From: Candidatus Velesiimonas alkalicola
GTDB lineage: Bacteria; Omnitrophota; Gorgyraeia; Velesiimonadales; Velesiimonadaceae
Assembly: GCA_013626165.1 (NCBI GenBank)
Contig: NDHX01000001.1
Span: 100,817 to 164,816 of the forward strand
DNA: 64,000 nt
Direction of reading: 5' to 3'
Part shown: positions 1 to 64,000 of the stretch, piece by piece
How positions within the stretch are numbered: the first letter of the stretch is position 1
Layout of the letters: each line of letters begins with the position of its first letter
The notes under the pieces: model-generated
Seen by the model: the letters and a program-made list of their open reading frames with translations, nothing else
Database searches by the model: none
What the model was told of the DNA's origin: nothing
Made by a program: the position numbers and the translations under genes

Positions 1-779
1 CTTGTATATTATGTAATGAAAAACTAAAATTTGATAGACTGTTAAAAAAAGCAAAACAATTAGATTGTGATTATATTGCAACAGGGCACTATGCCAATGT
101 GTCCAAAGATACAGAAACAGGCAGGTTTGTTCTTTCCTGTGGAAAAGACAAAAAAAAGGACCAGTCATATGTGCTTTTCTCATTAACGCAAGGCCAGCTT
201 GCCCATTCAATATTCCCAAATGCAAGTTTTACCAAAAAACAGGTTCGTTCAATTGCAAAAAAATTGGGGCTTCCTATTTATAATAAAAAAGAAAGTATGG
301 AGATTTGTTTTGCCGGAGAAGGAAAGTATCAGGATGTGGTTAAACATTATTATTCTTCTGCTGGAAGGCAGGGGAATATCACAGACACAAAAGGGCAGGT
401 ATTGGGGAAACATATGGGGATTGAAAATTGGACAATAGGACAGAGAAAAGGGCTTGGTATTGCAAAAGAGAAACCTGTGTATGTTGTCCGAATTGAACCG
501 GAACACAATAAGATTGTGGTAGGTCCGAGAGAAATATTATGTAAAAAAGAACTTTTTGCAAAAAACATTAACTGGGTTTCTATTGAAAAGCCTGACAAGG
601 TTATAAAGTGTAAAGCAAAGGTAAGGTCAGCGCACCCTGCCTCATCTTGCACGGTTGAGGTTGTTGACAATAAATTAGCAAAGGTCGTTTTTTCAAGAAA
701 GCAGTTTGCAATTACACCCGGTCAAGCAGTGGTATTTTATAAAAATGGTATTGTTCTTGGAGGGGGTTGGATTGAATAA
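1..779 (+). CDS. mnmA: tRNA-specific 2-thiouridylase MnmA, 5'-truncated by the window edge
   Basis: Open in frame from nt 3. Translation ...LDCDYIATGHYAN..KDQSYVLFSL.. matches the MnmA core motifs (ATGHYA, KDQSYFL). Stop TAA at 777-779. Confidence 0.85.
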   Translation, partial: CILCNEKLKFDRLLKKAKQLDCDYIATGHYANVSKDTETGRFVLSCGKDKKKDQSYVLFSLTQGQLAHSIFPNASFTKKQVRSIAKKLGLPIYNKKESMEICFAGEGKYQDVVKHYYSSAGRQGNITDTKGQVLGKHMGIENWTIGQRKGLGIAKEKPVYVVRIEPEHNKIVVGPREILCKKELFAKNINWVSIEKPDKVIKCKAKVRSAHPASSCTVEVVDNKLAKVVFSRKQFAITPGQAVVFYKNGIVLGGGWIE

Positions 780-798
780 GGTAACGAGCAGGAGCGCA

Positions 799-1602
799 GT
801 GGCAGAAATAAGGAATAAAGAAAAAAAGTTAGAAAATCTGCTAAAAAATATGGGAAGGGTTGTGGTTGCTTTTTCAGGTGGTGTAGATAGCTCATATCTG
901 TTAAGTGTTGCAAGAAAGGTATTGGGGAAGAAAAATGTGTGTGCAATTGTGGCAAGGTCTCCGACATATACGCAATTTGAATTAAAACAGGCAAGAGAAG
1001 TTGCAAAAATGTTAGATGTTAACTTAAAAATAATAGATACATATGAAATGAAAGACCCTAATTTTTATAAAAATCCTGTGAACAGGTGTTATTGGTGTAA
1101 GAGAGAGCTTTTTTCAAAATTAAAACAGATTGCAAAAAAAGAAAACATCAGTTACATTGCAGACGGAAGCAATATTGATGATATAAAAGATTTCAGGCCG
1201 GGAAGTATTGCCGGAAAAGAATTTGTTATAAAGCATCCGCTTCAAGAAGCAGGTTTTGAAAAACGGGAGATCAGGTTTTTTGCAAAAAAAAATAAACTAC
1301 CAAACTGGAATGCTCCTTCAATGGCCTGTCTTGCTTCAAGATTTCCTTATGGAAGAACGATAACAAAAAAAGAACTTAAAAAAGTTGAAAAAGCCGAAGA
1401 ATTTTTGAAAAAAATTGGGTTTAACCAACTCCGTGTAAGAAATTACGGAAATCTTGCAAGAATAGAATTGCACTTGAATCAGGTTCCATTGGTTTTTAAT
1501 GAAAAAATAAGAAAGGGAATAATAAAAAAACTTCATTTGCTCGGGTTTAAACATATTACAGTTGATTTGGAAGGGTATAGAACAGGAAGTATGAATTACT
1601 GA
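799..1602 (+). CDS. LarE-like PP-loop ATP pyrophosphatase / sacrificial sulfur transferase family (TIGR00268-like)
   Basis: SGGVDSS PP-loop preceded by a ~20 aa helix. Cys-containing C-terminal half. GTG start at 799 after AGGAG; an alternative ATG at 850 has no SD. Confidence 0.65.
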   Translation: MAEIRNKEKKLENLLKNMGRVVVAFSGGVDSSYLLSVARKVLGKKNVCAIVARSPTYTQFELKQAREVAKMLDVNLKIIDTYEMKDPNFYKNPVNRCYWCKRELFSKLKQIAKKENISYIADGSNIDDIKDFRPGSIAGKEFVIKHPLQEAGFEKREIRFFAKKNKLPNWNAPSMACLASRFPYGRTITKKELKKVEKAEEFLKKIGFNQLRVRNYGNLARIELHLNQVPLVFNEKIRKGIIKKLHLLGFKHITVDLEGYRTGSMNY

Positions 1603-1827
1603 TTAAACCTTTTCTTCTTAATTTTTTGTCTAACCCTGTTAGATGCAAAAATATAGAGTTTGCCTGAGCCCTCGGGGAGTTTTTTCTTTTATTTTCTTCC
1701 GAGGGCTCATCCTGAAGCCCAAAGGGCTGAAGGATCTCATAAGATCCTTCGTCGCTACACTTCTCAGGATAAGGGTCGGGAAACTTCCCGATTCCTCATA
1801 TTATCCAAGATCTAGAAAGAAGAGAAA

Positions 1828-2418
1828 ATGACTGCAATCAAACTGCCACAGCCGGAGATAAAAAAGGGAAAATCTGTTGAAGAATGTTTTAGAAATAGAC
1901 GCTCCATAAGAGAATATAAAAATACGCCTCTTTCTTTGAAAGAAATATCTCAAATTTTATGGGCAGCAGATGGAAAAAATATTGAAGACTATGGAAGAAC
2001 CTCTCCTTCTGCGGGGGCAACATATCCGATAGAGATTTATATTGCTTGTGGGAATGTTTCCGACATATCTTCCGGTGTCTATCATTACAATATAGGTACA
2101 CATTCTCTTACACTCATAAAACAAGGAGATATTAGAAGCAGTTTAAGTGAATCTGCACTAAATCAGATAATGGTTCTTAAAGCACCTGCGACTATTATAA
2201 TTGCAGGCGTTTTTGAAAAAACCACTTCAAGATATGGTGAAAGAGGAAAAAGATATGTGTTTATGGAGGCAGGACACTGTGGTCAGAATATCCATCTTCA
2301 AGCAGAATCATTAGGACTTGGGACTGTTATGGTTGGTGCTTTTAACGATGCTTCTGTGAGGAAGGTTTTAGCAATTAAAGAAGATGTTTTTTATCTTTGC
2401 CCTGTTGGGGAAAAATAA
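1828..2418 (+). CDS. nitroreductase / SagB-type dehydrogenase family protein
   Basis: FRNRRSIREY N-terminal motif typical of the nitroreductase fold. Length 196 aa. Confidence 0.7.
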   Translation: MTAIKLPQPEIKKGKSVEECFRNRRSIREYKNTPLSLKEISQILWAADGKNIEDYGRTSPSAGATYPIEIYIACGNVSDISSGVYHYNIGTHSLTLIKQGDIRSSLSESALNQIMVLKAPATIIIAGVFEKTTSRYGERGKRYVFMEAGHCGQNIHLQAESLGLGTVMVGAFNDASVRKVLAIKEDVFYLCPVGEK

Positions 2419-2567
2419 AGGCTACCAGCAACCGGTGCCCGGAGATTGGGAAAAATTTAAGTCCATTATCCACCATTTAGTTCACAGTTCATTGTCTATT
2501 ATAATAAGCCCCATTGGATGTAAAGTTATCTGACGGGGTAAAAAAAGGAAAACCAACAAAATCTTTT

Positions 2568-2786
2568 TCAACAGGTGGTGTAATTATTAGTTTTTTTTAT
2601 ATCCTCCTTTTTTCTACGGTACTTCTCTATGGTTTTGCCACTTTTTTTATAATGCTGTAATCTCATTATTTCGACACTATCCTCTAACAATTCTTCTTTT
2701 TCTATTTTTTCTTTAACTGCATTTTTTATAAATCTTCCTATTTTTAATCTTTTTTTCACAGAAGTTTTTAATTTCTTCTGTGACAT
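2568..2786 (-). CDS. hypothetical small lysine-rich protein
   Basis: 72-aa ORF in a 630-bp gap between + strand genes. AT-rich, so it could be spurious. Confidence 0.2.
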   Translation of the reverse strand: MSQKKLKTSVKKRLKIGRFIKNAVKEKIEKEELLEDSVEIMRLQHYKKSGKTIEKYRRKKEDIKKTNNYTTC

Positions 2787-3048
2787 TCTTACTTATTCTT
2801 ATTGGATAATTTCTTATTCCTGTTGTCATATTTCCCCCTTGCTCTATATTCGCAGGTGTGTCACAATTGTATAATTTTGTCAAATTTTTGTATTAAAATT
2901 TATTCCCCTTTTTATGGGGTGCCTATCTTCCTATCTCTCCCATTGGGAAACAGAAAAACCGGTGGCATATGCTGCTCTTTTCTCTTATTCCCAATGTCAC
3001 ATTTAAGAAGATATATTTTCGGGTAAGAATTGGTTATAATAATAGCGG

Positions 3049-4593
3049 ATGGAAAGTAAAGAAATTTCAAAGTCTGCCAGAGGTGTGGGGCTTGCAATAG
3101 CATTAAGCAGGGGCTTAGGCTTGGTCCGAGATATAATTGTTGCAGCAGTATTCGGAAGAAGTATTTCTGCACAGGCGTTTGTTGTTGCTTTCAGGATACC
3201 AAATCTTCTCAGGGACCTTGTTGCAGAAGGTGCGGCAAATGCAAGTTTTGTTCCTGTTCTTTGCGAAGAAGAAAAAAAGTCAGAACAGAATTTTAAAGAC
3301 ACTGCATTTGCATTGGGAAACATTCTGTTTGTTGCCCTTATTATCTTAACAATATTGGGGATGATATTTTCACCCTTACTTGTAGGGCTGTGTGCGCCGG
3401 GGTTTTTACTTGAACCCCAAAAATATAGCCTGACTGTTAAACTTACCCTCATTCTTTTCCCGTATATCCTTCTTGTCGGTGTTTACGCATTTTTTATGTC
3501 TGTCCTAAATGTGAAACATCTTTTTCTTACAAGCGCATTAGGACCGTGTTTGATGAATATCGGTATGATTGCGGGTGCATTGTCTTCATATTTTTTATTA
3601 CAGGGTTCTATATTCGGTCTTGCAGCAGGTGTGCTTGTGGGGGGGGTTTTTCAGATTCTTATACAAATTCCACAAATAAAAAAAAGTATTTTTTCGTGGA
3701 AGTTTTTCTTTGCTCCCAGTATGCCATCTGTTAAAAAAGCATTTAGACTTCTTTTGCCAAGGATATTTGGAAGTGCTGTATATCTTGCAAATACATTTGT
3801 AGATACTATATTTGCATCCCTGACATTTCTTGTTGGTCAGGCAGGTGTTATTGCAATATATTACAGTGGCCGCCTTTTTCAACTCCCGCTTGCAATTTTT
3901 GGAGTGTCCATTTCAAGTGTCAGTCTGCCGATTCTTTCTGCCTCTGCTATTGATAGTGATAAAGAGAAATTTGTTCAAGTCATTTCACATTCGTTAAGGG
4001 TTATAATCTCTGTCCTTCTTCCCTCGTCTGCTTTTTTTATAGCACTGGGGTATCCTGTAATAAAGGTTTTTTTTCAAAGAGGGGCATTTGATACATATGC
4101 TGTGAATATTACAAATGATGCTCTTATATTCTATTCAATAGGACTTTTTTCATATGGGTGCGTAAAGGTTTTGGTAAACGGGTTTTATGCGATGCAGGAT
4201 ACAAAAACGCCTGTCCAGATTTCTTTTATCTGCCTTATTTTAAATATAATATTAAACATAATCCTTGTTAGATTTTTGAGGATTTCTGGTATTGCACTTG
4301 CAACATCTATTTCAAGTTTTGTCAATTTTTCTTTGCTTGGAATAATATTAAGAAAAAAAATTGGAAGAATTGATGGAAAAAGGATATCTATTACATTTGC
4401 AAAAAGTCTTGTCCTTTCGGTGATTTTTGGTTTTTCTATATTTTTTTTATACATATTTTTCAAAAGTATTTTTGGCGATATAACCGGTCTTTTATTTTCT
4501 GTGCTTACAGGGATTATTTTGTTTCTCTCTTTAGGATGGTTATTAAAAATTAACGAGATATGGGAAGTTGTGCCGATATTGAAAAAAAGATAG
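3049..4593 (+). CDS. murJ: lipid II flippase MurJ (MviN)
   Basis: N-terminus ..LSRGLGLVRDIIVAAVFG..AFVVAFRIPNLLRDL.. and a 514-aa polytopic architecture typical of MurJ. Confidence 0.9.
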   Translation: MESKEISKSARGVGLAIALSRGLGLVRDIIVAAVFGRSISAQAFVVAFRIPNLLRDLVAEGAANASFVPVLCEEEKKSEQNFKDTAFALGNILFVALIILTILGMIFSPLLVGLCAPGFLLEPQKYSLTVKLTLILFPYILLVGVYAFFMSVLNVKHLFLTSALGPCLMNIGMIAGALSSYFLLQGSIFGLAAGVLVGGVFQILIQIPQIKKSIFSWKFFFAPSMPSVKKAFRLLLPRIFGSAVYLANTFVDTIFASLTFLVGQAGVIAIYYSGRLFQLPLAIFGVSISSVSLPILSASAIDSDKEKFVQVISHSLRVIISVLLPSSAFFIALGYPVIKVFFQRGAFDTYAVNITNDALIFYSIGLFSYGCVKVLVNGFYAMQDTKTPVQISFICLILNIILNIILVRFLRISGIALATSISSFVNFSLLGIILRKKIGRIDGKRISITFAKSLVLSVIFGFSIFFLYIFFKSIFGDITGLLFSVLTGIILFLSLGWLLKINEIWEVVPILKKR

Positions 4594-5999
4594 AACAGAT
4601 CTCTCATCAGCCGGGTGTATATATTTTCAGGGACCACAAAGGAGATGTTCTTTATATAGGTAAGGCTGCTGACTTAAAAGACAGGGTAAGGTCTTACCTG
4701 AGACAGCCATTGTTGCTTAAAATCTCTATTATGATGCAGAAAGTAAAGGGTGTCCATATCCTTACAACATCTGATGAAAAAGAAGCCCTGCTATTGGAAA
4801 ATGCACTGATAAAACAATATAAGCCACCTTATAATATGAAGTTAAGAGATGATAAAGATTATCCTCTGATATGTATAAGTGAAGAAAAGTTCCCAAGAGT
4901 AGCAATCGGCAGAAGAAAAAGATTTTTAAAGTTAAAAGCGGAATGTTTTGGTCCTTATCCCGATGCCACTGCTTTAAGAAAAGCACTATCTACGGTAAGA
5001 AGAATAATACCGTACAGAACCTGTATAAATCTCCCCAAAAGGCACTGTATATATTATCCCTTAAAATTATGTCCTGCTCCCTGTGAAGGCAGGATTTTAA
5101 GACAGGATTATGCAAGTCTTATAAAACAGTTAAAGCTGTTTTTACAGGGCAAAAGACAGAAGGTTATAAGAAATATTCATACCCGGATGCAAAAGTTAAG
5201 TGATGAACAAAAATATGAACAGGCAAAGATTGTAAGAGACAAAATATATTTGCTTGAAAAAACTGTCCAGAGGCTAAAACAATCTTATGATGTAAGCGTC
5301 CCTTCAATACTTGGTGAATTGTTTGAAACAAAAAAAGATATAAATATTATAGAAGGGATAGATGTTTCAAATATATCCGGGGTGCATCCTGTGGGAAGTG
5401 TTGTAAGGTTTGTAAGATGCAGACCCTTTAAATCCGAATACAGAAGGTATAGAATATTATCATCAGAAAGAAGCGATGCAGGGATGCTTTCTGAGGTTGT
5501 TCATAGAAGGTACGGAAAATTATTAGAAGAAAAAAAACAGATGCCAGACCTTATTCTTGTTGATGGTGGAATTGCACAGGCAAATGCCGCAAAAAGGATT
5601 TTAAACGGATTGAGGATTTTATCTGTCTGTGTTGCAGGGCTTGCAAAAAAGCAGGAATGGTTATTTGTTCCGGGTAAAAAAGAGCCGATAGTTTTATCCA
5701 GAGATTCCGCTTCCCTGCAGGCTTTACAAATGGTAAGGGATGAAGCACACAGGTTTGCTATGAGTTATCATAAAAAAATAAGAAGCAGGTCTGCTATTCA
5801 TTCAATTCTTGATGATATTTCCGGTATAGGTCCTGTACGAAAAAGTAGGATAATATCAGAGTTTGGCTCTGTTGAAGGAATTATATGTGCAGGCTATGAA
5901 AAGGTTGCAAAAACCGCAGGTTGTAGTATAGAAACTGCAAAGAAGTGGATTGAACGGATGGTTAAATTTAGTCCACAGTTCGCAGTCCATAGTCGATAG
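4560..5999 (+). CDS. uvrC: excinuclease ABC subunit C (compact form)
   Basis: GIY-YIG N-terminus (PGVYIFRD..VLYIGKA), a UVR domain, an RNaseH-like domain and a C-terminal HhH (ISGIGPVRK). Overlaps the murJ 3' end. Confidence 0.85.
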   Translation: MGSCADIEKKIEQISHQPGVYIFRDHKGDVLYIGKAADLKDRVRSYLRQPLLLKISIMMQKVKGVHILTTSDEKEALLLENALIKQYKPPYNMKLRDDKDYPLICISEEKFPRVAIGRRKRFLKLKAECFGPYPDATALRKALSTVRRIIPYRTCINLPKRHCIYYPLKLCPAPCEGRILRQDYASLIKQLKLFLQGKRQKVIRNIHTRMQKLSDEQKYEQAKIVRDKIYLLEKTVQRLKQSYDVSVPSILGELFETKKDINIIEGIDVSNISGVHPVGSVVRFVRCRPFKSEYRRYRILSSERSDAGMLSEVVHRRYGKLLEEKKQMPDLILVDGGIAQANAAKRILNGLRILSVCVAGLAKKQEWLFVPGKKEPIVLSRDSASLQALQMVRDEAHRFAMSYHKKIRSRSAIHSILDDISGIGPVRKSRIISEFGSVEGIICAGYEKVAKTAGCSIETAKKWIERMVKFSPQFAVHSR

Positions 6000-6026
6000 T
6001 CTATTAAAAACGGAAGGAGTGTGAAA

Positions 6027-8606
6027 ATGGCTATAACAGGTTCTATTGTTTTATCCATCCTTGAGAGCGGATTTTCAAAATTTTCACAGCACCAGACTGT
6101 TGTAAGACAGTTGTCAAATGGCATGGATGTTATAGTGTGTTCAATGGGTGAAAACAATTCGGCATCTGTTCAGGTATGGGTTGCAGCAGGAAGCTCAACC
6201 GAATACCAATGGTCGGGGGCCGGTATATCACACCTTCTTGAACATATGATATTTAAGGGTTCATCAAAAATAACAGGAAAACAGATCGGAGACAGGGTTA
6301 AGGCTATCGGGGGTAAAATCAATGCATATACCTCACATGAAAGAACAGTATTTTTTATTGACTGTCCTAAAGAATATGTTAAAGATGCAATAGAGATTTT
6401 ACATATGATACTTTCGGAGCCTTTGTTTGACCGGCAGGAACTTGAAAAGGAAAAAAATGTAATATTAAGAGAAATGGATATGAGACAGGATTCTCCTGAT
6501 AGGGAAATATCTGAGACACTGTGGGAGACTGCATTCAGGGTTCATCCGTATAAGATTCCAGTGATAGGATATCCTGAACTTTTTAAGAAACTTACAAGAG
6601 AAGACCTTGTAAAATATTATAAGAATTTCTATGGCTCAGAACACTGTGTTCTTGTTGTTGCAGGTGGTATCCAGATTGAAGATGTATTAAAAAAAGCAGA
6701 AATATTTTTCAGTTTTCAAAGGTCCGGTCCTGTTAAAAATCCGGTTGCTCTGGAGCCTCCTCAACTTTCACAAAAAAAGATTCGCAAGACTATGCCTGTG
6801 GATATTGCAAGGTTCATCACTGCATTCCATGGTCCAAGTTTTTATTCACCAGACCTTTATCCGATGGATATGCTTTCTGTTATACTCGGGCAGGGTAGAC
6901 CTTCAAGACTCTATCAAAGACTTATTCAAAAAGAAAATCTTGTATATTCAGTGGACAGCTGGTCTTATACACCGAAAGACCCCGGACTTTTTGGTATATA
7001 TTGCACACTTGATGCAAAAAATTTCGAAAAGGTTGAAAGAATTATTTTTGAAGAAATAGAAAAAATAAAAGAACAGGGTGTAAAAGACGAAGAGATACAA
7101 AGAGCAAAAACAAAAATAGAAAGCGAATATCTTTTTTCAATCCAGACCGCACATGGAACCGCAGCAGATGTAGGTTCTAACTTTGTATTTACAGCAGACC
7201 CGGATTTTTCGGTTTTATATCTAAAAAACATAAAAAAGGTTGATGCTGTATCAATAAGAGAAGCCGTAAAAAAATACCTAACAAATGAAAGATCTGTTAT
7301 TGCAGAACTCTGCTCAGAAGAAAAGAAGACAGTAGAACAGGGTAAGACTGAAAAAGAGTTTTTATCTGTGGAAGAAATAAAACTTCACAATGGGATAAGA
7401 CTTGTTATCCGTCCGAATCCATATGCAAACCTAGTAAGCATAAAGGCTCTTTTCCTTGGTGGGTTAAGAACAGATGAACAGCCCGGCAGTTCCATCGTCC
7501 TTTCTTCAATGCTGGAGTCCGGAACAAGTAAATACAATGCACAGGAACTTGCACTTGAGATAGAAAAAATTGGGGGGCAGAGTTCTGTACATACAGGTTA
7601 CAACTCAATAGGTTGGACAATAGAGGTTCCGCCTGACAATACAGGGAAGGCAATGGACATAATGAAGTCTGTACTTGAAGACTCAGTTTTTCCTGAGGAT
7701 GAGTTCAGTTTAAAAAAATCTCAGGCAATTGCAATAGCAAAACAGGGTTATGAACAGCCCATACATATTGCTCTGAATAGATTGAGAAAAGAACTGTTTG
7801 GAAAACATCCCTACTCAAATCCTCCGGATGGGAATCCAGGTGATTTACAGGATATAAAAATAGAAACGGTTATAAAGCAGGCAGAAGACATAATAAATCC
7901 TCAAAATATGGTTTTATCAATATTCGGGAATTTTTCTAAAAAAGAAACAGAAGACAAAATAAAAGCATCTTTTGGTTCAATCAAACCTGGGAAAGAATTT
8001 AAAATTCAACAGATTCCTTTAGATTTTCCAGAAGCGCCGAAGACCATTGAAGAAGAATTTGATGGAGAAGGGGCCTGTATTGTAATAGGTTTTCCCGGCA
8101 CAACAATGTATTCAGATGACAGATATATATTAGATGTGCTTGCCAATGCAATGAATGACCAGGGTGGAAGTCTTTATCATAGGTTGAGAGATGAAAAGGC
8201 ACTTGCGTATAGTCTTGGCTCTGCAAATATATCCGGGATTGAACAGGGTGCATTCATATTCCATATACTTACATCTAAGGAGAATGTTAAAGAGGCACAT
8301 ACTGAGATACAGAGGTTTATCAATTCTTTAGCAGAACAAATAGAAGAAAAATCAATTGAACTTGCAAAGGCAGAAGCCATAGGCGCACAGGTTCTTCAAA
8401 CACAGACAGAAGGTGGGCTGGGATTTGCAGTGGGTCTGGATGTCTTGTATGGGATGGGGGCAGATAATCAGGAAAAAAGTCTTGAAAAAATAAAAAGAAT
8501 AAAAATAAAAGATGTAAAAGATGTAATACAAGAATATTTTAATCAGGACAGAAAGGTTACAGTTATACTAGGACCAAAGGATACCCAGAACATAGGTGAC
8601 AGGTGA
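6027..8606 (+). CDS. M16-family zinc metallopeptidase, two fused pitrilysin-like modules
   Basis: Inverted zinc motif HLLEHMIFKG...E. ~855 aa, consistent with two modules. ATG at 6027 is 7 nt after AGGAG. The stop TGA is supplied by the GGTGACA repeat. Confidence 0.8.
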   Translation: MAITGSIVLSILESGFSKFSQHQTVVRQLSNGMDVIVCSMGENNSASVQVWVAAGSSTEYQWSGAGISHLLEHMIFKGSSKITGKQIGDRVKAIGGKINAYTSHERTVFFIDCPKEYVKDAIEILHMILSEPLFDRQELEKEKNVILREMDMRQDSPDREISETLWETAFRVHPYKIPVIGYPELFKKLTREDLVKYYKNFYGSEHCVLVVAGGIQIEDVLKKAEIFFSFQRSGPVKNPVALEPPQLSQKKIRKTMPVDIARFITAFHGPSFYSPDLYPMDMLSVILGQGRPSRLYQRLIQKENLVYSVDSWSYTPKDPGLFGIYCTLDAKNFEKVERIIFEEIEKIKEQGVKDEEIQRAKTKIESEYLFSIQTAHGTAADVGSNFVFTADPDFSVLYLKNIKKVDAVSIREAVKKYLTNERSVIAELCSEEKKTVEQGKTEKEFLSVEEIKLHNGIRLVIRPNPYANLVSIKALFLGGLRTDEQPGSSIVLSSMLESGTSKYNAQELALEIEKIGGQSSVHTGYNSIGWTIEVPPDNTGKAMDIMKSVLEDSVFPEDEFSLKKSQAIAIAKQGYEQPIHIALNRLRKELFGKHPYSNPPDGNPGDLQDIKIETVIKQAEDIINPQNMVLSIFGNFSKKETEDKIKASFGSIKPGKEFKIQQIPLDFPEAPKTIEEEFDGEGACIVIGFPGTTMYSDDRYILDVLANAMNDQGGSLYHRLRDEKALAYSLGSANISGIEQGAFIFHILTSKENVKEAHTEIQRFINSLAEQIEEKSIELAKAEAIGAQVLQTQTEGGLGFAVGLDVLYGMGADNQEKSLEKIKRIKIKDVKDVIQEYFNQDRKVTVILGPKDTQNIGDR

Positions 8607-8634
8607 CAGGTGACAGGTGGCTGATGGCTGATGA
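8595..8634 (+). repeat. tandem repeat (GGTGACA)x3 followed by (GGCTGAT)x2, overlapping the stop of the peptidase gene
   Basis: Direct reading: ggtgacaggtgacaggtgacaggtggctgatggctgatga. Confidence 0.8.
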
Positions 8635-8635
8635 T

Positions 8636-8733
8636 AAATGCCAAATGTCAAAATCCAAATGACAAAAAGTATGACCTGTTGATATCTATTTGACATTTAA
8701 CATTTGTTATTTATTTGTCATTTGTATCTTATT
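8636..8733 (+). promoter_or_regulatory. dyad-symmetric cluster of AAATGTCA / TGACATTT half-sites upstream of xerD (possible operator or protein-binding array)
   Basis: ccaaatgtcaaaat / ccaaatgacaaaaa direct repeats. These are mirrored by atttgacattt / atttgtcatttg around a centre near 8675. Confidence 0.3.
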
Positions 8734-8842
8734 TTTTGAGAACTGGTGTTTGTAATTTTAAGACTTGCGCTGTTTTTCCATCACCGGTCATCTGTTGCCG
8801 GTTGTATAAAATTATCCAGTGTCACAGGGGGTGGATCTAAAG

Positions 8843-9790
8843 ATGGATGCCTGTAATTGCCAGTTATCCAAAGAACAGGAGCAGATGTATGAACAGGTCG
8901 GTATTTTTTTAAATTATATGGAGATAGAAAAAGGGCTTTCAAAAAATACGGTTTATTCATATTTTTTAGACCTTAAAAAATATATTGAATTTCTAAATAA
9001 GCAAAATTTACATTCTTTTAAGTCTGTTAAAAGGGAAAATATTGTAGATTTTTTAATGGAATTAAAACAAAAGAAGAATGCTGCCCCCACTACCATATCA
9101 AGAAGGCTTGTTGCAATAAAGATGCTTCACAGGTTTCTTGCAAGAGAAAAAATTATTGAAAACGATATAACAAGTGTGCTTGAACACCCAAAGCTTTGGA
9201 AAAAACTTCCCGATGTGCTGAAGGTAGAAGAAATAGAAAAAATATTAAACATTTTAAAGACTGATAAGCCCATTGGTATAAGAAACAGGGCAATACTTGA
9301 GGTTATGTATGCCTCGGGATTAAGAGTTTCAGAGGTTTCATACTTAAAATTGGAAGATGTGAATTTAAGTGTTGGCTTTATAAAATGTATTGGAAAAGGA
9401 AGAAAAGAAAGGATTGTTCCTATCGGCAGGATTGCATCCGAATGGATTAAAAAATACATAGAAGAAGCAAGAAACAAGCTAAATCCTGAAAATGAAGAAT
9501 CTTACCTCTTCCTGTCATATCAGGGGAAAAGACTTTCAAGAATAAGCATATGGCAGATGGTCAAAGATACGGCAAAACAGGCTGGGCTTTTTAAAAAAGT
9601 AAAACCCCATACATTCAGACACTCATTTGCAACACATCTTCTTGAAAGGGGGGCAGATTTAAGAATTGTTCAAGAACTTCTGGGACATTCAAGCATATCA
9701 ACAACACAGATTTATACACATGTAGAAAAAGACAGGTTAAAAGAGGTCCACAGGAAGTTTCATCCCCGGGAAAATCCCTCTCCCTGCTAA
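8843..9790 (+). CDS. xerD: tyrosine site-specific recombinase XerC/XerD family
   Basis: Core-binding N-domain (FLNYMEIEKGLSKNT), the catalytic R..HTFRHSFATHLLERGADLRIVQELLGHSSISTTQIYTHV and the Y nucleophile. Confidence 0.8.
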   Translation: MDACNCQLSKEQEQMYEQVGIFLNYMEIEKGLSKNTVYSYFLDLKKYIEFLNKQNLHSFKSVKRENIVDFLMELKQKKNAAPTTISRRLVAIKMLHRFLAREKIIENDITSVLEHPKLWKKLPDVLKVEEIEKILNILKTDKPIGIRNRAILEVMYASGLRVSEVSYLKLEDVNLSVGFIKCIGKGRKERIVPIGRIASEWIKKYIEEARNKLNPENEESYLFLSYQGKRLSRISIWQMVKDTAKQAGLFKKVKPHTFRHSFATHLLERGADLRIVQELLGHSSISTTQIYTHVEKDRLKEVHRKFHPRENPSPC

Positions 9791-9996
9791 CTTTCTGATC
9801 AAACCATTGAAGGCGGTTTACGATTGCGCCGATGCGTTACCCTTGCGGGGAGGCAAAAATTTATATAATTTGATTCCAGATTAGAGACTGTGTTAAATGT
9901 AAAAAATTTATGGACGAAGGGTTATAATGCTATACGGGCCTTTGCCCAAATTTTGCTTTACTTCATTTTGTAAAATTTGTTTTGTCCTTGTTCTAA

Positions 9997-10139
9997 TGAC
10001 CTTTGCATAAATAATGGTAAATATAAATAGGGTCAACTCTATTTTCTCTAAAAAACCAATGTAGTATTATTAAAAAAAGAAAATAGAGTTGACCCTATTT
10101 ATCCCTGAAGATATTTTTCCATTATTTATGCAAAGGTCA
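9997..10139. repeat. large imperfect inverted repeat (about 50-bp arms, ~30-bp AT-rich loop) between convergent xerD and ndk
   Basis: tgacctttgcataaataatgg...aaatagggtcaactctattttct on the left arm is mirrored by agaaaatagagttgaccctattt...ccattatttatgcaaaggtca. Confidence 0.6.
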
Positions 10140-10220
10140 ATAATGAAAAAAGTATAGCAGATATACTGGTAAAAGGAGAGGTTAAGGATATTGTTGAAAT
10201 CTTTATATTTTGCATTTGTT

Positions 10221-10724
10221 TTATTTCCAGACTCTTTCTTCCACCTTCTCTTTTATAATCTTTTCACAAGGATATATATCAATTATTATTTCATCGGGTT
10301 TAAACCAGAGTTTTATTTCTCTTCCGGCGTCCTGTTTATTGCTTGAGGTGTGTAACACATTTTCATAAACCCCTTTTGTTGTTATTCTGCCGTACTGGCC
10401 TCTGATTGACACTGAATCTGCTTCTTCAGGGTTTGTTGCGCCTGCAACTTCTTTTACCTTTTTAATGGCATCTTCTCCCCAGTATACCAGAGCAAGAATC
10501 TTTTTCCTGTTGTGTAACTCTCCCATAATGTAACTTATCAATTCTTCAAAAAAGGGCCTGTCTTTAAGATGCTGATAGTGAATCTCGGCAAGCTGACGGG
10601 AGACCCTGGCAACCTTTGCCCCTATTATCTCCAACCTTGTTTCAGAAAGCCGCGTAAGTACATTACCCGTAAGAGATTTTTTAAGTCCATCTGGTTTTAT
10701 AATCACAAGTGTTTGTTGTTTCAT
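10221..10724 (-). CDS. ndk: nucleoside diphosphate kinase, with a ~25-aa C-terminal extension
   Basis: LVIIKPDG..., YMGELHNRKK, NVLHTSSN motifs (NVIHGSDS-like). Confidence 0.9.
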   Translation of the reverse strand: MKQQTLVIIKPDGLKKSLTGNVLTRLSETRLEIIGAKVARVSRQLAEIHYQHLKDRPFFEELISYIMGELHNRKKILALVYWGEDAIKKVKEVAGATNPEEADSVSIRGQYGRITTKGVYENVLHTSSNKQDAGREIKLWFKPDEIIIDIYPCEKIIKEKVEERVWK

Positions 10725-10737
10725 ATTATTTTATATT

Positions 10738-10926
10738 TCACCCTTCAACTGTTATGGCACTTACAGGACAGTCTTCAGCCGCCTGTTTGCAACACTCCTG
10801 AAAATCTTCAGGTATACTTGAGGATATTGCAACCGCAACATCATCAGTCATTGAGAAAACATCGGGGCAGGCATCTGCACAAAGCCCGCATCCTGTGCAT
10901 GTATCTTTGTCAACCATTACTCTCAC
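10738..10926 (-). CDS. 4Fe-4S ferredoxin (single-cluster, Pyrococcus-Fd-like)
   Basis: KDTCTGCGLCADACPDVF...CPVSAI. Start taken at the GTG (V14) that follows AAAGGAGG; an ATG 3 codons downstream is also possible. Confidence 0.7.
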   Translation of the reverse strand: MRVMVDKDTCTGCGLCADACPDVFSMTDDVAVAISSSIPEDFQECCKQAAEDCPVSAITVEG

Positions 10927-11135
10927 TTTTCCTCCTTTTTCATTTTTTGTTTTTCTTTTTTCCAATGCGGATAGTATTTTTCTATCCAGTCAATTGTTGC
11001 TTTATAGATACCTATATCATAGCCCAATTTTTCACTTTCTATCCATTTGTGTTTTAGTATTTCCTGCCTGAGAGAATTTGTTTGCTTATACAGTGCAAGC
11101 ATTTTAATTCTGTTTTCTTGTTTTGCTGATGGCAT
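10923..11135 (-). CDS. conserved small hypothetical protein (HKWIESEKLGYDIG motif)
   Basis: 70-aa ORF packed tightly between rsfS and the ferredoxin. The motif looks like a conserved short family, but I cannot name it with confidence. Confidence 0.45.
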   Translation of the reverse strand: MPSAKQENRIKMLALYKQTNSLRQEILKHKWIESEKLGYDIGIYKATIDWIEKYYPHWKKEKQKMKKEEK

Positions 11136-11141
11136 ATTATT

Positions 11142-11507
11142 TTACTCCATGAATGTCCAGGGCTCTTTATACACACCTGCTCCTGACCATATTCTGTCAA
11201 GCGAATAAAGCATCCTTGTTTCTTGAATAAATATATGGATTATAATATCGTTATAATCCATTACCACCCACTTCCCATCCCCTTTGCCTTCTATGTTTCT
11301 GACCTTATATCCTTTTGTGCCCGCTTCTTTATTTATGAGTTCTGCAAGGGATTGGCTATGTTTTATATTTTGCGATGTTGCAATTAAAAACCAATCGGTA
11401 AAACCGTTATATTTTCTCAAATCAAGCAGCATCATATTTTCTGCTTTTTTTCCAAGAAGAATATCTATAAATATTTTTACCTTTTTCGGAAAAAATCTTC
11501 CGGTCAT
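11142..11507 (-). CDS. rsfS: ribosome silencing factor RsfS (Iojap)
   Basis: DWFLIATSQNIKHSQSLAELI...WVVMDYNDIIIHIF..E.R..Y.LD..W. Confidence 0.8.
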   Translation of the reverse strand: MTGRFFPKKVKIFIDILLGKKAENMMLLDLRKYNGFTDWFLIATSQNIKHSQSLAELINKEAGTKGYKVRNIEGKGDGKWVVMDYNDIIIHIFIQETRMLYSLDRIWSGAGVYKEPWTFME

Positions 11508-11656
11508 TTTGTTTTTAAAATTCTAAACATAGATGTGCCGCAGTCCTTGCATTTACCCTTTAATGCAATTCTGCCATTCTTTAATGTAACCTGTTCTTCA
11601 TCTTTCATCTGACCTTTTTTCTTACATTTTACACAATACGCTTCTATGTTTTCCAT
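11504..11656 (-). CDS. small zinc-ribbon protein (CxxC...CxxC)
   Basis: MENIEAYCVKCKKK...KGKCKDCGTSMFRI. 4-bp overlap with the rsfS start. Confidence 0.5.
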   Translation of the reverse strand: MENIEAYCVKCKKKGQMKDEEQVTLKNGRIALKGKCKDCGTSMFRILKTK

Positions 11657-11715
11657 ACTGACCTCCTGAAATGTGAACCGAAGTATCATAACTAATATAC
11701 TGTGTCAATACCCTC

Positions 11716-12048
11716 TTATGTCAATCCACCTTTTTTCCTTATCTCACCCTTGCCAAGTGGTTTTTGTAGACGCACTTTCTTATCCAGTTCTTCCGCTGGT
11801 GTTCCGGGAATTATTATTTCTCCATATCTTATGGTTGTTATTGGAATAAGAAGTGACTGGTTTTCTGTGCCAATAGGTCTTTCTATGGTTCCTCCTTTTT
11901 CATCTATCATCTGTTGGTACAGTCTTCCATCAACCCTTAACATATAAGGAGATTCATCAGTAATGGTCCCCCTTACAATAATAACAGCACCTTCAAAATC
12001 GGATGTTGTTCTCCATAACACTAACCTTACCCTTTGTTCTAATAACAT
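11716..12048 (-). CDS. hypothetical protein (possibly PRC-barrel-like)
   Basis: 110-aa ORF overlapping the pdxJ end by 10 nt. No motif I can assign with confidence. Confidence 0.35.
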
Positions 12049-12752
12049 ATTGCCTCTTTCATTTCCCTTACAGCATTTTCTATCCCAACAAATACTGCGC
12101 GGGAGATTATTGAATGTCCTATGTGAAGTTCCTGAATACCTTTTATAAATGCAATCCTTTTAACATTATAGTATGTAAGTCCGTGTCCTGCATTTACACA
12201 AAGCCCCGTTTCCAATCCCTGATTAACCGCTTTTTCAATGGTAATTGCTTCTTTTTTAGCCTCTTCACCCTTAGCATTTGCATACTTTCCTGTGTGTATT
12301 TCAATAAAATCGGCGCCAGATTTTTTTGCGTATTCTATCTGTATAGGGTCTGGGTCTATAAATAGACTAACAGCGATACCTTTGTTTTTGAGTATTTTAA
12401 TAGATTCCTCTAAACTTGAAAATTCGGTAACAACATTTAATCCACCCTCTGTTGTTATCTCCTGTCTTTTTTCAGGAACAAGGGTTGCCTGTTCGGGTTT
12501 AATTTCACAAGCAATCTCCATAATATCCTTTGATAGAGACATCTCAAGATTGAACTTAACTGGAACAATTTCTCTGATAATCCTTACATCTCTATCTTGT
12601 ATATGCCTTCTGTCTTCTCTTAAATGAACAGTAATAACATCAGCCCCGCCAAGCACCGCAAGCATACAGGCAAAAACAGGGTCTGGTTCAAATGTCTTTC
12701 TTGCTTGACGAATCGTTGCAATATGGTCAATATTTACACCGAGTTTTGGCAT
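12039..12752 (-). CDS. pdxJ: pyridoxine 5'-phosphate synthase
   Basis: [18 protein letters not shown]...[18 protein letters not shown]...EGGLNV. ATG at 12752 preceded by GGAGGA. The upstream part of the ORF is not used. Confidence 0.85.
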
Positions 12753-12995
12753 AAATCCTCCGTCCTTATAATATCTTGAAGCAGTGTAACATTTTGATAT
12801 TCCCATATTAAGGATACTACTAAATCTAAATTTTGTCAAGAGCCTGTGAACATAACGAAAACTAAAAATTTGACACGGTATTAAAATTTCAGTATAATTA
12901 TAACATAAGTATTCAAACAAATTTTATTAATTTTTTAAACAAGAAAGAATTTACAGAGCCATGGTGGTAAACAGAAACAAGCGGCCATTTTTCTC

Positions 12996-13024
12996 TTGAC
13001 GGATTCTTAATTATATGCTAATAT
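12996..13024 (+). promoter_or_regulatory. sigma70-type promoter (TTGACG-17nt-TAATAT)
   Basis: -35 TTGACG at 12996-13001, a 17-nt spacer, and -10 TAATAT at 13019-13024. It faces the DUF2229 operon. Confidence 0.55.
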
Positions 13025-13030
13025 CCACAT

Positions 13031-13316
13031 ATTACTTGAGTCTGTCTCTGAGTATACCCTGTTGTATCGGAATTTCAATAAATTCCTATACAAAAGTCAG
13101 GGAGGTCTAAAGGGGAATAATCTGATTTCCCCGGGAGGCAGGAACTTTTTTCTTAAAACTAGGGATAAGAAAAAAGTTTTGTTAGAGGTGTTTTATGGCA
13201 CTTAAACAAAACGGGGTTAGTTTATGAAGGCAGGCTCCTGTGCCTGCTACAGGCAGGAAATAACAAATGTAAAACAACCGAAATAGAACAAAATTTATAA
13301 AAGAGAAGGCTAAAAA
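13031..13316 (+). promoter_or_regulatory. ~285-nt 5' leader with several GC-rich hairpins (candidate cis-regulatory RNA; class unknown)
   Basis: Examples: gcaggctcctgtgcctgc and tttccccgggagg. There is no ORF of 60 aa or more. It lies between the promoter and the first gene of the operon. Confidence 0.3.
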
Positions 13317-15437
13317 ATGGTAAAAAAAATAGGAATACCAAGGGCATTGCTTTATTATAAGTATTATCCTTTCTGGAAGACATTCTTGGAAGAATTAAGA
13401 TGTGAGGTAATTACATCTACACATACCACTCAAAAAATTTTACAAAGAGGAGTTAAATGCAGCATGGATGAATCCTGCCTGGCGCTTAAGGTCTTTTGTG
13501 GCCATGTGTTGGATTTAATTGATAAAGGAGTGGATTATCTATTCATCCCCAGAATAGAGAGTGTAGAGAGGAAGCATTTTGTCTGCACCAAATTTTTAGG
13601 GCTTCCGGATATAGTAAGAAATTCCATAAAAAAGACCCCACCTATTTTAAGCCCAAATATTGATTTTAACCGAAGATTTCCATACCAGTCAATGTTTAGT
13701 GCAGGATGGAGGCTTACCAAAAATCCTTTTAGGATTCACACCGCTTATTGGCGGGCAAGAAAAAAAGAACAAAACTTTGAAAGGACGCTTAAAACTGCAA
13801 CTTCGGTTTCTGAGGTGATGGAACTTATAGAAACAGGCCAGATCAGAAAAGTCAACACACAAACACATCCTGTTTCTAAGGGGGTGAATATCGCCGTCAT
13901 AGGTCATCCATATAATGTCTATGATGACCTTGTCAATCTTGGAATTATAAAAAAATTAGAGAAAAAAGGAGTAAATGTCCTCACCCAGGAGATGGTGCCT
14001 CAGGAGGTAAGTTTTAGGGCAGCCTCCAGGGTTTCAAAAGATATTTACTGGACATATCAAAAAGAAATCTTTGGGGCAAGCCTACACTTTGTAGAGAAGG
14101 GAGTAGATGGCATCATTTTTATCATTTCATTTCCCTGTGGCCCAGATTCGCTCACTATAGAGTACGCCATCAGGCAGATCAAGAATTCTGTTCCAATCCT
14201 TTCTTTAGTGATAGATGAACACCAGACTGATACAGGAATTATGACAAGACTTGAGTCTTTCATAGATTTGATAAAAATGGGAAAAGAAAAGACAACCCCC
14301 GTTAGAAAAAACTTCTCTGATGGCGCTTCTCTGCCTGTGCCACATCTGACACAGCAGACAGGTAATGGCAAAAGTGGACTTAAGATTACATTTCCTCATA
14401 TGGGGGATTACTATGTTTGCTTTAAGAGTCTCTTTGGGACCTTAGGTCATGAGGTGGTTGTTCCTCCGCCCATAACCAAAAGAACCATAGAACTGGGCTG
14501 TAAACATTCTCCCGAGTTTGTATGTTTTCCATTTAAGATCACATTAGGTTGTCTGATTGAGGGGTTAGAACAGGGTGCAGATATTCTTTTGCAGTCAGGA
14601 AGTAAAGGGTCCTGTCGGTATGGTGAGTATAAACCCGTACAGGAGCAAATATTGAAAGACTTAGGCTATAAGTTCAGGTTTATGAGGTTTAGCAGTTTTG
14701 GAGATTTTAAAGCAATAAATAAAAATGTCACAAATTTACAGATCTTGCAAAGGATAAGAATTGCCTGGGCAAAGTTAAGGGCTATAGAAAAGTTTGAAAG
14801 TGAAGTTTGGAGATTAAGTGCCTGCGAGGTAAATATTGGCGAAACCAGAAGACTGTATCAAAAATTTTTGAATTCCTGCGACCAGGCTAATACAAAAGAT
14901 CAGGTAAAGAGAGTTGAAAAAGAGTACTCGGAAAGATTTAATCAGATCAAAACAGTTCCCGGGTTCAGGCCAATTAAAGTAGGCATTATTGGTGAGATAT
15001 ACATAGTTATAGAGCCATATAGCAACTTAGATATAGAAAAAGAGTTAGGTCAGATGCGGGTTGAGGTGGTCAGGCCGCTCTGTTTAGGCCAGACTGTAAA
15101 AGAAATGCTATGCCTGTCACTTAAAAAGACTACCTTTCAAAGAATATCACGATCTTATTTGCAATATAATTCTGGTGCCCATGCCAACGCATCAGTAGCA
15201 GAAACTATTATCTTTGCTCATGAGGGTTTGGATGGTGCAATTCATATAAAACCCCACGCCTGTATGCCCGAGGTTACCGCCATGGGCGCTCTTCATAGAG
15301 TAAGTAAAGATTACAATATCCCGATATTGTTTTTTTCTTTTGATGAGAATGCAACCTCTGTTGGAGTAAGAACACGCCTGGAGGCATTTGTGGAATTACT
15401 TAAAAGAAAGAGGGAAAGAAAATGTATCTTGGCATAG
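13317..15437 (+). CDS. double DUF2229-type (acyl-CoA dehydratase activase-related) domain protein
   Basis: N-terminus IGIPRALLYYKYYPFWKTFLEEL is the DUF2229 hallmark. A second copy starts at ~aa 360 (ITFPHMGDYYVCFKSLFGTLGHEV). Conserved Cys residues are present. Confidence 0.7.
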   Translation: MVKKIGIPRALLYYKYYPFWKTFLEELRCEVITSTHTTQKILQRGVKCSMDESCLALKVFCGHVLDLIDKGVDYLFIPRIESVERKHFVCTKFLGLPDIVRNSIKKTPPILSPNIDFNRRFPYQSMFSAGWRLTKNPFRIHTAYWRARKKEQNFERTLKTATSVSEVMELIETGQIRKVNTQTHPVSKGVNIAVIGHPYNVYDDLVNLGIIKKLEKKGVNVLTQEMVPQEVSFRAASRVSKDIYWTYQKEIFGASLHFVEKGVDGIIFIISFPCGPDSLTIEYAIRQIKNSVPILSLVIDEHQTDTGIMTRLESFIDLIKMGKEKTTPVRKNFSDGASLPVPHLTQQTGNGKSGLKITFPHMGDYYVCFKSLFGTLGHEVVVPPPITKRTIELGCKHSPEFVCFPFKITLGCLIEGLEQGADILLQSGSKGSCRYGEYKPVQEQILKDLGYKFRFMRFSSFGDFKAINKNVTNLQILQRIRIAWAKLRAIEKFESEVWRLSACEVNIGETRRLYQKFLNSCDQANTKDQVKRVEKEYSERFNQIKTVPGFRPIKVGIIGEIYIVIEPYSNLDIEKELGQMRVEVVRPLCLGQTVKEMLCLSLKKTTFQRISRSYLQYNSGAHANASVAETIIFAHEGLDGAIHIKPHACMPEVTAMGALHRVSKDYNIPILFFSFDENATSVGVRTRLEAFVELLKRKRERKCILA

Positions 15438-16414
15438 ATGTTGGGTCAGTAAGCACAAAACTTGTTGTCATTGACAAGGATAGAAATGTTCTAGATGCTC
15501 TTTACATCTCCACAGGAGGAAATCCTATCCTGGCAGTAAAAAGAGGGTTAAAGACAATCCAGCAGAGACTGACAAATCCAGAAAAGATAAAAAGCGTAGG
15601 AACAACAGGCAGCGCCCGTCATCTTATCAGTATTTTAGTTAATGCCTGTGTTGTAAAAAATGAGATTATTGCCCACGCATTAGGAACCTTACACTTTATA
15701 GCAGGGGTTAGAACCATCATTGAAATAGGCGGACAGGATTCTAAAATTATAATTATAAGAGACGGTATTCCCGTAGATTTTAGTATGAATACGATATGTG
15801 CTGCCGGGACAGGCTCGTTTTTGGACCACCAGGCTACGCGCCTTGGAATTCCTGTTGAGGAATTTGGCGATTATGCCCTGAGAGCAAAAGTAAAAGTTGG
15901 TATTGCTGGAAGATGTACAGTATTTGCTGAATCAGATATGATTCACAAACAACAACTCGGATTCAGTAATGAGGATATTATCAACGGACTGTGCGAGTCT
16001 ATTGTCCGAAATTATCTGAATAATGTGGGCAAGGGAAAGGAGATTTTATCCCCTATAATATTCCAGGGCGGAGTAGCAGCAAACAAAGGCGTGGTTAGAG
16101 CTTTCCAGAAGGAGTTAGAAACAGAGGTAATTGTACCTGAGTATTACAATGTAATGGGCGCCATAGGTGCAGCTATCCTGGCTATGGAAGAGACTGAGAA
16201 GAGCGGGTGCCAGACTGATTTTGATTTTAATATTGCTGATATTGATTTCAGGACCAGATCGTTTGAGTGTAGTGGATGCCCAAATTATTGTGAAGTAATA
16301 GAGGTATTAAAAGCACATATAGTTGTCCACAGAGCCGGTTCACGATGTGGAAAATGGGAGGTTCAAGATGCAGAGGAAAGACTTGTCAAGTCGGGGGTGT
16401 ATGACAACAAATAA
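15422..16414 (+). CDS. BadF/BadG/BcrA/BcrD-type ATPase (2-hydroxyacyl-CoA dehydratase activase-like) with a Cys-rich C-terminus
   Basis: LGIDVGSVSTKLVVID..., IEIGGQDSKII, ICAAGTGSFLD, FQGGVAANKG. C-terminal CSGCPNYC...CGKW. 16-nt overlap with the upstream gene. Confidence 0.75.
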   Translation: MYLGIDVGSVSTKLVVIDKDRNVLDALYISTGGNPILAVKRGLKTIQQRLTNPEKIKSVGTTGSARHLISILVNACVVKNEIIAHALGTLHFIAGVRTIIEIGGQDSKIIIIRDGIPVDFSMNTICAAGTGSFLDHQATRLGIPVEEFGDYALRAKVKVGIAGRCTVFAESDMIHKQQLGFSNEDIINGLCESIVRNYLNNVGKGKEILSPIIFQGGVAANKGVVRAFQKELETEVIVPEYYNVMGAIGAAILAMEETEKSGCQTDFDFNIADIDFRTRSFECSGCPNYCEVIEVLKAHIVVHRAGSRCGKWEVQDAEERLVKSGVYDNK

Positions 16415-16501
16415 GTATAATTGTGTCTTCGAGGGGAATCCTTTTATTGTGTGCTATCATTGCAGGGCTGAATAATTACGAAAATTTAAGAAGGATAAAA
16501 T

Positions 16502-16693
16502 ATGGGAAAATTTCAAGAAAGGTATATTGTAGACGAAAAGGGACAAAAGACGGCGGTAGTTCTTCCGGTTGAAGAGTATGAGGAACTCTTAGAGGATCTC
16601 CACGATCTCGCAATCACCGCTGAACGTCGGGATGAGCCTACAATAGCTTTCGAAGAACTTAAGAAACGGTTGAAAGAAAATGGCTTTTTATGA
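16502..16693 (+). CDS. type II antitoxin (Phd/YefM / RelB-like)
   Basis: 63 aa with an acidic C-terminus. Overlaps the downstream RelE-like gene by 14 nt. Confidence 0.65.
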   Translation: MGKFQERYIVDEKGQKTAVVLPVEEYEELLEDLHDLAITAERRDEPTIAFEELKKRLKENGFL

Positions 16694-16943
16694 GATTCAA
16701 TGGAAGAGATCAGCCGAACGAGACTTACGGAATATCGACCCACAACAAACTCCTCGAATTATCAAGGCTGTCGAATCCCTTACAGATGATCCATTTCCGC
16801 TACAACACCGTAAACTTCGAGGCTCAGAACGAGATTATCGGATCCGAGTTGGGGATTACAGGGTGATCTGCCAAGTGGATACCAAAACGAAAATTGTGAT
16901 CATTTATCATGTCCGTCATCGTAGAGAAGCATATCGCAAGTAA
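16680..16943 (+). CDS. RelE/ParE-family toxin
   Basis: ..DYRIRVGDYRVICQVD...IVIIYHVRHRREAYRK. Classic toxin-antitoxin overlap arrangement. Confidence 0.75.
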   Translation: MAFYEIQWKRSAERDLRNIDPQQTPRIIKAVESLTDDPFPLQHRKLRGSERDYRIRVGDYRVICQVDTKTKIVIIYHVRHRREAYRK

Positions 16944-17338
16944 TAAGACCATTGACCGACTTCGCCTAACAGAGCGTATCTGGTTCGGGCTAATGCCCTC
17001 ACCAAATTGCTTTCGGCTGCTTCGGATACGTTCGGGACGTTAGGCGACATTCGTTGTCTCTTTACTCAAGTTTGAAAAATGTCCGAAAAAGATTTAATGG
17101 TATTTGAAAAGAGAGTTAAAAACTGGGAACTTGCACATCCCAGGCAGTGGATAGATACCTAATAAAAATATCAGAATCAATCAGAGGCAAGAAAGGAGGT
17201 GATGGAGAAAAATGTGGCTTCTGTCTGTGGGATTCTGTTGAAATAGAAGATGGAAATAAAAAACTTCTGAAGTTTTTTACTTTTGTAACCGCATCTTGGG
17301 GTTGGGACAAAAAACTTCAACCAAATTGGAGGTGTAGA

Positions 17339-18190
17339 TTGAAAAGATTAGTTCTTTTAAGTTTAGCAACCCTTCTGTGTCTGCCTTTGGCAGTCTATGC
17401 GATAGGTATAGGCGGGGTAGAAACACAGGGAGAAGGAAAAGTTGGCATCGGCGTTGTTCAAGAATTTGTCTTTGAAAGGGATCTGGAAGACAAAAGCGTA
17501 GAGCTAAGAGTAACGACCCCTGGTGGTCTTGCTCCTGCAACCGGCACAACAAGAAGCAAAGTTGACGAAATGAGTCGCACAATGCTAAAAACAAGCTATG
17601 GACTGACCGATAATGTAGATATGTATATAAAGTTGGGCGTTGCCAGTTTTGATTCTGAACACAGAGGTAGTGGAACCTGGCGGCTTGGTGCTGCCACTGG
17701 CACATGGGTTGAGTCCGTAAAACTTGAAGGTGACGATACTCTTGCCTATGGCATTGGTATGAAAGTTACACAACCTTTGGAAAACGGCTGGCTTGTGGGT
17801 CTTAATGTTCAACATTTAAGACACGATCACGATACAAGAAGAACCGGGTCGCAAAGAGCATACAATGCTGCTGGAGTTTTAGTTTTTTCAGAAACATTTA
17901 CTCCCCGAAAAGGGGAAATGAGAATTCAGGAAACACAAGTTGCGCCATATATTGCCAAGGAACTGGGTATGGGTGGTAGTTTTATACCTTATTTTGGCGT
18001 AGTGTACTCAGAGTTAAGAGGAAGATATAAAGAAAATGGAATAAGAGAGAGACATAAAGCCGATGACAACTTTGGTGTATTCTTGGGTGCAGATTACAAA
18101 ATTGGCCTGGATACATTACTCAATGTTGAAGCCAGACTTATAGATCTAGATCAAACAGCATTGAGTCTTGGTGCCACTCACAAATTCTAA
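17339..18190 (+). CDS. outer-membrane beta-barrel protein (signal peptide, C-terminal Phe)
   Basis: TTG start 6 nt after GGAGGTG. Signal peptide MKRLVLLSLATLLCLPLAVYA. Alternating beta-strand pattern. Ends ...LGATHKF. The upstream part of the listed ORF is not coding. Confidence 0.65.
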   Translation: MKRLVLLSLATLLCLPLAVYAIGIGGVETQGEGKVGIGVVQEFVFERDLEDKSVELRVTTPGGLAPATGTTRSKVDEMSRTMLKTSYGLTDNVDMYIKLGVASFDSEHRGSGTWRLGAATGTWVESVKLEGDDTLAYGIGMKVTQPLENGWLVGLNVQHLRHDHDTRRTGSQRAYNAAGVLVFSETFTPRKGEMRIQETQVAPYIAKELGMGGSFIPYFGVVYSELRGRYKENGIRERHKADDNFGVFLGADYKIGLDTLLNVEARLIDLDQTALSLGATHKF

Positions 18191-18331
18191 GCGTCTACTT
18201 ATTTTGTTTTATCTTAGAGCCAGAGGCGTCTTGATTCTTCAGGACGCCTTTGGTGCACTTAAGGTAAGTCTTTTATTGACGGGAAAGAAGCGATGGTGTT
18301 ATTTCAAGTCAAAAAGGCGTGGTAATCCCGG

Positions 18332-18375
18332 TAAATACTCAGTCAACTTGTGTTGCCTGAAGGCACAGGTGACTG
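18332..18375 (+). repeat. copy of the 'AATACTCAGTCAACTGTGTTRCCTGAAGGCACA' repeat family
   Basis: Near-identical to 34892-34935. Confidence 0.6.
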
Positions 18376-18423
18376 TTCTTGCATTTTTCACAAAATTTTT
18401 ATTATAATCTATACCCATAAATA

Positions 18424-18723
18424 TTATCCTTCAGCAGATCTTATAAATCCTTTTTCATGGTTGGAAAACTTATCTAATTTCTTAATAAGATTTTCCATCA
18501 TTTCCTGTCTTTTGAAAGTTTCTCCGGTTATTATAAGATTTATTGCTACCTTATCTTCTTTATCTAAACCTCTGGTATAATTTATCAGCATCTTGGTAAA
18601 AACATCTATATCTCTGACAGGTTCAGGAAAACGCATTCGTAAAGATGACTCAGAATTTAAAGAAATTAATTTCACTGTCTGCACAAATAATTTTAGTTTT
18701 TTCCTTGAAAGGGTCTGAAGCAA
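18424..18723 (-). CDS. hypothetical protein
   Basis: 99-aa ORF. No recognisable motif. Confidence 0.3.
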   Translation of the reverse strand: MLQTLSRKKLKLFVQTVKLISLNSESSLRMRFPEPVRDIDVFTKMLINYTRGLDKEDKVAINLIITGETFKRQEMMENLIKKLDKFSNHEKGFIRSAEG

Positions 18724-18861
18724 TATATCAATGAATGGTTATTATAGAATCCAAAATATAGATTTACCATAGGTGCACTGTCAAAAAAGTAAGATGCACA
18801 AACATACAACCCCGTTAGAAAGTTGGGTTTTCTAACCGGGTTATAAATACAAAAATTTTTC

Positions 18862-18890
18862 TTGACAAAGAATATTTAAAGAGATAGAAT
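18862..18890 (+). promoter_or_regulatory. sigma70 promoter (TTGACA-17nt-TAGAAT)
   Basis: Consensus -35 at 18862-18867 and near-consensus -10 at 18885-18890. Upstream of the coiled-coil gene and rplM-rpsI. Confidence 0.6.
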
Positions 18891-18930
18891 AAATAGTCTG
18901 TCTTTTGTTTTATCTGTGGAGGGAGGATTT

Positions 18931-19626
18931 ATGAATAAAGTAATTATAGGTGTGTTAATAGTGGTTGTTGGTGGGTTTTTGGTTTTTATAATTAAACAGA
19001 ACAAAGATCTTAAATTGACAAAAGTACAATTAGATACTACAAAAAATGAAATCCAACAGGTAACAGCACAAATGTTAGAACAAAAACAAAGGGCTGAAAT
19101 TGGTATTCTCCAAAAAGAAGAATTACAGAAAACATTTGACAGAGAAAGGCAAAATTTTCAGGCAAAACAAGAATTATTAAATGCGGAGAAACAATCTATG
19201 CAAAATGAAATTACAGGCCTACAGAACAGGTTGGAATCTGCAAAGGCAGATATATTAGAAATGCAGACTCAAAATCAGTTATTACAGGAAAGGGTGAATA
19301 AGTCTGAACAGGAAAAGAATGTTTTGCAACAAGAAAAGGCGGCCCTTACAGGACAGATAATAAATCTTATTTCTGAGAATGTTAAGTTAAAAGAAGAGGT
19401 CTCTGTTCTTACGCAAATAAAACAAGAGCTGGAGAAAAAGCTCAATTCTTTATCTTACTTAAGAGAGGCAATAGTAAGAGTAAAAAGAAGAATGCATGAA
19501 GAAAAGATTCGTTTGTCTAAAATCAGAGATGAGAAAGGCCTCAGAGAAGGAAACAGGGGTTATTTGGTAAGAGATGGGAGACCAACCGGAGAGGTTGTTA
19601 TACAGGTATCACCTGTTTCTCCTTAA
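18931..19626 (+). CDS. membrane-anchored coiled-coil protein
   Basis: ATG 6 nt after GGAGG. N-terminal TM helix (VIIGVLIVVVGGFLVFII) followed by a long Q/E/K-rich heptad region. Confidence 0.6.
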   Translation: MNKVIIGVLIVVVGGFLVFIIKQNKDLKLTKVQLDTTKNEIQQVTAQMLEQKQRAEIGILQKEELQKTFDRERQNFQAKQELLNAEKQSMQNEITGLQNRLESAKADILEMQTQNQLLQERVNKSEQEKNVLQQEKAALTGQIINLISENVKLKEEVSVLTQIKQELEKKLNSLSYLREAIVRVKRRMHEEKIRLSKIRDEKGLREGNRGYLVRDGRPTGEVVIQVSPVSP

Positions 19627-19649
19627 GAAATAGTATGTAGAAAAAGAAC

Positions 19650-20048
19650 ATGGAAAAACAGACAATACAATGGCATCTTATGGATGCAAAAGGAAAGGTT
19701 CTCGGAAGGTTGGCGATACAGATTGCAAAAATTTTACAGGGAAAACACAGAGTAGAGTATCAAAGACATCTTGCCGGAAATCATGATGGGGTTGTTGTAA
19801 TAAATGTAGAGTCTATTACAGTTACCGGGAATAAGGATAAACAAAAAGTATATACTAAATATTCGGGATATCCGGGTGGATTGAAAAAGGTTTCATTTAT
19901 GGAGATGAAGAAAAAAGCGCCCTGTGAAATTATTCGTCATGCAGTTAAAGGTATGCTTCCCAAAAATAAGTTGCAGGCAAGAATGCTCAGGCACTTAAAA
20001 ATATTTGAAAAAGAAGCACCGTTGTCAGTTTTAAGTATGTGTAAATAA
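19650..20048 (+). CDS. rplM: 50S ribosomal protein L13
   Basis: W.L.DAKGKVLGRLA...VV.INVESITVTGNK...KGMLPKNKL. Confidence 0.9.
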   Translation: MEKQTIQWHLMDAKGKVLGRLAIQIAKILQGKHRVEYQRHLAGNHDGVVVINVESITVTGNKDKQKVYTKYSGYPGGLKKVSFMEMKKKAPCEIIRHAVKGMLPKNKLQARMLRHLKIFEKEAPLSVLSMCK

Positions 20049-20064
20049 TTAAAAAGGACTTAAA

Positions 20065-20454
20065 ATGGAAATCTCTGTATTTACAGTAGGAAGAAGAAAA
20101 GAAAGTGTTGCAAGACTTCAACTTCAGGATGGAACCGGGAAAATACTTATAAATGGAAAAACACTTGATAAATATTTTGTAAGGGACACATTAAAAGTAC
20201 TGGTAAAACAGCCGTTAGATGCTACAAAAATGCTGGATAAATTTGATATTGATGTTGATGTTTCAGGTGGCGGAATATCATCGCAGGCAGAAGCTATAAG
20301 ACACGCACTGGCAAGGGCACTGGTAAAAGTAGATGAAACAATAAAACCAATCCTCCGTAAGAGCGGTTTTTTAACAAGAGATCCAAGAATGCGTGAAAGA
20401 AAAAAATATGGACAGGAAGGCGCGCGAAAAAGATTTCAGTGGACAAAACGTTAA
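20065..20454 (+). CDS. rpsI: 30S ribosomal protein S9
   Basis: GRRKESVARL...GGGISSQAEAIRHALARAL...KRFQWTKR. Confidence 0.92.
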   Translation: MEISVFTVGRRKESVARLQLQDGTGKILINGKTLDKYFVRDTLKVLVKQPLDATKMLDKFDIDVDVSGGGISSQAEAIRHALARALVKVDETIKPILRKSGFLTRDPRMRERKKYGQEGARKRFQWTKR

Positions 20455-20646
20455 ATATGAATCCAGGGTCTTTTTTTATTACTGCTGTTTTATTCATAAT
20501 ACATACCTTGGTATTGGGTGTTCTTTCAGAAAAATATCTTGCAGGTAGAGTATATCCCGATATGAAAATCCCCGTTCAGGACTTGTTCTTGATGGTGTAG
20601 AACAAAAACAGCTTACCAGATTAAAATTACATTTAGGAGTATACTG

Positions 20647-20852
20647 AAATTCCGACATAAGGATGAAAAACTAACTCTTCCCCTTTTCTTAAAAGGGGTG
20701 GCAGACCGAAGGTCTGACGGGGTATTTAACCCCTTTCTTTAAAAGGAATACCTACAAAGCCATGGAGATATTGAATACCCCGTCTGCTACCGCAGACACC
20801 CCTTTACAAAAGGGGAATTAAATACTTGCTTAACCCTTATGTCGGAATTTCG
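20647..20852. repeat. 206-bp element closed by a perfect 17-bp inverted repeat (GAAATTCCGACATAAGG) and holding at least 6 internal GC-clamped hairpins
   Basis: Hairpins CCCCTTTTCTTAAAAGGGG, CAGACCgaaGGTCTG, GGGGTatttaACCCC, GTCTGCtaccGCAGAC and CCCCTTTacaAAAGGGG, between rpsI and tRNA-Thr. Confidence 0.55.
20719..20740 (+). terminator. rho-independent terminator-like hairpin (GGGGT-attta-ACCCC + TTTCTTT)
   Basis: Read directly. Lies downstream of rpsI, inside the palindromic element. Confidence 0.45.
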
Positions 20853-20991
20853 GTTAAGAATATATAGAATTATAACATATATTGTTTTGGTGGACCCTGT
20901 TGAACCTGCCTGCCTTAAGAGAGGGAATTTTCTCTAAACGGTATAAAGCAAAAAATTAAGACTAATTTTTGCCGATAAAAGCAGAACAGGT

Positions 20992-21064
20992 GCTGCTGTA
21001 GCTCAGTCGGCAGAGCACGTCCTTGGTAAGGACGGGGTCATGGGTTCAATTCCCATCAGCAGCT
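20992..21064 (+). tRNA. tRNA-Thr (anticodon GGT)
   Basis: Cloverleaf folds by hand: acceptor GCTGCTG/CAGCAGC, D arm GCTC..GAGC, anticodon stem CGTCC/GGACG with loop TTGGTAA, T arm ATGGG-TTCAATT-CCCAT. CCA is not encoded. Confidence 0.9.
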
Positions 21065-21148
21065 TTAAAAAAATATAAAAGAAAAAATACTTAAAGGCAA
21101 AAAGTAAAGTGACTGGTGCCTGATGCACTGGCAAACAGGAGGTAAAAA

Positions 21149-22351
21149 ATGGCAAAAGAAAAATTTCTCAGGACAAAACCGCATGTAAATGTAGGGACCA
21201 TAGGACATGTTGACCATGGAAAAACAACACTGACAAGTGCAATAACAAAAGTATTATCTAGCAAGGGATTGGCTCAGGCAAAGACATTTGAAGAAATAGA
21301 TAATGCGCCTGAGGAAAGAGAAAGAGGAGTAACAATAAATGTACACCATGCGGAATATCAAACACAGAACAGGCACTATGCACATGTGGACTGTCCAGGT
21401 CACGCAGACTATATAAAGAATATGGTTACAGGAGCGGCACAGATGGACGGAGCAGTATTAGTGGTAAGTGCAGTAGATGGTCCTATGCCGCAGACAAGAG
21501 AACACATACTTTTGGCAAGACAGGTGGGAGTTCCTGCAATGGTGGTGTTCTTAAACAAAACAGATGCAGTAGAAGATAAAGAATTAGTAGATTTAGTTGA
21601 AATGGAAGTGCGAGATTTATTAAGCAAATATGAGTTTCCTGGGGATAAGATACCGGTGGTAAGAGGAAGTGCATTAAATGCAATGAACTGTGGATGTAGC
21701 AAAGATGATTGTCCAAACTGCAAGTCCATACTGGAATTGATGTCAGCAGTAGATAGCCATATACCTGAGCCTGTAAGAATAACGGACAGGGCATTTTTAA
21801 TGTCCGTAGAAGATGTATTTAGCATAAGCGGCAGAGGAACAGTAGGAACAGGAAGAGTAGAAAGAGGAATAGTCAAAGTAGGAGAAGAAGTAGAAATAGT
21901 AGGGATACAGACAGAGAGCAGAAGGACAGTAGTAACAGGGGTAGAGATGTTCAGGAAGTTGTTAGACGAAGGAAGAGCAGGAGACAACATAGGGGTATTG
22001 TTAAGAGGGATAGAAAAAAAAGACTTAGAAAAAGGGATGGTCATATCGGCACCAAATACAATAACGCCACACACACAATTCAAGGCACAGGTATATGTAT
22101 TAACAAAAGAAGAAGGTGGAAGACACACACAATTTTTCAGCGGCTACAGGCCTCAGTTTTTCTTCAGGACAACAGATGTAACAGGAGTAATAACATTACC
22201 GCAAGGAACAGAAATGATAATGCCTGGCGACAATGTATCTGCAACAGTAGATCTGATAGTACCTGTGGCAATGGAAAAAGAGCAAAGATTTGCAATCCGC
22301 GAAGGAGGAAAGACAATAGGAGCAGGCGTGGTAACAGAGATAATAAAATAA
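21149..22351 (+). CDS. tuf: elongation factor Tu (copy 1, tufB-like position after tRNA-Thr)
   Basis: [23 protein letters not shown]. 400 aa. It differs from copy 2 by one residue. Confidence 0.95.
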
Positions 22352-22401
22352 CAGGAGATAGTAGGTGGGAGGTAGTAGGTAGGAAAGAAATAGGGGAAAG
22401 A

Positions 22402-22551
22402 ATGCAGGAGCAGATTATATTGGCTTGTGAAGTTTGTAAAAACAGAAATTATATATCTACCAAGAATAAAAAAAATATTCCGGATAGATTACAACATAAA
22501 AAATATTGTAGGATTTGTCGTAAACATACTGTTCATAAAGAAACCAAGTAG
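22402..22551 (+). CDS. rpmG: 50S ribosomal protein L33
   Basis: 49 aa, [41 protein letters not shown] (4 Cys). Below the 60-aa ORF-track cutoff, so found by hand. Confidence 0.85.
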
Positions 22552-22598
22552 GGTAGGACCGTCTTGCCCTGTATTTGCAAGACAGGCGCAGTGTTTAA

Positions 22599-22672
22599 AG
22601 GAGCGTCGGTTAATGGTAAACCACCGGTCTCCAAAACCGGAACTGCAGGTTCGATTCCTGTCGCTCCTGCCA
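22599..22672 (+). tRNA. tRNA-Trp (anticodon CCA)
   Basis: Acceptor AGGAGCG/CGCTCCT, anticodon stem CCGGT/ACCGG with loop CTCCAAA, T loop TTCGATT. 3' CCA is encoded. Confidence 0.88.
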
Positions 22673-22765
22673 TTCTGTAAAGTAAAAAACAAAGGGCAAT
22701 GAGAGTAAGTGACAATAGATTTTTTTATTTGTCACTTATTTATAATGTGTGGCAAGAGGATTGTA

Positions 22766-22948
22766 ATGAAAAAAATAGTCAATTTTATAGCAGAGGTAAA
22801 GGGCGAATTAAAAAAGGTTGGATGGTCAAATAAAAAAGAGTTGACATATTCAACAGGTGTTGTTACAATAATCTCTTTCTTTCTTGCTTTGATCATTGCA
22901 ATTGCAGATTGGTTTTTATCACATATAATAAGAATTATTATTCGTTGA
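22766..22948 (+). CDS. secE: preprotein translocase subunit SecE
   Basis: ATG after AGAGGA. FIAEVKGELKKVGW..KEL... followed by a single TM helix. Confidence 0.85.
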   Translation: MKKIVNFIAEVKGELKKVGWSNKKELTYSTGVVTIISFFLALIIAIADWFLSHIIRIIIR

Positions 22949-22957
22949 GGTAATTAA

Positions 22958-23530
22958 ATGACACAAAAATGGTATATAGTTCATACTCAGGCTAATACAG
23001 AAGAAAAGATTGAGAGGGAAATTAAAAGAGGCATAGAAGATGGAACCTTATCCGATTGTGTTTTTGATGTTATAGTTCCAAAAGAAAAGGTTCAAGAGGT
23101 AAAATCAGGAAAGAAGATAATAAAAGATCAAAAAATCTTTTTAGGTTATGTGCTTATTAAGATGGTTGACCTGTCTTTGCTTAAAAGTGAAGATGCGAGT
23201 TTGCGGAATATTGCACAAAGAGCGTTTCTGGCTGTAAGAAAGACATCAGGGGTCTCAAGTTTTATAAGTTCAGGTAAGAAGCCGGTTGCGATATCAGAAG
23301 AAGAGGTTGAAAAAATATTAAAAAAGACAGCAGAAACCAAAGAAAAGCCTACAATTAAACAGACCTTTTCGCAGGGTGAATCGGCAAGAATTAAGGAAGG
23401 TCCTTTTGAAAATTTTATGGGTACAATTGAGGAAGTCTATCCTGGTAAGGGAAGGTTGAAGGTTATGGTTGTAATATTTGGAAGGACAACCCCAGTTGAA
23501 CTGGAATATGGACAAGTGGAGAAAATATAA
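22958..23530 (+). CDS. nusG: transcription termination/antitermination factor NusG
   Basis: [14 protein letters not shown]-terminal domain. KOW C-terminus [20 protein letters not shown]. Confidence 0.9.
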
Positions 23531-23958
23531 TGGCAAAGAAAAAAATTACAGCACAGATCAAACTGCAGATACCAGCAGATGGAGCAAATCCAGCCCCACC
23601 TGTTGGTCCTGCACTTGGGCAGCATGGTGTAAATATTATGGAGTTTTGTAAAAGTTTTAATGCTGCCACAAAGGATAAGGGAGGAATGATTATTCCTGTT
23701 GTAATCTCAGTTTACGAAGATAAAAGTTTTACATTTATAATGAAAAGTCCCCCTTGTAGCGCTCTTTTAAAACAAGCCTGTGGACTTGCAAAGGGGTCCG
23801 GTCAACCCAACAAACAAAAGGTTGGCAAGATTACAAAATCACAGGTTAGAGAAATTGTAAAAATAAAAGCCAAAGATTTAAACGTATCTGATGAAGAGCA
23901 AACAATCCGTATTGTCGAAGGAACTGCAAGAAGTATGGGGATTGAGGTATCTGATTAA
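23530..23958 (+). CDS. rplK: 50S ribosomal protein L11
   Basis: [31 protein letters not shown]. Confidence 0.95.
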
Positions 23959-23961
23959 AGA

Positions 23962-24157
23962 AGGTGACTGGCATAAGAGGCAGGAGGTAGTAGGTAGTAG
24001 ATAGTAGGTAGGAGGTAGTAGGTAGTAGATAGTAGGTAGTAGGTAGGAGGTAGGATAAAAAATGGGGACTGGCGACTGGAACCCCGGGCACCAGGGTATC
24101 CTTCAGAACGGGGTTTGTATCTTCGGATACTTTCCGGGTGTGGCACTTCGGAGAACG
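23962..24157 (+). repeat. composite mosaic repeat: GGTGACTGG connector + (G[T/G]AG[G/A]TA)n heptamer array + GACTGG..GGCACCAG + module A (49-nt conserved hairpin block)
   Basis: Heptamers at 23983-24054. Module A cggggtttgtatcttcggatactttccgggtgtggcacttcggagaacg at 24109-24157 is identical to 46902-46950. Confidence 0.75.
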
Positions 24158-24188
24158 ACTAACAGTGAATGTTAACATAAAAACAGTG

Positions 24189-24887
24189 ATGAAAAAACAT
24201 AGTAAAAGATACGAAAAGATACTTTCTCAACTTCCGAAAGAAGAAAAAATTTGGAAGATAGCAGATGCGGTAAAGGTTTTAAAGGAATTACCACCTGTAA
24301 AATTTAATGAGACAGTGGCTCTTTCATTTAAGACGGACATAAATCCAAAACAGTCTGACCAGAATATAAGAGGAACGGTTGTTCTACCTAATGGCTTGGG
24401 CAGGAAGGTCAGGGTTGCGGTGTTTTGTAAGGGAGAGCATGAGAAGGCAGCAAAAGATGCAGGGGCAGATGTTGTAGGTGCAACAGACCTTGTAGAAAAG
24501 GTTGCTGGCGGATTTCTTGACTTTGATGTTGCAATTGCCACACCTGAAATGATGCGCGAAATGGGAAGGCTCGGTAAAGTGCTTGGTCCAAAAGGATTGA
24601 TGCCAAACCCAAAGGTAGGAACTGTTACAACAGATGTTGGAAAAGTGGTAAAAGAAGCAAAGGCCGGACGCGTTGAGTATCGTATGGATAAACAGGGCAA
24701 TATCCATGTGGCAGTGGGTAAGATTTCGTTTGAACCGAGTGCAATAGTTGAAAATGCTTCAACTGTTATAGAGTCGGTTTTTAAGGCAAGACCTGCTGCA
24801 TTAAAAGGACAATATATTAAAAGTATTCATATAGCAAAAACAATGGGCCCTGGTTTAAGGTTAGACATAAGTCAGTTCAAATTGTAA
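24189..24887 (+). CDS. rplA: 50S ribosomal protein L1
   Basis: MKKHSKRYEKI..., SDQNIRGTVVLPNGLGR. The upstream part of the listed ORF is read from repeat DNA. Confidence 0.9.
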   Translation: MKKHSKRYEKILSQLPKEEKIWKIADAVKVLKELPPVKFNETVALSFKTDINPKQSDQNIRGTVVLPNGLGRKVRVAVFCKGEHEKAAKDAGADVVGATDLVEKVAGGFLDFDVAIATPEMMREMGRLGKVLGPKGLMPNPKVGTVTTDVGKVVKEAKAGRVEYRMDKQGNIHVAVGKISFEPSAIVENASTVIESVFKARPAALKGQYIKSIHIAKTMGPGLRLDISQFKL

Positions 24888-24925
24888 GAGTCTGTGAGCA
24901 CAACCCCAATAGAACAGGTTCACTG

Positions 24926-25026
24926 GTGACAGGTAAAAGCCGTATATCGTATTCTGTATATCGTGAAAGAAACAGAGCACAGAATACGGACGACGGGTGA
25001 TGGAATACGGTATACGAAATACAAGT
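24926..25026 (+). promoter_or_regulatory. rplJ leader carrying a 10-bp inverted repeat (CGTATTCTGT / ACAGAATACG) and a GGAATACGGTATACGAAATACA motif
   Basis: Lies where L10(L12)4 autoregulatory leaders are usually found. The motif is shared with the rpsK upstream region. Confidence 0.35.
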
Positions 25027-25038
25027 ATGAGAAGTGGT

Positions 25039-25563
25039 ATGATAAGGTTTGATAAATCTTCTATGTTAGATGAGGTAAAGAGTTCTATTAAGGATGGGCA
25101 GGCTATATTTATTTTTAGGTATAAAGGGCTTCGCACATCAGAGCTTGAAGAATTAAGAAAAACTGTAAGGTTAAGTGGGAAAGTATTTGTATGCAAAAAT
25201 TCTATCCTTAAGGTTGCATTGAAAGATATAAGCCTTGAAAAAGCCGTTCAATTTGTAGAAGGTCCATCAGCAATTGCAGTTTCAACAACAGACCCTTGTG
25301 TTTTATCAAAAGATATTATTAAGTTTGCTTCAAATCATCCTGCGTGTGTTGTTTTGGGTGGAGTGCTTGGGAAGGAAGTACTTACGGCATCTGTTGTCAA
25401 GCAATTGGCAGGCCTGCCATCAAGACAAGAGATTCTTGGACAAGTGGCATGGACAGCGCAGTCTGCTGTTTATCACTTTATCTGGACTTTAAATGGAATA
25501 ATTTGTAAGTTTCTTTATGTAGTAGAACAAATTAAAAACATACCAGACCGTAAGGCAGAATAA
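25039..25563 (+). CDS. rplJ: 50S ribosomal protein L10
   Basis: [33 protein letters not shown] at 25039 is preceded by a purine-rich SD; 25027 is an alternative. Confidence 0.85.
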
Positions 25564-25580
25564 TAAAAGAAGGAGATGAT

Positions 25581-25991
25581 ATGTCAGAAATAAAGGTAGA
25601 AACACAGTCTGCATCTACAAAGGTAAATGAAATAGTAGAGGCAGTAGGTCAATTAAGTGTCCTTGAACTTTCATCGCTTGTGAAGGCTATGGAAGAAAAA
25701 TTTGGTGTCAGTGCCACTATGCCGGCTATAACATCTGCGGCAGGGCCATCTGCTGAGGCAAGGCCTTCTGCTGAGGAAAAAACAGCATTTGATGTTGTTC
25801 TTACGGATGCGGGCTCTCAAAAGATAGCGGTTATAAAAGAGGTAAGGGCTATCACAAGTCTTGGTTTGAAGGAGGCAAAAGACCTTGTTGAGGGAGCGCC
25901 TAAACCGGTAAAAACAGGCGTTTCAAAAGAAGAAGCAGAGAAGATAAAGAAACAGATTGAGGCAACAGGTGCAAAGGTAGAATTAAAATAA
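25581..25991 (+). CDS. rplL: 50S ribosomal protein L7/L12
   Basis: [19 protein letters not shown]... and C-terminal [23 protein letters not shown]... Confidence 0.93.
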
Positions 25992-26010
25992 AAGATTGAA
26001 AGGATATAAA

Positions 26011-29000
26011 ATGCAGGAATTAAAAAGTTTTGCAAAAATACCAGAGATTATGGATTTGCCTCACTTCTTAGATATACAGACCCAGCCTTATGAGGAATTT
26101 CTTCAAGGCTTTGTTCCCAAAAACAAGAGAAAGTCAGTGGGACTGCAAGAGGTTTTTGAAGAGTTTTTTCCTATGGAACTTCCGGACAAGGGGGTCAGGC
26201 TTGAGTTTTTAAGATATTCTCTTGAAAAACCGAGCCATACAATAGAGCAATGTTTGGCCGGAGGTTTTACATATGCAAGTCCTTTGAGGGCCCGTCTGAG
26301 GTTAAGAACAGGCAAAAGAGAAGTTGTAGAAGAGGATGTATATATATGCGACATTCCCTTGATGATGCCTACGGGTTCATTTATTATAAATGGTGATGAG
26401 AGAGTGGTGGTAAGCCAGCTTCACCGTTCTTCAGGTGTTTGTTTTGAAGAGTCGCCCCATCCGTCAGGGAAGATGTTGTATATTGCCCGTATTATACCGG
26501 ACAAAGGTTCCTGGATGGAGTTTGAGTTTGATATAAACGATTTGATGTATGTTCACCTTGATAGAAGAAAAAAATTTTATGTAACAACCCTGTTAAGAGC
26601 ACTTGGTTTTGAAACAGATGCCGATATTCTTAAAGAATTTTATCCGATTGAAGTGTTACACCTGAAAGACACAGTTATATCAAGTCTTGTCGGAAGAGTG
26701 TGTGCGAAAGATATTATTCATAAAAAAACGCAAGAAAAGATTGTTTCAACAGGTGAGTCTATCACAGTTGAGATGGTTTCACAATTAGAAGATGCAGGTC
26801 CTGTGTTTTCAGTATTTGACCTTTCATCTAAAAGACAGCTCTATAGCACTTTGGCAAGTGATCATCTTCATACCAAAGAAGATGCTCTTGTTGAGATATA
26901 CCATAAGATGCGTCCTATGGAGCCATCCACAGTTGATGGAGCAAGTGATATGTTAAAAAATAATTTTTTCAACAAGAAAAGATACCATCTTGGGAAGGTT
27001 GGCAGATTTATACTGAACAGAAAACTTAATATGAATGTTCCTTTTGATAATACAGCGCTTGATAAGGAAACAATAATCAATGTTATTAAATATCTTTTAA
27101 GTCTCAGAAACGGAGAGGGAAAAGTTGATGACATTGATCATCTCGGCAACAGAAGAGTAAAAACTGTTTGTGAGCTTGTTCAAAATCAGTTCAGGATTGG
27201 TTGCGCCAGACTTGAAAGAAATGTAAAAGATCGTATGGCGGCATATAGTAATGAAATGCTTCTTCCACACAATCTTGTTAATTCAAAAATAGTGTCTTCG
27301 GTAATAAAAGACTTTTTTGCAAGGAGTCAATTATGTCAGTTTATGGATCAGATAAATCTGCTCGCAGAACTAACACATAAAAGACGGTTAAGCGCGCTTG
27401 GCCCTGGTGGGCTTTCCAGAGAAAGGGCTGGTTTTCAGGTGCGTGATGTTCACCATTCGCACTATGGAAGGATATGTCCTATTGAAACACCGGAGGGTTC
27501 TAATGTCGGACTTATAGCATCGTTGGCAACATATGCGAGGATAAATGAGTTTGGTTTTATTCAGACCCCTTACAGGAAGGTGGTAGATGGGAAAGTAACC
27601 GGAAAGATAGAATATCTTTCAGCAGATATAGAGGACCAATATGTAATAGCTCAGGCAAACTCAAAAATAGATGAAGGCGGAAAATTTCTTGACGAAAGGG
27701 TTCTTTGTAGGGACAAGGGAAATTTTTCGCTTGTAGATCCAGAAGATATATCCTATATGGATGTTTCTCCGAAACAGATTGTAAGCGTTGCGGCAAGTCT
27801 TACTCCGTTTTTTGAACACAATGATGCGAACAGAGCGCTGATGGGTTCCAATATGCAAAGGCAGGCTGTTCCTCTTTTGCTTCCCGAAAGAGCGCTTCTT
27901 TCAACAGGTATTGAAGGCAGGATTGCAAAAGATGGTGGTGCTGTTGTAATTGCAAAAAAATCAGGTAAAGCAACAAGGGTTGAATCCGACAGGATAGTTA
28001 TTGACAATGAACAGTACACTTTAAAAAAGTTTATCCGTTCAAATTCTTCTACCTGTATTAATCAAAGACCTCTGGTTAAGGTAGGTGATAATGTCAAGGC
28101 AGGGGATATTATTGCAGATGGACCTGCTACAGACAATGGCGAACTTGCACTTGGCAGGAATATACTTGTTGCATTTATGCCCTGGTACGGTTATAACTTT
28201 GAGGATGCAATCGTAATAAGCAGAAAACTTGTCTCTGATGATTTATTGACCTCTATTCATATTGAAGAGTTTGAGGTTGAGGCGAGAGAAACCAGACTTG
28301 GTAACGAAGAAATAACAAGAGATATTCCAAATGTAGCAGAGGAAGCATTAAAAAATCTTGATGAAGAGGGAATTGTCCACATAGGTGCCGAGGTATCGGC
28401 TGGCGATGTTATTGTTGGAAAAATTACACCAAAAGGTGAAACAGAACTAACACCTGAAGAAAAACTGTTAAGGGCGATATTTGGGGAAAAGGCAAAAGAT
28501 GTAAAAGACTCATCACTTATTGTTCCACCCGGTGTTGAGGGGACAGTCGTAGATATAAAGGTGTTCTCAAGAAAGGATATATTAAAAGGTAAAAAGAAAA
28601 AGACATTAAAGATTGAGGAGATGCAGGCAATAGAATCTATCAGAAAGCACTATGAGACACAGATACAGCATCTTGTACTTGAAAAAAATAAAAAAGTTGC
28701 CTCCGTACTTTTGGGTAAAAAATTAACACAGAGCATAATAGATGAAGAAACAGGACAGATACTTATATCGTCGGGTAATTCCATTACAAAATCAGATTTG
28801 AAAAAAATTGAGACCGAATCCTGCGATGCATCAGATATACATATAAATAATGAAAAGGATTCTGCGGAACTTTATAAAATGGTGAAAATATTTGATGACC
28901 AGATATTAAGTTTAAGTTCGGAACAAAAAAGACAGACAGATAGAATAAAAAGGGGTGATGAACTCCCGACGGGTGTATTAAAAAGGGTTATCATATATAT

Positions 29001-29712
29001 TGCGTCAAAAAAGAAAGTATCAGTTGGTGATAAATTAGCAGGTCGGCATGGAAACAAAGGTGTTATAGCAAAGATACTGCCTGAAGAAGATATGCCGTTT
29101 ACAGCAGATGGAACACCTATTGAGATGATACTTAATCCGTTGGGTGTGCCATCTCGTATGAATGTTGGCCAGATATTAGAAACCCAGCTTGGTTGGGCAG
29201 CAAAAGCGCTTGGCATTAGATTTATAAGTCCTATATTTGATGGGGCAAAAGAAGAAGAAATTCGTGGAGAACTTAAAAAAGCAGGACTTCCAGAAGATGG
29301 GGTGATTACATTATATGATGGAAAGACAGGACAGGCATTTGTACAAAAAATAAGTGTTGGCTACCTGTATATGATGAAACTTATACATCTTGTTGATGAT
29401 AAGATACACGCAAGAGCAATAGGTCCTTATTCTCTTATTACACAGCAGCCGTTGGGTGGGAAGGCACAGTTTGGTGGACAGAGATTAGGAGAAATGGAGG
29501 TATGGGCGCTTGAGGCATATGGTGCGGCACATACATTACAAGAATTTCTAACAATAAAGAGCGATGATATTCAGGGAAGGACAAAAGCTTACGAGGCAAT
29601 TGTAAAAGGTGAACAGGTATTACAGCCTACAACGCCGGAGTCATTTAATGTTCTTATAAAAGAACTCCAGAGCCTTGGATTAGATATAAAAATAGAAAAA
29701 AAGAAGAAATAA
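26011..29712 (+). CDS. rpoB: DNA-directed RNA polymerase subunit beta
   Basis: ATG at 26011; the TTG at 25996 sits too close to the rplL stop. Hallmark segments [33 protein letters not shown] and NMQRQAVPL. Confidence 0.95.
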   Translation: [1233 protein letters not shown]

Positions 29713-29751
29713 AGTAAGCGGCAACTGGTACTCTGGTGCACAAGGAATATT

Positions 29752-32700
29752 ATGGATACAGTAAATATTTTTGATAGTATTACTATAAAGATTGCATCCC
29801 CTGAAACTATAAGGGCATGGTCTTACGGACAGGTGAAGAAGCCCGAGACATTGAATTACAGAACATTAAGATCAGAAAAAGACGGACTTTTTTGTGAAAA
29901 GATATTCGGTCCTACAAAAGACTGGGAATGTTATTGCGGAAAATATAAAAGAATAAAAAATAAAGGGATAGTATGCGACAGGTGTGGTGTGGAGATTACA
30001 CTTTCAAGAGTCCGAAGAGAGCGGATGGGACATATAGAACTTGCAGCTCCTGTTTCACATATCTGGTTTTTTAAGTCTCTTCCGTCAAGGATAGGGATAC
30101 TTCTTGATTTAACACTAAAAGAACTTGAGAAGGTTCTTTATTATGAAGAATACATTGTTATAGACCCTAAAAGCACCCCGTTAAAGGAAAAACAGCTTCT
30201 TAATGATGAGCAATATCAGGAAGCCATTATAAGGTATGGTGCAGAAAACTTTGATGCAGGGATTGGTGCAGAGGCTGTACAACATTTTTTAAGAAGGGTT
30301 AATTTTGATAAGATTTCATTAAAGTATAAAAAACAGATTAAGGGGTCAAAATCTGATATTACAAAACAAAAAATTGCAAAAGTATTAAATATTTTAGATA
30401 CCCTTAAAAATTCCGGAAATAAGCCTGAATGGATGATATTAACTGTTTTACCGGTAATTCCCCCGGACCTAAGGCCGCTTGTTCCTTTAGACGGTGGAAG
30501 GTTTGCAACAAGTGACCTAAATGACCTGTATAGAAGGGTTATAAACAGAAACAACAGGTTGAAAAAGCTTATAGAACTTTCTGCGCCAGATATTATTATA
30601 AGAAATGAGAAGAGGATGCTTCAGGAGGCAGTTGATGCATTATTTGAAAATGGCAAGCATGGTAAGCCGGTTCTTACCGCCGGGAATAGACCCCTGAAAT
30701 CCCTTTCAGATATGTTAAAGGGAAAACAGGGAAGATTCAGACAGAATCTTCTGGGAAAAAGGACCGATTATTCCGGACGATCTGTTATTATCATAGGTCC
30801 TGAACTTAAACTGCACCAGTGTGGTCTGCCCAAAAAAATGGCGCTTGAACTTTTTGAACCATTTATTATACAGAAGTTAAGAGAAAAGGGATATGTTCAT
30901 ACAATAAGAAGTGCAAGAAAACTGGTGGATAAAAAAAAGACAGAGGTTTGGGATATACTTGATGAAGTAATCAAGGACCACCCTGTTATACTGAACAGGG
31001 CACCCACACTGCACAGACTTGGAATACAGGCTTTTGAGCCTGTTCTCATAGAAGGCAATGCAATAAAAGTTCATCCATTTGTGTGTGCGGCATTTAACGC
31101 TGACTTTGACGGTGACCAGATGGCGGTTCATGTCCCTCTTTCGATAGAGGCTCAGGTTGAGACAAGACTTCTTATGCTTGCTCCAAATAATTTATTTGCA
31201 CCGTCCAGTGGCCGCCCCATAGTTGCGCCCACACAAGATACAGTTATCGGGTGTTATTTTTTAACAATACCAAAATTGGGCTGTCGAGGAGAAGGAAAAA
31301 TATTTGCAAGTACAGACGAAGCAATGATAGCGTATTATGATGAAGAAGTAGAACTTCATGCAGTTTGTAAGGTAATGTTAAACGGCAATTTGATAGATAC
31401 AACAGTCGGAAGAATCTTATTCAATGATATACTGCCCAAAGGTATGCCCTTTGTCAATGAACCAATGGATAGAAAGGTTCTTGGTTCTCTTATAATTAAA
31501 TCTTATAAACTTTTTGGGGCTGAAAAAACAGTTCAGATGCTTGATGAATTAAAAAAAATAGGATTTGAAATGTCAACACACGCAGGGATCTCTATTTCTA
31601 CATCCAGCCTCTCTATTCCTTCCAAGAAAGAAGAGGTAGTGAAGAAAGCACAAAAAGAAGTAAAAGAAGCAGAAAGCAAATACAAGGCAGGTATCATTAC
31701 AGAAGGCGAAAGAAACAATAAGGTTATTGATATATGGACAAGGGTAACACAGGAAATCCAGGACCTTATATTTGAATCCTGGGATCTGTTTAACCCGGTT
31801 CGCATGATGGCTGATTCAGGAGCAAGAGGAAACCGTCAGCAGATAAGGCAGCTTGCAGGTATGAGGGGGTTGATGGCAAAGCCCTCGGGTGAAATTATAG
31901 AAATACCCATTATTGCAAATTTCAGAGAAGGACTTACAGTTCTTGAATATTTTATCTCTACACACGGGGCAAGAAAAGGGCTTGCAGACACTGCGCTTAA
32001 AACATCGGACGCCGGTTATCTTACCCGTAGGCTTGTTGATGTTGCGCAGGATGTAATTATAACAGAAGAAGATTGTGGTACCTTAAGCGGAATACTTATA
32101 AGTGCCATAACAGAGGGTGAAGATGTAGTTGTAAGTTTGAAGGAAAGAATTGTCGGAAGGATTGCACTTGATAATATTGTAGATGTTATAACGGACCAGA
32201 TTATTGTATCCGCAGGTGAAGAGATAACAGATGAAAAGACTGATAAAATTGAAGAGGTTGGGATTGAAAAGATTCGTATAAGAAGTGTTCTAACCTGTCA
32301 GACAAGATTGGGTGTATGCCAAAAATGTTATGGTAGAAACCTTGCTACGCAGAGGATATCTGAACTTGGGGATGCAGTGGGCATCATTGCTGCTCAATCA
32401 ATTGGAGAACCCGGCACACAGCTTACGATGCGTACCTTCCATATCGGTGGAACAGCATTCGGTATAGCAAAACAAAGTGGTATAAAGGTGAGAAATTCAG
32501 GAACTGTTAGATATCATAACCTTAAAACAGTTTCTATAAAAGGTGGCCTTTTTCGTGTAATAAACAGGATTGGTGAGATATCTATAAATGATGAAGTGGG
32601 CAGGGAATTTGTCCGATACCGTATACCGTTTGGCGCAACTGTATTTGTTCAGGACGAGGGTAAAATAGAAAAAGCAGAGGAACTTACCCAGTGGGATCCG

Positions 32701-33720
32701 TACACAATCTCAATAGTTTCAGAAGTATCAGGGCGTGTCCAGTATATGGATATAAGATCCGGTGTTACAATGCGTGAAGAATTAGACCCTGCCACAGGTA
32801 TCACAGGCCGTATTATTACAGAACACAAGGGAGATTATTATCCACAGATATTGATAAAAGATGAAAAAAATGAGATTCTTGCAACATATCCTGTCCCAAC
32901 AGGTGCTCATATAATGGTAGATGAAAAACAGGAAGTTGAAAGTGGCGATGTGATAGCAAAGACACCAAGAAAGATAACAAAGACAAAAGATATTACAGGT
33001 GGGCTTCCGAGGGTTGCAGAACTTTTTGAAGCAAGAAAGCCCAAGAACCCTGCGATAATAAGTGACATCTCAGGTGTTGTTGATTTTGGTCCTGCAAAAA
33101 GAGGACACAGAAGAATCATTGTAAAGAATCCTCAAACACAGGATGAAAGAGAATACCTTGTCCCGTCAGGGAAGCATATCCTTGTGTATAAAGGTGACAA
33201 TATAACAGCGGGACAGCAATTAACAGATGGCCCTGTTGTTTTACAGGATATATTAAAAACACTTGGAGATAAGGCGTTGCAAGAATATCTTGTTAATGAA
33301 ATACAGGAAGTATACCGTCTTCAGGGTGTTCGTATAAATGATAAACATATAGAAGTTATTGTTCGTCAGATGATGAGAAGAGTAAGCATTACAGACCCCG
33401 GTAATTCGGATTTTCAGGAAGGAATGCATGTTGATAAATTTAAGTTTAATGATGTGGTTACTGCATTAAAAAAGAAGAATAAAAATTTGCCTAAGGCCAT
33501 GCCAACACTTCTCGGTGTAACAAAAGCATCTTTAAGCACGGAAAGCTTTATCTCTGCTGCAAGTTTTCAAGAAACGACGCGTGTTCTTACAGAGGCGGCC
33601 TTAGCCGGTAAAAAAGATTTTCTCCTTGGATTAAAAGAAAATGTTATTATGGGGCATCTAATCCCAGCAGGGACAGGGTATCACTCACATCATGAATTTG
33701 AGATAGAAAGGGAAAAATAG
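29752..33720 (+). CDS. rpoC: DNA-directed RNA polymerase subunit beta'
   Basis: Zn finger CYCGKY...[25 protein letters not shown], and so on. The TAG stop is the first unit of the heptamer array. Confidence 0.95.
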
Positions 33721-33985
33721 TAGGTAGGAGGTAGTAGGTAGGAGGTAGGAGGTAGGAGGTAGGAGGTAGGAGGTAGGAGGTAGTAGGTAGTAGGTAGGAG
33801 GTAGGAGGTAGTAGGTAGGAGGTAGGGAAAAAAATGGTGACGGATGACTGGTGACAAGCGACTGGAACCCGGGCACCAGTGCACCAGAGCACCCTCTGGG
33901 TGGGGGTAAAACATAATCCCCCGACCCATCCTTTGGATGGGTGCCCCGCCCCTCCTTTTGTAAAGGAGGAGGGGTGGATTATGGT
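33718..33985 (+). repeat. composite mosaic repeat: heptamer array (33718-33826) + GGTGAC../GGCACCAG connector + module B (~70-nt three-hairpin element, 33912-33983)
   Basis: Module B core cataatcccccgacccatcctttggatgggtgccccgccc.tccttttgtaaag...ggggtggattat is shared with 41711-41783. Confidence 0.75.
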
Positions 33986-34023
33986 TTGAAAAAATTTGTG
34001 TCTAATAAAAAAGAAAGAATAAT

Positions 34024-34407
34024 ATGCCAACTATAAGTCAATTGATAAGATTTGGAAGAGCAAGAATTAAAAAGAAGACAAAATCACCTGCATTAAATAA
34101 ATGCCCACAGAGAAGAGGGGTTTGTCTGCAGGTAAGAACTATGACACCCAAGAAGCCAAACTCTGCTTTGCGCAAGATTACCAGAGTCAGGCTTACCAAT
34201 GGTATAGAGGTTACTGCATATATACCCGGTGAAGGACACAACCTTCAAGAACACTCTATTGTATTGGTTCGTGGAGGCAGAGTAAAGGATCTTCCGGGCG
34301 TCCGATATCATACTGTAAGGGGAACACTTGACACAGCGGGTGTTGAAAACAGAAAAAAGAGCCGTTCTAAATATGGGACAAAAAGACCGAAGGAACAGGC
34401 TAAATAA
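34024..34407 (+). CDS. rpsL: 30S ribosomal protein S12
   Basis: [10 protein letters not shown]....[25 protein letters not shown]. Confidence 0.95.
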
Positions 34408-34418
34408 CGGAGCAGGGA

Positions 34419-34886
34419 ATGAGAAGAGGTAAAATACAAAAAAGGAAGTTATTACCGGATCCTAAATATAACGATTTACTGGTAAGCAAGTTTATAAATA
34501 TACTTATCTTAAAAGGTAAAAAATCAAAAGCTGAAAAAATAGTTTATAATGCGATGGAAGAGGTTTCAAAAAAGATTAATAAAGAGCCATTAGAAATTTT
34601 AAGTAAGGCGGTTAACAATGTCCGACCTCTTTTGGAGGTAAAAGCCCGACGGATAGGCGGTGCCACCTATCAGGTTCCTATTGAGGTTAACGAAGAAAGA
34701 GGAAGGGCTATTGCACTTCGTTGGATAAGAGATTTTGCCAGAGTTAAAAAAGGGATGCCAATGGAAAAAAAACTTGGGGGCGAAATTTTAGATGCATATA
34801 AAGGCGAAGGTGCTTCTATGAAAAAAAGGGCAGATACACATAAGATGGCAGAATCAAACAAGGCATTTGCACATTTTAGATTTTGA
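34419..34886 (+). CDS. rpsG: 30S ribosomal protein S7
   Basis: LPDPKYNDLLVSKFIN.L...GKKS.AEKIVY... Confidence 0.93.
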   Translation: MRRGKIQKRKLLPDPKYNDLLVSKFINILILKGKKSKAEKIVYNAMEEVSKKINKEPLEILSKAVNNVRPLLEVKARRIGGATYQVPIEVNEERGRAIALRWIRDFARVKKGMPMEKKLGGEILDAYKGEGASMKKRADTHKMAESNKAFAHFRF

Positions 34887-34891
34887 AATTG

Positions 34892-35017
34892 TAAATACTC
34901 AGTCAACTGTGTTACCTGAAGGCACAAAGGCGCAAGGTGACAAAGGTACAAAGCATAAGAAAAGAATCTAAAAGGACAGTCCACTTTGTGCCTGTGTGCC
35001 TTAAGTGCCTCTGTGCC
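34892..35017 (+). repeat. 'AATACTCAGTCAACTGTGTTACCTGAAGGCACA' repeat plus GGCACA / TGTGCC inverted iterations
   Basis: The first 43 nt are near-identical to 18332-18375. This is followed by ggcacaaaggcgcaaggtgacaaaggtacaaagc ... ctttgtgcctgtgtgccttaagtgcctctgtgcc. Confidence 0.55.
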
Positions 35018-35142
35018 TAAAATATGAACTGAATTTAGTGAATATTTACGGTTTTCCTTTATTTTAAGATTCTAAACTTGCTGAACTAATGATGGAACAA
35101 AATATCTTATTAGAATTTAACAAAAAGGAATATAAAAATATT

Positions 35143-37218
35143 ATGGAAGTAAAATATACTTTACAAAAATTACGCAATGTAGGTATTATTGCACATATTG
35201 ATGCAGGGAAAACAACTACCACAGAGAGAATTCTCTATCATGCTGGAACCATTGATAGAATGGGAAATGTTGATGATGGAACAACACAGACAGACTGGAT
35301 GGTTCAGGAAAGGGAAAGAGGTATAACTATTACAAGTGCCTGTACCACCAGTTTTTGGAAAGACTGCAGAATAAACATCATAGATACACCGGGGCATATT
35401 GATTTTACCGTAGAGGTAGAAAGAAGTTTAAGGGTTCTTGACGGTGCGGTTGTGATATTCTGTGCTGTAGGAGGAGTTGAGTCTCAATCTGAAACAGTAT
35501 GGAGACAGGCAGATAGGTATCATGTTCCAAGGATTGCTTTTATTAATAAAATGGACAGGATAGAAGCAGATTTTTTTGGAACCCTGAAACAGATACAACA
35601 AAGACTTGGCGCAAATGCAGCAGCGGTTGAGATACCCATAGGGGTTGGACAAAATTTAGAAGGTGTTATAGACCTTATTAAAATGAAATCTCTTATCTAT
35701 GATATTAAAGACATTACAGGTAGATTTAAGGTTGGTTCAGTTTCACCTGACCTTTTAGAAATGGCAAAACTGTATCGCGCAAAACTTATTGAGTCTGTCG
35801 CAGAGACCGATAAAAATATTATGGAAAAGTTTTCGCACGATCAGGAAATAAAAGAAGGAGAACTATCATCTGCCATAAGAAGACAGACGATAGCAGGAAA
35901 GTTTGTTCCGGTTCTTTGCGGTTCATCACTTAAAAATATAGGTGTTCAACCTATTTTAGATGCAGTTGTAGACTGGTTGCCAAGCCCGGTTGATGTCCCC
36001 CCTGTTCAGGGGATTGTTCAGGGTAAAGATGTAATAGAACAAAGGAAAGCATCGGATGATGAGTATTTTTCTGCACTTGCATTTAAGATAATGATAGATC
36101 CATATGTTGGAAAACTCACATTTTTAAGGGTCTATTCAGGCATACTAAAATCAGGTTCCTACATATATAACGTAAGCAGGGACAAAAAAGAAAGAATTGG
36201 AAAACTTCTTAAAATGCATGCAAACAGGCAGGAAATAATTGAAGTGGTAAAAACTGGAGATATTGCTGCTGCTGTAGGACTAAGAGAAACAAAAACGGGT
36301 GATACCATATGTGATGAACAACATCCTGTAATCCTTGAGTCCATGCATTTGCCACAGCCTGTTATATCCCTTGCAATTGAACCTTTGACAAGACAGGATC
36401 AGGATAAACTTTCTCTTGCACTTTCAAGATTGCAGGACGAAGACCCTTCGTTTTGTGTTTCTTATAATGAAGAGACGGCACAGACGCTTATTTTGGGTTT
36501 TGGAGAATTGCATCTTGAAATAATTGTTGACAGATTGAAAAGAGAATTCAATGTTCAGACACAGGTTGGAAAACCGCATGTTGCATATAAAGAAACATTG
36601 ATTAAACCTGTAAGACAGGAAGGAAAGTTTGTGCAGCAGAGCGGCGGGCGTGGACAGTATGGGCATGTCGTATTTGAGATAGAGCCCATAGAAAGAGGTT
36701 CAGGAATAGTGTTTGAAAGTGCGCTACGCGGAACAAGTATACCCAGAGAATATGTTCCCTCTATAGAACAGGGAGTAATAGAATCCGCACAGACAGGACC
36801 TTTGGGAGGATTTCCTGTTGTAGATGTAAAGGTAGTGCTTATAGATGGCTCATACCATGAAGTAGATTCTTCAACATTCGCATTCAAGATGGCAGGCTCT
36901 ATCGGATTTAGCGCAGCACTTAGATCGGGGGGTTCAATGCTCCTTGAGCCTATTATGGATGTGGAGGTTGTGGTTCCTGAGGAATATTTAGGCGATGTAA
37001 TTGCTGATATGGGAGCTCGCAGGGCAAAGATAGAACAACTTTCACAGAGAGGCAATGTCCGTGTTATAAGAGGATTTATTCCTCTTTCAGAGCTTTTTGG
37101 ATATGCAACTGCTGTTCGTTCTGTAAGTCAGGGAAGGGCATCATATGTAATGCAGCCAGCATATTATGCAGAGGTTCCAAAAAATATAAAAGAAAAAATA
37201 CTTAAAGGCAAAAAGTAA
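35143..37218 (+). CDS. fusA: elongation factor G
   Basis: Start at MEVKYTLQKLRNVGIIAHIDAGKTTTTERILY, aligned to the EF-G N-terminus. The listed ORF starts 18 codons earlier. Confidence 0.93.
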   Translation: MEVKYTLQKLRNVGIIAHIDAGKTTTTERILYHAGTIDRMGNVDDGTTQTDWMVQERERGITITSACTTSFWKDCRINIIDTPGHIDFTVEVERSLRVLDGAVVIFCAVGGVESQSETVWRQADRYHVPRIAFINKMDRIEADFFGTLKQIQQRLGANAAAVEIPIGVGQNLEGVIDLIKMKSLIYDIKDITGRFKVGSVSPDLLEMAKLYRAKLIESVAETDKNIMEKFSHDQEIKEGELSSAIRRQTIAGKFVPVLCGSSLKNIGVQPILDAVVDWLPSPVDVPPVQGIVQGKDVIEQRKASDDEYFSALAFKIMIDPYVGKLTFLRVYSGILKSGSYIYNVSRDKKERIGKLLKMHANRQEIIEVVKTGDIAAAVGLRETKTGDTICDEQHPVILESMHLPQPVISLAIEPLTRQDQDKLSLALSRLQDEDPSFCVSYNEETAQTLILGFGELHLEIIVDRLKREFNVQTQVGKPHVAYKETLIKPVRQEGKFVQQSGGRGQYGHVVFEIEPIERGSGIVFESALRGTSIPREYVPSIEQGVIESAQTGPLGGFPVVDVKVVLIDGSYHEVDSSTFAFKMAGSIGFSAALRSGGSMLLEPIMDVEVVVPEEYLGDVIADMGARRAKIEQLSQRGNVRVIRGFIPLSELFGYATAVRSVSQGRASYVMQPAYYAEVPKNIKEKILKGKK

Positions 37219-37259
37219 AGTGACTGGTGCCTGATGCACTGGCAAACAGGAGGTAAAAA

Positions 37260-38462
37260 ATGGCAAAAGAAAAATTTCTCAGGACAAAACCGCATGTAAA
37301 TGTAGGGACCATAGGACATGTTGACCATGGAAAAACAACACTGACAAGTGCAATAACAAAAGTATTATCTAGCAAGGGATTGGCTCAGGCAAAGACATTT
37401 GAAGAAATAGATAATGCGCCTGAGGAAAGAGAAAGAGGAGTAACAATAAATGTACACCATGCGGAATATCAAACACAGAACAGGCACTATGCACATGTGG
37501 ACTGTCCAGGTCACGCAGACTATATAAAGAATATGGTTACAGGAGCGGCACAGATGGACGGAGCAGTATTAGTGGTAAGTGCAGTAGATGGTCCTATGCC
37601 GCAGACAAGAGAACACATACTTTTGGCAAGACAGGTGGGAGTTCCTGCAATGGTGGTGTTCTTAAACAAAACAGATGCAGTAGAAGATAAAGAATTAGTA
37701 GATTTAGTTGAAATGGAAGTGCGAGATTTATTAAGCAAATATGAGTTTCCTGGGGATAAGATACCGGTGGTAAGAGGAAGTGCATTAAATGCAATGAACT
37801 GTGGATGTAGCAAAGATGATTGTCCAAACTGCAAGTCCATACTGGAATTGATGTCAGCAGTAGATAGCCATATACCTGAGCCTGTAAGAATAACGGACAG
37901 GGCATTTTTAATGTCCGTAGAAGATGTATTTAGCATAAGCGGCAGAGGAACAGTAGGAACAGGAAGAGTAGAAAGAGGAATAGTCAAAGTAGGAGAAGAA
38001 GTAGAAATAGTAGGGATACAGACAGAGAGCAGAAGGACAGTAGTAACAGGGGTAGAGATGTTCAGGAAGTTGTTAGACGAAGGAAGAGCAGGAGACAACA
38101 TAGGGGTATTGTTAAGAGGGATAGAAAAAAAAGACTTAGAAAAAGGGATGGTCATATCGGCACCAAATACAATAACGCCACACACACAATTCAAGGCACA
38201 GGTATATGTATTAACAAAAGAAGAAGGTGGAAGACACACACAATTTTTCAGCGGCTACAGGCCTCAGTTTTTCTTCAGGACAACAGATGTAACAGGAGTA
38301 ATAACATTACCGCAAGGAACAGAAATGATAATGCCTGGCGACAATGTATCTGTAACAGTAGATCTGATAGTACCTGTGGCAATGGAAAAAGAGCAAAGAT
38401 TTGCAATCCGCGAAGGAGGAAAGACAATAGGAGCAGGCGTGGTAACAGAGATAATAAAATAA
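37260..38462 (+). CDS. tuf: elongation factor Tu (copy 2, str-operon position)
   Basis: Identical to copy 1 except A vs V at one position (gca vs gta). Confidence 0.95.
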
Positions 38463-38467
38463 CAGGA

Positions 38468-38549
38468 GATAGTAGGTGGGAGGTAGTAGGTAGGAAAGAA
38501 ATATTTTTTCCTATCTACTACCTACTATATCCTACCTCCTATATTTTTT
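38468..38549 (+). terminator. intrinsic terminator built from a heptamer array and its inverted copy, followed by TTTTTT
   Basis: gatagtaggtgggaggtagtaggtagg ...loop... cctatctactacctactatatcctacctcctata then tttttt. This is the only place in the window where the heptamer occurs as its reverse complement. Confidence 0.6.
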
Positions 38550-38560
38550 GGGGGAAAGAG

Positions 38561-38863
38561 ATGGCTCAAAGGATAAGGATAAAACTAAAAGCATATGACT
38601 CAAGACTTTTAGACCAATCTACGCAGGAAATTGTAAATACTGTTAAAAGAACAGGTGCAAAGATTTCAGGACCTATTCCGTTACCTACTAAAAAAGAGGT
38701 AACAACTGTTCTGCGTTCTCCTCATGTAGATAAAAAATCAAGGGAACAGTTTATAATAAGAACACATAAAAGGATACTTGATATACTTGAGTCAACACCT
38801 AAAACAATAGATGCATTAAAAAAACTTGATCTGCCAGCTGGTGTAGATGTTGAGATAAAGTAG
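38561..38863 (+). CDS. rpsJ: 30S ribosomal protein S10
   Basis: [11 protein letters not shown]...LD.S...IV.T.KRTGA...GPIPLPT. Confidence 0.95.
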
Positions 38864-38864
38864 G

Positions 38865-39012
38865 GTCTGCTGAAAAACTCATCAGACCTTAAAATCGGTG
38901 TAATCTTTCCAAAATCTGTGTAATCAGGGCTTACTGGATGTGTTAATATAACACAGTAAGCCCAGTCTTTAAGAGCACCAGAGCACCAGAGCACCAGTGC
39001 ACCAGTTATAGA
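38865..39012 (+). repeat. spacer with two hairpins (GGTCTG..CAGACC; GGGCTTACTG..CAGTAAGCCC) and a (GAGCACCA)x4 octamer array
   Basis: Read directly. The octamers are the reverse complement of the TGGTGCTC family. Confidence 0.6.
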
Positions 39013-39022
39013 GAGATTAATT

Positions 39023-39745
39023 ATGTCCATAGGATTACTTGGAAGAAAATTAGGAATGACACAAATTTTTGCCGAAGACGGCAGAAGGATTCCTGTTACA
39101 GTCATAGAAGCAGGCCCCTGTCCTGTCTTACAGATAAAGACAGCTCAGAAGAACGGTTATGATGCCATTCTTATCGGGTTTGGAGAAAAAAAAGAATCAA
39201 GGGTATCAAAACCGAATCTCGGTTTTTTTAAGAAGATAGGCAGGATTCCTGTTCAATTGATGAAAGAAATAAAAATACCTCAGGGCACCGAAAAACCACA
39301 GGAAGGCGTTGTATTAAGGGTTGACCAGTTTAAACCCGGTGATTTTGTAGATGTAACGGGAAAATCTATCGGCAAGGGTTTTCAGGGCGGTATGAAAAGG
39401 TGGGGATGGGCAGGAGGACCAAGTACACATGGTTCTACATCTCACAGAAGGGTAGGTTCTATAGGGTCCTCTACTACACCTGGAAGAGTTATAAGAGGGC
39501 ATCACATGCCGGGTCATATGGGCAATGATACTGTTACAACACAAAGTTTAGAAGTTATAAAAGTTGATGTTGAGAATAATCTTATTGCAATAAAAGGTTC
39601 TATTCCCGGGTCTAAATCCGGATATGTTACGCTCTGCAAGGCGTTAAAAAGACTTCCCATACTTAAGGTTGCCACAGTTGCTGAGAAGCATAAGAAGGCA
39701 GATACATTGAAGGCTTCTAAGCTTATGAAGAGGATAAAAAAATAA
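39023..39745 (+). CDS. rplC: 50S ribosomal protein L3
   Basis: MSIGLLGRKLGMTQIF. Confidence 0.95.
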   Translation: MSIGLLGRKLGMTQIFAEDGRRIPVTVIEAGPCPVLQIKTAQKNGYDAILIGFGEKKESRVSKPNLGFFKKIGRIPVQLMKEIKIPQGTEKPQEGVVLRVDQFKPGDFVDVTGKSIGKGFQGGMKRWGWAGGPSTHGSTSHRRVGSIGSSTTPGRVIRGHHMPGHMGNDTVTTQSLEVIKVDVENNLIAIKGSIPGSKSGYVTLCKALKRLPILKVATVAEKHKKADTLKASKLMKRIKK

Positions 39746-39760
39746 ATAAAATGGGTAAAA

Positions 39761-40387
39761 ATGTTTGAGATAGCGGTAAAAAACATAAAAGGCGAGAATG
39801 TGGGGCAGGTTTCGCTTGATGAGGCGATATTCAATGGGAAAATAAATAAAGATGTCTTGCACGAAATACAGGTTATGGCAGAGGCTAATTTAAGGAAAGG
39901 CACTGCTTCTACCAAAACGAGGGGGGAGGTTTCCGGTGGTGGTAAAAAGCCATGGAGACAGAAAGGAACAGGAAGGGCCCGTGCAGGTTCCATAAGGTCG
40001 CCACTGTGGCGTCATGGTGGGATTGTATTCGGTCCTCATCCTCGGAATTTTCATTACAGTGTAAATAAAAAGATTAGAAAAATTGCATTAGTTTCGGCAC
40101 TAAATTCAACTCTGAAAGAAAACGCCCTTTTTGTTATAGATGCTTTTAATTTAGATTCCTCAAAAACAAAGAATGCAGCAAGCGCAATATCGTCTATTGG
40201 TGTAAGGAAACCTGTTCTTTTTGTGTTTGACAAAATAACCACAGAGGTTAACAGAGTAACAAGAAATATAGAAGGTGTCCGAATTATAATATCTTCAAAT
40301 CTTGATGCTTATAGTGTTTTAAGGTCAAGGTCTGTTGTTTTTACGAAAGATGCGTTAAATAGTATTATAGAGAGATTGAAGAAATGA
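39761..40387 (+). CDS. rplD: 50S ribosomal protein L4
   Basis: GGGKKPWRQKGTGRARAGSIRSPLWRHGG. Confidence 0.93.
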   Translation: MFEIAVKNIKGENVGQVSLDEAIFNGKINKDVLHEIQVMAEANLRKGTASTKTRGEVSGGGKKPWRQKGTGRARAGSIRSPLWRHGGIVFGPHPRNFHYSVNKKIRKIALVSALNSTLKENALFVIDAFNLDSSKTKNAASAISSIGVRKPVLFVFDKITTEVNRVTRNIEGVRIIISSNLDAYSVLRSRSVVFTKDALNSIIERLKK

Positions 40388-40662
40388 AAGACCAGTATGC
40401 AGTTGTAAAAAGTTTATTAAGAACAGAAAAAGGGACCGAACAGAAAAAGATTAATAAGTATCTTTTTCTTGTGGATATGAAGGCTAACAAGGTTCAGGTT
40501 AAAAATGCGGTGGAAAAAATATATAGTGTGAAGGTTGAAGGGGTGAACACATCAATAATGTCTGCAAAACCTAAACGTGTCCGCAATCGTCAGGGTTGGA
40601 CATCAAAATGGAAAAAAGCGGTTATTACCTTGAAAGAGGGAAACAAAATAGAAGCAGAATAA
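40384..40662 (+). CDS. rplW: 50S ribosomal protein L23
   Basis: YLFLVD..ANK..VKNAVEKIY.VKV..VNT. Confidence 0.92.
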   Translation: MKDQYAVVKSLLRTEKGTEQKKINKYLFLVDMKANKVQVKNAVEKIYSVKVEGVNTSIMSAKPKRVRNRQGWTSKWKKAVITLKEGNKIEAE

Positions 40663-40689
40663 TAAATAGAACCTAAGAAAAGGAAACAT

Positions 40690-41511
40690 ATGGGAATAAA
40701 AACATATAAGCCGACAACCCCTGGGTCAAGATGGAAAACAGGTTATACATTTGAAGAAATTACAAAACAGGCGCCGGAAAAATCGTTGATAACTGTTTTA
40801 AAAAAAAAAGGTGGCCGCAATATACACGGTCATATTACAATAAGACACAGGGGTGGCGGCAATAAAAGAAGGTACAGGAGTATAGATTTTAAAAGAGATA
40901 AAACAGACGTGCAAGGCAGAGTGGTAACAATTGAATATGATCCTAACCGTTCTTCAAGGATTGCACTTATACAATATCCAGACGGAGAAAAAAGATATAT
41001 TATATGTCCTCTTGATCTAAAAATAGGAGATACAGTTGCATCTGGTCCTGATGTAGATATAAAGCCCGGCAACGCACTTCTGTTAAGAAAAATACCGACA
41101 GGCACAATTATTCATTGTCTTGAATTGCATCCTGGCAGTGGAGCAGCACTTATCAGAAGCGCAGGGGCATCAGCACAGATGGTTGCAAAAGAAGGTAAAT
41201 ATGCGCATATCAGAATGCCCTCAGGCGAGGTAAGGCTTTTTAGTCTTAATTGTTATGCAACAATAGGACAGGTAGGGAATATAGAACACGGCACAATTTC
41301 TCTTGGCAGAGCCGGTAGAGCAAGGCATATGGGAAGAAGGCCAAAAGTTCGTGGTGTTGCAATGAATCCCCATGACCATCCGATGGGCGGAGGTGAAGGG
41401 AAAGCTTCCGGTGGACAGCCAAGAAGTCCGTGGGGTCAGTATGCAAAAGGATTTAAGACAAGGAAGAAACACAAGGTTTCTGATAAATACATAGTTAAAA
41501 GAAGAAAGTAA
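40690..41511 (+). CDS. rplB: 50S ribosomal protein L2
   Basis: [18 protein letters not shown]..., [31 protein letters not shown]. Confidence 0.95.
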
Positions 41512-41518
41512 AAGAAAC

Positions 41519-41790
41519 AGTAGGTAGTAGATAGTAGATAGTAGGTAGTAGGTAGTAGGTAGTAGGTAGTAGGTAGTAGGTAGTAGGTAGTAGGTAGTAG
41601 ATAGTAGGTAGTAGGTAGTAGATAGGAGATAGTAGGTAGGAAAAAAAATGGTAACTGGTGACCGGTGACTGGAACCCCGGGCACCAGGGCACCCTTTGGG
41701 CAGGAGAAAACATAATCCCCCGACCCATCCTTTGGATGGGTGCCCCGCCCTTCCTTTTGTAAAGAAAGGCAGGGGTGGATTATCTTTTCT
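41519..41790 (+). repeat. composite mosaic repeat occupying the canonical rpsS slot: heptamer array (41519-41640) + GGTAACTGGTGACCGGTGACTGG/GGCACCAG connector + module B
   Basis: Module B at 41711-41783 is shared with 33912-33983 and differs by a few changes inside the hairpins. Confidence 0.75.
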
Positions 41791-41811
41791 AGGATTTAAT
41801 GGGGAATTGAC

Positions 41812-42180
41812 ATGGCAAAAAAAATAGATACAAGAATTGTTTCAAAAGCATTTGCTCGTTATATAAGAATGACACCGAGAAAGGTAAGGGGTGTTATTGA
41901 CCTTGTTCGTGGTAAAAGGCTTAAACTGGCATATTCAATACTCATCGGTGTTAACAAGTCTGCAAGGCTGCCAGTTGAAAAAGTTATAAAATCGGCGGAG
42001 ACAAATGCAAAAAGGTCTTCTCCTACTATAGACACAAGCGGCCTTATTATAAAACATATATGGGCAGATGAAGGTCCCTTGCTTGGATATGGGAAAAGAT
42101 TCAGGGCTGCTCCGATGGGAAGGGCTATGCAAATAAAAAAAAAGACCTGTCATATCGGGGTGGAATTAGCAGTAAAATAA
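41812..42180 (+). CDS. rplV: 50S ribosomal protein L22
   Basis: ARYIRMTPRKVRGVIDLVRGKR...IWADEGP...HIGVELAV. This is L22, not S19. Confidence 0.9.
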   Translation: MAKKIDTRIVSKAFARYIRMTPRKVRGVIDLVRGKRLKLAYSILIGVNKSARLPVEKVIKSAETNAKRSSPTIDTSGLIIKHIWADEGPLLGYGKRFRAAPMGRAMQIKKKTCHIGVELAVK

Positions 42181-42215
42181 TAGTAGATAGTAGGTAGTAG
42201 GTAGTAGGTAGGAGA
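42181..42215 (+). repeat. heptamer array (TAGTAGATAGTAGGTAGTAGGTAGTAGGTAGGAGATGGAGGT) supplying the SD for rpsC
   Basis: GGAGGT lies 6 nt before the GTG start of rpsC. Confidence 0.65.
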
Positions 42216-42227
42216 TGGAGGTAAAAT

Positions 42228-42872
42228 GTGGGACAAAAAGTAAATCCTATTGGTTTAAGATTAGGGATTGTAAAAGACTGGAGTTCTCGTTGGTTTGCGC
42301 CTGCGAAAGATTATGCAGACCTATTAAACGAGGATGTTGGTATAAGAAAATATATCTATAAGTTATTTGCTCAGGCAATGGTTGCAAAGGTTGATATAGA
42401 AAGAGCAGGCGACCGTGTGCGGATTATTATACATACTGCCAGACCGGGAATTATCATAGGAAGAAAAGGGGCAGATGTTGACAGGCTCAAGGAAGATTTA
42501 CAAAAAATTACAAATAATAAAGAAGTTTATATAGATATTCAGGATGTAAAAGAGCCGCTCCTTAATGCAAGACTTGTTGCTGAAAATATTGCATATCAGA
42601 TACGGAAACGTATTTCATACAAAAGAGCAATGAAAAAGGCGATACAGTTAAGTATGAATGCAGGAGCAAAAGGCATAAAAATAGCCTGTGCGGGAAGACT
42701 TGCAGGTGCCGAAATGGCAAGAGAAGAAACAAGAAAAGAAGGGAAAGTTCCTCTTTCTACATTAAGGGCTAATATTGACTATGCATGTATACAGGCGCTT
42801 ACTATGTATGGAACAATAGGTGTAAAGGTTTGGATATATAGTGGAGAAATAGTGCCACAAAAAAATAGGTGA
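42228..42872 (+). CDS. rpsC: 30S ribosomal protein S3
   Basis: GTG start. MGQKVNPIGLRLG...KH domain. Confidence 0.93.
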   Translation: MGQKVNPIGLRLGIVKDWSSRWFAPAKDYADLLNEDVGIRKYIYKLFAQAMVAKVDIERAGDRVRIIIHTARPGIIIGRKGADVDRLKEDLQKITNNKEVYIDIQDVKEPLLNARLVAENIAYQIRKRISYKRAMKKAIQLSMNAGAKGIKIACAGRLAGAEMAREETRKEGKVPLSTLRANIDYACIQALTMYGTIGVKVWIYSGEIVPQKNR

Positions 42873-43030
42873 ATAGGTAAAAACAAGTAGGTAGTAGATA
42901 GGAAAGAATAACCAATAACCAAGTTCTAAACACCAGGCGCTAAACAATAATCAATTTTTCAAATCCCAATTATCAAACTTTGGAATTTTTTATTTCTCAA
43001 ATTGGTGTGTTTTTATGAAGGGGAGTTGAT

Positions 43031-43462
43031 ATGGCTTTAATGATGCCCAAAAGGGTAAAATATAGGAAAGCACAAAGAGGCAGAAGAAAGGGGATTGCAA
43101 CAAAAGGTTCTAACATTTCATTTGGCGAGTTCGGTTTAAAAGCACTTGAAAATGGTTGGATAGGCAACAGACAGATTGAAGCGGCACGTGTTGCATTAAC
43201 CCGTGCAGTAAGAAGAGGAGGAAAACTTTATGTAAGGCTTTTCCCGGATAAGCCCGTTACTAAAAAACCGGCAGAAACAAGGATGGGCAAAGGCAAGGGG
43301 GCAGTTGAAAATTGGGTTGCTGTTGTAAAAAGGGGTAAAATTCTTTTCGAATTAGAGGGTATTCCGGGTACTGTTGCAAAAGAGGCATTCAGACTTGCAG
43401 CGCACAAGTTGCCGATAAGAACATGTTTTGTTGCAAGAAAACATCTGTATAATACAAATTGA
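43031..43462 (+). CDS. rplP: 50S ribosomal protein L16
   Basis: [27 protein letters not shown]. The exact start is uncertain because there are several N-terminal Met codons. Confidence 0.9.
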
Positions 43463-43561
43463 AAAAGATAAGATTGTTGTTAAATTTTTTTAAAAAATAT
43501 TACCCATAAAGAATGGTAATTTTAAGAAGCAATAGAAATACCGGAAAGCAAAGAAGATAGT

Positions 43562-43753
43562 ATGAAAGCGAAAGAAATAAGAACATTCTCCGCTGAGGAA
43601 AGAAAAAACAGGCTTGGCTCTTTAAAAAAAGAGATTTATGATATTGAATGTAGAAAAAAGACAGGTGAAGCGCAATCCAGCGGGAAGGTAAGAAACATAA
43701 GAAAGGACATTGCAAGAATTTTAACAGTAATGAATCAAAAGGAGCAAAAATGA
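43562..43753 (+). CDS. rpmC: 50S ribosomal protein L29
   Basis: 63 aa, EIR..S.EE....L..LKKE. Confidence 0.85.
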
Positions 43754-44004
43754 CAGGTAGGGTAAGAAAAAGAAAAGTTAAAGAGGGTGTTATTGTAAGC
43801 GACAAAATGAATAAGACGGTGATTGTTAAGGTTACAAGAAGAGCCAAACATCCTGTATATGGGAAGATTGTATCAAGGGCTAAAAATTTTATGACTCATA
43901 ATGAAAACATTGCAAAATTGGGTGATAAAGTAAAAATAATGGAAACCCGCCCTCTTTCAAAAAATAAAAGGTGGCGTGTTGTAGAAGTGGTGAAAAAACT
44001 TTAA
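43750..44004 (+). CDS. rpsQ: 30S ribosomal protein S17
   Basis: [16 protein letters not shown]...HP.YGK......K...H.EN.A..GD.V.I.E.RPLSK.K.W. Confidence 0.92.
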
Positions 44005-44064
44005 TTTCATGTGGATTATAAAATGACAAATAGCGGATTTTGTTTTAAAGAGGCAATTTAAGCA

Positions 44065-44433
44065 ATGATACAGATGAGAACTATATTAGATGTTGCAGAT
44101 AATACAGGAGCAAAACGAGCCTCTATGATAGGTGTTCTTTATAAGGGAGGAAAACTTACTGGAAGAGTCGGTGATATTATTACATGCAATATAAAAGAAT
44201 CTTCGCCTGATGCTGTTGTAAAAAAGGGCGAGGTTACAAGAGCAGTTATAGTAAGAACTAAAAACTGGATAAGAAGAAAAGATGGTTCTGCTGTTAAATT
44301 TGATTCAAATGCAATTGTAATTATAGATCCCCAAGGAAATCCTCGTGGAACCCGTGTGTTCGGTCCCATTGCGAGAGAAATAAGAGATAAGGAGTTTATA
44401 AAGATTGCGTCTTTGGCGCCGGAACTGGTATAA
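44065..44433 (+). CDS. rplN: 50S ribosomal protein L14
   Basis: MIQMRTILDVADNTGAK. Confidence 0.95.
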   Translation: MIQMRTILDVADNTGAKRASMIGVLYKGGKLTGRVGDIITCNIKESSPDAVVKKGEVTRAVIVRTKNWIRRKDGSAVKFDSNAIVIIDPQGNPRGTRVFGPIAREIRDKEFIKIASLAPELV

Positions 44434-44459
44434 ACATAAACTTAAAAAGGGAAATACTT

Positions 44460-44813
44460 ATGTTTAAAATTAAAAAAGATGATACAGTTGTTGTTTTAAA
44501 AGGAAGGGACAGGGGAAAGACCGGAAAGGTTTTAAAAATTTTTACCTCCTGCGGAAAACCCGAAAGAGCACTTGTCCAGGGAATCCAGATTGTGAAAAGG
44601 CACTTAAAAAAAAGGAAACAGGATGAGCCAGCCGGTATAGTTGAAAAAGAGGCGCCTATAAATGTAAGCAATATTGCGCCACTATGTAGTAAATGCAAAA
44701 AACCGGCAAGGGTTGGTTTTAAGATAGAGGATTCAAAATCATCGCAAAGTGGCTCCTCCATACTTGCAAAGAAGATTCGTTATTGTAAAAAGTGCAAGGA
44801 AGCGATCATATGA
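44460..44813 (+). CDS. rplX: 50S ribosomal protein L24 with a Cys4 C-terminal extension
   Basis: KOW motif KKDDTVVVLKGRDRGKTGKV. C-terminal CSKCKK...CKKCKE. Confidence 0.92.
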   Translation: MFKIKKDDTVVVLKGRDRGKTGKVLKIFTSCGKPERALVQGIQIVKRHLKKRKQDEPAGIVEKEAPINVSNIAPLCSKCKKPARVGFKIEDSKSSQSGSSILAKKIRYCKKCKEAII

Positions 44814-45352
44814 TGCCGAGAATACTTGAAAAATACAGGAAAGAAACAATCCCCCATTTAAGGAAAAATATAGGGATAAACAATGTAATGGCATTGCCCA
44901 AGATGTCCAAGATTGTTGTAAATGTTGGTTGTGGGGAAGGGGCAAAAGATATAAAGATACTTGAAGGCATAAGAAATGACCTTGCTACAATTACCGGACA
45001 GATGCCGGTTATAACAAGAGCGAAGAAGGCTATTGCAAATTTTAAGATAAGAGAAAAACAGACAATAGGATGTATGGTTACATTAAGAGGGGTAAGGATG
45101 TATGAGTTTTTTGACAGGCTTGTTAATGCAACGCTTCCTCGTATCAGGGATTTCAGGGGTGTTTCTGTTAAAGGTTTTGATGGACAGGGAAATTATAATC
45201 TTGGTCTGCTAGAACATACGGTATTTCCGGAGATTGACATAGACAGGGTTACAAAAGTATTTGGTATGAATATAACAATTGTTATAAAGAACGGAAGTCC
45301 AAATGGGTCATATCAATTGCTTAAATTGCTTGGTATGCCATTTCAGAAATAG
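44810..45352 (+). CDS. rplE: 50S ribosomal protein L5
   Basis: MMPRILEKYRKE...NVMALPKMSKIVVNVGCGEG. Confidence 0.92.
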   Translation: MMPRILEKYRKETIPHLRKNIGINNVMALPKMSKIVVNVGCGEGAKDIKILEGIRNDLATITGQMPVITRAKKAIANFKIREKQTIGCMVTLRGVRMYEFFDRLVNATLPRIRDFRGVSVKGFDGQGNYNLGLLEHTVFPEIDIDRVTKVFGMNITIVIKNGSPNGSYQLLKLLGMPFQK

Positions 45353-45361
45353 GAGAATTTT

Positions 45362-45547
45362 ATGGCAAAAAAGTCTTTGATAAATAAGGCAAATAGACTG
45401 CCAAAATTTAAGACAAGGGCGTATAACAGATGTAGACAATGCGGAAGAAGTGGCGGATACTTAAAAAGATTTAAACTTTGCAGGCTTTGTTTCAGAGAGT
45501 TAGCATCCCGGGGAGAAATTCCAGGTGTTGTAAAAGCAAGTTGGTAA
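45362..45547 (+). CDS. rpsZ: 30S ribosomal protein S14 (zinc-binding type Z)
   Basis: 61 aa, [25 protein letters not shown]. Confidence 0.9.
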
Positions 45548-45564
45548 AAATTCAGGAGGAATGA

Positions 45565-45981
45565 ATGGCTTTAACTGACCCTGTGGCAGACTTTCTTACA
45601 AGAATTAGAAATGCAAGTAATGCAAGAAAAGAAAATGTTGATGTTTGTAGTTCTCGTCTTATAAGTGAAATATTAAGAATATTAAAACAAGAAAGGTATA
45701 TTCTTAATTATAAGCAATTGGAAGAAGGCCAGAAAGGCTTACCACGAGTAAAAAACAGATATCGTGTATACTTAAGAATGACAAGAAAAGGGGAACCTGT
45801 AATTCAGGGTATTTCAAAAATTTCAAAACCTGGTTTAAGAATTTATGCAGATGTTAATAAATTGGCAAAAATCAGAAGGCACTTAGGTGTTGCTGTTGTA
45901 TCCACATCAAAAGGAATTATGACGGATAAAGAGGCAAGGAAGAACAAAATAGGCGGAGAAGTTGTTTGCAGGATATGGTAG
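45565..45981 (+). CDS. rpsH: 30S ribosomal protein S8
   Basis: MALTDPVADFLTRIRNA. Confidence 0.93.
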   Translation: MALTDPVADFLTRIRNASNARKENVDVCSSRLISEILRILKQERYILNYKQLEEGQKGLPRVKNRYRVYLRMTRKGEPVIQGISKISKPGLRIYADVNKLAKIRRHLGVAVVSTSKGIMTDKEARKNKIGGEVVCRIW

Positions 45982-45993
45982 GGGATAGGTAAA

Positions 45994-46066
45994 CAGGTGA
46001 CAGGTGACCGGTGCACTGGTGCACTGATGCACTGATGCACTGATGCACTGGTGCACTGGTGCACTA
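45994..46066 (+). repeat. GGTGACAGG + octamer array (GCACTGRT)x7
   Basis: caggtgacaggtgaccggtgcactggtgcactgatgcactgatgcactgatgcactggtgcactggtgcact. Confidence 0.75.
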
Positions 46067-46080
46067 TTAAAGAGGAAGAT

Positions 46081-46635
46081 ATGTCAAAGATAGGCAAGAG
46101 ACCGATTTTGTTGCCAAAGGGCGTTACAACACAGATAAAGTCTGATACTGTTGTAATAACCGGACCAAAAGGAGCGTGTGAAAAAACTCTTCCAACAGGT
46201 GTTCAAATTCAGCAGAATGAAAATCAAATTTTTATTACTACGCAAGGTACGGGCGCACAAAATGCATCACACTGGAATACAATTCAGGGGACCATCAGGA
46301 GTCATATTAAAAATATGATTCAAGGCGTATCAGAAGGTTTTCAAAAGGAACTTGATATTGTTGGTGCTGGTTACAGGGCACAGGTTTTGGGAAAAAAGTT
46401 AAATATATATTTAGGTTTCACACACCCTATCAATTATGATATACCTGCTGGCATAATCATAGAAGTTCCCAAACCTACATCAATAATTATAAAAGGGGTT
46501 AATAAGGAGTTAGTGGGCAGGGTTGCAGGAGAGATAAGAGGTGTTATGAGGCCTGAACCGTATAAAGGTAAGGGCATAAGATATAACAAAGAGATTGTCA
46601 GGAAAAAGGCTGGAAAGGCAGTAGCAGGAAAATAA
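46081..46635 (+). CDS. rplF: 50S ribosomal protein L6
   Basis: ATG after AAGAGGAAG. MSKIGKRPILLPKGV. Confidence 0.92.
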   Translation: MSKIGKRPILLPKGVTTQIKSDTVVITGPKGACEKTLPTGVQIQQNENQIFITTQGTGAQNASHWNTIQGTIRSHIKNMIQGVSEGFQKELDIVGAGYRAQVLGKKLNIYLGFTHPINYDIPAGIIIEVPKPTSIIIKGVNKELVGRVAGEIRGVMRPEPYKGKGIRYNKEIVRKKAGKAVAGK

Positions 46636-46659
46636 AAATTAGTATCTAGTAGATAGAGG

Positions 46660-46950
46660 AAAAAATGGTGACTGGCATAAGAGGCAGGAGGTAGTAGGTA
46701 GTAGATAGTAGGCAGTAGATAGTAGGTAGTAGATAGTAGGTAGTAGATAGTAGGTAGGAGGTAGGATAAAAAATGGGGACTGGCGACTGGAACCCCTGGC
46801 ACCAGGGTATCCTTCAGATGGGGGGGGGATTATGTTTTGAATTTATTTGTAATTTGAGATTTGTTTAAGATTTCCTCGTTAGAAGTAAAAAAACTTCTAA
46901 ACGGGGTTTGTATCTTCGGATACTTTCCGGGTGTGGCACTTCGGAGAACG
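46660..46950 (+). repeat. composite mosaic repeat: GGTGACTGG connector + heptamer array (46677-46766) + GACTGG..GGCACCAG + G-run + module A (46902-46950)
   Basis: The first ~150 nt are near-identical to 23962-24100. Module A is identical to 24109-24157. Confidence 0.75.
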
Positions 46951-46982
46951 GTCTCTACGGTAAATATTGTTTATGGGGGCAC

Positions 46983-47339
46983 ATGAAAGTAAATAATCAA
47001 ATAGGATTGCTCAGGCGCCACAAGCGTATAAGAAAAAAAATATCAGGAACTGAGAAAAGACCGAGACTTTGCGTTCATAGAAGTCATAAAAATTTATACG
47101 CTCAGATTATAGATGATACGCAAGGAAAGACACTGGTTTCATTTTCTACTTTAAGCCCTGAATTTTCTGGGCAAAAAGGTGGAAATATTAAGTCTGCAGA
47201 ATCACTTGGTGAAAAAATAGCAAAGATTGCTGTGGAAAAAGGGCTCAGTGAAGTCATATTTGACAGGGGTGGCTATCTTTATCACGGGAAGATAAAGGCA
47301 TTTGCAGACGCAGCTCGCAAGGCAGGTTTGAAGTTTTAA
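46983..47339 (+). CDS. rplR: 50S ribosomal protein L18
   Basis: ATG at 46983 after [24 protein letters not shown]. The upstream 25 codons of the listed ORF are repeat-derived. Confidence 0.9.
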
Positions 47340-47350
47340 AGGGGGTTAAT

Positions 47351-47950
47351 TTGGCCGAGGAATTAAAAATATCTGAAGAAAAAACATCCACAGAGTCCCC
47401 AACCCAGGATGCACCAGTTATAGAAGTTACTCCTAATGTTAAAAGGTCAGATTCTTTGCAGAAAGAAACAATCACGCCCTTTATGGTTAAAGAAAAAGAA
47501 GAGGAATGGATAGAAAAGGTTGTAAGTATAAACAGAACCGCAAAGGTTGTAAAGGGGGGAAGAAGAATGGCATTTAGCGCTCTTGTTGTTACAGGCAATA
47601 CCCGGGGACAGGTTGGTTTTGGTGTGGGCAAGGCAAACGAGGTAGTAAATGCCATAAGAAAAGGTGGGAACGAGGCCCGTAAGTCTTTATTTAATGTTAT
47701 GTTAAAAGGTACAACTATTCCTTACCAGGCAATAGGGCACTGTGGGGCTGCAAGAGTTTTAATTAAACCTGCATCAAGGGGTACCGGTGTCATTGCAGGT
47801 GGTGCCGTAAGAGCAGTTTGTGAAGTGGCGGGTATAAAAGACATACTTGCAAAATGTCTTAAATCTGATAATCCTGTAAATGTTGTAAGAGCAACGGTTG
47901 ATGCATTCAAAAAAATGGGAAAGGCAGGATTAAAAGATGAAATTGAATGA
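47351..47950 (+). CDS. rpsE: 30S ribosomal protein S5 (with a ~44-aa N-terminal extension if the TTG start is used)
   Basis: [43 protein letters not shown] at 47351 follows AAGGGGGT. Confidence 0.85.
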
Positions 47951-48386
47951 GATTGCAAAAATTAAGGGTTGGAGAAAGAATGCAAAAAGGGTCGGCCGTG
48001 GGCCTGGCTCAGGGCATGGGAAAACATCCTGCAAAGGACAAAAGGGGCAGACATCAAGAGCGGGAAGAGCCACGAAACCGGGTTTTGAAGGAGGACAGAC
48101 CCCTCTTATAAAAAGAATACCTAAAAGAGGTTTTACAAGTTATCCCAAAACTGTCTATCAGGTAGTAAATCTTGATAGATTGAATACATTGCAAGATAAT
48201 ACAGAAATTGACTTAAAAGCAATGATAGAAAAAGGATGGATAAAGCACGGTCCTGTAAAAATACTTGGGAAAGGAGAATTAACCAAAAATGTTAGTGTGC
48301 AGGCAAATGCGTTTTCAAAAAGTGCAGTGGACAAAATAGAGAAAGCAGGTGGCAAAGCTGTTGCTTTAAGGTCCATACCTCAATAA
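47937..48386 (+). CDS. rplO: 50S ribosomal protein L15
   Basis: [19 protein letters not shown]. Overlaps the rpsE end, so no rpmD lies between them. Confidence 0.92.
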
Positions 48387-48536
48387 GTTTATACCAAAGT
48401 AGGATTTTCTTGGACAGGACAATAAAAGAAGATATAGGAGATAGTTTCATGGGGACAAGTTTTTTCGTCATTCCACGATTCAATAGGTCCTGCCTGCCAG
48501 TGTGCATAGCGGGGAATCCAGGCATAAAGGAGTGAT

Positions 48537-49871
48537 ATGTTTAAGGCATTTGCAAATGCTTTTAAAATAGAGGATTTAAGAAAGAAGATTATTATTACTC
48601 TTGCACTTCTGTGTGTCTTGAGGATAGGTTCTTATATCCCTGTGCCGGGTATAGACCATGTTGAGCTGGGGAAGTTTATTAGACAGTTGCAGATGGGTTT
48701 TGCCGGGCAGGCTGTATTTGGAATGATGGATCTTTTTACAGGTGGTGCAATGAGTCAGTTGACTGTATTTGCGCTTGGTATTATGCCATATATCTCTGCT
48801 TCTATTATTTTTCAACTTCTTACCGCTGTTGTTCCCTCATTAGAAAAACTTGCAAAAGAAGGAGAAAGTGGAAGAAGAAAATTAAATACGTATATCAGAT
48901 ATGCAGCAATCGGGATAGGCATATTTCAGGCAATGCTTATAAGTGTTGGGATTGAGAATCCAAGGAATACGGGTGGTTTCTCTCTTGTCTTAAATCCTGG
49001 ATTGCCTTTTCGTTTTGTAGCCATACTTTCAATGGCGACAGGGACAACATTTATTATGTGGCTCGGCGAGCAGATACAGGAATATGGGATTGGGAATGGT
49101 ATGTCGCTTATTATCGCAGCAGGCATTGTTTCAAGAATACCTGCTGCTATTGGACTTATGGTAGAGGTTGTCAGATTAGGACAGGTGCAAGCCTACACTA
49201 TTATACCGCTTCTTGTACTTCTTGTTGCAGTTACAATGGCAATTGTTTTGATAACACAGGCTGCAAGAAAAATACCAGTACAATATGCAAAAAGGGTTGT
49301 TGGCAGGAAAGTGTATGGCGGAGCAAGTACATATATACCATTAAGAGTAAATCAGGCCGGTGTTATTCCCATTATATTTGCACAAACCATTATTATGTTC
49401 CCGGCTGTAATTGCCAGTTTTATTCCTAATGAGGCATTTCGTAAGTTTGCAGATTGGTTAACAAGAGGACATATACTTTATACATCTCTTTATGCAATGC
49501 TTATAATTATTTTTGCATATTTTTATACGGCAATAGTATTTAATCCCATAGATATTGCAGAGAATATGAAGAAATATGGCGGTTTTGTCCCCGGCATAAG
49601 ACCGGGTAAGCCAACTGCTGATTATTTTGATTTTGTTATGACAAGGATTACACTTCCCGGAGCACTTTTCCTTGCCCTTGTTGCGATATTTCCGGATTTG
49701 ATTACATACTGGTTTAGGATTCCGTATCTTCCGGCAAGCTTTTTTGGCGGCACAGGGCTTCTTATTGTTGTCGGTGTTATGCTTGATACAAGCCGCCAGA
49801 TAGAAACTCACCTTCTTATGAGAGACTATGAGGGTTTTATGAAAAAGGGAAGGATAAAGGGAAGAAGATAG
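48537..49871 (+). CDS. secY: preprotein translocase subunit SecY
   Basis: 444 aa, 10-TM pattern, GIMPYISASIIFQLL. Confidence 0.95.
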   Translation: MFKAFANAFKIEDLRKKIIITLALLCVLRIGSYIPVPGIDHVELGKFIRQLQMGFAGQAVFGMMDLFTGGAMSQLTVFALGIMPYISASIIFQLLTAVVPSLEKLAKEGESGRRKLNTYIRYAAIGIGIFQAMLISVGIENPRNTGGFSLVLNPGLPFRFVAILSMATGTTFIMWLGEQIQEYGIGNGMSLIIAAGIVSRIPAAIGLMVEVVRLGQVQAYTIIPLLVLLVAVTMAIVLITQAARKIPVQYAKRVVGRKVYGGASTYIPLRVNQAGVIPIIFAQTIIMFPAVIASFIPNEAFRKFADWLTRGHILYTSLYAMLIIIFAYFYTAIVFNPIDIAENMKKYGGFVPGIRPGKPTADYFDFVMTRITLPGALFLALVAIFPDLITYWFRIPYLPASFFGGTGLLIVVGVMLDTSRQIETHLLMRDYEGFMKKGRIKGRR

Positions 49872-49883
49872 GATAATTTTTTA

Positions 49884-50588
49884 GTGAAAACAATAAAACT
49901 GATATTTTTAGGCCCTCCCGGTGCAGGAAAAGGGACACAGGCGGTTAATCTTGCAGTGCAATGGGAAACGCTTCATATATCCACCGGCGATATATTAAGA
50001 GAGTCTATAAAGAATAAAGAACCTTTAGGATTGAAAGCTAAAAACTATATGCTCAAAGGTGAACTTGTTCCGGATAACATTGTGATATCTATGGTGATGG
50101 AAAAAATAAGTAGCAATACCAATAATAAAGGATTTGTATTAGATGGATTTCCCAGAACATCCAATCAGGCTAAAAAACTTGATACTGTAATGGCAGATGA
50201 AGGGATAATTTTAGATGCTGTGGTGTATTTTGAAACATCTGAAGAAACTGTATTAAGGAGACTTTCCGGGAGAAGGGTGTGTAGAAATTGTGGTGCAAAT
50301 TATCATCTAACCAATATGCTTCCCAAGATTGCAGGTGTATGTGATAAATGCAAAGGCCCACTATACCATAGAGAAGATGATAAACCAGAGGCCATAAGAA
50401 AAAGGCTTGAAGTTTATAAGAATAAAACAACACCGTTATTGAATTATTATAAAAAAAGTGGTTTATTGAAAACAATAAACGGAGATTTGGAAGTCCAAGA
50501 AGCGTTTGAAGAAATAAAAAACAAGGTAACTGGTGCCTGGTGCTCTGGTGCCTGGTGCTCTGGTTTTTTAAAAGATGATACCTGTTAA
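49884..50588 (+). CDS. adk: adenylate kinase (zinc-lid type) with a repeat-encoded C-terminal tail
   Basis: GPPGAGKGTQA, the lid CRNCGANYH..CDKCKG. The last ~20 aa (VTGAWCSGAWCSGFLKDDTC) are read from the CTGGTGC array. Confidence 0.9.
   Translation: MKTIKLIFLGPPGAGKGTQAVNLAVQWETLHISTGDILRESIKNKEPLGLKAKNYMLKGELVPDNIVISMVMEKISSNTNNKGFVLDGFPRTSNQAKKLDTVMADEGIILDAVVYFETSEETVLRRLSGRRVCRNCGANYHLTNMLPKIAGVCDKCKGPLYHREDDKPEAIRKRLEVYKNKTTPLLNYYKKSGLLKTINGDLEVQEAFEEIKNKVTGAWCSGAWCSGFLKDDTC
50527..50563 (+). repeat. (CTGGTGCCTGGTGCT)x2 15-nt tandem repeat inside the adk 3' end
   Basis: ggtaactggtgcctggtgctctggtgcctggtgctctgg. The 15-nt period keeps the reading frame. Confidence 0.75.
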
Positions 50589-51348
50589 AAATAAACAGCA
50601 GATACATTTTATTGAAAATGCCTGCAAGATTGTTGTAGATACAATGAGAATGTTAAGGCATCACTTAAAACCCGGTGTAACGACCTTATATCTTGATGAA
50701 ATTGCCAATAAACATATTTGTTCTTTTGGTGCTGTTTCTGCATTTTGGGGATATAGCGGAAATGAAAAACATACAATGAAACCATATCCCGGTCATATCT
50801 GCACATCTATCAATGACGAGGTTATCCATGGAATACCCAACAACAGGGTTCTTAAAAATGGGGATATAATAAGCATAGATATTGGAGTATGTTATAAAAA
50901 CTGGTACGGGGATATGGCGTGGACATTCCCTATCGGGGATATAAGTAAAGAGACACAAAAATTATTAGATGTAACAAAACAGGCGTTGTATGCAGGAATA
51001 AAACAAGCAAGAAAAGAAAACAGGCTTTATGATATTTCAGCCGCAATACAGAATTGTGTTGAGAGAGAAAATTTCTCTGTTGTCCGACAATTTGTAGGGC
51101 ATGGTGTGGGTAAGTCTCTTCATGAGGAACCCCAGATACCAAACTTTAAAGATAAGGGCAATGGCCCGAGATTAGAACCGGGAATGGTATTTGCAATAGA
51201 GCCGATGACAAATGCAGGTGTCTCTGATGTCCTAATACTTGATGACGGCTGGACTGCTGTAACAAAGGATGGAAAGATTTCCGCACATTTTGAACATACA
51301 GTATGTATTACAGATGAAGAACCCCAAATCTTAACACAGTGGGAATAG
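50575..51348 (+). CDS. map: type I methionine aminopeptidase
   Basis: Pita-bread fold motifs. FVGHGVGKSLHEEPQIPN. Confidence 0.92.
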   Translation: MIPVKNKQQIHFIENACKIVVDTMRMLRHHLKPGVTTLYLDEIANKHICSFGAVSAFWGYSGNEKHTMKPYPGHICTSINDEVIHGIPNNRVLKNGDIISIDIGVCYKNWYGDMAWTFPIGDISKETQKLLDVTKQALYAGIKQARKENRLYDISAAIQNCVERENFSVVRQFVGHGVGKSLHEEPQIPNFKDKGNGPRLEPGMVFAIEPMTNAGVSDVLILDDGWTAVTKDGKISAHFEHTVCITDEEPQILTQWE

Positions 51349-51360
51349 TAAAAGGAATCT

Positions 51361-51576
51361 ATGCCAAAAGAAGAAGCAATTGAGGTTGAGGGCAAAATTA
51401 TAGAATCTCTTCCAAACGGGATGTTCAGGGTTGAACTTGATAATGGACATCGTTTACTTGCACACCTTAGCGGGAAGATGAGACTTAATTATATAAAACT
51501 ATTGCCGGGTGATCGTGTAAAAATGCAGGTGTCTCCTTACGACCTAAATAAGGGAAGGATAGTTTATAGAATATGA
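51361..51576 (+). CDS. infA: translation initiation factor IF-1
   Basis: [32 protein letters not shown]. Confidence 0.93.
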
Positions 51577-51578
51577 AA

Positions 51579-51607
51579 TAGTAGGTAGTAGGTAGGAGGT
51601 AGGGGGG
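51579..51607 (+). repeat. heptamer array (TAGTAGGTAGTAGGTAGGAGGTAGGGGGG) forming the SD of rpmJ
   Basis: Read directly. Lies between the infA stop and the rpmJ ATG. Confidence 0.65.
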
Positions 51608-51612
51608 AAGTT

Positions 51613-51726
51613 ATGAAAGTTCGATCATCAGTTAAAAGAATTTGTGAAAAATGTAAGATTGTAAGGCGTCAAGGTGTTGTAAGGGTGATATGTAAGATAC
51701 CAAAACATAAACAAAGGCAGGGATAA
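51613..51726 (+). CDS. rpmJ: 50S ribosomal protein L36
   Basis: 37 aa [37 protein letters not shown]. Below the ORF-track cutoff. Confidence 0.85.
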
Positions 51727-51777
51727 ACAATGAAACAAGATGACTGGTGCTCTGGTGCCCTATAATTGGGGGGAGAA

Positions 51778-52173
51778 ATGCCGAGAATCTCAGGTGTTGA
51801 TGTTTCAAAAGATAAAAGAATAGAAATCGGATTAATGACGATATACGGTATAGGTAGGGCTTTATCTAATCGTATATTACAGGAGGCACAGATAAATCCA
51901 GGTAAGAAAGGAAAAGAGTTATCAGCTGAAGAAGTTTCTCGCATATCTTCTATCATACAGAAGTCTTACAGGGTTGAAGGAGAATTAAGACGGGAAACAT
52001 CAGGGAATATAAAACGTCTTATGGATATAGGTTCCTACAGAGGAACGCGCCATAAAAAAGGACTTCCAGTGCGTGGCCAGAGGACTCATACAAATGCAAG
52101 GACACGCAAAGGACCTAAAAGAGGCATAAGACTGAAGAAAAAAACGGTATCAGCAGGAGCGTCAAAAACATAG
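51778..52173 (+). CDS. rpsM: 30S ribosomal protein S13
   Basis: MPRISGVD...[14 protein letters not shown]...[32 protein letters not shown]. Confidence 0.9.
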
Positions 52174-52311
52174 TATGTAGTAGATAGGTAAAAGATGTAT
52201 ATCGTTGTCCGTCGTACGTATACCGTATAAAGAAAAAGAAGTGGAATATAATATACGGAATACGAAATACAGGTGTTTGGGATTTGTAATTTATCAGAAA
52301 AGGGGGATTAA

Positions 52312-52749
52312 GTGGAAGAGCAACAAGAAAATTCTAAAAAAGTACACCCTGACACTCCTGGTGTAGGTGCCCAAAAAAAAGGGAAAAAGAAGATCACAAG
52401 GGTAGTAGGTAGCGGTGTTGCGCACATTCAGGCAAGTTTCAACAACACAATAATCAGTATTACAGATAAGACAGGCAATACTGTTGCGTGGGCAAGTGCA
52501 GGCAGTGCTGGTTTCAGTGGTTCAAGAAAATCTACGCCTTTTGCTGCACAGATTGCTGCAAGCCATGCAGCAAAAAAAGCGCTTGATTGTGGTGTAAAAG
52601 AAGTGGAGATTTGCGTAAAAGGTCCGGGCGCCGGAAGAGAGTCTGCTATAAGGGCTTTGCAGGCAGGCGGTCTTCATATAACAATAATAAAAGATAAAAC
52701 ACCGGTACCGCATAATGGTTGTCGTCCACCAAAAAGAAGAAGGGTGTAG
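52312..52749 (+). CDS. rpsK: 30S ribosomal protein S11
   Basis: GTG after [28 protein letters not shown]...[19 protein letters not shown]. Confidence 0.92.
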
Positions 52750-52767
52750 ATTACAGAGAGGGTATAA

Positions 52768-53397
52768 ATGTCAAGATATACAGGACCATCCTGTCGTCTT
52801 TGCAGAAGAGAAGGGATAAAGCTTTTCTTAAAAACATCCAGATGTACAACGGGAAAATGTGCATTTGATAGAAGACAGTATATTCCCGGACAGCATGGGA
52901 AAAAGGGGAAATCAAAATTATCTAATTATGGGTTACAACTTCGTGAGAAGCAGAAACTAAAAAGGCTGTATGGTATTGGTGAGACCCAGTTTAAGAATTA
53001 TTTTTTAAAAGCCGCAAAGAAAAGAGGTATTACAGGTGTAATGTTGTTGCAACAATTGGAGACCAGATTAGACAATGTTATATTCAGGGCATGTTTTTCA
53101 GGAACCCGTGGTGAAGCCAGGCAGATAGTAAGGCATGGCTTTGTTGTAGTTAACGACCAGAAGGTTAATATTCCTTCATTTCTTGTAAAACCGGGTGACA
53201 GATTCAAAATAGTGGGAAAGGAAAATGTTATAAACAAGGTAAAACAAACCGCAGAGATTGTTAAGTCCAGGGGAGTTCCTTCATGGCTTAATGTTCATCT
53301 TGATACACTTGAAGGGGAGGTATCAAGACCTCCGGACAGGGCTGATATTCAGGTTCCGGTTAATGAGCAGACGATAGTAGAATTATATTCTAAATAA
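52768..53397 (+). CDS. rpsD: 30S ribosomal protein S4
   Basis: [22 protein letters not shown]-terminal S4 domain. Confidence 0.93.
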
Positions 53398-53423
53398 CCT
53401 ATATAACTAAAACAGGGGGAATA

Positions 53424-54407
53424 ATGGGAGTGGTCTGGAAAGGTTTTGAGATACCACAAAGACTTGAATGTGATGAGGATACATATACGTCAACATATGG
53501 AAAATTTATTGCAAAACCATTTGAAATAGGATATGGTGTAACAGTCGGCAATTCTCTAAGAAGAGTACTTCTTTCTTCGCTAGAAAGTTCGGCTGTTACA
53601 GGTGTTTGTATTGAAGGTGTTCGGCACGAATTTTCAACCATACCGGGGGTTACAGAAGAAGCTATACAGATTATACTTAACCTTAAGAAGCTTGTTTTAA
53701 AATCTCATTCTCCGAGTCCAAAACGGATTTATCTTAAAGCCCAAGGACAGAAAGAGATGTTTGCTTCTGATATTATAACAGATGAAACGATTGAAATATT
53801 GAATCCGGAACTTCACATTGCAACGCTGGGGAAAGATGCATCTTTGAATATGGAAATAGAAGTGGGAAGAGGAAGAGGATATGTTCCAGCAGAAAAAAAT
53901 AAAAAACAACATCAGCCAATAGGTTGGATTGCTGTTGATTCTGTTTTTACCCCCGTTGTAAAGGTGAATTATTTTGTGGAGAATACCCGTGTGGGTAAGG
54001 TAACGGACTATGAAAAGTTGATACTTAATATCTGGACAAACAAGGCAATTACACCGAAGGATGCAATAGTATCTGCTGCCCGAATATTACAAAGACATTT
54101 TGATATATTTACAATCTATCAGCCCGCAGAAGAGGAGAGACTTGAGGAAAAGAAAATAGATGTTGAGACAGTGGAAAAACTTCATATGTCGGTTTCTGAT
54201 CTTGAACTTTCTGTCCGAAGCACTAATTGTTTTAAAGAGGCCAATATTAAAACCATTGGAGAGCTTGTGACCAAGACCGAAGAAGAATTACTTTGTTTCA
54301 GAAATTTTGGTAAAAAGTCACTTGTAGAGATCAAAGATATATTGCAAAGCATGGGACTTTCATTGGGGATGAAAAAGGAAGAACAGGAGAATAGGTATGA
54401 GACATAG
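53424..54407 (+). CDS. rpoA: DNA-directed RNA polymerase subunit alpha
   Basis: [34 protein letters not shown]-terminal CTD. Confidence 0.95.
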
Positions 54408-54879
54408 AAAGGATAATAAAAGACTTTCACGCACCACAGGACATAGAACAGCAATGGTAAGAAATATGGCAACCAGCCTTTTTGAAAATGAAAAAATTAC
54501 AACAACTGTTCAGAAGGCAAAATTTTCAAGAAGGTTTATTGAAAAACTCATAACATTTGGAAAAAAAAATACACTTGCTGCAAGAAGAATGACTGAAAAA
54601 ATGCTTGGTAAAAAAAACATTGTCCATATGCTTTTTAGTGAAGTTGCGCCCTTATTTGCCAATAGACAGGGAGGATATACAAGAATTGTAAAAAGCAAAT
54701 TCAGGGCAGGTGATGGGGCACAATTATGTGTATTTGAACTTGTAGAAAAAAGGCAGAAGTCTATTGAACAGCCAGAGCAGGCTGTAGATAAGAAGACTGT
54801 AGAAAAACATCCCACTCAACCTACAGAAGAAAAAAAAGGTGCAATTAAAAAAATAAAGAGAATATTCCACAGAAAATAG
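54397..54879 (+). CDS. rplQ: 50S ribosomal protein L17
   Basis: [25 protein letters not shown]. The TAG stop is the first heptamer unit. Confidence 0.93.
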
Positions 54880-54931
54880 TAGGTGGTAGATAGTAGGTAG
54901 TAGATAGTAGATAGTAGGTGGTAGATAGTAG
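54877..54931 (+). repeat. heptamer array (TAGTAGGTGGTAGATAGTAGGTAGTAGATAGTAGATAGTAGGTGGTAGATAGTAG)
   Basis: Read directly, downstream of rplQ. Confidence 0.7.
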
Positions 54932-54974
54932 AAAAAACAAATATCAAACTGCTCGTGTGTTCTTGAGAGAAGGT

Positions 54975-56219
54975 ATGACCATAGCTGAAAAGATTTTGTC
55001 AAACCATTCAGGGAAAAGATTACGGGCTGGCGATATTGCCATATGTGGTGTAGATTTTTGTTTTTCTCAGGATGGGACAAGTTCGCTTGTTATAGATTCT
55101 TTTAAAAAATTGGATTTAAGTTTAGCAATGAAAAATAAGTTTGCTATGGTTATAGACCATTCAGCTCCGAGTCCAAACTTGGGTGTTTCAACTGTTCATA
55201 AAAAGATGAGGGATTTTGCAAGCCGAACAAACTCTATATTGTATGATGTCGGGTGCGGTGTTTGTCACAATGTAATACCGGAACAAGGGCACATCTTGCC
55301 CGGAGATCTTGTTATGGGAGCAGACTCACATACCTGCACATATGGGGCGCTTAATGTTTTTGCAACAGGTGTGGGTTCTACCGACCTTGCAGTAGTTCTT
55401 GGCACGGGGAAAAACTGGTTTAAGGTCCCTGAGTCTGTAAGAGTAAGATTAGAGGGTAATCTTCAAAAAGGGGTTTATTCAAAAGATGTAATTCTTTATA
55501 TTGCCGGAAAATTAGGAGTTGACAGTTGCACATATCAATCAATAGAGTTTGAAGGGCCTGCAATATCTGATATGAGTATTGAGGCAAGGTTCACCATTGC
55601 AAATATGGGCGTTGAACTTGGATGCGAGTGTGCACTTATGCAGGCAGATGACAGTACCATTGAATGGACTTCAAAGCATAGCAAAAGAAAACCAAGGCCT
55701 GTTTTTCCTGATAAGAATGCAAGGTATGTTCAGGAATATGTTTATAATGTCAAAGATATCCCCCCCCAAATTGCCAAACCCCATTCAGTAGATAATGTAT
55801 GTAGTATTGAAGAAGTTTTAAGTCTACCTATTCAGGTTGCATACCTTGGAACCTGTACCAACGGCAGAATTGAAGACCTGTCTATTGCTGCAAAAATATT
55901 ATCGGGTAAGAAAATTTCAAAAGATGTCCGCTTTATTATTGCTCCCGCATCAAAGGATATATACATAGAAGCAATGGAAAAAGGTATCATACAAATTTTT
56001 GTTCAAGCAGGCGCAGCAATTGTAACTCCTGGTTGTGGTCCTTGCGTTGGAACACATAACGGGATTCCTTCCGACGGAGAAAATGTCATATCAACCGCTA
56101 ATAGAAATTTTAAAGGAAGAATGGGCAATCCAGATGCTTTTATATATCTTGCATCTCCTGCAACAGTTGCTGCCTCTGCAATAGCAGGTAAAATACAGGA
56201 CCCAAGAAAAATTTTATAG
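54975..56219 (+). CDS. aconitase-family dehydratase large subunit (LeuC / homoaconitase-like, short archaeal-type form)
   Basis: MTIAEKILSNHSG..., GTCTNGR, TPGCGPCVG. No small-subunit gene is adjacent. Confidence 0.7.
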   Translation: MTIAEKILSNHSGKRLRAGDIAICGVDFCFSQDGTSSLVIDSFKKLDLSLAMKNKFAMVIDHSAPSPNLGVSTVHKKMRDFASRTNSILYDVGCGVCHNVIPEQGHILPGDLVMGADSHTCTYGALNVFATGVGSTDLAVVLGTGKNWFKVPESVRVRLEGNLQKGVYSKDVILYIAGKLGVDSCTYQSIEFEGPAISDMSIEARFTIANMGVELGCECALMQADDSTIEWTSKHSKRKPRPVFPDKNARYVQEYVYNVKDIPPQIAKPHSVDNVCSIEEVLSLPIQVAYLGTCTNGRIEDLSIAAKILSGKKISKDVRFIIAPASKDIYIEAMEKGIIQIFVQAGAAIVTPGCGPCVGTHNGIPSDGENVISTANRNFKGRMGNPDAFIYLASPATVAASAIAGKIQDPRKIL

Positions 56220-56317
56220 TTAAAAAAATTATTTTTTGTGTTTGACAAAATTTGTTTTTTTGGTACAATACCCCGACGGGTGGGGTTTAGATAGATATAG
56301 GGGAAAGATTATTCGGC

Positions 56318-58087
56318 ATGAAAAAATCCATAAGCATAGATATTGGGGCCTCTTCTGTTAAACTTATTGAACTTGCAAAGACAGGCAAAGGTATAGAAGT
56401 CTTGCGTGCAAGGATAGTTGAAATAGATGTACAGCAGATTGCAGATTCAGACGACAAGGCACGGTTACAAACCCGGTTAGTTAATGATGCAATAAGGCAA
56501 ATTCTTTCCGAAGAAAAAATTCGCAATCCTAAGGTTACAATTTCAATTTCAGGGCAGTCTTGCATAGTTCGTTCAATAAAACTTCCGAGGGTTTCCAAAC
56601 ATAAGATAGGTCAGATAGTTAAATATGAGGCTCAGCAACAGGTGCCGTTCCCGATGGACGAAGTTATCTGGGATTATGAAGTGCTATCTTCTTCATCTGC
56701 ACCAGAAACAGATGTGATACTTGTTGCGGTAAAAAAAGAAGTTATACAGGATATTATGAGTCATCTTGTATCTACAAAAGTGCCGCTGGATATTGCTATT
56801 GTGGATGCTGTTCCTGTTGCTTTATACAATGCTGTTTCACACAGAAGGTCTATTGATAGGCCGCTCATTGTTCTTGATATTGGCACGCAGGCAACAAATC
56901 TTATCATAGTTGAAAACAAGAAGATGTGGGCTCGTTCTATTCCCATGGGTGGAGAAAACACCACACATGCTATTGCTGAAAAATATAATACCAGACTCAA
57001 AGAGGCTGAAGACTTAAAAAGAAAAGAAGGTGTTTTTTTGATGGATCAGGAACAGATGGGTGTGTCTTCCACAGAACAACAGGAAATTTCCAGGACCATA
57101 AGTTTTTCATTAATGGACATTCTTTCAGAGGTTTCCCGTTCCATCGGTTTTTACAAGATACAATCTCCCGGTGTTATTTTTGGCGGGATATATCTTACAG
57201 GCGGAGGATCAAACCTGAAAGGCATTGATAAGTTTTTTGAAAAAAACCTGAATATTCCAGTCATGCCCGGTGGAATGTTTGACAGTGTCTCTGTTTCTGC
57301 TAATTGTTATAAAGATTTCAAAGAAAGAACCGATTTTTCTTGCAGGTTCTCTGTCGCCTTTGGAATGGCGCTAAGAGATATTACAGATGTTCCTATTAGT
57401 ATTAATCTTCTGCCTTCAAACTATGCTAATGCAAGACAGGTAAGACTCTCTGTGCCTTATTTTTTTATGGCTGCTGCACTTGCTGCTGGTATTATCTATA
57501 TGGGTGGACAATTTGTGAAAGTGGACAATGAACGAAAAAATTCCGAATTAAATATGTTGAAAAAAGAAAGAACTGAACTTAAAGCGCATGAAACACGCTT
57601 TAAGGAATTAAAAAGTCAGATAGAGCCACAGATTCAAAAGGTAAAATTTTTAGAAAACATTACAAAGGCAAGACAATATTGGCTTAATACAATCATTAAT
57701 ATAAACAAAGATCTTCCTCAAGAGGTGTGGATAACAAATTTTATGCCTGTATTTGAGAAGGATACGATAAAAATAAGAATGAGAGCGAAAACAGACAATT
57801 CTAACCTTCAGGGTTATGCAACCGTAAGTGAGGTTCCAAATAAGCTGTCAAAAACAGGAAGGTTTCAGGATGTTGTAATATCGGATATCTCTGAGGAGGA
57901 GGTTATACCGCAGAAAAATATTGTTTTTACAATTACAGCAGAGGTTGTAAACCCTGAACTGCAAAGGGCTATTCTTTTTGTCGCAGCAGAAGAGATAGGG
58001 GTAGCGGAAAGAGAAACAGAGGTAGGTTTTCCCGGGATGCCCCCTATGCCTGGTGAAGACAGAAGAAGAAGAGAGGATGAGTTTTAG
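56318..58087 (+). CDS. type IV pilus assembly PilM (actin-like ATPase) fused to a PilN-like TM/coiled-coil domain
   Basis: N-terminus KSISIDIGASSVKLIEL... and the PilM fold. After ~aa 350, LLPSNYANARQVRLSVPYFFMAAALAAGIIYMGG... is a PilN-type domain. Confidence 0.7.
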   Translation: MKKSISIDIGASSVKLIELAKTGKGIEVLRARIVEIDVQQIADSDDKARLQTRLVNDAIRQILSEEKIRNPKVTISISGQSCIVRSIKLPRVSKHKIGQIVKYEAQQQVPFPMDEVIWDYEVLSSSSAPETDVILVAVKKEVIQDIMSHLVSTKVPLDIAIVDAVPVALYNAVSHRRSIDRPLIVLDIGTQATNLIIVENKKMWARSIPMGGENTTHAIAEKYNTRLKEAEDLKRKEGVFLMDQEQMGVSSTEQQEISRTISFSLMDILSEVSRSIGFYKIQSPGVIFGGIYLTGGGSNLKGIDKFFEKNLNIPVMPGGMFDSVSVSANCYKDFKERTDFSCRFSVAFGMALRDITDVPISINLLPSNYANARQVRLSVPYFFMAAALAAGIIYMGGQFVKVDNERKNSELNMLKKERTELKAHETRFKELKSQIEPQIQKVKFLENITKARQYWLNTIININKDLPQEVWITNFMPVFEKDTIKIRMRAKTDNSNLQGYATVSEVPNKLSKTGRFQDVVISDISEEEVIPQKNIVFTITAEVVNPELQRAILFVAAEEIGVAERETEVGFPGMPPMPGEDRRRREDEF

Positions 58088-58088
58088 T

Positions 58089-58871
58089 ATGATAAAAAAG
58101 TACCTATTGTCTGTTGTTCTGATGCTGTTTGTAATGATTCTTCTTTTTATTTCAGTCTGGAGTGTTATTTCCCAGTTCAGACAAAAACAGATACTTACCA
58201 CTCAGATTTCAGACCTCAAGCATCAGATAGATGCAATTGGCCCTGAAAAATATTCTCCAGATGTTATCAAGATTTATCAAACAAGAATACAAGAGTCTGA
58301 AGAAATATTTAAAAGTATTGATAATTATTTTTCTAAACCCTCTATGTTTGAACCGACAGAAGTTGAAAAAAATCCCATAAGATTTATTGGAGACATGAGG
58401 GCATTTCAGGAAAGAATAAGAGCGTCTGATCTCGCAGGCATATTGCCCCCAGACCTTGGTTTTCCGAAAACTGTTCCTCCGGCAGACCAAATACCTGTTA
58501 TAATAAAAGAGTTGGAAATATGTCAAGAATTATGCAGGATATGGAGTTCGGCCGGCATCAAAAAAGTGGTTTCAATGGGTAGGCACCCTGCCAGAGAAAA
58601 GCAGATACAGGGCACGCCCTATAAGTATAAGATTTATCCATCTGTGTTTGTTGTAGAAGGCACACAATCTGATATATTGAAGATGTTGATGCTTTTAAGA
58701 GAGTCTGATTTTTTATTTGTTGTAAAAAAGATTGATATGAGTTTTATTGGGGGAATATCTCCATCTACGACGACAGGACAAAAAGAAAGTGAATTTCCGC
58801 TTATCAGTTCTAGGGTGGAACTTTTGACATATGTTTTTAGCAGGGAAGCAGGACAGACAGTTGGCCTTTAG
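58089..58871 (+). CDS. PilO-like pilus assembly protein
   Basis: N-terminal TM helix plus a coiled coil, directly after the PilM-N gene. Start at 58089 or 58077. Confidence 0.5.
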   Translation: MIKKYLLSVVLMLFVMILLFISVWSVISQFRQKQILTTQISDLKHQIDAIGPEKYSPDVIKIYQTRIQESEEIFKSIDNYFSKPSMFEPTEVEKNPIRFIGDMRAFQERIRASDLAGILPPDLGFPKTVPPADQIPVIIKELEICQELCRIWSSAGIKKVVSMGRHPAREKQIQGTPYKYKIYPSVFVVEGTQSDILKMLMLLRESDFLFVVKKIDMSFIGGISPSTTTGQKESEFPLISSRVELLTYVFSREAGQTVGL

Positions 58872-58883
58872 GAGGAAAGATTA

Positions 58884-59864
58884 ATGCAAGGTTTTATTTT
58901 ATCATTATCCTGTTATGCCAGGATGTTATTTTTCTTTCTTATTGCGCTCTCAATAGGGTCAGCAATTTTTTTGGTTATGTTGCCACGAAAGGAAAATCAA
59001 ACTTTATCTGTGGTATCTAAACCGGGCACAGAGGATGCAAAACTTTCTGATGAAGAAGAAAAAATTTTCAAGGAAATAACACTTTTTGCCGAAAGTCTAA
59101 AAAATATATCAAAAATAGAAATCCCGTTCAAAAATATATTTAATCGCCCCGAGGATGAACCTACAGTTTTAGAACCGATACTACCTGCTCTGGAATTTAT
59201 TGATATTGAAATCCACGAATTTTTAGCACAAATTTTTATTAAGGCAAAAGAAAGCCTGCCGCAGTGGCGCGGGACAATCACTATTGATGACAGGATGCTC
59301 AATGCTTTATATCCCCATGGGTTAAAAGTGAATATCAGGACGCACACAGACACACCGGTTTCAAGAGTTATACTTGATGCTATTAAAAAGACAAGACTAA
59401 CAGTTCAAAGAAGAGAGGAACAGATAATGATTGTTGAGAGGATAAAACCTGAATACACCGTAATTGATATACAACAGATACTCTATCCTTTTCGGTATGT
59501 TGGTTATATACAACAACCAGATGGGACGTTGACTGTAAATATTTCAAATGTAATAAGCTCAAAACCATTTCTCAGTGTGGGTGAAGTTTTTTCATTAAAA
59601 GATGAACGGGATGTTGTATTTGAAATAGAGAAAATAACAAAAGAGGTTATAAAGGTAGTATCAAATAAAGGAGAAAGACTTACAATGTATTTGAATCAAC
59701 CTGTTCAAAGAGATTTGTTTATTACAACCATACAGGGCCCAACAGGCGAAATTTTTAAAAATAAAAAAACAGGCGATACAATTGGATCTGGTAAAATAGT
59801 TGATGTAAAAGAAAATTATGTTATAATAGAAGAGGATTCGCAGAAGTATCAGTATAATAAATAA
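58884..59864 (+). CDS. hypothetical membrane-anchored protein (PilP-like position)
   Basis: N-terminal TM helix. Assigned by gene order only. Confidence 0.35.
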   Translation: MQGFILSLSCYARMLFFFLIALSIGSAIFLVMLPRKENQTLSVVSKPGTEDAKLSDEEEKIFKEITLFAESLKNISKIEIPFKNIFNRPEDEPTVLEPILPALEFIDIEIHEFLAQIFIKAKESLPQWRGTITIDDRMLNALYPHGLKVNIRTHTDTPVSRVILDAIKKTRLTVQRREEQIMIVERIKPEYTVIDIQQILYPFRYVGYIQQPDGTLTVNISNVISSKPFLSVGEVFSLKDERDVVFEIEKITKEVIKVVSNKGERLTMYLNQPVQRDLFITTIQGPTGEIFKNKKTGDTIGSGKIVDVKENYVIIEEDSQKYQYNK

Positions 59865-59880
59865 TTATAAAGGAGAAAGT

Positions 59881-61185
59881 ATGAGAAAGATGAGTCTATC
59901 TTGTTTATATGCAAGTTTATTATTTTTTATATTTATCCCCTTATTTTTATCTTCTGTCAAAGCAAGCCCCCCCTTAAGCCAGGAAATGGCAGAACAGTTT
60001 ATGGAGGAAGTTATCTCCGAGAAAAAAGTAAAGAAACAGCAGCTGCAGATAGTTTCGCAAGAACATATACAGAAGGGGATATTATTACATAAACAGGAAA
60101 AATATCAGGAGGCGCTGAATGAATTCCAGGCGGCATTGCAAGCAAGCCCCGAAAACAAGGAGGCATCTTCCTGGGTTAAAAAATGCAAGGCGATAATGGA
60201 AAGGTCAGGCGCAAACTTTTATCATGAGGGCAGAGCGCTTTATAGAAACAAGCAATACAATAAAGCGCTTGAATCATTTAAGAAAGTGCCGCAGGATAAT
60301 CGAATGTACAAAATAGCAAAACAATGGATTTCAAGAGCAGAAGAACAGATTAAGAAAGAAAAAGAGAGAAAATTTAAGACAGAACAAAGGTTGTCTGTAA
60401 GAAAGGCTGAAGATATAAAAAGGGATATTTTTGCAAGCGGGAAAAATGCCTTTAGAAAAGGTAATTATGAAATTGCAGAGGCAAACTTTGCAGAGCTTTT
60501 ACAAAGAGAACCTGGCAACAAAGAGGCAGAAGAATGGTTAAAAATTACAAGAAGAGAAAGAGAAAAAACATTGGCCAAAATTTCTGCGAAAGATGCAGTT
60601 GCAGATATGAAAGTTGCCGAGATTAAAAAAGATGCCACAGAAAAAGAAATGATGTTAGAAGTGGAAAGGGCATATTCTCCTGAAAGAAGAGTAGGCCCAG
60701 GCATTGAAGAAATTGAAAAATTGGACCCTGATGAATTACTGAGAAAGCAGATGAAAGACAAACTTGAGGCACTTCCTTTTGTTCAGACTGTTGACTTTAT
60801 AGGTGCAGATATATCAGATGTTATAAGAATGTTGATGACAATGACAGGTATAAACATAATGCTTGATGAGGTAGCGGTAAAGAGAGTGCATCCCGGAGGA
60901 TTTTCTATAACATTTAAAACAGTCTCACCAATGCCGCTTTTAAGCCTTTTAGATATGGTACTAAAAGCAAGTAGATTAGGTTATAAAATAGAACCATATT
61001 ATGTATGGATATCTGATAAAGAAACACTTAAAGCAGAAGAAATTATTCTGAAAACATATCAATTAAGATATGGAGCAAGAAGAGCAAGAGAGGTTGAAAT
61101 AGATAGAGATAGAGAAGATAGAAGAGATAGAAGAGATGGAGAAGATAGAAGAGATGGAGAAGATAGAAGAGATAGAGGACGCTAA
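59881..61185 (+). CDS. secreted TPR-repeat protein with a secretin-N/STN-like domain and an RD-repeat C-terminal tail
   Basis: Signal peptide and TPR-like repeats. LPFVQTVDFIGADISDVIRMLM..INIMLD resembles a secretin N-terminal domain. The tail DRDREDRRDRRDGEDRRDGEDRRDRGR comes from a 21-nt purine-rich tandem repeat. Confidence 0.55.
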   Translation: MRKMSLSCLYASLLFFIFIPLFLSSVKASPPLSQEMAEQFMEEVISEKKVKKQQLQIVSQEHIQKGILLHKQEKYQEALNEFQAALQASPENKEASSWVKKCKAIMERSGANFYHEGRALYRNKQYNKALESFKKVPQDNRMYKIAKQWISRAEEQIKKEKERKFKTEQRLSVRKAEDIKRDIFASGKNAFRKGNYEIAEANFAELLQREPGNKEAEEWLKITRREREKTLAKISAKDAVADMKVAEIKKDATEKEMMLEVERAYSPERRVGPGIEEIEKLDPDELLRKQMKDKLEALPFVQTVDFIGADISDVIRMLMTMTGINIMLDEVAVKRVHPGGFSITFKTVSPMPLLSLLDMVLKASRLGYKIEPYYVWISDKETLKAEEIILKTYQLRYGARRAREVEIDRDREDRRDRRDGEDRRDGEDRRDRGR

Positions 61186-61410
61186 TTCGTTATTCCTGCG
61201 AAGACAGAAATCCAGTGTTTTTACTTCTGATACCATTGGAAAGTTCAAAAATAAAATGACCCACTATCGTGTGGGTGCCCCGAAATTAAAATTATACAAT
61301 CCATTTTGTGTGTGGATGCCCCAAATGTAAAATTACTTTAAAATTACTAAATTTTGTACTGTCATTTTGATATTAGATTTTTGATATTTGAATTTCAAAA
61401 AGAGGTGTGT

Positions 61411-62532
61411 ATGAAATATTTTAGGTATATTAAAACTTATATTTGCAGGAATAAGGAACGAAATAAGAAAAAATGGCTAACAGTTTTTATGTGTTTGATG
61501 TGTGTTTTCTTTTTTATCATTGCTGCTCCGGGACAGGAACCAACAATAGAACCGGGTGAAGGGATGTCCATTGACCAGTTTCTTTTGCAGGCGCTACCAC
61601 CAGAAGAAAGACGCGTTATCTCTTTTGACCCTGCAACAGGTATCCTTACAGTTAAAGATACAAAAACAAATCATGCCATTATAAGAGAACTTCTCAAAAA
61701 ATTTGATGCAGCTCCAAGACAGATAATGATAGAAGCAAAATTTGTTGAAGTTTCAGTTAAGGACTTAGACGAGTTTGGTATAGAATGGTATTTTTATCGT
61801 CCAGGTAGGGTTGATGATAAGTGGGCGCATTTTGGTGTAGGAGATCCCGGTAGACCGGATACGACAGGTATTTTTTGGACAGAAGGCCTTGCAAGGTTTC
61901 CAGCAACAGCAACCGGAGCAGATCTTTTTGTTTCAATCACAAAATTAAGAGGAGATTACTTAAGAGCATATCTTCATGCACTTGAAGAACAGGGTAAAGC
62001 AAACCTTCTTTCTGCGCCCCGTGTAACAACACTTTCAGGACGGCCGGCAATCATAGAGATTATAAGGGAAATCCCTTATACAAGCGAATTTAGGACAGAT
62101 AATATAGGAACCGCAGAGAATCCCATCTGGCGCAGAACATATACTACAGACATAGAAGAGATTGGCATTACTCTGGAGGTTATCCCAACTGTTGGAGAAG
62201 GAACAGATATTATTACACTTGATATATACCCTTCTGTTGATGTTTTAAAGGACCGTATTCCCATACATGCATTAATTCCTAAAGAGATGGGACAGCCTGT
62301 TATTGATACAAGAACAACAGAAACAAGTGTATATGTAAAAAGTGGGTCAACAATTATATTGGGTGGATTGATAAAGGATGAAGACCTTATTACTGAAAAA
62401 AGGGTTCCTTTAATAAGCAGTATTCCGCTTCTCGGGAATCTGTTTAAGTACAAACACAGGACCAGGGAAAAAACAAACCTTCTTATATTTATAACTGCAA
62501 CCCTTATCACCGTGGATGGAGAAGAAATATGA
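61411..62532 (+). CDS. secretin (GspD/PilQ family), short form, paralog 1
   Basis: N3-like domain IMIEAKFVEVSVKDLDEFGIEW. Secretin C-domain LLSAPRVTTLSGRPA..., VPLISSIPLLGNLFKY...NLLIFITATLI. Confidence 0.8.
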   Translation: MKYFRYIKTYICRNKERNKKKWLTVFMCLMCVFFFIIAAPGQEPTIEPGEGMSIDQFLLQALPPEERRVISFDPATGILTVKDTKTNHAIIRELLKKFDAAPRQIMIEAKFVEVSVKDLDEFGIEWYFYRPGRVDDKWAHFGVGDPGRPDTTGIFWTEGLARFPATATGADLFVSITKLRGDYLRAYLHALEEQGKANLLSAPRVTTLSGRPAIIEIIREIPYTSEFRTDNIGTAENPIWRRTYTTDIEEIGITLEVIPTVGEGTDIITLDIYPSVDVLKDRIPIHALIPKEMGQPVIDTRTTETSVYVKSGSTIILGGLIKDEDLITEKRVPLISSIPLLGNLFKYKHRTREKTNLLIFITATLITVDGEEI

Positions 62533-63740
62533 TAACAAAAATAGGCGACAGGAGACAGACAACGGGTTACAGGAAAATAAATCAATTACTAATTAAATCA
62601 AGGACAGGAATAGATTTAGTGATATTTTGTTTTATTATTTTATTTACTGCTTTTAATCCGATCTGTAATAAAGCATTTGCGCAGGAAGAAGAGGTAATCG
62701 CTGGCACAACAATAAGAGACTGGCTTTTAAGTTCTTTAGGGCCTGACCCTACAGGCAGAAGAAAAATTGTTCTTTATGAACCTACAGGACTTCTTGTTGT
62801 TACTGCAACAGCCACAGAACATGCAAACATAAAAGAACTTATTGATTTATGGGAAAAAAGGGCCGGGAAAGCACAAATTTTAATAGAGGCAAGGTTTATT
62901 GAAGTTGCACTGGCTGACCTTGCCGATATGGGTATAGAATGGCAGGATATAAGGTATCATACAAGAAAAGATAGAAGACCCCCCCTAATACCCGGCGGGG
63001 AAAGAGGATGGGATGGGAGTGACTTTTATGTGGGTCCAGGAATAGACGGGAGAGGTCCTGCCCGGACAGGAACAGGGTTTGGTATCCCCCTTGCAGGCAT
63101 AGGAGGTGGACTGGGCCTTTTTTTGGGTAAGACCACACTTAATAGAACACAGGTTCAGATGTATCTTCATGCTTTGCAACGGTTAGACAAGGTAAATCTT
63201 ATTTCTTCGCCAAAACTTACAACCATATCAGGACAGACAGCGAACATAGAGATTATAACGCGGCTTCCATATGCAACAAATGTAACAAGGACAAACCAGG
63301 GGACTGCAGAACGCCCAATCTGGGTAGATACATATGATATTGATGAAGAAATTGCAGGTATTATATTTGAGGTTACTCCAACTGCTGTTCTTGATTCAAT
63401 GATAATAAATCTTGACTTACATCCGGAAATTAGGGCACTTATTGACAGAATTCCCGTTGTAGACAGTCCTGAATTCCCTAAAGAATTAGGTTGGCCTATT
63501 ATAGATGTAAGAAGCATAGAGACGAGCATGAGCATAAGAAGCGGCCAGACGGTGGTGATGGGAGGGCTTATAAAAGATGATGATATAAGAACAGAAAGAA
63601 AGGTTCCAGTCCTTGGTAATATACCTTTATTGGGTTCATTATTTAGATATGAGACACAAGACAGAAAAAAAAGAAACCTTGTAATATTTTTAACTGCAAC
63701 ACTTATAACACCCGAAGGCGAACCATTTGAGGGACACTGA
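62529..63740 (+). CDS. secretin (GspD/PilQ family), short form, paralog 2
   Basis: ATGA overlap with paralog 1. ILIEARFIEVALADLADMGIEW, LISSPKLTTISGQTA..., VPVLGNIPLLGSLFRY..NLVIFLTATLI. Confidence 0.8.
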   Translation: MITKIGDRRQTTGYRKINQLLIKSRTGIDLVIFCFIILFTAFNPICNKAFAQEEEVIAGTTIRDWLLSSLGPDPTGRRKIVLYEPTGLLVVTATATEHANIKELIDLWEKRAGKAQILIEARFIEVALADLADMGIEWQDIRYHTRKDRRPPLIPGGERGWDGSDFYVGPGIDGRGPARTGTGFGIPLAGIGGGLGLFLGKTTLNRTQVQMYLHALQRLDKVNLISSPKLTTISGQTANIEIITRLPYATNVTRTNQGTAERPIWVDTYDIDEEIAGIIFEVTPTAVLDSMIINLDLHPEIRALIDRIPVVDSPEFPKELGWPIIDVRSIETSMSIRSGQTVVMGGLIKDDDIRTERKVPVLGNIPLLGSLFRYETQDRKKRNLVIFLTATLITPEGEPFEGH

Positions 63741-63744
63741 AAAA

Positions 63745-63812
63745 GGTGACAGGCGACCGGCAACAGATGCTCTGGTGCTCTGGTGCTCTGGTGCCCTGGT
63801 GTTCCAGTCACC
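63745..63812 (+). repeat. GGTGACAGGCGACCGG + (GCTCTGGT)x4 octamer array + inverted GGTGACTGGAA
   Basis: ggtgacaggcgaccggcaacagatgctctggtgctctggtgctctggtgccctggtgttccagtcacc. Confidence 0.7.
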
Positions 63813-63829
63813 TTAAAAAAGGAAGGAAT

Positions 63830-64000
63830 ATGAAAAAGATTACCGGGATATGTCTGATAATAGTTGGGATTTGTTGTTCGGGTTATGTCTTAGTCTCAAT
63901 AGCACAACAAAGTGTTAGAAGGCCGATTATTGTAAGCACATCAGGACTGGATGTTTATAAGGACCAGTCTCTTGAAGTTAGGGGTATAATAAGCGTAAGT
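63830..64000 (+). CDS. hypothetical membrane protein, 3'-truncated by the window edge
   Basis: ATG after AAGGAAGG. MKKITGICLIIVGICCSGYVLV... (N-terminal TM helix). Confidence 0.4.
   Translation, partial: MKKITGICLIIVGICCSGYVLVSIAQQSVRRPIIVSTSGLDVYKDQSLEVRGIISVS

Follow-up and report, generated by a model that had tools for sequence, protein, structure and literature searches.

The operon at positions 13,317-16,414 of the window, i.e. the whole 64-kb stretch of DNA analysed here, encodes, judging from its sequence, a three-module enzyme from the DUF2229 branch of the HAD/BCR superfamily, in which PlsA/PlsR and Ger, both lipid ester reductases, are the only enzymes characterised so far. The class assignment stems from Pfam and NCBIfam matches, from the homology of the activase with aligned cysteines, from the folds of the two reductase halves and from six invariant cysteines. 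More precisely, the system appears to be a split form served by one activase, within a large subfamily termed "PlsA homologues of unclear role" in the ether-lipid literature, and ATP-driven reduction of a lipid ester carbonyl is regarded as its most likely function, with about even confidence. An earlier, sequence-only reading of the same DNA had proposed an uncharacterised ATP-driven Fe-S system of the 2-hydroxyacyl-CoA dehydratase/benzoyl-CoA reductase type; this is borne out by the domain matches, the activase cysteines, the three-cysteine halves and the folds, the exact subfamily having no characterised member. [quoted passage not shown]

The reductase is encoded by a 706-aa ORF (13,317-15,437, + strand, as for all features below unless indicated), for which the PF09989 search suggested by the sequence-only reading returned a match at 1e-71, in two stretches and full-length to the profile, while PF06050 (HGD-D) matches the C-terminus of the protein at 4e-10, within residues 354-706. 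This chain comprises two mutually homologous HgdAB-like halves (23% identity, E 9e-18): R1 (residues 1-325; 13,317-14,291), which holds the DUF2229 core and the invariant C54, C90, and C274, and R2 (residues 354-706; 14,376-15,437), a divergent DUF2229 with an HGD-D-like C-terminus and the invariant C403, C433, and C649. These six cysteines, three per half, are unchanged in 24 homologues sharing 29-40% identity with the 706-aa query. The structure model is confident (pLDDT 83.6), except for a linker predicted to be disordered (residues 326-353; 14,292-14,375; pLDDT 33-38), and the R1 and R2 models each match HadB/C, BzdN/O, DCCP, and MbdON in Foldseek at E-values of 5e-8 to 1e-5. The position of the linker corresponds to the R1/R2 gene junction of the homologous loci L084 and L018. 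Because R1 and R2 are separate overlapping genes in the orthologous locus L084, where they share 66% (R1) and 69% (R2) identity with the halves of the 706-aa protein, the ORF is interpreted as a gene fusion, and its product as a predicted pseudo-heterodimer, i.e. the usual alpha/beta pair of the HAD/BCR superfamily in one chain. The internal duplication of DUF2229 noticed earlier is thus real in that there are two homologous halves, but it reflects this usual pair, fused, rather than a peculiarity of the protein. Two more specific identities were considered and rejected: the double-cubane protein model NF040772, whose cut-off is 350 bits, gives 17.9, the cysteines being split three and three between the halves and not gathered as six within one DCCP-type subunit, and BzdN, an NCBIfam model with a cut-off of 453.8 bits, gives 16.7.

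The third module is a 330-aa HgdC/HadI-type activase (15,422-16,414), which matches PF01869 at 4.8e-49, again in a Pfam search suggested beforehand, and TIGR00241 at 2.3e-59 (NCBIfam; 200.9 bits against a cut-off of 125.4). Its ATPase core (residues 1-254; 15,422-16,183) carries the ASKHA motifs GIDVGS, GGQDSK, and GGVA, conserved in the family activases aligned, as well as C126 and C165, unchanged in 54 of these 54 sequences. Both cluster-bridging cysteines are aligned with those of HadI (4eht, 1.5e-38) and HgdC (1hux, 3.1e-34), and homology to MbdQ is also detected. Downstream of the core, the tail carries a Cys4 connector module (16,262-16,357) of the form F-x-C283-x2-C286-x-N-x-C290-E ... 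G-x2-C309-x2-W. The Cys-rich tail had been reported as an extra feature of this activase; it is present, but C283, C286, C290, and C309 are invariant in 54/54 family activases and hence family-wide. With the pattern C-x2-C-x-[ND]-x-C-[ED]...C, which was derived in the present analysis and is not a published criterion, the motif is found once, between the activase and DUF2229, in 117 of 123 fused BBD proteins, and also in P0058, at the same place, and at the N-terminus of P0069. From this correspondence of motifs, the tail is identified as the connector that, in the fused enzymes, separates the activase from the reductase.

In agreement with the sequence-only reading, which described the activase as separately encoded and translationally coupled, its gene overlaps the DUF2229 gene: at the coupling junction (15,410-15,437), the Shine-Dalgarno sequence GAGGGA (15,410-15,415) lies 6 nt 5' of the activase ATG (15,422) and the reductase stop codon is at 15,435-15,437, so that the two ORFs share 16 nt. 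The gene order R1-R2-A is kept in the true orthologue L084 (66-79% protein identity), and the activase adjoins the reductase in 57 of 80 homologous loci.

The analysis thus directly supports the domain identities, the conserved ligand residues, the folds, the make-up of the operon and the relationships within the family, whereas cofactors, electron path and substrate are what we infer from these features. Transcription of the operon would probably start at either or both of a tandem pair of promoters (12,870 and 12,996) and run through a long, lineage-specific leader. The activase would form a dimer bridged by a [4Fe-4S] cluster, with C126 and C165 as ligands. It would take up a low-potential electron, e.g. 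from a ferredoxin, and, upon ATP hydrolysis, pass it to the fused R1-R2 protein, putatively endowed with one three-cysteine Fe-S site in each half. In this transfer, the Cys4 tail may serve as a docking or relay module. The electron would then turn a bound carbonyl into a ketyl-type radical, the likeliest substrate being the ester carbonyl of a membrane glycerolipid, which would be converted to a vinyl-ether or alkyl-ether lipid.

The link to the ether-lipid enzymes is observed at the level of the whole reductase. From end to end, the 706-aa protein is colinear with the reductase portion of a B-B-DUF2229 protein of 1385 aa (28% identity, E 2e-74), all six cysteine positions being aligned, and R2 shows colinearity with the C-terminal region of P0307. 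PlsA and Ger are defined by the combination of two PF01869 domains with PF09989 and PF06050, and a BBD core, in which two tandem activation domains precede DUF2229, is present in all confirmed alkyl-ether producers; Ger homologues have been reported from the PVC group and many uncultured phyla (PMC13159169). At the present locus, this two-fused BBD core is absent, a single PF01869 domain being carried by the separate 330-aa protein, an architecture unlike that of any characterised member. At E<=1e-30, the split R1-R2 plus activase subfamily to which the system is assigned comprises 910 cluster representatives. According to the literature, Ger and PlsA are indistinguishable by sequence, and single-activase or activase-less homologues are described as having an "unclear role" (PMC13274423; bioRxiv 10.1101/2022.04.21.487849).

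One may therefore ask whether this subfamily consists of paralogues of the same class that act on another substrate (such as a different carbonyl, a compound with an unsaturated bond or, as with DCCP, a small molecule) rather than of ether-lipid synthases, a reading that we hold as a tentative and less probable one. In its favour, the identity to fused proteins is about 28-30% (only about 30% between R1 and fused-type R1), and in a neighbour-joining tree of R1 domains, which comprises a narrow group of BBD proteins and no characterised PlsA, PlsR, or Ger sequence, the activase-fused clade contains no split-type sequence in 100 of 100 bootstraps, the R1 of the window lying outside. Besides, activation-domain-less PlsA homologues occur alongside PlsA/Ger in Bacillota (PMC13274423), which suggests paralogy and possibly another substrate, and the status of single-activase versions as functional ether synthases has been questioned (bioRxiv 10.1101/2022.04.21.487849). 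On the other hand, the split proteins share the proposed catalytic cysteines and the Cys4 connector with the fused enzymes, and the DCCP model scores far under its cut-off. The neighbourhoods of about 80 homologous loci bear on both sides of the question. No lipid gene was found near the operon in the 64-kb window or at L084, and about 16 Bacillota loci have the genes inside the spoVA-lysA sporulation cluster, both being in line with another substrate, although this placement may reflect synteny and not function. Conversely, glycerolipid genes recur adjacently in at least four unrelated lineages, and acyl-CoA metabolism genes show no recurrence in these neighbourhoods: plsX directly follows R1-R2-A in 6 Dehalococcoidales loci, two PlsC-type acyltransferase genes abut R1 in L036, and a DAGK_cat gene lies near L018. 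An MMPL transporter gene is found beside the activase in Syntrophobacterales-type loci, and an ElbD-like AMP-binding/PP/NAD_binding_4 gene upstream in L027. Reduction of a glycerolipid ester remains the preferred reading.

Upstream of the operon, 564 nt of non-coding DNA constitute one of the longest intergenic regions of a very compact window (median intergenic gap 17.5 nt). They separate it from the divergent pdxJ (12,039-12,752, - strand, start taken from the called gene in L001), for which a promoter-like site TTGACA-17-TATCCT (10/12) is found at 12,811-12,839 (- strand). Back to back with the latter, P1 (12,870-12,898) is a perfect sigma-70 consensus, TTGACA-17-TATAAT. No other 12/12 match occurs on either strand of the window; the + strand has three 11/12 matches, all intergenic and just 5' of genes. 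The strong promoter previously ascribed to the operon itself, P2 (12,996-13,024), is present as TTGACG-17-TAATAT with a TGn extension, but it is only a 9/12 match, with the perfect consensus of P1 126 nt upstream, and matches of this quality are little enriched (21 found versus 13.4 +/- 3.3 in shuffles). The start predicted from P2 (about 13,031) coincides with the onset of RNA structure (about 13,033), while the P1-P2 spacer is devoid of structure (z 0.3). Depending on the promoter used, the leader could be about 285 nt (from P2) or about 412 nt (from P1) long.

The structure of the leader, as announced by the sequence-only reading, is significant: the RNA downstream of P2 folds far better than shuffles (z -4.5, equalled by 0 of 200), the signal being limited to about 13,040-13,270. 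The structured part (13,033-13,262) comprises the predicted hairpins H0 (13,033-13,054), H1 (13,057-13,102; -18.1 kcal/mol, z -5.2), H2 (13,105-13,139; z -3.6), H3 (13,141-13,180; z -4.3), and H4 (13,181-13,208), followed by the competing GC-rich pairings H5/H6 (13,229-13,262). H3 consists of a 15-pair stem, almost all A-U, with a perfect 13-nt inverted repeat, and is followed by UUUUGUU. The GC-rich hairpins mentioned beforehand are thus limited to H2 and H5/H6, H1 and H3 being AU-rich and the leader as a whole having a GC content of 36.7%, lower than that of the genes. An A-rich unstructured stretch (13,263-13,316; -0.8 kcal/mol, z 0.2), which contains the ribosome-binding site GAGAAGG (13,303-13,309), leads to the reductase gene.

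Whether this leader (about 13,033-13,262) acts as a cis-regulatory RNA, i.e. a new metabolite-responsive riboswitch or attenuator with H3 and its U-rich tract as terminator or expression platform, is in our opinion unlikely. Such a role would fit with the length of the intergenic region in so compact a window, with folding that starts right after P2 and is stronger on the sense than on the antisense strand (z -4.5 versus -3.3), with the mutually exclusive H5/H6 pairings, and with the very stable hairpin (z -9.4) that precedes the L084 operon and ends 8 nt before its ATG. However, H3 has no G-C-rich stem and is not among the terminators called, the P2 transcript shows no convincing antiterminator, and the predicted fold leaves the ribosome-binding region unpaired. 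The earlier statement that the leader belongs to no recognisable riboswitch class agrees with the Rfam 15 covariance models, which give no family match to it even at E<=10; the best match, LhrC, is on the wrong strand with 28 bits, where the gathering score is 110, and the others are no better than E 0.8. Moreover, no copy of the leader exists elsewhere in the 64-kb window, and neither its sequence nor its covariance model, the latter run against 82 sources, finds a match in the orthologue or among about 80 homologous loci, most of which have a short upstream gap or lie inside an operon. The sequence-only reading had proposed metabolite-responsive control, to be given up if the leader were not conserved in relatives and no read-through regulation were seen; by that criterion, this absence counts against a riboswitch, although the leader may be an element particular to this lineage. 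The leader copies at hand are near-identical, so that covariation cannot be counted.

The leader could also be a lineage-specific long 5' UTR or divergent promoter region, with hairpins that are general-purpose (mRNA stability, or protein operators such as the 13-nt perfect palindrome) or functionless, and we see this as evenly poised. The lack of conservation in the orthologue argues for it, as do the two tandem promoter-like sites together with the divergent pdxJ promoter in the same region, the inverted repeats, which are DNA palindromes and also fold on the antisense strand, and a strain polymorphism that makes or removes the start of a 10-codon uORF, suggesting that the uORF is not under constraint. 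Yet 564 nt of non-coding DNA are unlikely to be neutral in a very compact genome, the folding z-scores are strong, and the palindrome arm shows no operator-like recurrence (18 matches versus 11.5 expected, not significant). A combined scenario, in which the split subfamily with its trans-acting Cys4 would be a distinct radical enzyme whose substrate is not a glycerolipid sn-1 ester (but another lipid bond, a spore or envelope compound, or a small molecule) and whose expression in this Omnitrophota lineage would be gated by the orphan leader of about 230 nt as a new cis-regulatory RNA, is considered improbable.

Bacterial ether lipids and brGDGT biomarkers serve as palaeoclimate proxies, and work to establish which organisms and enzymes make them is ongoing. 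In this field, the "extra" PlsA/Ger homologues without activation domain found in many anaerobes have a puzzling role. The present locus and its about 80 relatives indicate that such homologues are not orphans and usually come with their own single-domain activase, which carries the Cys4 connector of the family in trans, and that they form a large coherent subfamily across Bacillota, Chloroflexota, Desulfobacterota, Omnitrophota, and others. The "unclear role" thereby becomes cleanly testable as a two- or three-gene system; either Omnitrophota would join the predicted ether-lipid producers, or a new reaction would come to light. The leader is to be taken as a lead only.

Among known systems, PlsA/PlsR from Clostridium perfringens (CPE1194/1195; Q8XL48/Q8XL47), of which a single-gene form exists in Enterococcus faecalis (Q835P9), shares with the window a BcrAD_BadFG activase, DUF2229, an HGD-D-like second half, the Cys4 connector motif, aligned cysteines in both reductase halves, adjacent co-oriented genes and an inferred oxygen-sensitive HAD/BCR-type chemistry. 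Unlike in PlsA, where two tandem activase domains are fused to the first half, the second half (PlsR) being separate or C-terminally fused, the reductase halves of the window are fused and its single separate activase bears the connector on its tail. Ger (Thermotoga maritima Tmari_0479/AGL49404; Desulfatibacillum alkenivorans SHJ90043), from the same family as PlsA, has the same modules and is active only anaerobically, which fits an Fe-S radical enzyme, but is a single polypeptide of BBDHDDH or BBDHDHDH type. HadBC/HadI (3o3m/4eht) and HgdAB/HgdC (1hux) are the best structural matches per half (E 4.5e-8), and HadI is the best sequence match for the activase; they also have three cysteines per subunit and homodimeric, single-domain activators with a bridging cluster, as predicted for the window. 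Nonetheless, the reductase halves share only 12-16% identity with these separate subunits, whose substrates are CoA thioesters, and the HAD activators lack the Cys4 tail, their aligned chains ending at about residue 260. The class I benzoyl-CoA reductases (BzdNOPQ, 8s02; MbdONPQ, 9gai) display the same reductase-half and ATPase-subunit folds and a comparable ATP-coupled low-potential electron transfer, but they use a heterodimeric ATPase module and act on aromatic rings, which they reduce. Finally, DCCP and DCCP-R (6eno, 7yzm) have the same fold (E 2e-7) and a separate single-domain activase, DCCP differing as a homodimer in which six cysteines per subunit hold an [8Fe-9S] cluster.

Among the radical enzymes of the 2-hydroxyacyl-CoA dehydratase/benzoyl-CoA reductase (HAD/BCR) superfamily, the window operon encodes a member of the PlsA/PlsR-Ger branch in a split form with a single activase. 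It consists of a reductase open reading frame (13317-15437, forward strand, 706 aa) and an activase open reading frame (15422-16414, forward strand, 330 aa). Profile searches assigned the former to DUF2229 (PF09989, 1e-71, in two stretches), with an HGD-D-like C-terminus, and the latter to BcrAD_BadFG (4.8e-49) as well as to TIGR00241, "acyl-CoA dehydratase activase" (200.9 bits for a cut-off of 125.4). [quoted passage not shown]

The window derives from an uncultured bacterium whose exact proteins are on deposit under the name "bacterium Unc6" and whose RpoC shares 67-69% identity with many Candidatus Omnitrophota sequences; its GC content is 38%. The operon stands among housekeeping neighbours, including pdxJ, rsfS, ndk, a ferredoxin gene, murJ, uvrC, ribosomal protein genes, and a toxin-antitoxin pair. 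The latter begins directly downstream of the activase with a RelB/Phd-like antitoxin gene (16502-16693, forward strand), overlapped by a RelE/ParE-like toxin gene (16680-16943, forward strand), and no terminator was predicted between the activase and this pair. Two tuf genes coding for EF-Tu (21149-22351 and 37260-38462, both on the forward strand) share 99.9% DNA identity, their upstream similarity fading within about 100-200 nt. With 694 nt, the gap at 20455-21148 exceeds all other non-coding gaps of the window; it precedes a tRNA-Thr gene (20992-21064) and the first tuf copy. Across the whole window, Rfam at gathering thresholds retrieved two tRNAs only, and neither a ribosomal-protein leader nor any other RNA.

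R1 and R2, the halves that make up the 706-aa protein, are homologues of one another (23% identity, E 9e-18), and each contains three cysteines (C54/C90/C274 and C403/C433/C649) that are invariant in an alignment of 24 homologues sharing 29-40% identity with the query. The AlphaFold model derived from this alignment (pLDDT 83.6) is confident except for residues 326-353, and Foldseek searches of the PDB matched both halves with the (R)-2-hydroxyisocaproyl-CoA dehydratase subunits, BzdNO, MbdON, and the double-cubane protein (E 5e-8 to 1e-5). A sequence search of the PDB with the reductase returned no significant match, so no DUF2229 protein structure has been solved. Membership of the double-cubane cluster proteins or of BzdN was ruled out by curated model cut-offs. 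In the orthologous operon L084, whose R1, R2, and activase are 66%, 69%, and 79% identical to those of the window, R1 and R2 are separate genes overlapping by 4 nt, and they are likewise separate in L018, the next closest relative. Because of this separation, the 706-aa protein is recognised as the usual alpha/beta pair of the superfamily, fused recently, and the disordered stretch 326-353 is the fusion joint. The internal duplication described earlier stands as far as the homology of the halves is concerned, but reflects a gene fusion.

The activase is homologous to HadI (1.5e-38), MbdQ, and HgdC. Its C126 and C165 align with the HadI cysteines bridging the [4Fe-4S] cluster of such dimers and, together with the ATP-binding motifs, are invariant in the 54 family activases collected from the homologous loci. 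The C-terminal tail, F-x-C283-x2-C286-x-N-x-C290-E ... G-x2-C309-x2-W, is invariant in the same 54 proteins. In addition, 117 of the 123 fused BBD proteins, which carry two BcrAD_BadFG activase domains and DUF2229 as in PlsA and Ger, contain a single copy of this Cys4 motif in the segment linking the second activase domain to DUF2229, and it is also present in P0058, a fused activase-R1-R2 protein, and at the N-terminus of P0069, an R1-R2 protein. Such a distribution contradicts the view of the tail as an extra feature of this activase and identifies it as a connector module of the family, which may bind zinc or an Fe-S cluster.

Colinear alignment of the whole 706-aa protein with a 1385-aa B-B-DUF2229 protein (28% identity, E 2e-74) covers the reductase portion of the latter, residues 660-1349, and places the residues at all six cysteine positions in register. 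An exhaustive HMMER search recovered 3759 cluster representatives at E<=1e-3, of which 910 remained at E<=1e-30; the top 150 matches include one fused protein, the rest being split halves (~330 or ~360 aa) or ~700-aa fusions. At the 80 homologous loci from GTDB genomes, the usual gene order is R1-R2-activase, and an activase gene of the same type is found in 57 of them. When R1 domains were placed in a neighbour-joining tree with R2 as the root, 100/100 bootstraps recovered a clade of activase-fused sequences devoid of split-type ones, and the window R1 falls outside this clade, nearest to that of L018. The split system is thus a coherent, widespread, and uncharacterised group, sister or paraphyletic to the fused enzymes in this tree, which has no characterised PlsA/PlsR/Ger sequence as anchor. 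A search with a fused BBD protein gave no named characterised protein among the 8000 matches listed. Besides, the DUF2229 family includes P0068 (844 aa), whose architecture is likewise unexplored: a FAD/NAD(P)-binding domain resembling amine oxidases stands at its N-terminus, fused to a DUF2229 + HGD-D reductase half.

Upstream of the operon, pdxJ and R1 are separated by 564 nt, among the longest non-coding stretches of the window, where gaps have a median of 17.5 nt. The promoter named earlier, P2 (TTGACG-17-TAATAT, 12996-13024, forward strand), is present with a TGn extension, but it matches the consensus at only 9 of 12 positions, a grade slightly enriched over shuffles in this AT-rich region, and P1 (TTGACA-17-TATAAT, 12870-12898, forward strand), the sole perfect match in the 64-kb window, lies 126 nt upstream, back to back with a divergent promoter-like site of pdxJ at 12839-12811. 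Either or both may fire, and the leader would then measure ~412 or ~285 nt. The RNA of 13031-13330 is predicted to fold significantly, with a z-score of -4.5, the structure being confined to ~13033-13262. Its onset coincides with the start predicted for P2; no structure is predicted in the P1-P2 spacer or in the final 55 nt, which contain the ribosome-binding site. Three hairpins, H1, H2, and H3, have z-scores of -5.2, -3.6, and -4.3, respectively, the stem of H3 being almost purely A-U and followed by UUUUGUU, and folding is weaker on the antisense strand (z -3.3). As stated in the sequence-only reading, no known riboswitch class is recognised: Rfam on 12700-13500 gave no leader match at E<=10.

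The expectation that the leader might be conserved in relatives was not borne out, since nhmmer against all loci, an all-vs-all blastn of upstream regions, and a covariance model of H1-H3 run over 82 sources matched the same species only. No further copy was found in the window, in plasmids, or as an operator-like repeat. An exact 21-mer scan of metagenomes added two leader contigs without covariation data: L086, which aligns across the whole leader and represents the same population, and L088, a piece of the BBPF contig of L001. The alignable copies (L001-L003 and L086, near-identical and from the same species) are identical except for two small changes, covariation being not measurable. One is a single-base length difference at ~12978; the other, T/G at 13196, affects the ATG of a 10-codon uORF with a good Shine-Dalgarno sequence, present in the window and L086 and absent in L001-L003. 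Attenuation through a leader peptide was rejected, given that this uORF has no ATG in sister strains and that a 20-codon ORF at 13224 is unsupported. The 21-nt hairpin of H2, GGGGAATAATCTGATTTCCCC (13112-13132), also occurs in long intergenic regions of two unrelated JGI metagenome contigs (L085:9646-9666, 45% GC, and L087:2495-2515, 43% GC), with stems lengthened by extra complementary bases, and had no match in viral contigs; at such a database size these matches could be due to chance, or they could represent a small hairpin that recurs as a motif.

In L084 a different gene precedes the operon, at a distance of 109 nt; in L018 the upstream gene overlaps the operon, leaving no spacer, and in most of the other homologous loci the upstream gap is short. 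Within L084 (GCA_964570585.1), a 21-nt perfect inverted repeat at 2099-2174, together with a further hairpin that it encloses, forms a structure (-61.7 kcal/mol, z -9.4) ending 8 nt before the R1 ATG, where no Shine-Dalgarno sequence is evident; its sequence bears no relation to that of the window leader. That the ortholog has its own very stable hairpin is in favour of a lineage-specific regulatory RNA, and the spacer length and fold statistics of the window argue against neutrality, but the leader is not conserved in relatives, a finding that the sequence-only reading itself had counted against regulation. Balancing these points, a lineage-specific regulatory RNA is therefore improbable, and a non-riboswitch UTR or promoter region has about an even chance of being the right description.

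Regarding the substrate, neighbouring genes give no clue in the window or in L084. Among the homologous loci, glycerolipid genes recur near R1-R2-activase in unrelated lineages: plsX lies directly 3' of it in six Dehalococcoidales-type loci, two PlsC-type acyltransferases are directly upstream in L036, another acyltransferase is found in L050, and a diacylglycerol-kinase-like gene is nearby in L018. Moreover, an MMPL/sterol-sensing transporter adjoins the activase in Syntrophobacterales-type loci, and an ElbD-like AMP-binding/carrier/thioester-reductase gene is upstream in L027. The order M20 peptidase-R1-R2-activase-plsX-thioredoxin-thioredoxin reductase is kept in the Dehalococcoidales-type loci L056, L058, L063, L075, L078, and L082. 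In about 16 Bacillota loci (L004, L007, L010, L012, L014, L050, L052, L055, L065, and others), R1-R2-activase is inserted between spoVAF and lysA, after dacF-spoIIAA-spoIIAB-sigF-spoVAC/D/E, co-oriented with the sporulation genes and often separated by short gaps; this position suggests forespore expression, and may also be inherited synteny. Taken together, the glycerolipid neighbours and the other family clues make a lipid ester the most likely substrate, with a probability of about one half, while the split system being a paralogue whose function is other than lipid ester reduction is credited with about one third.

The earlier statement that DUF2229 has no assigned substrate is outdated. 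In Clostridium perfringens, the plasmalogen synthase PlsA/PlsR makes a vinyl ether from the glycerolipid sn-1 ester (Jackson et al. 2021, as relayed by PMC9702350 and PMC12838417), and in Thermotoga maritima and Desulfatibacillum alkenivorans the glycerol ester reductase Ger makes an alkyl ether from it (PMC13159169, PMC8788747), with activity upon anaerobic expression only (PMC13159169). Both combine two BcrAD_BadFG domains with DUF2229 and HGD-D segments. Homologues with one or no activation domain have been reported by the same groups, who call their functionality and role unclear (bioRxiv 10.1101/2022.04.21.487849; PMC13274423). What is new here about the activase-less "extra PlsA homologues" is that they constitute a large and distinct subfamily, that they have their own activase, bearing the Cys4 connector of the family, in trans, and that lipid genes repeatedly adjoin them.

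Follow-up and report, generated by a model that had tools for sequence, protein, structure and literature searches.

Several families of short, non-coding mobile elements in bacteria have terminal inverted repeats (TIRs) that match those of an insertion sequence (IS), including Correia/NEMIS in Neisseria, RUP in Streptococcus pneumoniae and MITEAba12 in Acinetobacter (PMC6382973). These MITEs occur with target duplications at several intergenic loci and form long hairpins. In a related arrangement, the mobile insertion cassette MIC231 of the Bacillus cereus group is bounded by the ends of IS231 (PMC2266710, PMC3913671). Among the IS families, IS4 is recognised by the transposase signature Y-(2)-R-(3)-E-(6)-K, by 5'-CA or 5'-CT ends and by target duplications of about 10 bp (range 7-13 bp), as against 4-6 bp in IS701, ISH3 and IS1634 (PMC2266710). 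The IS4 subgroups with 5'-CT ends are IS10, IS50 and ISPepr1 (De Palmenaer et al. 2008, PMC2266710), and the end consensus of ISPepr1 is YT-AA-YTT---A (PMC2266710, Table 1).

Here we analyse a palindromic element in the spacer between rpsI and a tRNA-Thr gene, in a 64-kb window (by which we mean the whole stretch of DNA that was analysed) from an uncultured Omnitrophota-like host. With a probability of about 0.93, we read this 210-bp element as a MITE of an IS4-like group, inserted in the rpsI-tRNA-Thr spacer and mobilised in trans. Like Correia/NEMIS, RUP and MITEAba12, it is short and non-coding, its TIRs match those of an IS, and its family has target duplications, several intergenic loci and long hairpins. 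It differs from them in its TIR sequence, its parent IS group and its host, in an interior composed of two inverted hairpin modules apparently taken from a DUF559 cassette, and in the small number of copies known.

Position and boundaries of the element

The transcription units on either side of the element are the rplM-rpsI operon and the tRNA-Thr-tuf unit, and downstream of tRNA-Thr follow tuf, rpmG, tRNA-Trp, secE-nusG and the rplKAJL-rpoBC cluster. An earlier note on this DNA had described perfect 17-bp closing arms, a series of palindromes between them and a GAATACC direct repeat; all are present, one base to the left of where they had been placed. The left arm, GAAATTCCGACATAAGG (20646-20662), and the right arm (20835-20851), which is its perfect reverse complement, belong to a longer inverted repeat that reaches 19 bp with one mismatch (left end CTGAAATTCC..., reverse complement of the right end CCGAAATTCC...), and the element therefore spans 20644-20853. 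Its extent is 210 bp with a 19-bp TIR rather than the 206 bp (20647-20852) first assigned to it. The ends show a CT/GG asymmetry, which is likewise found in a sister copy elsewhere in the genome (L186, described below).

Within the 64-kb window, a pattern search allowing up to 3 mismatches found no further occurrence of the 17-mer (0.21 expected), and with blastn-short no stretch of the element recurred. No ORF of at least 25 aa lies wholly inside the 210 bp, and the two ORFs that touch it merely overlap its ends (20494-20658 on the minus strand, 54 aa; 20839-20937 on the plus strand, 32 aa). The transposase, DUF6788 and DUF559 proteins of the family described below gave no tblastn match to the window. 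The sequences flanking the element match each other at 5 of 9 positions without gaps and at 9 of 11 with one gap, a similarity that is not significant alone; the segments concerned are listed in Table 1 as a possible decayed target duplication. We also considered a mariner-like 'TA' duplication and rejected it, as the flanks are incompatible with one. The element is present in 7 of 7 independent assemblies that reach the site, which come from this organism or from a strain 99% identical to it, and these differ by a single SNP, T20739C.

Table 1. Features of the rpsI-tRNA-Thr spacer in the window, and target duplications bordering other copies of the family.
Feature	Position or locus	Strand	Sequence or remark
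rpsI, upstream neighbour, outside the element	20065..20454	+	S9 identical to 'bacterium Unc6' S9, Pfam PF00380
Possible decayed target-site duplication, left copy	20632..20643	.	TTTAGGAGTATA; from comparison with the right flank
Whole element (putative MITE), 210 bp	20644..20853	.	family consensus ends CTGAAATTCC...GGAATTTCAG
Left terminal inverted repeat	20644..20662	+	CTGAAATTCCGACATAAGG; the autonomous IS of L181 has it unchanged at either end
Left interior module	20680..20729	.	CCCCTTTTCTTAAAAGGGG palindrome, CAGACCgaaGGTCTG hairpin, then GACGGGGTATTTAA
Palindrome	20680-20698		CCCCTTTTCTTAAAAGGGG
Palindrome	20702-20716		CAGACCGAAGGTCTG
Palindrome, terminator-like	20719-20733		GGGGTATTTAACCCC, then TTTCTTT
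Variable centre	20730..20770	.	third, partial CCCCTTTCTTTAAAAGG copy; the GGGGTATTTAACCCC+TTTCTTT site overlaps at 20719-20740
GAATACC direct repeat	20746-20752 and 20773-20779		
Right interior module, inverted	20771..20815	.	TTGAATACCCCGTC, GTCTGCtaccGCAGAC hairpin, then CCCCTTTACAAAAGGGG palindrome
Palindrome	20782-20797		GTCTGCTACCGCAGAC
Palindrome	20799-20815		CCCCTTTACAAAAGGGG
Right terminal inverted repeat	20835..20853	-	reverse complement CCGAAATTCCGACATAAGG; one mismatch at position 2
Possible decayed target-site duplication, right copy	20854..20864	.	TTAAGAATATA; from comparison with the left flank
tRNA-Thr(GGT), downstream neighbour, outside the element	20992..21064	+	
Target duplication	L092		AAGGTGTGA
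Target duplication	L128		TGACACCCA
Target duplication	L122		GAGGAGATCC
Target duplication	L136		TCCAGAACGAT
Target duplication	L150		TAGGGGTCTT
Target duplication	L168		TGCCTTCTCTA
Target duplication	L179		GGTAAAATATG
Target duplication, 9 bp, both sides	L186		TATTTCATA

A dispersed family of elements with a common end

When a metagenome collection was scanned for exact matches to the 17-mer, 101 loci were recovered, in which it forms the conserved end, CTGAAATTCCGACATAAGGA, of many unrelated elements of 150-360 bp with imperfect partner arms. The dinucleotide CT directly precedes the 17-mer in 59 of the 101 hits, where about 6 would be expected, and an A directly follows it in 62. Past the 17-mer the sequences fall into more than 10 families whose interiors are unrelated, the largest having 12, 8 and 5 copies; the 5' flank is unique to each copy and many copies lie at contig ends, both of which indicate a dispersed repeat. 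In many loci an inverted partner with at most 4 mismatches is found 93-360 bp away, and when the CT/AG dinucleotides are counted as part of the element, clean direct repeats of 8-11 bp border many of the copies (Table 1). Searching for further copies of the 17-bp repeat, which the earlier note had proposed as a check, is the decisive test, and the copies recovered here favour a MITE. Many families of MITEs belonging to this IS group are found in hosts that range from about 37% GC to GC-rich. The 17-mer had no match in viral contigs, and the element had none in plasmid records.

Transposase-encoding relatives

In three loci the partner arm lies 2.2-2.6 kb away, bounding what appear to be full-length insertion sequences (L181, 2620 bp; L188, 2293 bp; L102, 2179 bp). 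Both TIRs of L181 are perfect and identical to the 19-bp TIR of the window element, and the ends of L188 and L102 differ from it by 1-2 mismatches. Each of the three encodes a DUF6788 protein (PF20586, E 1e-9 to 4e-22) in an ORF of 126-150 aa and a DDE_Tnp_1 transposase (PF01609, E 1e-9 to 4e-19) of 459-514 aa in a single ORF without frameshift, and the order TIR, DUF6788, transposase recurs in L112, L148, L177, L097, L161, L123 and L142. The autonomous copy in L148 was recovered from the reactor metagenome that also yielded the window organism; its flank has 53% GC, and we therefore assign it to another host. Since the 17-mer is the TIR of a transposase-encoding IS group, the 210-bp element can be read as a non-autonomous derivative of that group. 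No target duplications were found at the three full-length ISs, probably because their contigs are short and extend little beyond the IS, so that the flanks may stem from different copies.

These parent elements resemble the IS4 family in several respects. They encode a DDE_Tnp_1 transposase, and the best NCBIfam model is that of IS4 (NF033592; 42-66 bits against a cut-off of 115), with the models for IS1380, IS701, IS1634 and IS1182 scoring lower. The ends of the family begin CTGA and so share the 5'-CT, the parent-IS end CTGAAATTCCGAC agrees with the ISPepr1 consensus at 6 of its 8 specified positions, and the duplications of 8-11 bp fall within the IS4 range and are unlike those of IS701, ISH3 and IS1634. 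The group nevertheless departs from IS4 in its length of 2.2-2.6 kb with an additional DUF6788 ORF upstream, in the C1 signature Y-(2)-R-(3)-E-(7)-K found in all three transposases where the IS4 criterion has (6)-K, and in scores that fall under every curated NCBIfam cut-off. As judged by these sequence comparisons, the parent group is IS4-like, and we do not file it as a member of IS4.

A search of the protein database recovered 756 homologues of the transposase at E<=1e-10, mostly from contigs of 2-2.7 kb. The transposase had no match in plasmid records, and its profile gave nothing significant against PDB sequences. The group is widespread yet unnamed: curated models supply no name for it, and in the literature searched there were no papers on the group, its TIR or DUF6788, or on 'bacterium Unc6'.

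Sister copies and assembly breaks

A second copy from the same genome is found in L186 (BBPF01000928.1), whose proteins are identical to MBA2124131.1 and MBA2124133.1 of 'bacterium Unc6'. It is 194 bp long, lies between prs and hisG, and can be aligned with the window element over its full length at 74% identity over 222 columns (BLASTN), with the differences mostly in the centre. Multiple genomic copies with target duplications had been given in the earlier note as the mark of a MITE, and L186, at an unrelated Unc6 locus and bordered by the 9-bp duplication TATTTCATA, is such a copy. A third copy, of 97 bp, lies between a putative nrdH-like small ORF and a neighbouring putative skp ORF in L134, which represents a closely related strain whose proteins fall into the same 90% clusters as the Unc6 proteins. 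The known copies therefore comprise two in Unc6 and one in this related strain.

The window and L186 copies have an identical 36-mer, at 20691-20726 of the window, so that a de Bruijn graph with k=31 would branch within it and a unitig running from rpsI is predicted to stop at 20720. Exactly this end point is seen in four independent Logan contigs, a separate line of evidence that both copies are present together in the samples concerned. The MITE thus accounts for breaks or gaps at this site in short-read assemblies of the window organism.

Interior modules and predicted folding

The interior contains two inverted copies of a module laid out as a CCCCTTT-loop-AAAGGGG palindrome, a short hairpin and then GACGGGGTATT. 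Counterparts of the left module are found in L186, in L151, L172 and L189 (which have CAACgaaGTTG instead) and, tandemly duplicated, in L180; the variable centre at 20730-20770 has no counterpart in L186. No similarity was found between the interior of the element and the interiors of the ISs. Across the 1.13 Mb examined, the CCCC/GGGG module is confined to TIR-bounded elements, with the exception of one match in L162 that is probably due to chance. A scenario in which the CCCC/GGGG modules spread on their own was rejected in view of this restriction.

When positions 20640-20860 were folded as RNA, the plus strand gave -91.5 kcal/mol (z = -10.0) and the minus strand -98.7 kcal/mol (z = -11.3), and in both cases none of 200 shuffled sequences was as stable. 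The earlier note had counted at least six hairpins inside the closing repeat; the palindromes are there, but the predicted fold is nested, not six hairpins side by side. In it, a closing stem of about 20 bp is followed by mutual pairing of the CCCC/GGGG palindromes and then by a three-arm junction formed by the CAGACC hairpin, a long GACGGGGTATTTAA/TTGAATACCCCGTC arm and the GTCTGC hairpin. For the L186 copy the predicted architecture is the same (-85.2 kcal/mol, z = -8.4). The stable fold arises from the two inverted ends together with the two inverted interior modules, and the near-equal folding of both strands from the palindromic nature of the DNA; by these predictions the extreme stability is a consequence of a long imperfect DNA palindrome and not evidence for an RNA gene.

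A DUF559 cassette and the likely origin of the interior

L180 contains a 582-bp cassette with the same TIRs, an 8-bp duplication (ATAATAAA) and an ORF for a DUF559 protein (PF04480, E 1.7e-25). As in MIC231, the unit has the TIRs of its IS group and a passenger gene, here DUF559, in place of the transposase; MIC231 itself has a different passenger and belongs to a different IS group, and the window element, a deleted MITE form, has no passenger gene. The modules of the cassette are arranged in tandem, with one 45-nt module lying in frame within the DUF559 ORF and another forming its C-terminus. Both end modules of the window element are held in common with this cassette, and over positions 152-208 of the element the identity to the cassette's right end is 93%. 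In addition, ATGCTACCTTATAACCC, which corresponds to the first codons (MLPYNP) of the L180 DUF559 ORF, is kept in the centres of the short elements in L186 and in L151, L172 and L189. Given the common modules and the retention of ATGCTACCTTATAACCC, the short elements most likely represent internal-deletion derivatives of a DUF559-carrying cassette.

The orthologous site in relatives

Aside from the identical S9 of Unc6, the nearest S9 proteins are 60-69% identical, and those that carry a name come from Omnitrophota MAGs. The only relative that keeps the order rpsI, tRNA-Thr is represented by L089/L090, with an S9 identity of 69% and a spacer of 315 bp, compared with 537 bp in the window. This spacer aligns with that of the window up to about 20645 and again before the tRNA, and the element of about 200 bp is missing between the two aligned parts. 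By this alignment the orthologous site in L089/L090 is empty, although this is a single relative and a deletion there is formally possible. Relatives at 64-66% S9 identity have argC after rpsI and hence no orthologous site. A scan of a genome collection with S9 gave a best relative of 58% identity, and tRNA-Thr followed rpsI in none of the 17 loci checked; with no orthologous site, these loci were of no use for comparative folding.

Discussion

Of the three explanations put forward in the earlier note (a structured ncRNA, a multi-terminator insulator or a MITE), the last agrees with our observations. The ends of the element are identical to those of transposase-bearing ISs, copies occur at unrelated loci, sister copies have target duplications (9 bp in the case of L186), and the corresponding site in the syntenic relative is empty. 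Under the MITE reading, the element would retain just the 19-bp TIRs, recognised by a DDE transposase acting in trans, and a lineage-specific palindromic interior. By analogy with IS10/IS50-type elements, the transposase may bind the CTGAAATTCCGACATAAGG ends and excise the element, and insertion at a staggered cut would then produce the duplications of 8-11 bp. The insertion between the rplM-rpsI operon and the tRNA-Thr-tuf unit would have taken place after the split from the nearest sampled relative. We infer the transposition chemistry and the trans-mobilisation from IS10/IS50, and likewise infer which way the insertion event went.

Some observations do not sit easily with this interpretation. 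The window copy has no convincing target duplication, and one base of the TIR differs between its two ends. Nor did tblastn reveal a family transposase within the 64-kb window. In addition, equivalent hairpins differ in sequence yet stay palindromic (GTCTGC/GCAGAC, GCCTG/CAGGC, GTCC/GGAC). This palindromy, kept despite sequence change, hints at selection on hairpin formation, which selfish DNA does not require. A different class of palindromic repeat, the RAYT-mobilised REP/BIME elements, was also considered. REP elements are palindromes of 20-40 nt with a conserved 5' GTAG head and are linked to a Y1 transposase; in the window element the GTAG head is absent and the ends match those of DDE-transposase ISs, and this candidate was rejected.

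One may postulate that the element has been co-opted after insertion, with its dsRNA stem or the GGGGTATTTAACCCC-TTTCTTT hairpin acting as a terminator or RNase III site that splits rplM-rpsI from tRNA-Thr-tuf. Roles in termination and RNase III processing are documented for the Correia elements of Neisseria. The window element is co-oriented with both neighbouring transcription units, none of this organism's seven assemblies extending to the site lacks it, and a terminator scan of 20000-21300 returned one hit, a 5-pair stem at 20719-20733 followed by TTTCTTTAAA, so that the sole terminator-like site between rpsI and tuf is inside the element. This hairpin has only 5 pairs, however, is buried in the global fold and is absent from L186, and the spacer of the element-free relative has no terminator-like site, so the gene pair does not obviously need one. 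We consider co-option unlikely on this balance, and the multi-terminator insulator suggested in the earlier note comes down to a single weak terminator-like hairpin that the sister copy does not have. Selection could also have kept the interior hairpins, either as a domesticated RNase III/terminator element 3' of rplM-rpsI or as DNA hairpins needed for transposition. The basis for this idea lies in the palindromic variants listed above, to which CAGACC/GGTCTG versus CAAC/GTTG can be added, and in the module that lies in the DUF559 frame of L180; we regard it as doubtful.

The product of a structured ncRNA gene would be a stable RNA some 200 nt long, combining a closing helix of 20 bp with a junction of several arms, and in length and in the long helix formed by its 5' and 3' ends it would resemble 6S RNA and other RNAs of about 200 nt. 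The very stable fold (z = -10) is in keeping with this, as are some details of pairing: the 20th closing pair, U20645-G20852, is a wobble on the plus strand and would be a C-A mismatch on the minus strand, two A-to-G changes in the left arm of L186 still pair as G-U on the plus strand, and one helix pair in the GTCTGC hairpin is changed on both sides, from U-A to C-G, between the two Unc6 copies. Just two full-length sequences are available, however, which is too few for covariation, and the minus strand folds slightly better than the plus strand, as a DNA palindrome predicts. At the gathering threshold, Rfam 15 gave two tRNA hits and nothing else across all 64 kb, and with the limit relaxed to E<=10, positions 20440-21000 yielded only noise (at most 19 bits, compared with gathering scores of 50-90), which confirms the earlier finding that 6S, RNase P, tmRNA and SRP are not matched. 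Unlike 6S RNA, the element has no covariance-model match and a branched centre, is multi-copy with target duplications in its family, and is missing from the syntenic relative L089/L090. Its ends, moreover, are those of a transposase-encoding IS, copies lie at unrelated loci with target duplications, and the centre is not conserved between copies. With no match in Rfam, both strands folding and an unconserved centre, the ncRNA option is left without positive support, and we judge it very improbable.

It is equally hard to maintain that a full-length IS lost its interior at this locus and never moved as a short element. The match of the ends to IS ends and the lack of a clean target duplication at the window copy would both fit such an in-situ remnant. 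Yet L186, bordered by its 9-bp duplication at an unrelated place in Unc6, agrees with the window copy in its modules and in its end asymmetry, and this indicates that the short form itself transposed; the flanks of L186 differ from those of the window copy, so the two are not products of a segmental duplication, and the interior has nothing in common with IS interiors. Coincidental clustering of palindromes in AT-rich intergenic sequence, for which the low GC content here (38%) alone speaks, can be dismissed, given that all 200 shuffles fall short of the observed energy on both strands, that 0.21 matches to the 17-mer would be expected, and that the element is homologous to elements elsewhere.

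The element is ordinary selfish DNA of a known kind, and as a MITE it will not surprise a specialist in mobile elements. For annotation, a tempting false lead is removed, in that there is no new housekeeping RNA beside the ribosomal-protein/tuf cluster. The analysis also documents an uncatalogued IS4-like group with CTGAAATTCCGACATAAGG ends, a DUF6788 ORF, an E-(7)-K variant of the YREK signature and duplications of 8-11 bp. The element would matter more only if it has been co-opted for transcript processing.

Insertion sites and element structure

In the IS group that shares its terminal inverted repeat (TIR) with the MITE, the hexamer GTCAAG precedes the CT end of the TIR by 16-35 nt at 9 of 53 distinct insertion sites, against an expectation of about 0.7. 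The motif was seen in the TIR 5' flanks of loci L098, L123, L142, L146, L147, L161, L168, L182 and L183, among others. This enrichment may reflect a target-site preference of the group, or alternatively insertion near promoter-like TTGTCAAG boxes.

In the 582-bp TIR-bounded cassette of L180, the DUF559 ORF carries a 45-nt palindromic module in frame, in mid-ORF as RIPRPSRTPLLEKGE and again as the C-terminus, IPCPSGTPLLQKGN. Palindromic insertions of a similar, in-frame kind are known from Rickettsia. L188, the 2293-bp autonomous IS, and L097 are the same element; the two near-copies of the TIR within its left end, CTGAAATTTCGTCATATTT and AAGAAATTCGGGCTTATGG, could be additional transposase-binding sites. 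Separately, a minisatellite of the CCCTTGTTTCCCTTG type directly follows the TIR in two loci.

Features of the window and of compared loci
Feature	Sequence	Position	Strand
Candidate ORF	window	20457-20600	+
Conserved stretch containing the candidate ORF	window	20455-20645	
tuf gene	window	21149-22351	
tuf gene	window	37260-38462	
DUF559 ORF	L180	7944-8402	-
Two internal TIR near-copies, left end of autonomous IS	L188	226-330	
TIR followed by minisatellite	L091	187-280	
Minisatellite after TIR	L108		
Autonomous IS: TIR, then DUF6788 ORF start	L148 (BBPF01011856.1)	2033-2348	

Genomic surroundings of the MITE

The roughly 190 nt directly 3' of the rpsI stop codon are ~68% conserved relative to L090, the relative that retains the rpsI-tRNA-Thr synteny. 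As most differences between the two within FFITAVLFIIHTLVLGVLSEKYLAG fall at third codon positions, the comparison suggests that the candidate ORF encodes a hydrophobic small protein of 47 aa. The L090 counterpart has no ATG start and is shifted in frame further on by an indel; the stretch may therefore alternatively be a conserved leader or 3'UTR.

Two scaffolds of a 99%-identical strain (L086 and L087, from BBPF and BBPG) have gaps in the region corresponding to window ~20636-20960. Both contain a run of Ns that finishes near 20960, beginning where the MITE starts on its left side in L087 and at ~20900 in L086; the part covering 20900-20960 lies outside the MITE, and no cause for it was found. 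Two NCBI contigs, L001 and L002, stop near window position 21109 because of the tuf repeat. A single difference in 1203 nt separates the two tuf genes, and their identity reaches 81 nt beyond the 5' end and 41 nt beyond the 3' end, a pattern that suggests recent gene conversion between the copies.

An autonomous relative in the same reactor

The autonomous IS of this family in L148 comes from a reactor metagenome shared with the window organism and, given the 53% GC of its flank, resides in a different host. From there it could supply transposase or be the origin of a horizontal transfer.

Follow-up and report, generated by a model that had tools for sequence, protein, structure and literature searches.

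Pairs of tuf genes are a textbook case of concerted evolution, in which the identity of the copies normally hides both the donor and the reach of an event. Abdulkarim and Hughes are said to have described the concerted evolution of tufA and tufB in 1996, and Lathe and Bork reportedly found in 2001 that such evolution of tuf has been long-lasting and recurrent in bacteria. E. coli and Salmonella each carry two full-length EF-Tu genes, which recombination keeps near identical: one lies downstream of fusA in the str operon and the other between tRNA-Thr(GGU) and secE-nusG. The two Salmonella copies lie 762 kb from each other in inverted orientation (Paulsson et al. 2017, PMC5485169). Wang and Chen (2018, PMC6053082) present recurrent concerted evolution of tuf as well documented across bacteria. 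A contiguous tufB-secE-rpoBC-str-S10 order, with rpmG heading the secE operon, has been inferred for the ancestor of the Proteobacteria (2019, PMC6735719; Brandis 2021, PMC8046335).

The locus described here lies in a 64,000-nt stretch of DNA, the window, from Candidatus Velesiimonas alkalicola (contig NDHX01000001.1). ORF listing, a tRNA search and NCBIfam scans gave the order rplM, rpsI, tRNA-Thr(GGT), tuf1, rpmG, tRNA-Trp, secE, nusG, rplKAJL, rpoB, rpoC, rpsL, rpsG, fusA, tuf2, rpsJ. As in E. coli and Salmonella, one EF-Tu gene follows fusA and the other stands between tRNA-Thr and secE-nusG, here within one 17-kb stretch, and both are full-length (about 703 bits each, TIGR00485). The tuf2 product matches the public protein 'elongation factor Tu [bacterium Unc6]' exactly; the next-nearest EF-Tu sequences come from Omnitrophota MAGs. 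Rfam at its gathering threshold returned two tRNAs and nothing else between 17000 and 42000, and a promoter consensus scan gave a background level of matches. The features on which the argument depends are as follows.

20992..21064, + strand: tRNA-Thr (anticodon GGT; ARAGORN; Rfam tRNA, 70.6 bits), the conserved neighbour upstream of the tufB-type copy
21068..22392, + strand: repeat copy 1, the proposed recipient (fusA relic, leader, tuf1 and half terminator), identical to 37179-38503 except at 22242; repeat family D5
21068..21107, + strand: non-coding relic of the fusA 3' end (translated as KNIKEKILKGKK and a stop), with an in-frame TAA ahead at 21066-21068 and no ORF covering it
21108..21148, + strand: copied 41-nt fusA-tuf spacer, identical to 37219-37259, with an AGGAGG Shine-Dalgarno sequence at 21137-21142
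21149..22351, + strand: tuf1, EF-Tu of 400 aa with Ala365 (NCBIfam TIGR00485, 702.7 bits)
22352..22392, + strand: copied ascending arm and loop of the tuf2 terminator hairpin, with no complementary arm on the 3' side and no stable structure
22402..22551, + strand: rpmG (L33), from reading of the sequence; the L33 Pfam is found on the orthologues in contigs L019, L101 and L118, and the translated L019 rpmG region matches 22404-22550
22599-22672: tRNA-Trp, between rpmG and secE
35089..37218, + strand: fusA (EF-G; TIGR00484, 983.9 bits), the last 40 nt inside the repeat
37179..38503, + strand: repeat copy 2, the proposed donor, 1,325 nt by ungapped comparison; Logan contig DRR093102_234038 is exactly the same interval at 100% identity
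37260..38462, + strand: tuf2, EF-Tu with Val365 (TIGR00485)
38463..38549, + strand: putative intrinsic terminator of tuf2 (RNA fold), a long hairpin of heptamer-type repeats with a T-run after it
38561..38863, + strand: rpsJ (S10; NF001861, 161.6 bits), the first gene past the tuf2 terminator

The same tRNA-Thr precedes tuf in contigs of relatives (L106, L118, L101 and L103), and all four tRNAs (Thr-Tyr-Gly-Thr) are present upstream of tuf in L020, L101, L103 and L106. From rpsI to tRNA-Thr the window has 537 nt of non-coding sequence (20455-20991) with several short G/C palindromes (GGGGTATTTAACCCC, CCCCTTTTCTTAAAAGGGG, CCCCTTTACAAAAGGGG). Relatives carry tRNA-Thr(TGT)-Tyr-Gly in that place, and such tRNAs are absent throughout the window. 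Position 20720 is a common break point of Logan contigs from three runs, which suggests a repeated element there.

Ungapped comparison of the two loci, at an offset of 16,111 nt, found 21068-22392 and 37179-38503 to be the same 1,325 nt with a single mismatch. The copies are direct repeats on the same strand, 16.1 kb apart, and the flanks just beyond the block are unrelated between the loci. A 1.3-kb repeat this close to perfect cannot have arisen by chance; at the settings used, it was the longest repeat reported by the repeat finder, heptamer arrays and a few short dispersed intergenic elements aside. The block consists of the last 40 nt of fusA, a leader of 41 nt that carries the Shine-Dalgarno sequence, tuf itself (1,203 nt) and 41 nt downstream, so that identity reaches 81 nt 5' and 41 nt 3' of the tuf coding sequence. 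It spans nearly the whole interval from tRNA-Thr to rpmG, with 3 nt remaining beside the tRNA and 9 nt beside rpmG; those 9 nt (22393-22401) are the rpmG ribosome-binding site GGGGAAAGA, which begins directly at the repeat end.

An earlier note on this DNA had proposed a tuf duplication or conversion tract of about 1.3 kb, and the pairwise nucleotide alignment bears this out, placing the tract ends at 21068/22392 and 37179/38503. The sole difference between the copies, C at 22242 against T at 38353, is the C/T change that had been noted; it falls on the second base of EF-Tu codon 365, giving GCA (Ala) in tuf1 and GTA (Val) in tuf2. Some details needed correction. The shared fusA tail had been described as nine codons and a stop, whereas it comprises 12 codons and a stop, or 40 nt. 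The 30-mer aaagaaaaaatacttaaaggcaaaaagtaa was correctly placed in copy 2 (37189-37218) but 7 nt too low in copy 1, where it occupies 21078-21107 rather than 21071-21100. The common 3' flank is indeed identical, at a length of 41 nt (22352-22392 and 38463-38503) instead of 40.

The reach of the repeat into flanking sequence provides a means of determining which locus was copied. The shared tail starts with the third base of a Pro codon and continues as KNIKEKILKGKK and a stop. At locus 2 this is the C-terminus of EF-G. At locus 1 the homologous frame reads ...QQL, stop, KNIKEKILKGKK, stop, so the relic lies behind an in-frame stop and is non-coding. The EF-G proteins of relatives end in homologous tails (...PKTVKEKILEGKKK in L019, ...PKNIAEKIVSK in the P0113 organism and ...PKNRADEFIRKIRGI in the Ga0256826 organism, each ended by a stop), and different spacers follow them; the tail is therefore native to EF-G.

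The 3' end of the block tells a parallel story. Downstream of tuf2, RNA folding predicted a hairpin of -43.3 kcal/mol (z -5.5) that none of 200 shuffled sequences equalled in stability, whereas the equivalent stretch after tuf1 reached only -8.0 kcal/mol (z -0.7). The apical loop of the hairpin is ATA at 38501-38503 and the repeat ends on its last base, 38503, so that locus 1 has the ascending arm and the loop but lacks the descending arm. All of the inverted repeats I1-I15 reported by the repeat finder involve 38502-38551. The stem-loop is followed immediately by TATATTTTTT, giving the stable stem and U-run expected of a Rho-independent terminator in the folding model; a simple terminator consensus scan, whose matches were also at background level, did not list this long hairpin. 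Two other accounts of the right-hand end were discarded. By inspection, the locus-1 sequence is not what a slippage deletion between the two copies of ATATTTTTT in the tuf2 terminator would leave. A resumption of homology past the missing hairpin arm, suggested by GGGGAAAGA ahead of both the rpmG and the rpsJ start codons, is not significant, as the motif occurs six times in the window.

Because both flanks make functional sense at the fusA-tuf locus only, that locus is the donor, and the sequences give an unambiguous polarity of copying from fusA-tuf in the str operon to the tRNA-Thr locus. The scrap of fusA and the half terminator are thus a rare record of polarity between a str operon and a tRNA-linked tuf locus. 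The earlier note had suggested that copy 1 was created or homogenised from the fusA-tuf locus while leaving the direction open, and the relic, the hairpin and the relatives together settle it.

We compared relatives for tuf number and for the position of the tract ends. They carry two near-identical copies in the same contexts, and the shared tract corresponds approximately to the coding sequence. In the Ga0256826 organism (a JGI metagenome), one contig ends fusA-spacer-tuf and another reads tRNA-Thr-Tyr-Gly-Thr-spacer-tuf; identity between the two loci begins only 3 nt ahead of the ATG, at the very position where a third contig starts. The P0113 organism shows identity from the ATG to 10 nt past the stop, where its contigs break, and its two tuf contexts are 99.4% identical. 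The 3' half of its tRNA-Thr is the same as that in the window and is followed by an unrelated 29-nt spacer before tuf. The tufA and tufB genes of E. coli K-12 have 13 differences, and their identity is strictly that of the coding sequence, with unrelated flanks at its ends. A fusA relic upstream of the tRNA-linked tuf is absent in both relatives and in E. coli, and on these comparisons the flank carry-over appears to be derived and specific to the lineage of the window.

The nearest relative, L019 (EF-Tu 90% identical in amino acids), is known from one 3.6-kb contig only, Ga0484004_012529 of JGI metagenome 3300045482, which reads fusA-tuf-rpmG. This is probably a chimeric path through the repeat and not a different gene order, and the age of the event is therefore loosely bounded. 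Among the matches listed, an EF-Tu search of genome contigs returned at least 80 loci from unrelated phyla at 68-73% identity and no close relative. A metagenome scan with a lineage-specific RpoB fragment, taking 10-kb flanks to cover both tuf loci, gave no confirmed relative. The long Omnitrophota contigs P0102, P0107 and P0087 each show one tuf context per organism. Across L112-L121 (the P0113 organism), L013, L019 and L108, every pairing of upstream (fusA or tRNA-Thr) and downstream (rpsJ or rpmG) flanks occurs around identical tuf; some of these public contigs must therefore be chimeric paths through the repeat. Some contigs of the P0113 organism also have clustered SNP patches, with 7 changes at tuf nt 803-855 and 19 at nt 140-374, a mosaic typical of recombination. 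In L019, positions 2325-3652 hold tRNA-Trp followed by an HTH gene and an ORF in place of secE-nusG, which looks like an island inserted beside the tRNA; sequence reading alone suggests a candidate DNA methyltransferase for that ORF.

We consider it probable that, in this lineage, the tRNA-Thr/rpmG locus received a copy of a 1,325-bp block of fusA-tuf2 through a non-homologous join on the left, with conversion between the copies later on. Besides tuf and its leader, the copied block would have comprised the fusA tail and the terminator's ascending arm and loop. Homologous conversion stops where homology stops, and the left junction therefore needs a non-homologous or microhomology join. The right junction could be a join of the same kind, or could mark the limit of a pre-existing similarity between heptamer arrays; its position at the hairpin apex would fit polymerase stalling or hairpin processing. 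Three routes can be envisaged. A break at tuf1, resected up to its two essential neighbours, may have been repaired by template switching; an unequal crossover between tuf1 and tuf2 may have given a tandem duplication, resolved by an illegitimate deletion running from the tRNA trailer into the first fusA copy; or the block may have entered a locus from which tuf had already been lost. Since locus 1 keeps none of its ancestral flanking sequence, it does not distinguish among the three routes. After the event, the longer homology would have allowed RecA-type gene conversion between direct repeats to maintain identity.

Other readings of the block were weighed against this one. The copied block resembles a tuf expression unit, running from fusA tail and leader through to the terminator. 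It is conceivable, though unlikely, that heptamer hairpins act as hot spots for breaks and template switches that drive segmental copying and rearrangement in this genome or, with much less likelihood, that the block was copied through a processed transcript. On either reading the event would amount to more than ordinary tuf recombination that happened to run past its usual limits. We think it quite unlikely that an ancestor had lost its tRNA-linked tuf, leaving tRNA-Thr abutting rpmG, and that the block was re-duplicated into this empty site. The block does fill the whole interval from tRNA-Thr to the rpmG ribosome-binding site with no ancestral tuf1 flank remaining, and bacteria commonly lose the tufB-type copy (PMC8046335), but the relatives keep their tRNA-linked copy and the insertion would have had to strike the exact ancestral tufB position by chance, with no homology to guide it.

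A purely homologous history, in which an ancient tuf duplication already held the fusA tail and downstream flank and conversion has maintained them since, is very unlikely. Conversion can maintain flanks once they are shared, and PMC6053082 describes long concerted evolution of tuf pairs in many phyla. However, the two relatives with the same loci, and E. coli, lack both shared flanks and a fusA relic, and it would be unparsimonious for a perfect non-coding relic to have been kept since an ancient duplication in one lineage alone. Our preferred reading remains a block copied through a non-homologous join.

As the source is a metagenome-assembled genome, the junctions were sought in independent assemblies. 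An assembler or gap-filler could have pasted fusA-tuf2 into the tuf1 locus, or collapsed and re-expanded the repeat, so that the flanks are unreal. Public assemblies do contain false joins across tuf repeats (fusA-tuf-NNN-rpmG in scaffold L013), one relative, the P0113 organism, has all four flank combinations on deposit, and the Ala365 variant occurs in no other assembly. Two assemblies from other samples (BBPD01013651 and BBPE01027318) nevertheless read rplM-rpsI-tRNA-Thr and then 42 nt into the block, covering the fusA tail. The Logan contig from run DRR093102 is exactly 37179-38503, which fits a collapsed repeat branching at both ends, and it starts just where a real second context would make it start. 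Logan contigs leading into rpmG begin 29-30 nt before the end of the block, and BBPG01002242 spans 22393 to 38497. All four junction types are thereby supported by sequence from assemblies other than the window, and an assembler cannot create a junction whose k-mers are missing from the reads; we regard an artefact as highly improbable. The reverse direction, in which EF-G acquired a new tail when sequence 3' of tRNA-Thr replaced the end of fusA, has next to no chance of being right: identity by itself carries no direction, but this reading is already contradicted by the alignment of the tail with the EF-G C-termini of relatives despite their different downstream spacers, by a hairpin that is complete at the fusA-tuf locus only, and by the stop codon ahead of the tail at locus 1.

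The single difference between the copies deserves separate comment. An exact-protein look-up found neither the Ala365 EF-Tu nor the exact L33 protein on record in public assemblies. Every other assembly carries T at 22242, including the rpmG-linked contig L014, and position 365 is M, L, F, V or I but never A among 98 aligned relatives. The difference would therefore seem to be private to the assembly of the window, or an error, and the copies look 100% identical in other samples.

Compared with the window, strains have 4-9 differing sites in the 3.1-3.3 kb upstream of the block (0.1-0.3%) and none in the block. As the junction predates the split of these strains, independent evolution predicts a few inter-copy differences; about 3.6 are expected and 0 or 1 is seen, in a gene that is highly constrained and from k-mer contigs that are unphased. 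A synonymous G>T change (Ser300, 22048/38159) appears both in the rpmG-linked L014 and in the rpsJ-linked L002, from the samples of a second study, the two contigs being from different samples and unphased paths through a collapsed k-mer repeat. These data are no more than suggestive of ordinary RecA-type conversion keeping the copies identical after the event. Three Logan contigs from different runs (L002, L004 and L005) start within the shared leader at 37235 (= 21124), 25 nt ahead of the tuf ATG. This hints at a polymorphism at 37234/21123 or at a second version of the boundary carried by some populations.

Tandem heptamer arrays (GGTAGTA / GGTAGGA / GATAGTA) follow many of the ribosomal and RNA-polymerase genes in the window, usually continuing into an A-run and a second heptamer family (TGGTGAC, then GCACCAG). 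Dispersed intergenic repeats adjoin them, upstream of rpsL, rplA and genes further downstream.

23975-24062, 33716-33826, 41517-41644, 42181-42215, 46683-46770, 51575-51603 and 54876-54932, and also 38972-39007 and 63762-63804: heptamer arrays
33908-33965 with 41707-41764, 23977-24113 with 46688-46824, and 24101-24157 with 46894-46950: dispersed intergenic repeats, 91-98% identical

Among the arrays reported by the repeat finder, the one after tuf2 alone pairs with a complementary arm. Array length varies by strain, the rplK-rplA spacer of L012 and L011 exceeding that of the window by 93-127 nt, and L019 has heptamers of other types (GATAGGG, ACTATAA) in its fusA-tuf and tuf-rpmG spacers. The 58-nt dispersed element has G/C-rich palindromic parts (CCCATCCTTTGGATGGG).

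The EF-Tu proteins themselves have a four-cysteine motif, C-x-C-x5-C-x2-C, at residues 181-192 (21689-21724 and 37800-37835), where E. coli has no cysteines. Every one of the most frequent variants of this segment among related 400-aa EF-Tu matches contains C-x-C...C-x-x-C, as do 6 of 80 EF-Tu loci of other phyla among the matches listed (Binatus, Aquificota and others). The motif may be a metal-binding knuckle.

Several consequences would follow from the copying. The two tuf genes likely share one translation-initiation region, and a non-homologous step of this kind can reset a tuf copy together with that region. With no terminator of its own, tuf1 should be read through into, or co-transcribed with, rpmG-tRNA-Trp-secE-nusG, while tuf2 would end in a hairpin that is predicted to be a strong terminator ahead of the S10 operon. 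Direct 1.3-kb repeats would also make the 16.1-kb unit prone to amplification. For metagenomics, the practical effect of exact 1.3-kb direct repeats on either side of 14.8 kb of essential genes is that assemblies break or are mis-joined there. Public data contain chimeric contigs of the orders fusA-tuf-rpmG and tRNA-Thr-tuf-rpsJ, and the gene order of MAGs around tuf needs to be read with care.

Compared with known systems, the pair is in most respects an ordinary concertedly evolving one. Its paralogues are 99.9% identical, against 64-83% nucleotide identity to orthologues, a disparity that we take as the signature of concerted evolution. They occupy two conserved contexts that recur in the relatives and in E. 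coli. Both properties agree with the pattern in the accessible text of Wang and Chen (2018, PMC6053082), where paralogues are far closer than orthologues and each copy keeps its conserved context; the phyla named for tuf in that text exclude Omnitrophota-like lineages, and it is silent on flank carry-over. Homology bounded by the coding sequence, as seen in E. coli and very nearly in the two relatives, does not hold in the window. This overrun is a deviation from the usual pattern and does not argue against a concertedly evolving tuf pair.

The gene order of the window is contiguous, with rpmG at the head of the secE operon, like the proposed ancestral order (PMC6735719, PMC8046335). Unlike the thrU-tyrU-glyT-thrT-tufB operon, the window has only tRNA-Thr(GGT) of the four tRNA genes and has rplM-rpsI upstream. 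Its copies are direct repeats 16.1 kb apart, unlike the inverted and distant pair of Salmonella, and they differ by 0 or 1 base over a tract that includes 40 nt of fusA, unlike the 13 differences within coding sequence alone in E. coli K-12. Microhomology-mediated template switching, or tandem duplication followed by deletion, are general mechanisms of templated insertion, and the locus resembles a templated insertion in that a second locus is replaced by donor sequence whose end points are non-homologous, one of them at a hairpin apex. The likeness is a mechanistic analogy only, since the ancestral recipient sequence is lost and with it any diagnostic microhomology. We found no report in the searchable literature of tuf conversion carrying fusA sequence. 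Concerted evolution of tuf is already known and the current understanding of it is unchanged; relative to the described pairs, the capture of flanks that reveals the donor and an illegitimate step is a modest twist, one that would not surprise a specialist.

Follow-up and report, generated by a model that had tools for sequence, protein, structure and literature searches.

The window analyzed here, a stretch of 64,000 nt, belongs to an uncultured member of the Omnitrophota from the hyperalkaline springs of The Cedars (MAG 'bacterium Unc6'). It carries a tuf-rpoBC-str-S10-spc-alpha gene cluster, the spacers of which contain 10–11 arrays of tandem heptamers of the type G(T/G)AG(G/A)TA—each with 2–17 units, and all of them on the + strand. 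Since all the data stem from a single co-directional gene cluster, the transcription strand and the replication strand are not separable here. The arrays and the other repeats found in these spacers are given below by their positions in the window; SD stands for Shine-Dalgarno sequence.

22354–22384, + strand: array after tuf1, GGAGATA GTAGGTG GGAGGTA GTAGGTA GGA (four units plus GGA), 2 nt past the TAA stop codon, with the start of rpmG 18 nt downstream.
23983–24055, + strand: rplK-rplA spacer, array of 10 units that also repeat with a higher-order period of 28 nt; flanks confirmed in strain BBPF.
33718–33826, + strand: 15.5-unit array in which the first TAG is the rpoC stop codon; 10 of its 15 full units are GGAGGTA.
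33827–33907, + strand: linker and second-repeat modules GGGAAAAAAATG, (GTGACNG)n and GAACCCGGGCACCAG(N)GCACC, from an alignment of six copies.
33908–33987, + strand: GC-rich double-hairpin module ATAATCCCCC...GGGGTGGATTAT, terminator-like (-50 kcal/mol, z = -5.3).
34919–35019, + strand: non-SD 8-mer arrays (AAGGCACA)4 and inverted (TGTGCCTA)4 between rpsG and fusA, predicted hairpin of -46.3 kcal/mol (z = -4.6).
38465–38495, + strand: 4-unit array following tuf2; it repeats the tuf1 array as part of the tuf duplication.
38509–38549, - strand: inverted heptamer copy (38509–38541) and T-run (38544–38549); it pairs with 38465–38495, and the T-run abuts the SD of rpsJ.
38972–39005, + strand: non-SD 8-mer array (AGAGCACC)4 between rpsJ and rplC, reverse complementary to the 46010–46065 array.
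41520–41641, + strand: array of 17 units after rplB, 8 nt past its TAA stop codon.
41642–41783, + strand: linker, (GTGACNG)n, GCACCAG and a second copy of the GC-rich hairpin (41708–41783), -37.6 kcal/mol (z = -3.4).
42181–42223, + strand: array of 4–5 units right behind the TAA stop codon of rplV; the SD of rpsC, GGAGGT, lies at 42217–42222.
42887–42903, + strand: array of 2 units, 14 nt past the rpsC stop codon, identical in three strains.
46010–46065, + strand: non-SD 8-mer array (GGTGCACT)7 between rpsH and rplF.
46649–46766, + strand: rplF-rplR spacer, a mini-array (46649–46662) and 11 units (46687–46766, one of them GTAGGCA).
51579–51604, + strand: array of 3 units, 2 nt past the infA stop codon, running into GGGGGG, the likely SD of rpmJ; identical in 8 assemblies.
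52171–52192, + strand: 2–3 degenerate units, TAGTATG TAGTAGA TAGGTAA, opening with the rpsM stop codon.
54877–54931, + strand: array of 7–8 units, its first TAG being the rplQ stop codon; the next gene is leuC, with a likely start at 54975.

An earlier note on this DNA had reported at least eleven arrays of 3–16 units. All eleven sites were recovered on the + strand, but the sizes had to be revised: they span 2–17 units, with only 2–3 degenerate ones at 52171. If the MAG was assembled from short reads, the precise unit counts of the 105- and 119-nt arrays may be unreliable. Two datasets from The Cedars consist of paired reads of 101 and 151 nt (PMC6305446). The dimer pattern GKAGRTAGKAGRTA gave 59 matches, against 0.01 expected in shuffled sequences, and 58 of the 59 lay on the + strand—in agreement with the note's observation that arrays in the ribosomal-protein (r-protein) operon spacers are co-oriented with the genes. 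Moreover, arrays occupy 11 of the 43 spacers of the translation cluster as compared with none of the roughly 34 spacers among the flanking genes of the same organism (39 kb; Fisher p = 0.0017), an enrichment that purely neutral slippage does not predict. Across 80 units, GTAGGTA was the commonest (35), with GGAGGTA and GTAGATA counted 18 and 16 times, respectively. The commonest unit can be read as TAG-R-TAG, and with two TAG triplets per unit the sense strand closes all three reading frames within about 8 nt while the antisense strand closes none. Higher-order periods of 14 and 28 nt occur inside the arrays, and every array closes with TAGG(G/A) followed by an A-run. As RNA, the heptamer arrays are predicted to be unstructured, with a minimum free energy of 0 for the rpoC array, the only one for which two-layer G-quadruplexes were predicted (-46.5 kcal/mol with the G4 option).

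The same note had regarded the arrays as tandem SDs in essence, a view at odds with several results. Units other than the canonical SD make up 78% of the total (GGAGGTA, 22%), and the duplex energies calculated with a generic anti-SD drop from -11.6 kcal/mol for GGAGGUA to -5.5 for GUAGGUA and -1.5 for GUAGAUA. The arrays start 0–24 nt past the upstream stop codon, not at start codons, and the downstream genes have separate SDs (GGAGG or GGGGGA) 5–8 nt before their starts. Non-SD arrays built from AGAGCACC, GGTGCACT or AAGGCACA occupy equivalent spacers, and neither the units of a related species nor the orientation of these heptamers in other phyla, both described below, fit the SD reading. 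The last unit had been assigned as the functional SD at two genes; however, the GGAGGT of rpsC adjoins its array 1 nt out of phase, and at rpmJ the final GGAGGTA lies 12 nt from the ATG, making the GGGGGG 5 nt upstream the likelier candidate. The proposal that the first unit supplies or abuts the stop codon holds for rpoC and rplQ, where the array's TAG is the stop (as it is for rpsM); at rplB, which the note had listed as probable, TAA and 8 further nt precede the array. Across two species, 8 of 15 arrays start no more than 3 nt from the stop codon, several of them supplying it, with TAG-TAG or TAA-TAG-TAG in frame. Taken together, these observations suggest that dedicated ribosome-binding pads are a poorer reading of the arrays than slippage-prone heptamer microsatellites starting at stop codons.

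Several arrays form part of larger mosaic elements that were probably copied from spacer to spacer. Six aligned copies follow the order array, A-run linker, (GTGACNG)n, GCACCAG and GC-rich hairpin, the last of which has 12-nt inverted ends (ATAATCCCCC / GGGGTGGATTAT) and recurs at 41708–41783 and in L246. The terminator scan lists 33946–33977 within this hairpin module, and the RNA fold of the adjoining linker and second repeat (33827–33907) was no better than that of shuffled sequences. The rplK-rplA and rplF-rplR spacers, 22 kb apart, have about 190 nearly identical nt in common, array included. The arrays at 22354 and 38465 represent a single event, because both lie inside a tuf duplication of 1325 nt with 1 mismatch (first copy, 21068–22392). 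The only inverted heptamer copy, which the note had described as building a terminator, does form a predicted hairpin with the 38465–38495 array (-43 kcal/mol, z = -4.96) that is followed by TTTTTT; however, the inverted copy (38509–38541) is missing from the results of the consensus terminator scan. In other strains, two linker/hairpin composites border rpsS, a gene present in L148, L150 and L246; in the window it has been lost from between them, and the array at 41520–41641 probably represents the fused or collapsed arrays that lie on either side of rpsS elsewhere. The 8-mer family occurs in both orientations within the window, and the arrays between rpsG and fusA serve as an internal control, indicating that spacers of this kind also harbor other tandem-repeat families. 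In more distant Omnitrophota, too, equivalent spacers contain non-SD arrays of 7- and 8-mers.

Both copy number and unit sequence vary among strains that are at least 99% identical in the flanking genes, in keeping with the note's fallback reading of slippage-prone tandem repeats. In strain BBPG the rplV-rpsC spacer measures 40 nt instead of 47 nt, i.e., one unit fewer, and the rplF-rplR spacer is 27 nt shorter; the contigs of BBPE and BBPF break at the latter site. The array after rplQ has a different unit sequence in DRR093103 and SRR21423783, and the L17 protein has 160 residues as compared with 161 in BBPE. In addition, insertions of 82 nt and 57 nt are polymorphic among strains, and draft contig ends or N-gaps fall exactly at arrays—contigs L250 and L251, for example, end where the rpoC array starts. 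Short arrays are stable, as illustrated by the 3-unit infA-rpmJ array, which speaks against ready slippage.

The heptamer family is also present in a related species, with r-proteins 68–80% identical and RpoC 81% identical, where arrays follow tuf, rplC, rpoB, rpoC and rpsL, all in sense orientation, and 4 of the 5 furnish the TAG stop codon. GGAGGTA accounts for none of the 19 units and, on the reading favored below, is a derived variant found only in the Unc6 species. Except after tuf, the array positions differ between the two species; the rplV-rpsC junction, for example, is an array-bearing spacer in Unc6 and a gene overlap in the relative. Behind rpoC, the relative has an array and an inverted array (L248, 9305–9403) analogous to the inverted pair of Unc6. 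Its hairpin element differs from that of Unc6. The persistence of the family across divergence to about 75% r-protein identity is long for neutral microsatellites. Beyond this clade, over 120 stretches from many phyla matched the heptamer pattern, with a sporadic phylogenetic distribution, and in other phyla these heptamers showed no orientation bias (26 sense, 28 antisense). Given that all 15 solo arrays of the two species are sense, that other phyla are mixed and that the 8-mers run both ways, some strand-specific selection or mechanism operates here.

On balance, we consider it rather probable that the arrays are a clade-specific, slippage-prone heptanucleotide simple-sequence-repeat family with the unit TAG-R-TAG, which starts at stop codons and has been spread by recombination. 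Arrays were probably seeded where a stop codon ordinarily meets an SD in tightly packed operons; in this genome, such a junction normally looks like TAG-GGG-AAA...ATG. Slipped-strand mispairing would then account for the birth of arrays and their changes in length, and recombination would copy them between spacers as modules of the larger mosaic elements. The nature of the strand-specific selection or mechanism we infer from the properties of the array RNA, which in sense orientation lacks C and any predicted structure and closes each frame with a stop codon in about 8 nt; a sense array would thus neither extend nor disturb the upstream protein, and could even replace its stop codon. An antisense array would place stop-free, C-rich, anti-SD-like UACCUAC/UACCUCC tracts in essential mRNAs, where they could pair with SDs or load Rho, and might be kept only where pairing with a sense array gives a long hairpin at an operon boundary.

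A role in translation initiation would also be compatible with part of this evidence. The unstructured, purine-rich and partly SD-like arrays would hold 30S subunits or post-termination ribosomes, acting as a standby or re-initiation platform that hands ribosomes over long structured spacers to the following cistron. The arrays are predicted to be single-stranded and are enriched in the translation cluster, the strongly folded modules behind them in long spacers (-50 and -37.6 kcal/mol) give the geometry of a standby site (PMC5934652, PMC6690012), the GGAGGUA-anti-SD duplex has an energy of -11.6 kcal/mol, and 5 of 10 arrays have GGAGGTA as their last full unit at the 3' end, as compared with 22% of all units. 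However, we regard this role as unlikely in view of the preponderance of weak or non-SD units, the lack of GGAGGTA in the relative, the array positions that are not conserved between the two species (e.g., rplV-rpsC), the non-SD arrays in equivalent spacers, and downstream ribosome-binding sites (RBSs) that are A-rich or equipped with a separate SD and show no visible sequestration. A fail-safe wall of TAG-R-TAG units directly behind the stop codons of very highly expressed genes, halting ribosomes that have read through or shifted frame, whichever frame they are in, after only a few codons, would suit the two TAG triplets per unit, the sense-only frame closure, the 8 of 15 arrays at or near a stop codon and the genes involved (tuf, rpoB, rpoC and r-protein genes). 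Yet 2–3 units would suffice for this purpose, leaving 10–17 units unexplained, stop-free arrays such as that of AGAGCACC sit in other spacers, and stop-anchoring is also a neutral outcome, because any open reading frame entering an array terminates there; we judge this explanation improbable.

It is about equally doubtful that the heptamer array is merely one module of a mobile or recombining MITE or REP/BIME-type element, its distribution being set by element insertion or conversion and not by any property of the heptamer. The six copies with a common module order and inverted hairpin ends, the ~190 nt common to two spacers and the strain-variable 82-nt and 57-nt insertions all point in this direction, but 6 of 10 arrays (after tuf, rplV, rpsC, infA, rpsM and rplQ) stand alone without other modules, and the relative combines the heptamer with another hairpin element. 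Finally, the arrays might act at the RNA level, as a multivalent site for a CsrA-, KH- or S1-type protein or through a G-quadruplex of the rpoC array that affects mRNA stability or processing. The runs of two-layer G-quadruplexes predicted for this array, its GGA every 7 nt and the binding of S1, Csp or CsrA proposed by MacGregor for TAACTGA repeats (PMC4679880) are consistent with such a platform; however, the G4 prediction is limited to one array and its two-layer energies are uncertain in the model, GTAGGTA and GTAGATA contain no GGA, and no candidate binding protein was identified, all of which makes this explanation very improbable.

The slippage-prone repeat family favored here resembles several known systems in part. 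REP/BIME elements of enterobacterial operons combine short repeats and hairpins in spacers, in many copies, and sometimes act as terminators or mRNA stabilizers. We know of no BIMEs with tandem heptamer arrays; the modular repeat/hairpin combinations in operon spacers are similar, but the REP palindrome sequence is not present here. Ribosome standby sites (de Smit and van Duin model; PMC5934652, PMC6690012, PMC3936740) are functionally defined, rescue a structurally sequestered RBS and are not known as tandem repeats. The arrays resemble them in that a long single-stranded region precedes folded RNA in a translated mRNA; they differ in being tandem repeats and in that no RBS is visibly sequestered. 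Cyanobacterial STRR (short tandemly repeated repetitive) heptanucleotides (Mazel et al. 1990) reportedly form several tandem heptamer families in the intergenic DNA of one genome, and these families are often intermixed with other small repeats. To our knowledge, neither stop-codon anchoring nor a link to r-protein operons has been reported for them, and both taxon and unit sequences differ from ours.

The note knew of no described element of this kind, yet the arrays belong to a kind of repeat already known in other bacteria: heptanucleotide long simple sequence repeats (LSSRs) are on record, and so are the Beggiatoaceae TAACTGA repeats, which occur in r-protein operons among other places (PMC4679880). 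In the LSSR class with units of 5–11 nt, heptanucleotides are the prevailing kind (Mrazek et al. 2007, summarized in PMC4679880). The likeness lies in head-to-tail 7-nt units far beyond chance length that are intergenic, sporadic across phyla and strain-variable in copy number, and the difference in arrays that are strictly sense, stop-anchored, concentrated in the translation cluster and embedded in mosaic elements. The TAACTGA repeats of marine Beggiatoaceae contain stop codons in the forward and none in the reverse orientation, are overwhelmingly forward, have no predicted RNA structure and occur inside r-protein operons (fusA, L3, S4 and others), in some cases overlapping the end of the upstream ORF (MacGregor 2015, PMC4679880). 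They come in sets of 2–6 copies that mostly end 1 nt before the start codon, at the RBS position, and a putative translational role has been proposed for them (PMC4679880). The arrays described here are likewise stop-bearing, sense, unstructured heptamers in r-protein operons, some of them at ORF ends; unlike the TAACTGA repeats, they have another unit in another phylum, extend to as many as 17 units from the stop codon with a separate SD downstream, and include one variant, GGAGGTA, that is itself a perfect SD.

Period-7 arrays of the G(T/G)AG(G/A)TA family were found at 3-17 copies with 76-94% matches when the window was analysed with Tandem Repeats Finder, and together with a pattern search this confirmed, on the + strand, every array that the earlier note had reported. 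A pattern of two units had 59 matches against the 0.01 expected from 100 dinucleotide-preserving shuffles, and 58 of these lay on the + (coding) strand—so that the co-orientation with transcription noted previously, with one inverted copy, stands. Counted in 7-nt phase, the arrays comprise 2 to 17 units, with only 2-3 degenerate units at position 52171. Their composition departs from the initial description as tandem perfect Shine-Dalgarno (SD) sequences: among 80 units tallied, GTAGGTA accounts for 35, GGAGGTA for just 18, GTAGATA for 16 and other variants for 11, and ten of the 18 GGAGGTA copies reside in a single array, the one following rpoC. With GTAGGTA as the commonest unit and GGAGGTA as a minority form, the family consensus becomes TAG-R-TAG. 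The arrays at 22354 and 38465, which follow the two tuf copies (tuf1 and tuf2), both lie within a 1325-nt duplication (window 21068-22392 and 37179-38503, one mismatch) extending 81 nt upstream and 41 nt downstream of tuf, and hence represent one event; the near-identity of the tuf copies suggests recent gene conversion.

The region from 21 to 55 kb forms one co-directional cluster, ordered tRNA-Thr, tuf, rpmG, tRNA-Trp, secE, nusG, rplKAJL, rpoBC, rpsL, rpsG, fusA, tuf and the S10, spc and alpha operons; a tblastn search of it (window 21000-56000) did not recover rpmD (L30). The arrays adjoin the 3' ends of the upstream genes, away from ribosome-binding sites (RBSs), and start 0-24 nt past the upstream stop codon, with the next start codon 4 to ~200 nt downstream. 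The first TAG of the array constitutes the stop codon of rpoC, rplQ and rpsM—as had been proposed for rpoC and rplQ—and the TAA of rplV is directly followed by TAG TAG of its array; those after infA and tuf begin 2 nt past the stop, and all the others 8-24 nt past it. Since each unit carries two TAG triplets, all three sense frames are closed within ~8 nt, and the antisense strand is devoid of stops, which results in long spurious minus-strand ORFs over the arrays. At their 3' ends, the arrays always run into TAGG(A/G) and then an A-run, resembling the ordinary stop/SD junction of this genome, e.g., AAATAGGGGAAAGAATG ahead of rpmG. Moreover, 11 of the 43 spacers in the translation cluster bear an array, and no array of this family was detected in ~39 kb of non-translation genes of the same organism (window 1-21 kb and 55-64 kb, plus 8 kb upstream from L241, a same-organism contig extending to the left; Fisher p = 0.0017 for the comparison).

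Genes downstream of the arrays possess SDs of their own, GGAGG or GGGGGA, located 5-8 nt ahead of the start codon, as exemplified by tgggggaaagagATG (rpsJ) and cagggggaataATG (rpoA), and no sequestration of the downstream RBSs was visible. No array contains more than one unit at a distance that would suit an SD (about 4-10 nt before the start); the candidate is at rpsC, where the SD comes after the array with a phase offset of 1 nt, and the remaining units are not near any start codon. The proposal that the last unit acts as the functional SD of rpsC needs correcting for this offset, and at rpmJ, where the last GGAGGTA is 12 nt from the start, a GGGGGG run 5 nt upstream is a better candidate. 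Pairing with the anti-SD was computed for a generic 16S tail, the host's own lying outside the window, and yielded -11.6 kcal/mol for GGAGGUA, -5.5 kcal/mol for GUAGGUA and -1.5 kcal/mol for GUAGAUA, compared with -8.4 to -11.7 kcal/mol for the window's genuine SDs against the same tail. Folding of the arrays in the sense and the antisense orientation yielded an MFE of 0 or a value no better than that of shuffled sequences; the arrays are thus predicted to be unstructured and to place a single-stranded segment ahead of the RBS, as in a standby site. A G-quadruplex model folded only the GGAGGTA-rich rpoC array (-46.5 kcal/mol), and quadruplex formation was consequently rejected as a general array property. 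Rfam searches of the cluster (window 21000-56000, at gathering thresholds and at E<=1) returned tRNAs and sub-threshold generic hairpins, and no r-protein leader or cis-regulatory RNA family.

In four spacers, further modules follow the array and build a composite element, and additional repeats occur in the same region.

Modules and repeats in the spacers of the translation cluster (window positions)
Directly after the array: A-run linker GGAAAAAAAATGG, a module
(GTGACNG)n as second heptamer array, with a GCACCAG-type segment after it: a module
Two spacers: 80-nt GC-rich double hairpin with 12-nt inverted ends, a module
38509-38541: single inverted heptamer copy, pairing with the tuf2 array (pair 38465-38549); hairpin -43 kcal/mol, z = -4.96
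rpsJ-rplC spacer: (AGAGCACC)4, a non-SD short tandem repeat
rpsH-rplF spacer: (GGTGCACT)7, a non-SD short tandem repeat
34919-35019, rpsG-fusA spacer: non-SD inverted 8-mer pair (AAGGCACA)4/(TGTGCCTA)4; hairpin -46 kcal/mol

The order of the modules is fixed in six aligned copies, and the two copies of the GC-rich hairpin module have folding energies of -50 and -37.6 kcal/mol (z = -5.3 and -3.4), one copy being terminator-like by scan. The rplK-rplA and rplF-rplR spacers (23964-24157 and 46668-46965, 22 kb apart) have ~190 near-identical nt in common, array included. An 82-nt insertion and one unit distinguish the two copies, whose flanks were confirmed in other strains. Within the common part, the 50 nt directly upstream of rplA and rplR carry two UUCG-type hairpins (ACGGGGTTTGTATCTTCGGATACTTTCCGGGTGTGGCACTTCGGAGAACG) and lack an Rfam leader match. 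A hybrid element was observed upstream of rplV in positions 1-254 of L149, a contig of the BBPE assembly from The Cedars: its linker and GTGAC modules are of the rpoC-rpsL version and its hairpin module of the rplV version, reflecting either a recombinant element or a chimeric assembly. A mini-ORF after the arrays (GGA, A-run, ATG, GTGAC; peptide, e.g., MVTGDR-stop) was considered and rejected, as the ATG is absent in the copy at 23963 and in a BBPE copy, and the frames differ.

The single inverted copy had been interpreted as building a terminator. Its hairpin with the tuf2 array is followed by a U-run, UAUAUUUUUU, that abuts the rpsJ SD; the consensus terminator scan did not list the pair, owing to an interrupted extension between the perfect stem and the U-run. 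On the folding model, a terminator between the str and S10 operons is plausible. The inverted 8-mer hairpin of the rpsG-fusA spacer sits inside what is normally one operon, and copies of the 8-mer family lie in either orientation although transcription runs in a single direction here. Inverted pairs of short arrays were also seen in relatives, i.e., in the rplW-rplB spacer of L247 and after rpoC in L248 (both contigs of a related species, JGI 3300045482), and in contigs L194, L221 and L230.

Short tandem repeats are abundant throughout this genome. Unrelated intergenic arrays outside the translation cluster include TAGTCCA (window 5969-6001), the series AGGTGAC, TGGCTGA and AAATGCC (window 8594-8667) and TGCTCTGG (window 63768-63801). 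Additionally, a 9-nt repeat, ATAGAAGAG, is present in 8.6 copies at 61099-61176 within the ORF at 59881-61185, part of a type IV pilus cluster (Amuc_1098/1101-like) that includes two secretin genes in tandem; a unit of this length would keep the reading frame.

We also compared strains. Near-identical contigs exist in the four metagenome assemblies from The Cedars, a site of serpentinizing hyperalkaline springs (PMC7005843). Contigs of these four metagenomes and of several SRA-run assemblies are 99-100% identical in genes and differ in the spacers; the DRR0931xx and SRR8194967 assemblies appear to be DNA libraries, as judged from experiment accessions DRX086601, DRX086602 and SRX5014375 and not from run-level matches. 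In the BBPG assembly, the rplV-rpsC spacer measures 40 nt instead of 47 nt, i.e., one unit fewer, and the rplF-rplR spacer 317 nt instead of 344 nt, a shortening by 27 nt. Two runs show other units in the array after rplQ, and the L17 C-terminus differs (160 vs 161 aa). Moreover, a 57-nt insertion after rpsJ (window 38866-38921) is absent in BBPD, and the 82-nt insertion of the rplF-rplR spacer (window 46813-46894) is absent in BBPE. Short arrays are unchanged, e.g., that between infA and rpmJ, which is identical across eight assemblies. The array-length polymorphism that the earlier note proposed to look for is therefore real: copy number and units differ between strains at least 99% identical in genes.

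Many draft contigs end, or have an N-gap, exactly at arrays. Two Cedars datasets consist of 101/151-nt paired reads (PMC6305446), and if the metagenome-assembled genome (MAG) came from similar short reads, unit counts in the longest arrays must be treated with caution. The window itself lacks the essential rpsS gene (S19) between rplB and rplV (41512-41811); the gene is present in the same-species contigs L148 (1-640), L150 (16-303) and L246 (3198-3818), where a composite element lies on both sides of it and an array of its own follows the rpsS stop. This flanking arrangement points to either an assembly collapse or a recombinational deletion between composites, which is probably how rpsS went missing here. 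The arrays thus break short-read assemblies and probably cost the MAG contig its rpsS—a type of gene loss that bears on completeness estimates and ribosomal-protein phylogenomics.

To place the family in a wider context, we examined related genomes and other phyla. An S3 scan of JGI metagenomes yielded no relative closer than ~62% identity, and those found (~59-62% identical) have fewer, unrelated 7- or 8-mer arrays, some of them in the rplV-rpsC spacer. The closer relative JGI 3300045482, reached via S19 and RpoC protein searches and contig look-ups, has r-proteins 68-80% identical and an RpoC 81% identical to those of the genome studied here ('bacterium Unc6') and carries the same array family: GTAGATA/GTAGGTA arrays after tuf, rplC, rpoB, rpoC and rpsL, all in sense orientation and all ending in TAGGG(G) plus an A-run, with the array supplying the TAG stop in four of five cases. 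Downstream of its rpoC array, an inverted array and TTTT immediately precede rpsL, the same hairpin design as that after tuf2 in Unc6. The two species have only the post-tuf position in common; where one species has an array in a spacer, the other has a spacer of 8-15 nt or overlapping genes. GGAGGTA does not occur among the 19 units of the relative. A shared family at different positions, without GGAGGTA in the relative, implies that the family is old in the clade and that single arrays were gained and lost; judging from the units, SD identity is not its conserved feature. On contig L247 (4304-6146) of this relative, secY directly follows rpsC and the rplP to rplO block is absent, through either a real rearrangement or a repeat-mediated assembly collapse.

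A four-unit pattern occurs in at least 120 stretches spread over many phyla, among them Cyanobacteria, Bacteroidota, Planctomycetota and Campylobacterota, and in 26 viral contigs. Among the matches listed, the other-phyla arrays between ORFs show sense:antisense ratios of 26:28 between co-directional genes and 17:17 in short spacers, and a general sense-orientation rule for the heptamer was rejected on this basis (85 other-phyla arrays among the matches listed). Solo arrays in the two species are in sense orientation in 15 of 15 cases; as every one of them lies in a co-directional cluster, the transcription and replication strands are inseparable.

The arrays are best explained as a clade-specific heptamer microsatellite. 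They may have been seeded at stop/SD junctions, spread through slippage and recombination, and been retained solely in the harmless sense orientation, in which the RNA is C-free, stop-rich and predicted to be unstructured. A plausible reason for this orientation is that an antisense transcript, C-rich, without stops and anti-SD-like (UACCUCC being the 16S tail motif), could sequester SDs or load Rho. Arrays at times provide the stop codon, and terminator-like hairpins form by prediction where an array has an inverted partner. A bolder reading, which we consider improbable, takes this sense-only 'UAG-R-UAG' element, evolved in a clade of Omnitrophota, at the stops of the most highly expressed translation genes as a putative dedicated intercistronic ribosome-handling module, and not as junk. 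In such a module, the element would close every reading frame, its C-free, unstructured tract would keep terminating ribosomes or 30S subunits and exclude Rho over unusually long structured spacers, and the addition of an inverted copy would turn it into an operon terminator. Even if the arrays are mere tolerated microsatellites, they indicate that stop-rich, one-orientation heptamers can colonise the most conserved and compact operons (S10, spc, rpoBC). Such operon heptamers were seen earlier in giant sulfur bacteria and now in a slow-growing member of a second phylum, from a hyperalkaline, energy-poor habitat, and their recurrence in two distant lineages makes translational modulation by these repeats worth testing.

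Several known systems bear comparison with this family. In phase-variation loci, a surface or virulence gene is switched on and off by a simple sequence repeat located in its promoter or 5' coding region, whereas the arrays studied here are 3' of essential translation genes, inside operons or at their ends. Cyanobacterial STRRs belong to heterocystous cyanobacterial hosts and have unit sequences of their own; here, the host is a member of Omnitrophota (by its best named S19 and RpoC matches), rpoC is unsplit and the unit differs. The composite element, with near-identical copies at unrelated intergenic sites, and a fixed module order, resembles MITE and REP-BIME elements in these respects, and its hairpin module has inverted ends of 12 nt. 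No paper describing these repeats was found in the literature under the genome's accession or name. The arrays share the attributes of long simple sequence repeats of the 5-11 nt class, i.e., head-to-tail units, a frequency beyond chance and copy-number change between close relatives, and heptanucleotide units prevail among such prokaryotic repeats according to Mrazek et al. 2007, as cited in PMC4679880. The closest known case is that of the TAACTGA repeats of marine Beggiatoaceae, which are forward-oriented, unstructured, with stops in the forward frames only, and located in r-protein operons; they overlap the end of an ORF in a few cases, and a role in translation was proposed, not tested (PMC4679880). 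The suggestion that no element of this kind had been described must accordingly be withdrawn. Like the TAACTGA repeats, our arrays are forward relative to the flanking ORFs, have TAG in all forward frames and are predicted to lack RNA structure. They differ in their unit, G(T/G)AG(G/A)TA, in their greater length (up to 17 units), in including a perfect-SD variant and in being anchored at stops with separate SDs, whereas TAACTGA sets replace the RBS near the downstream start. By its sequence features, the array family is a further case of a known heptamer repeat class, distinct in unit from both the STRR and the TAACTGA repeats.
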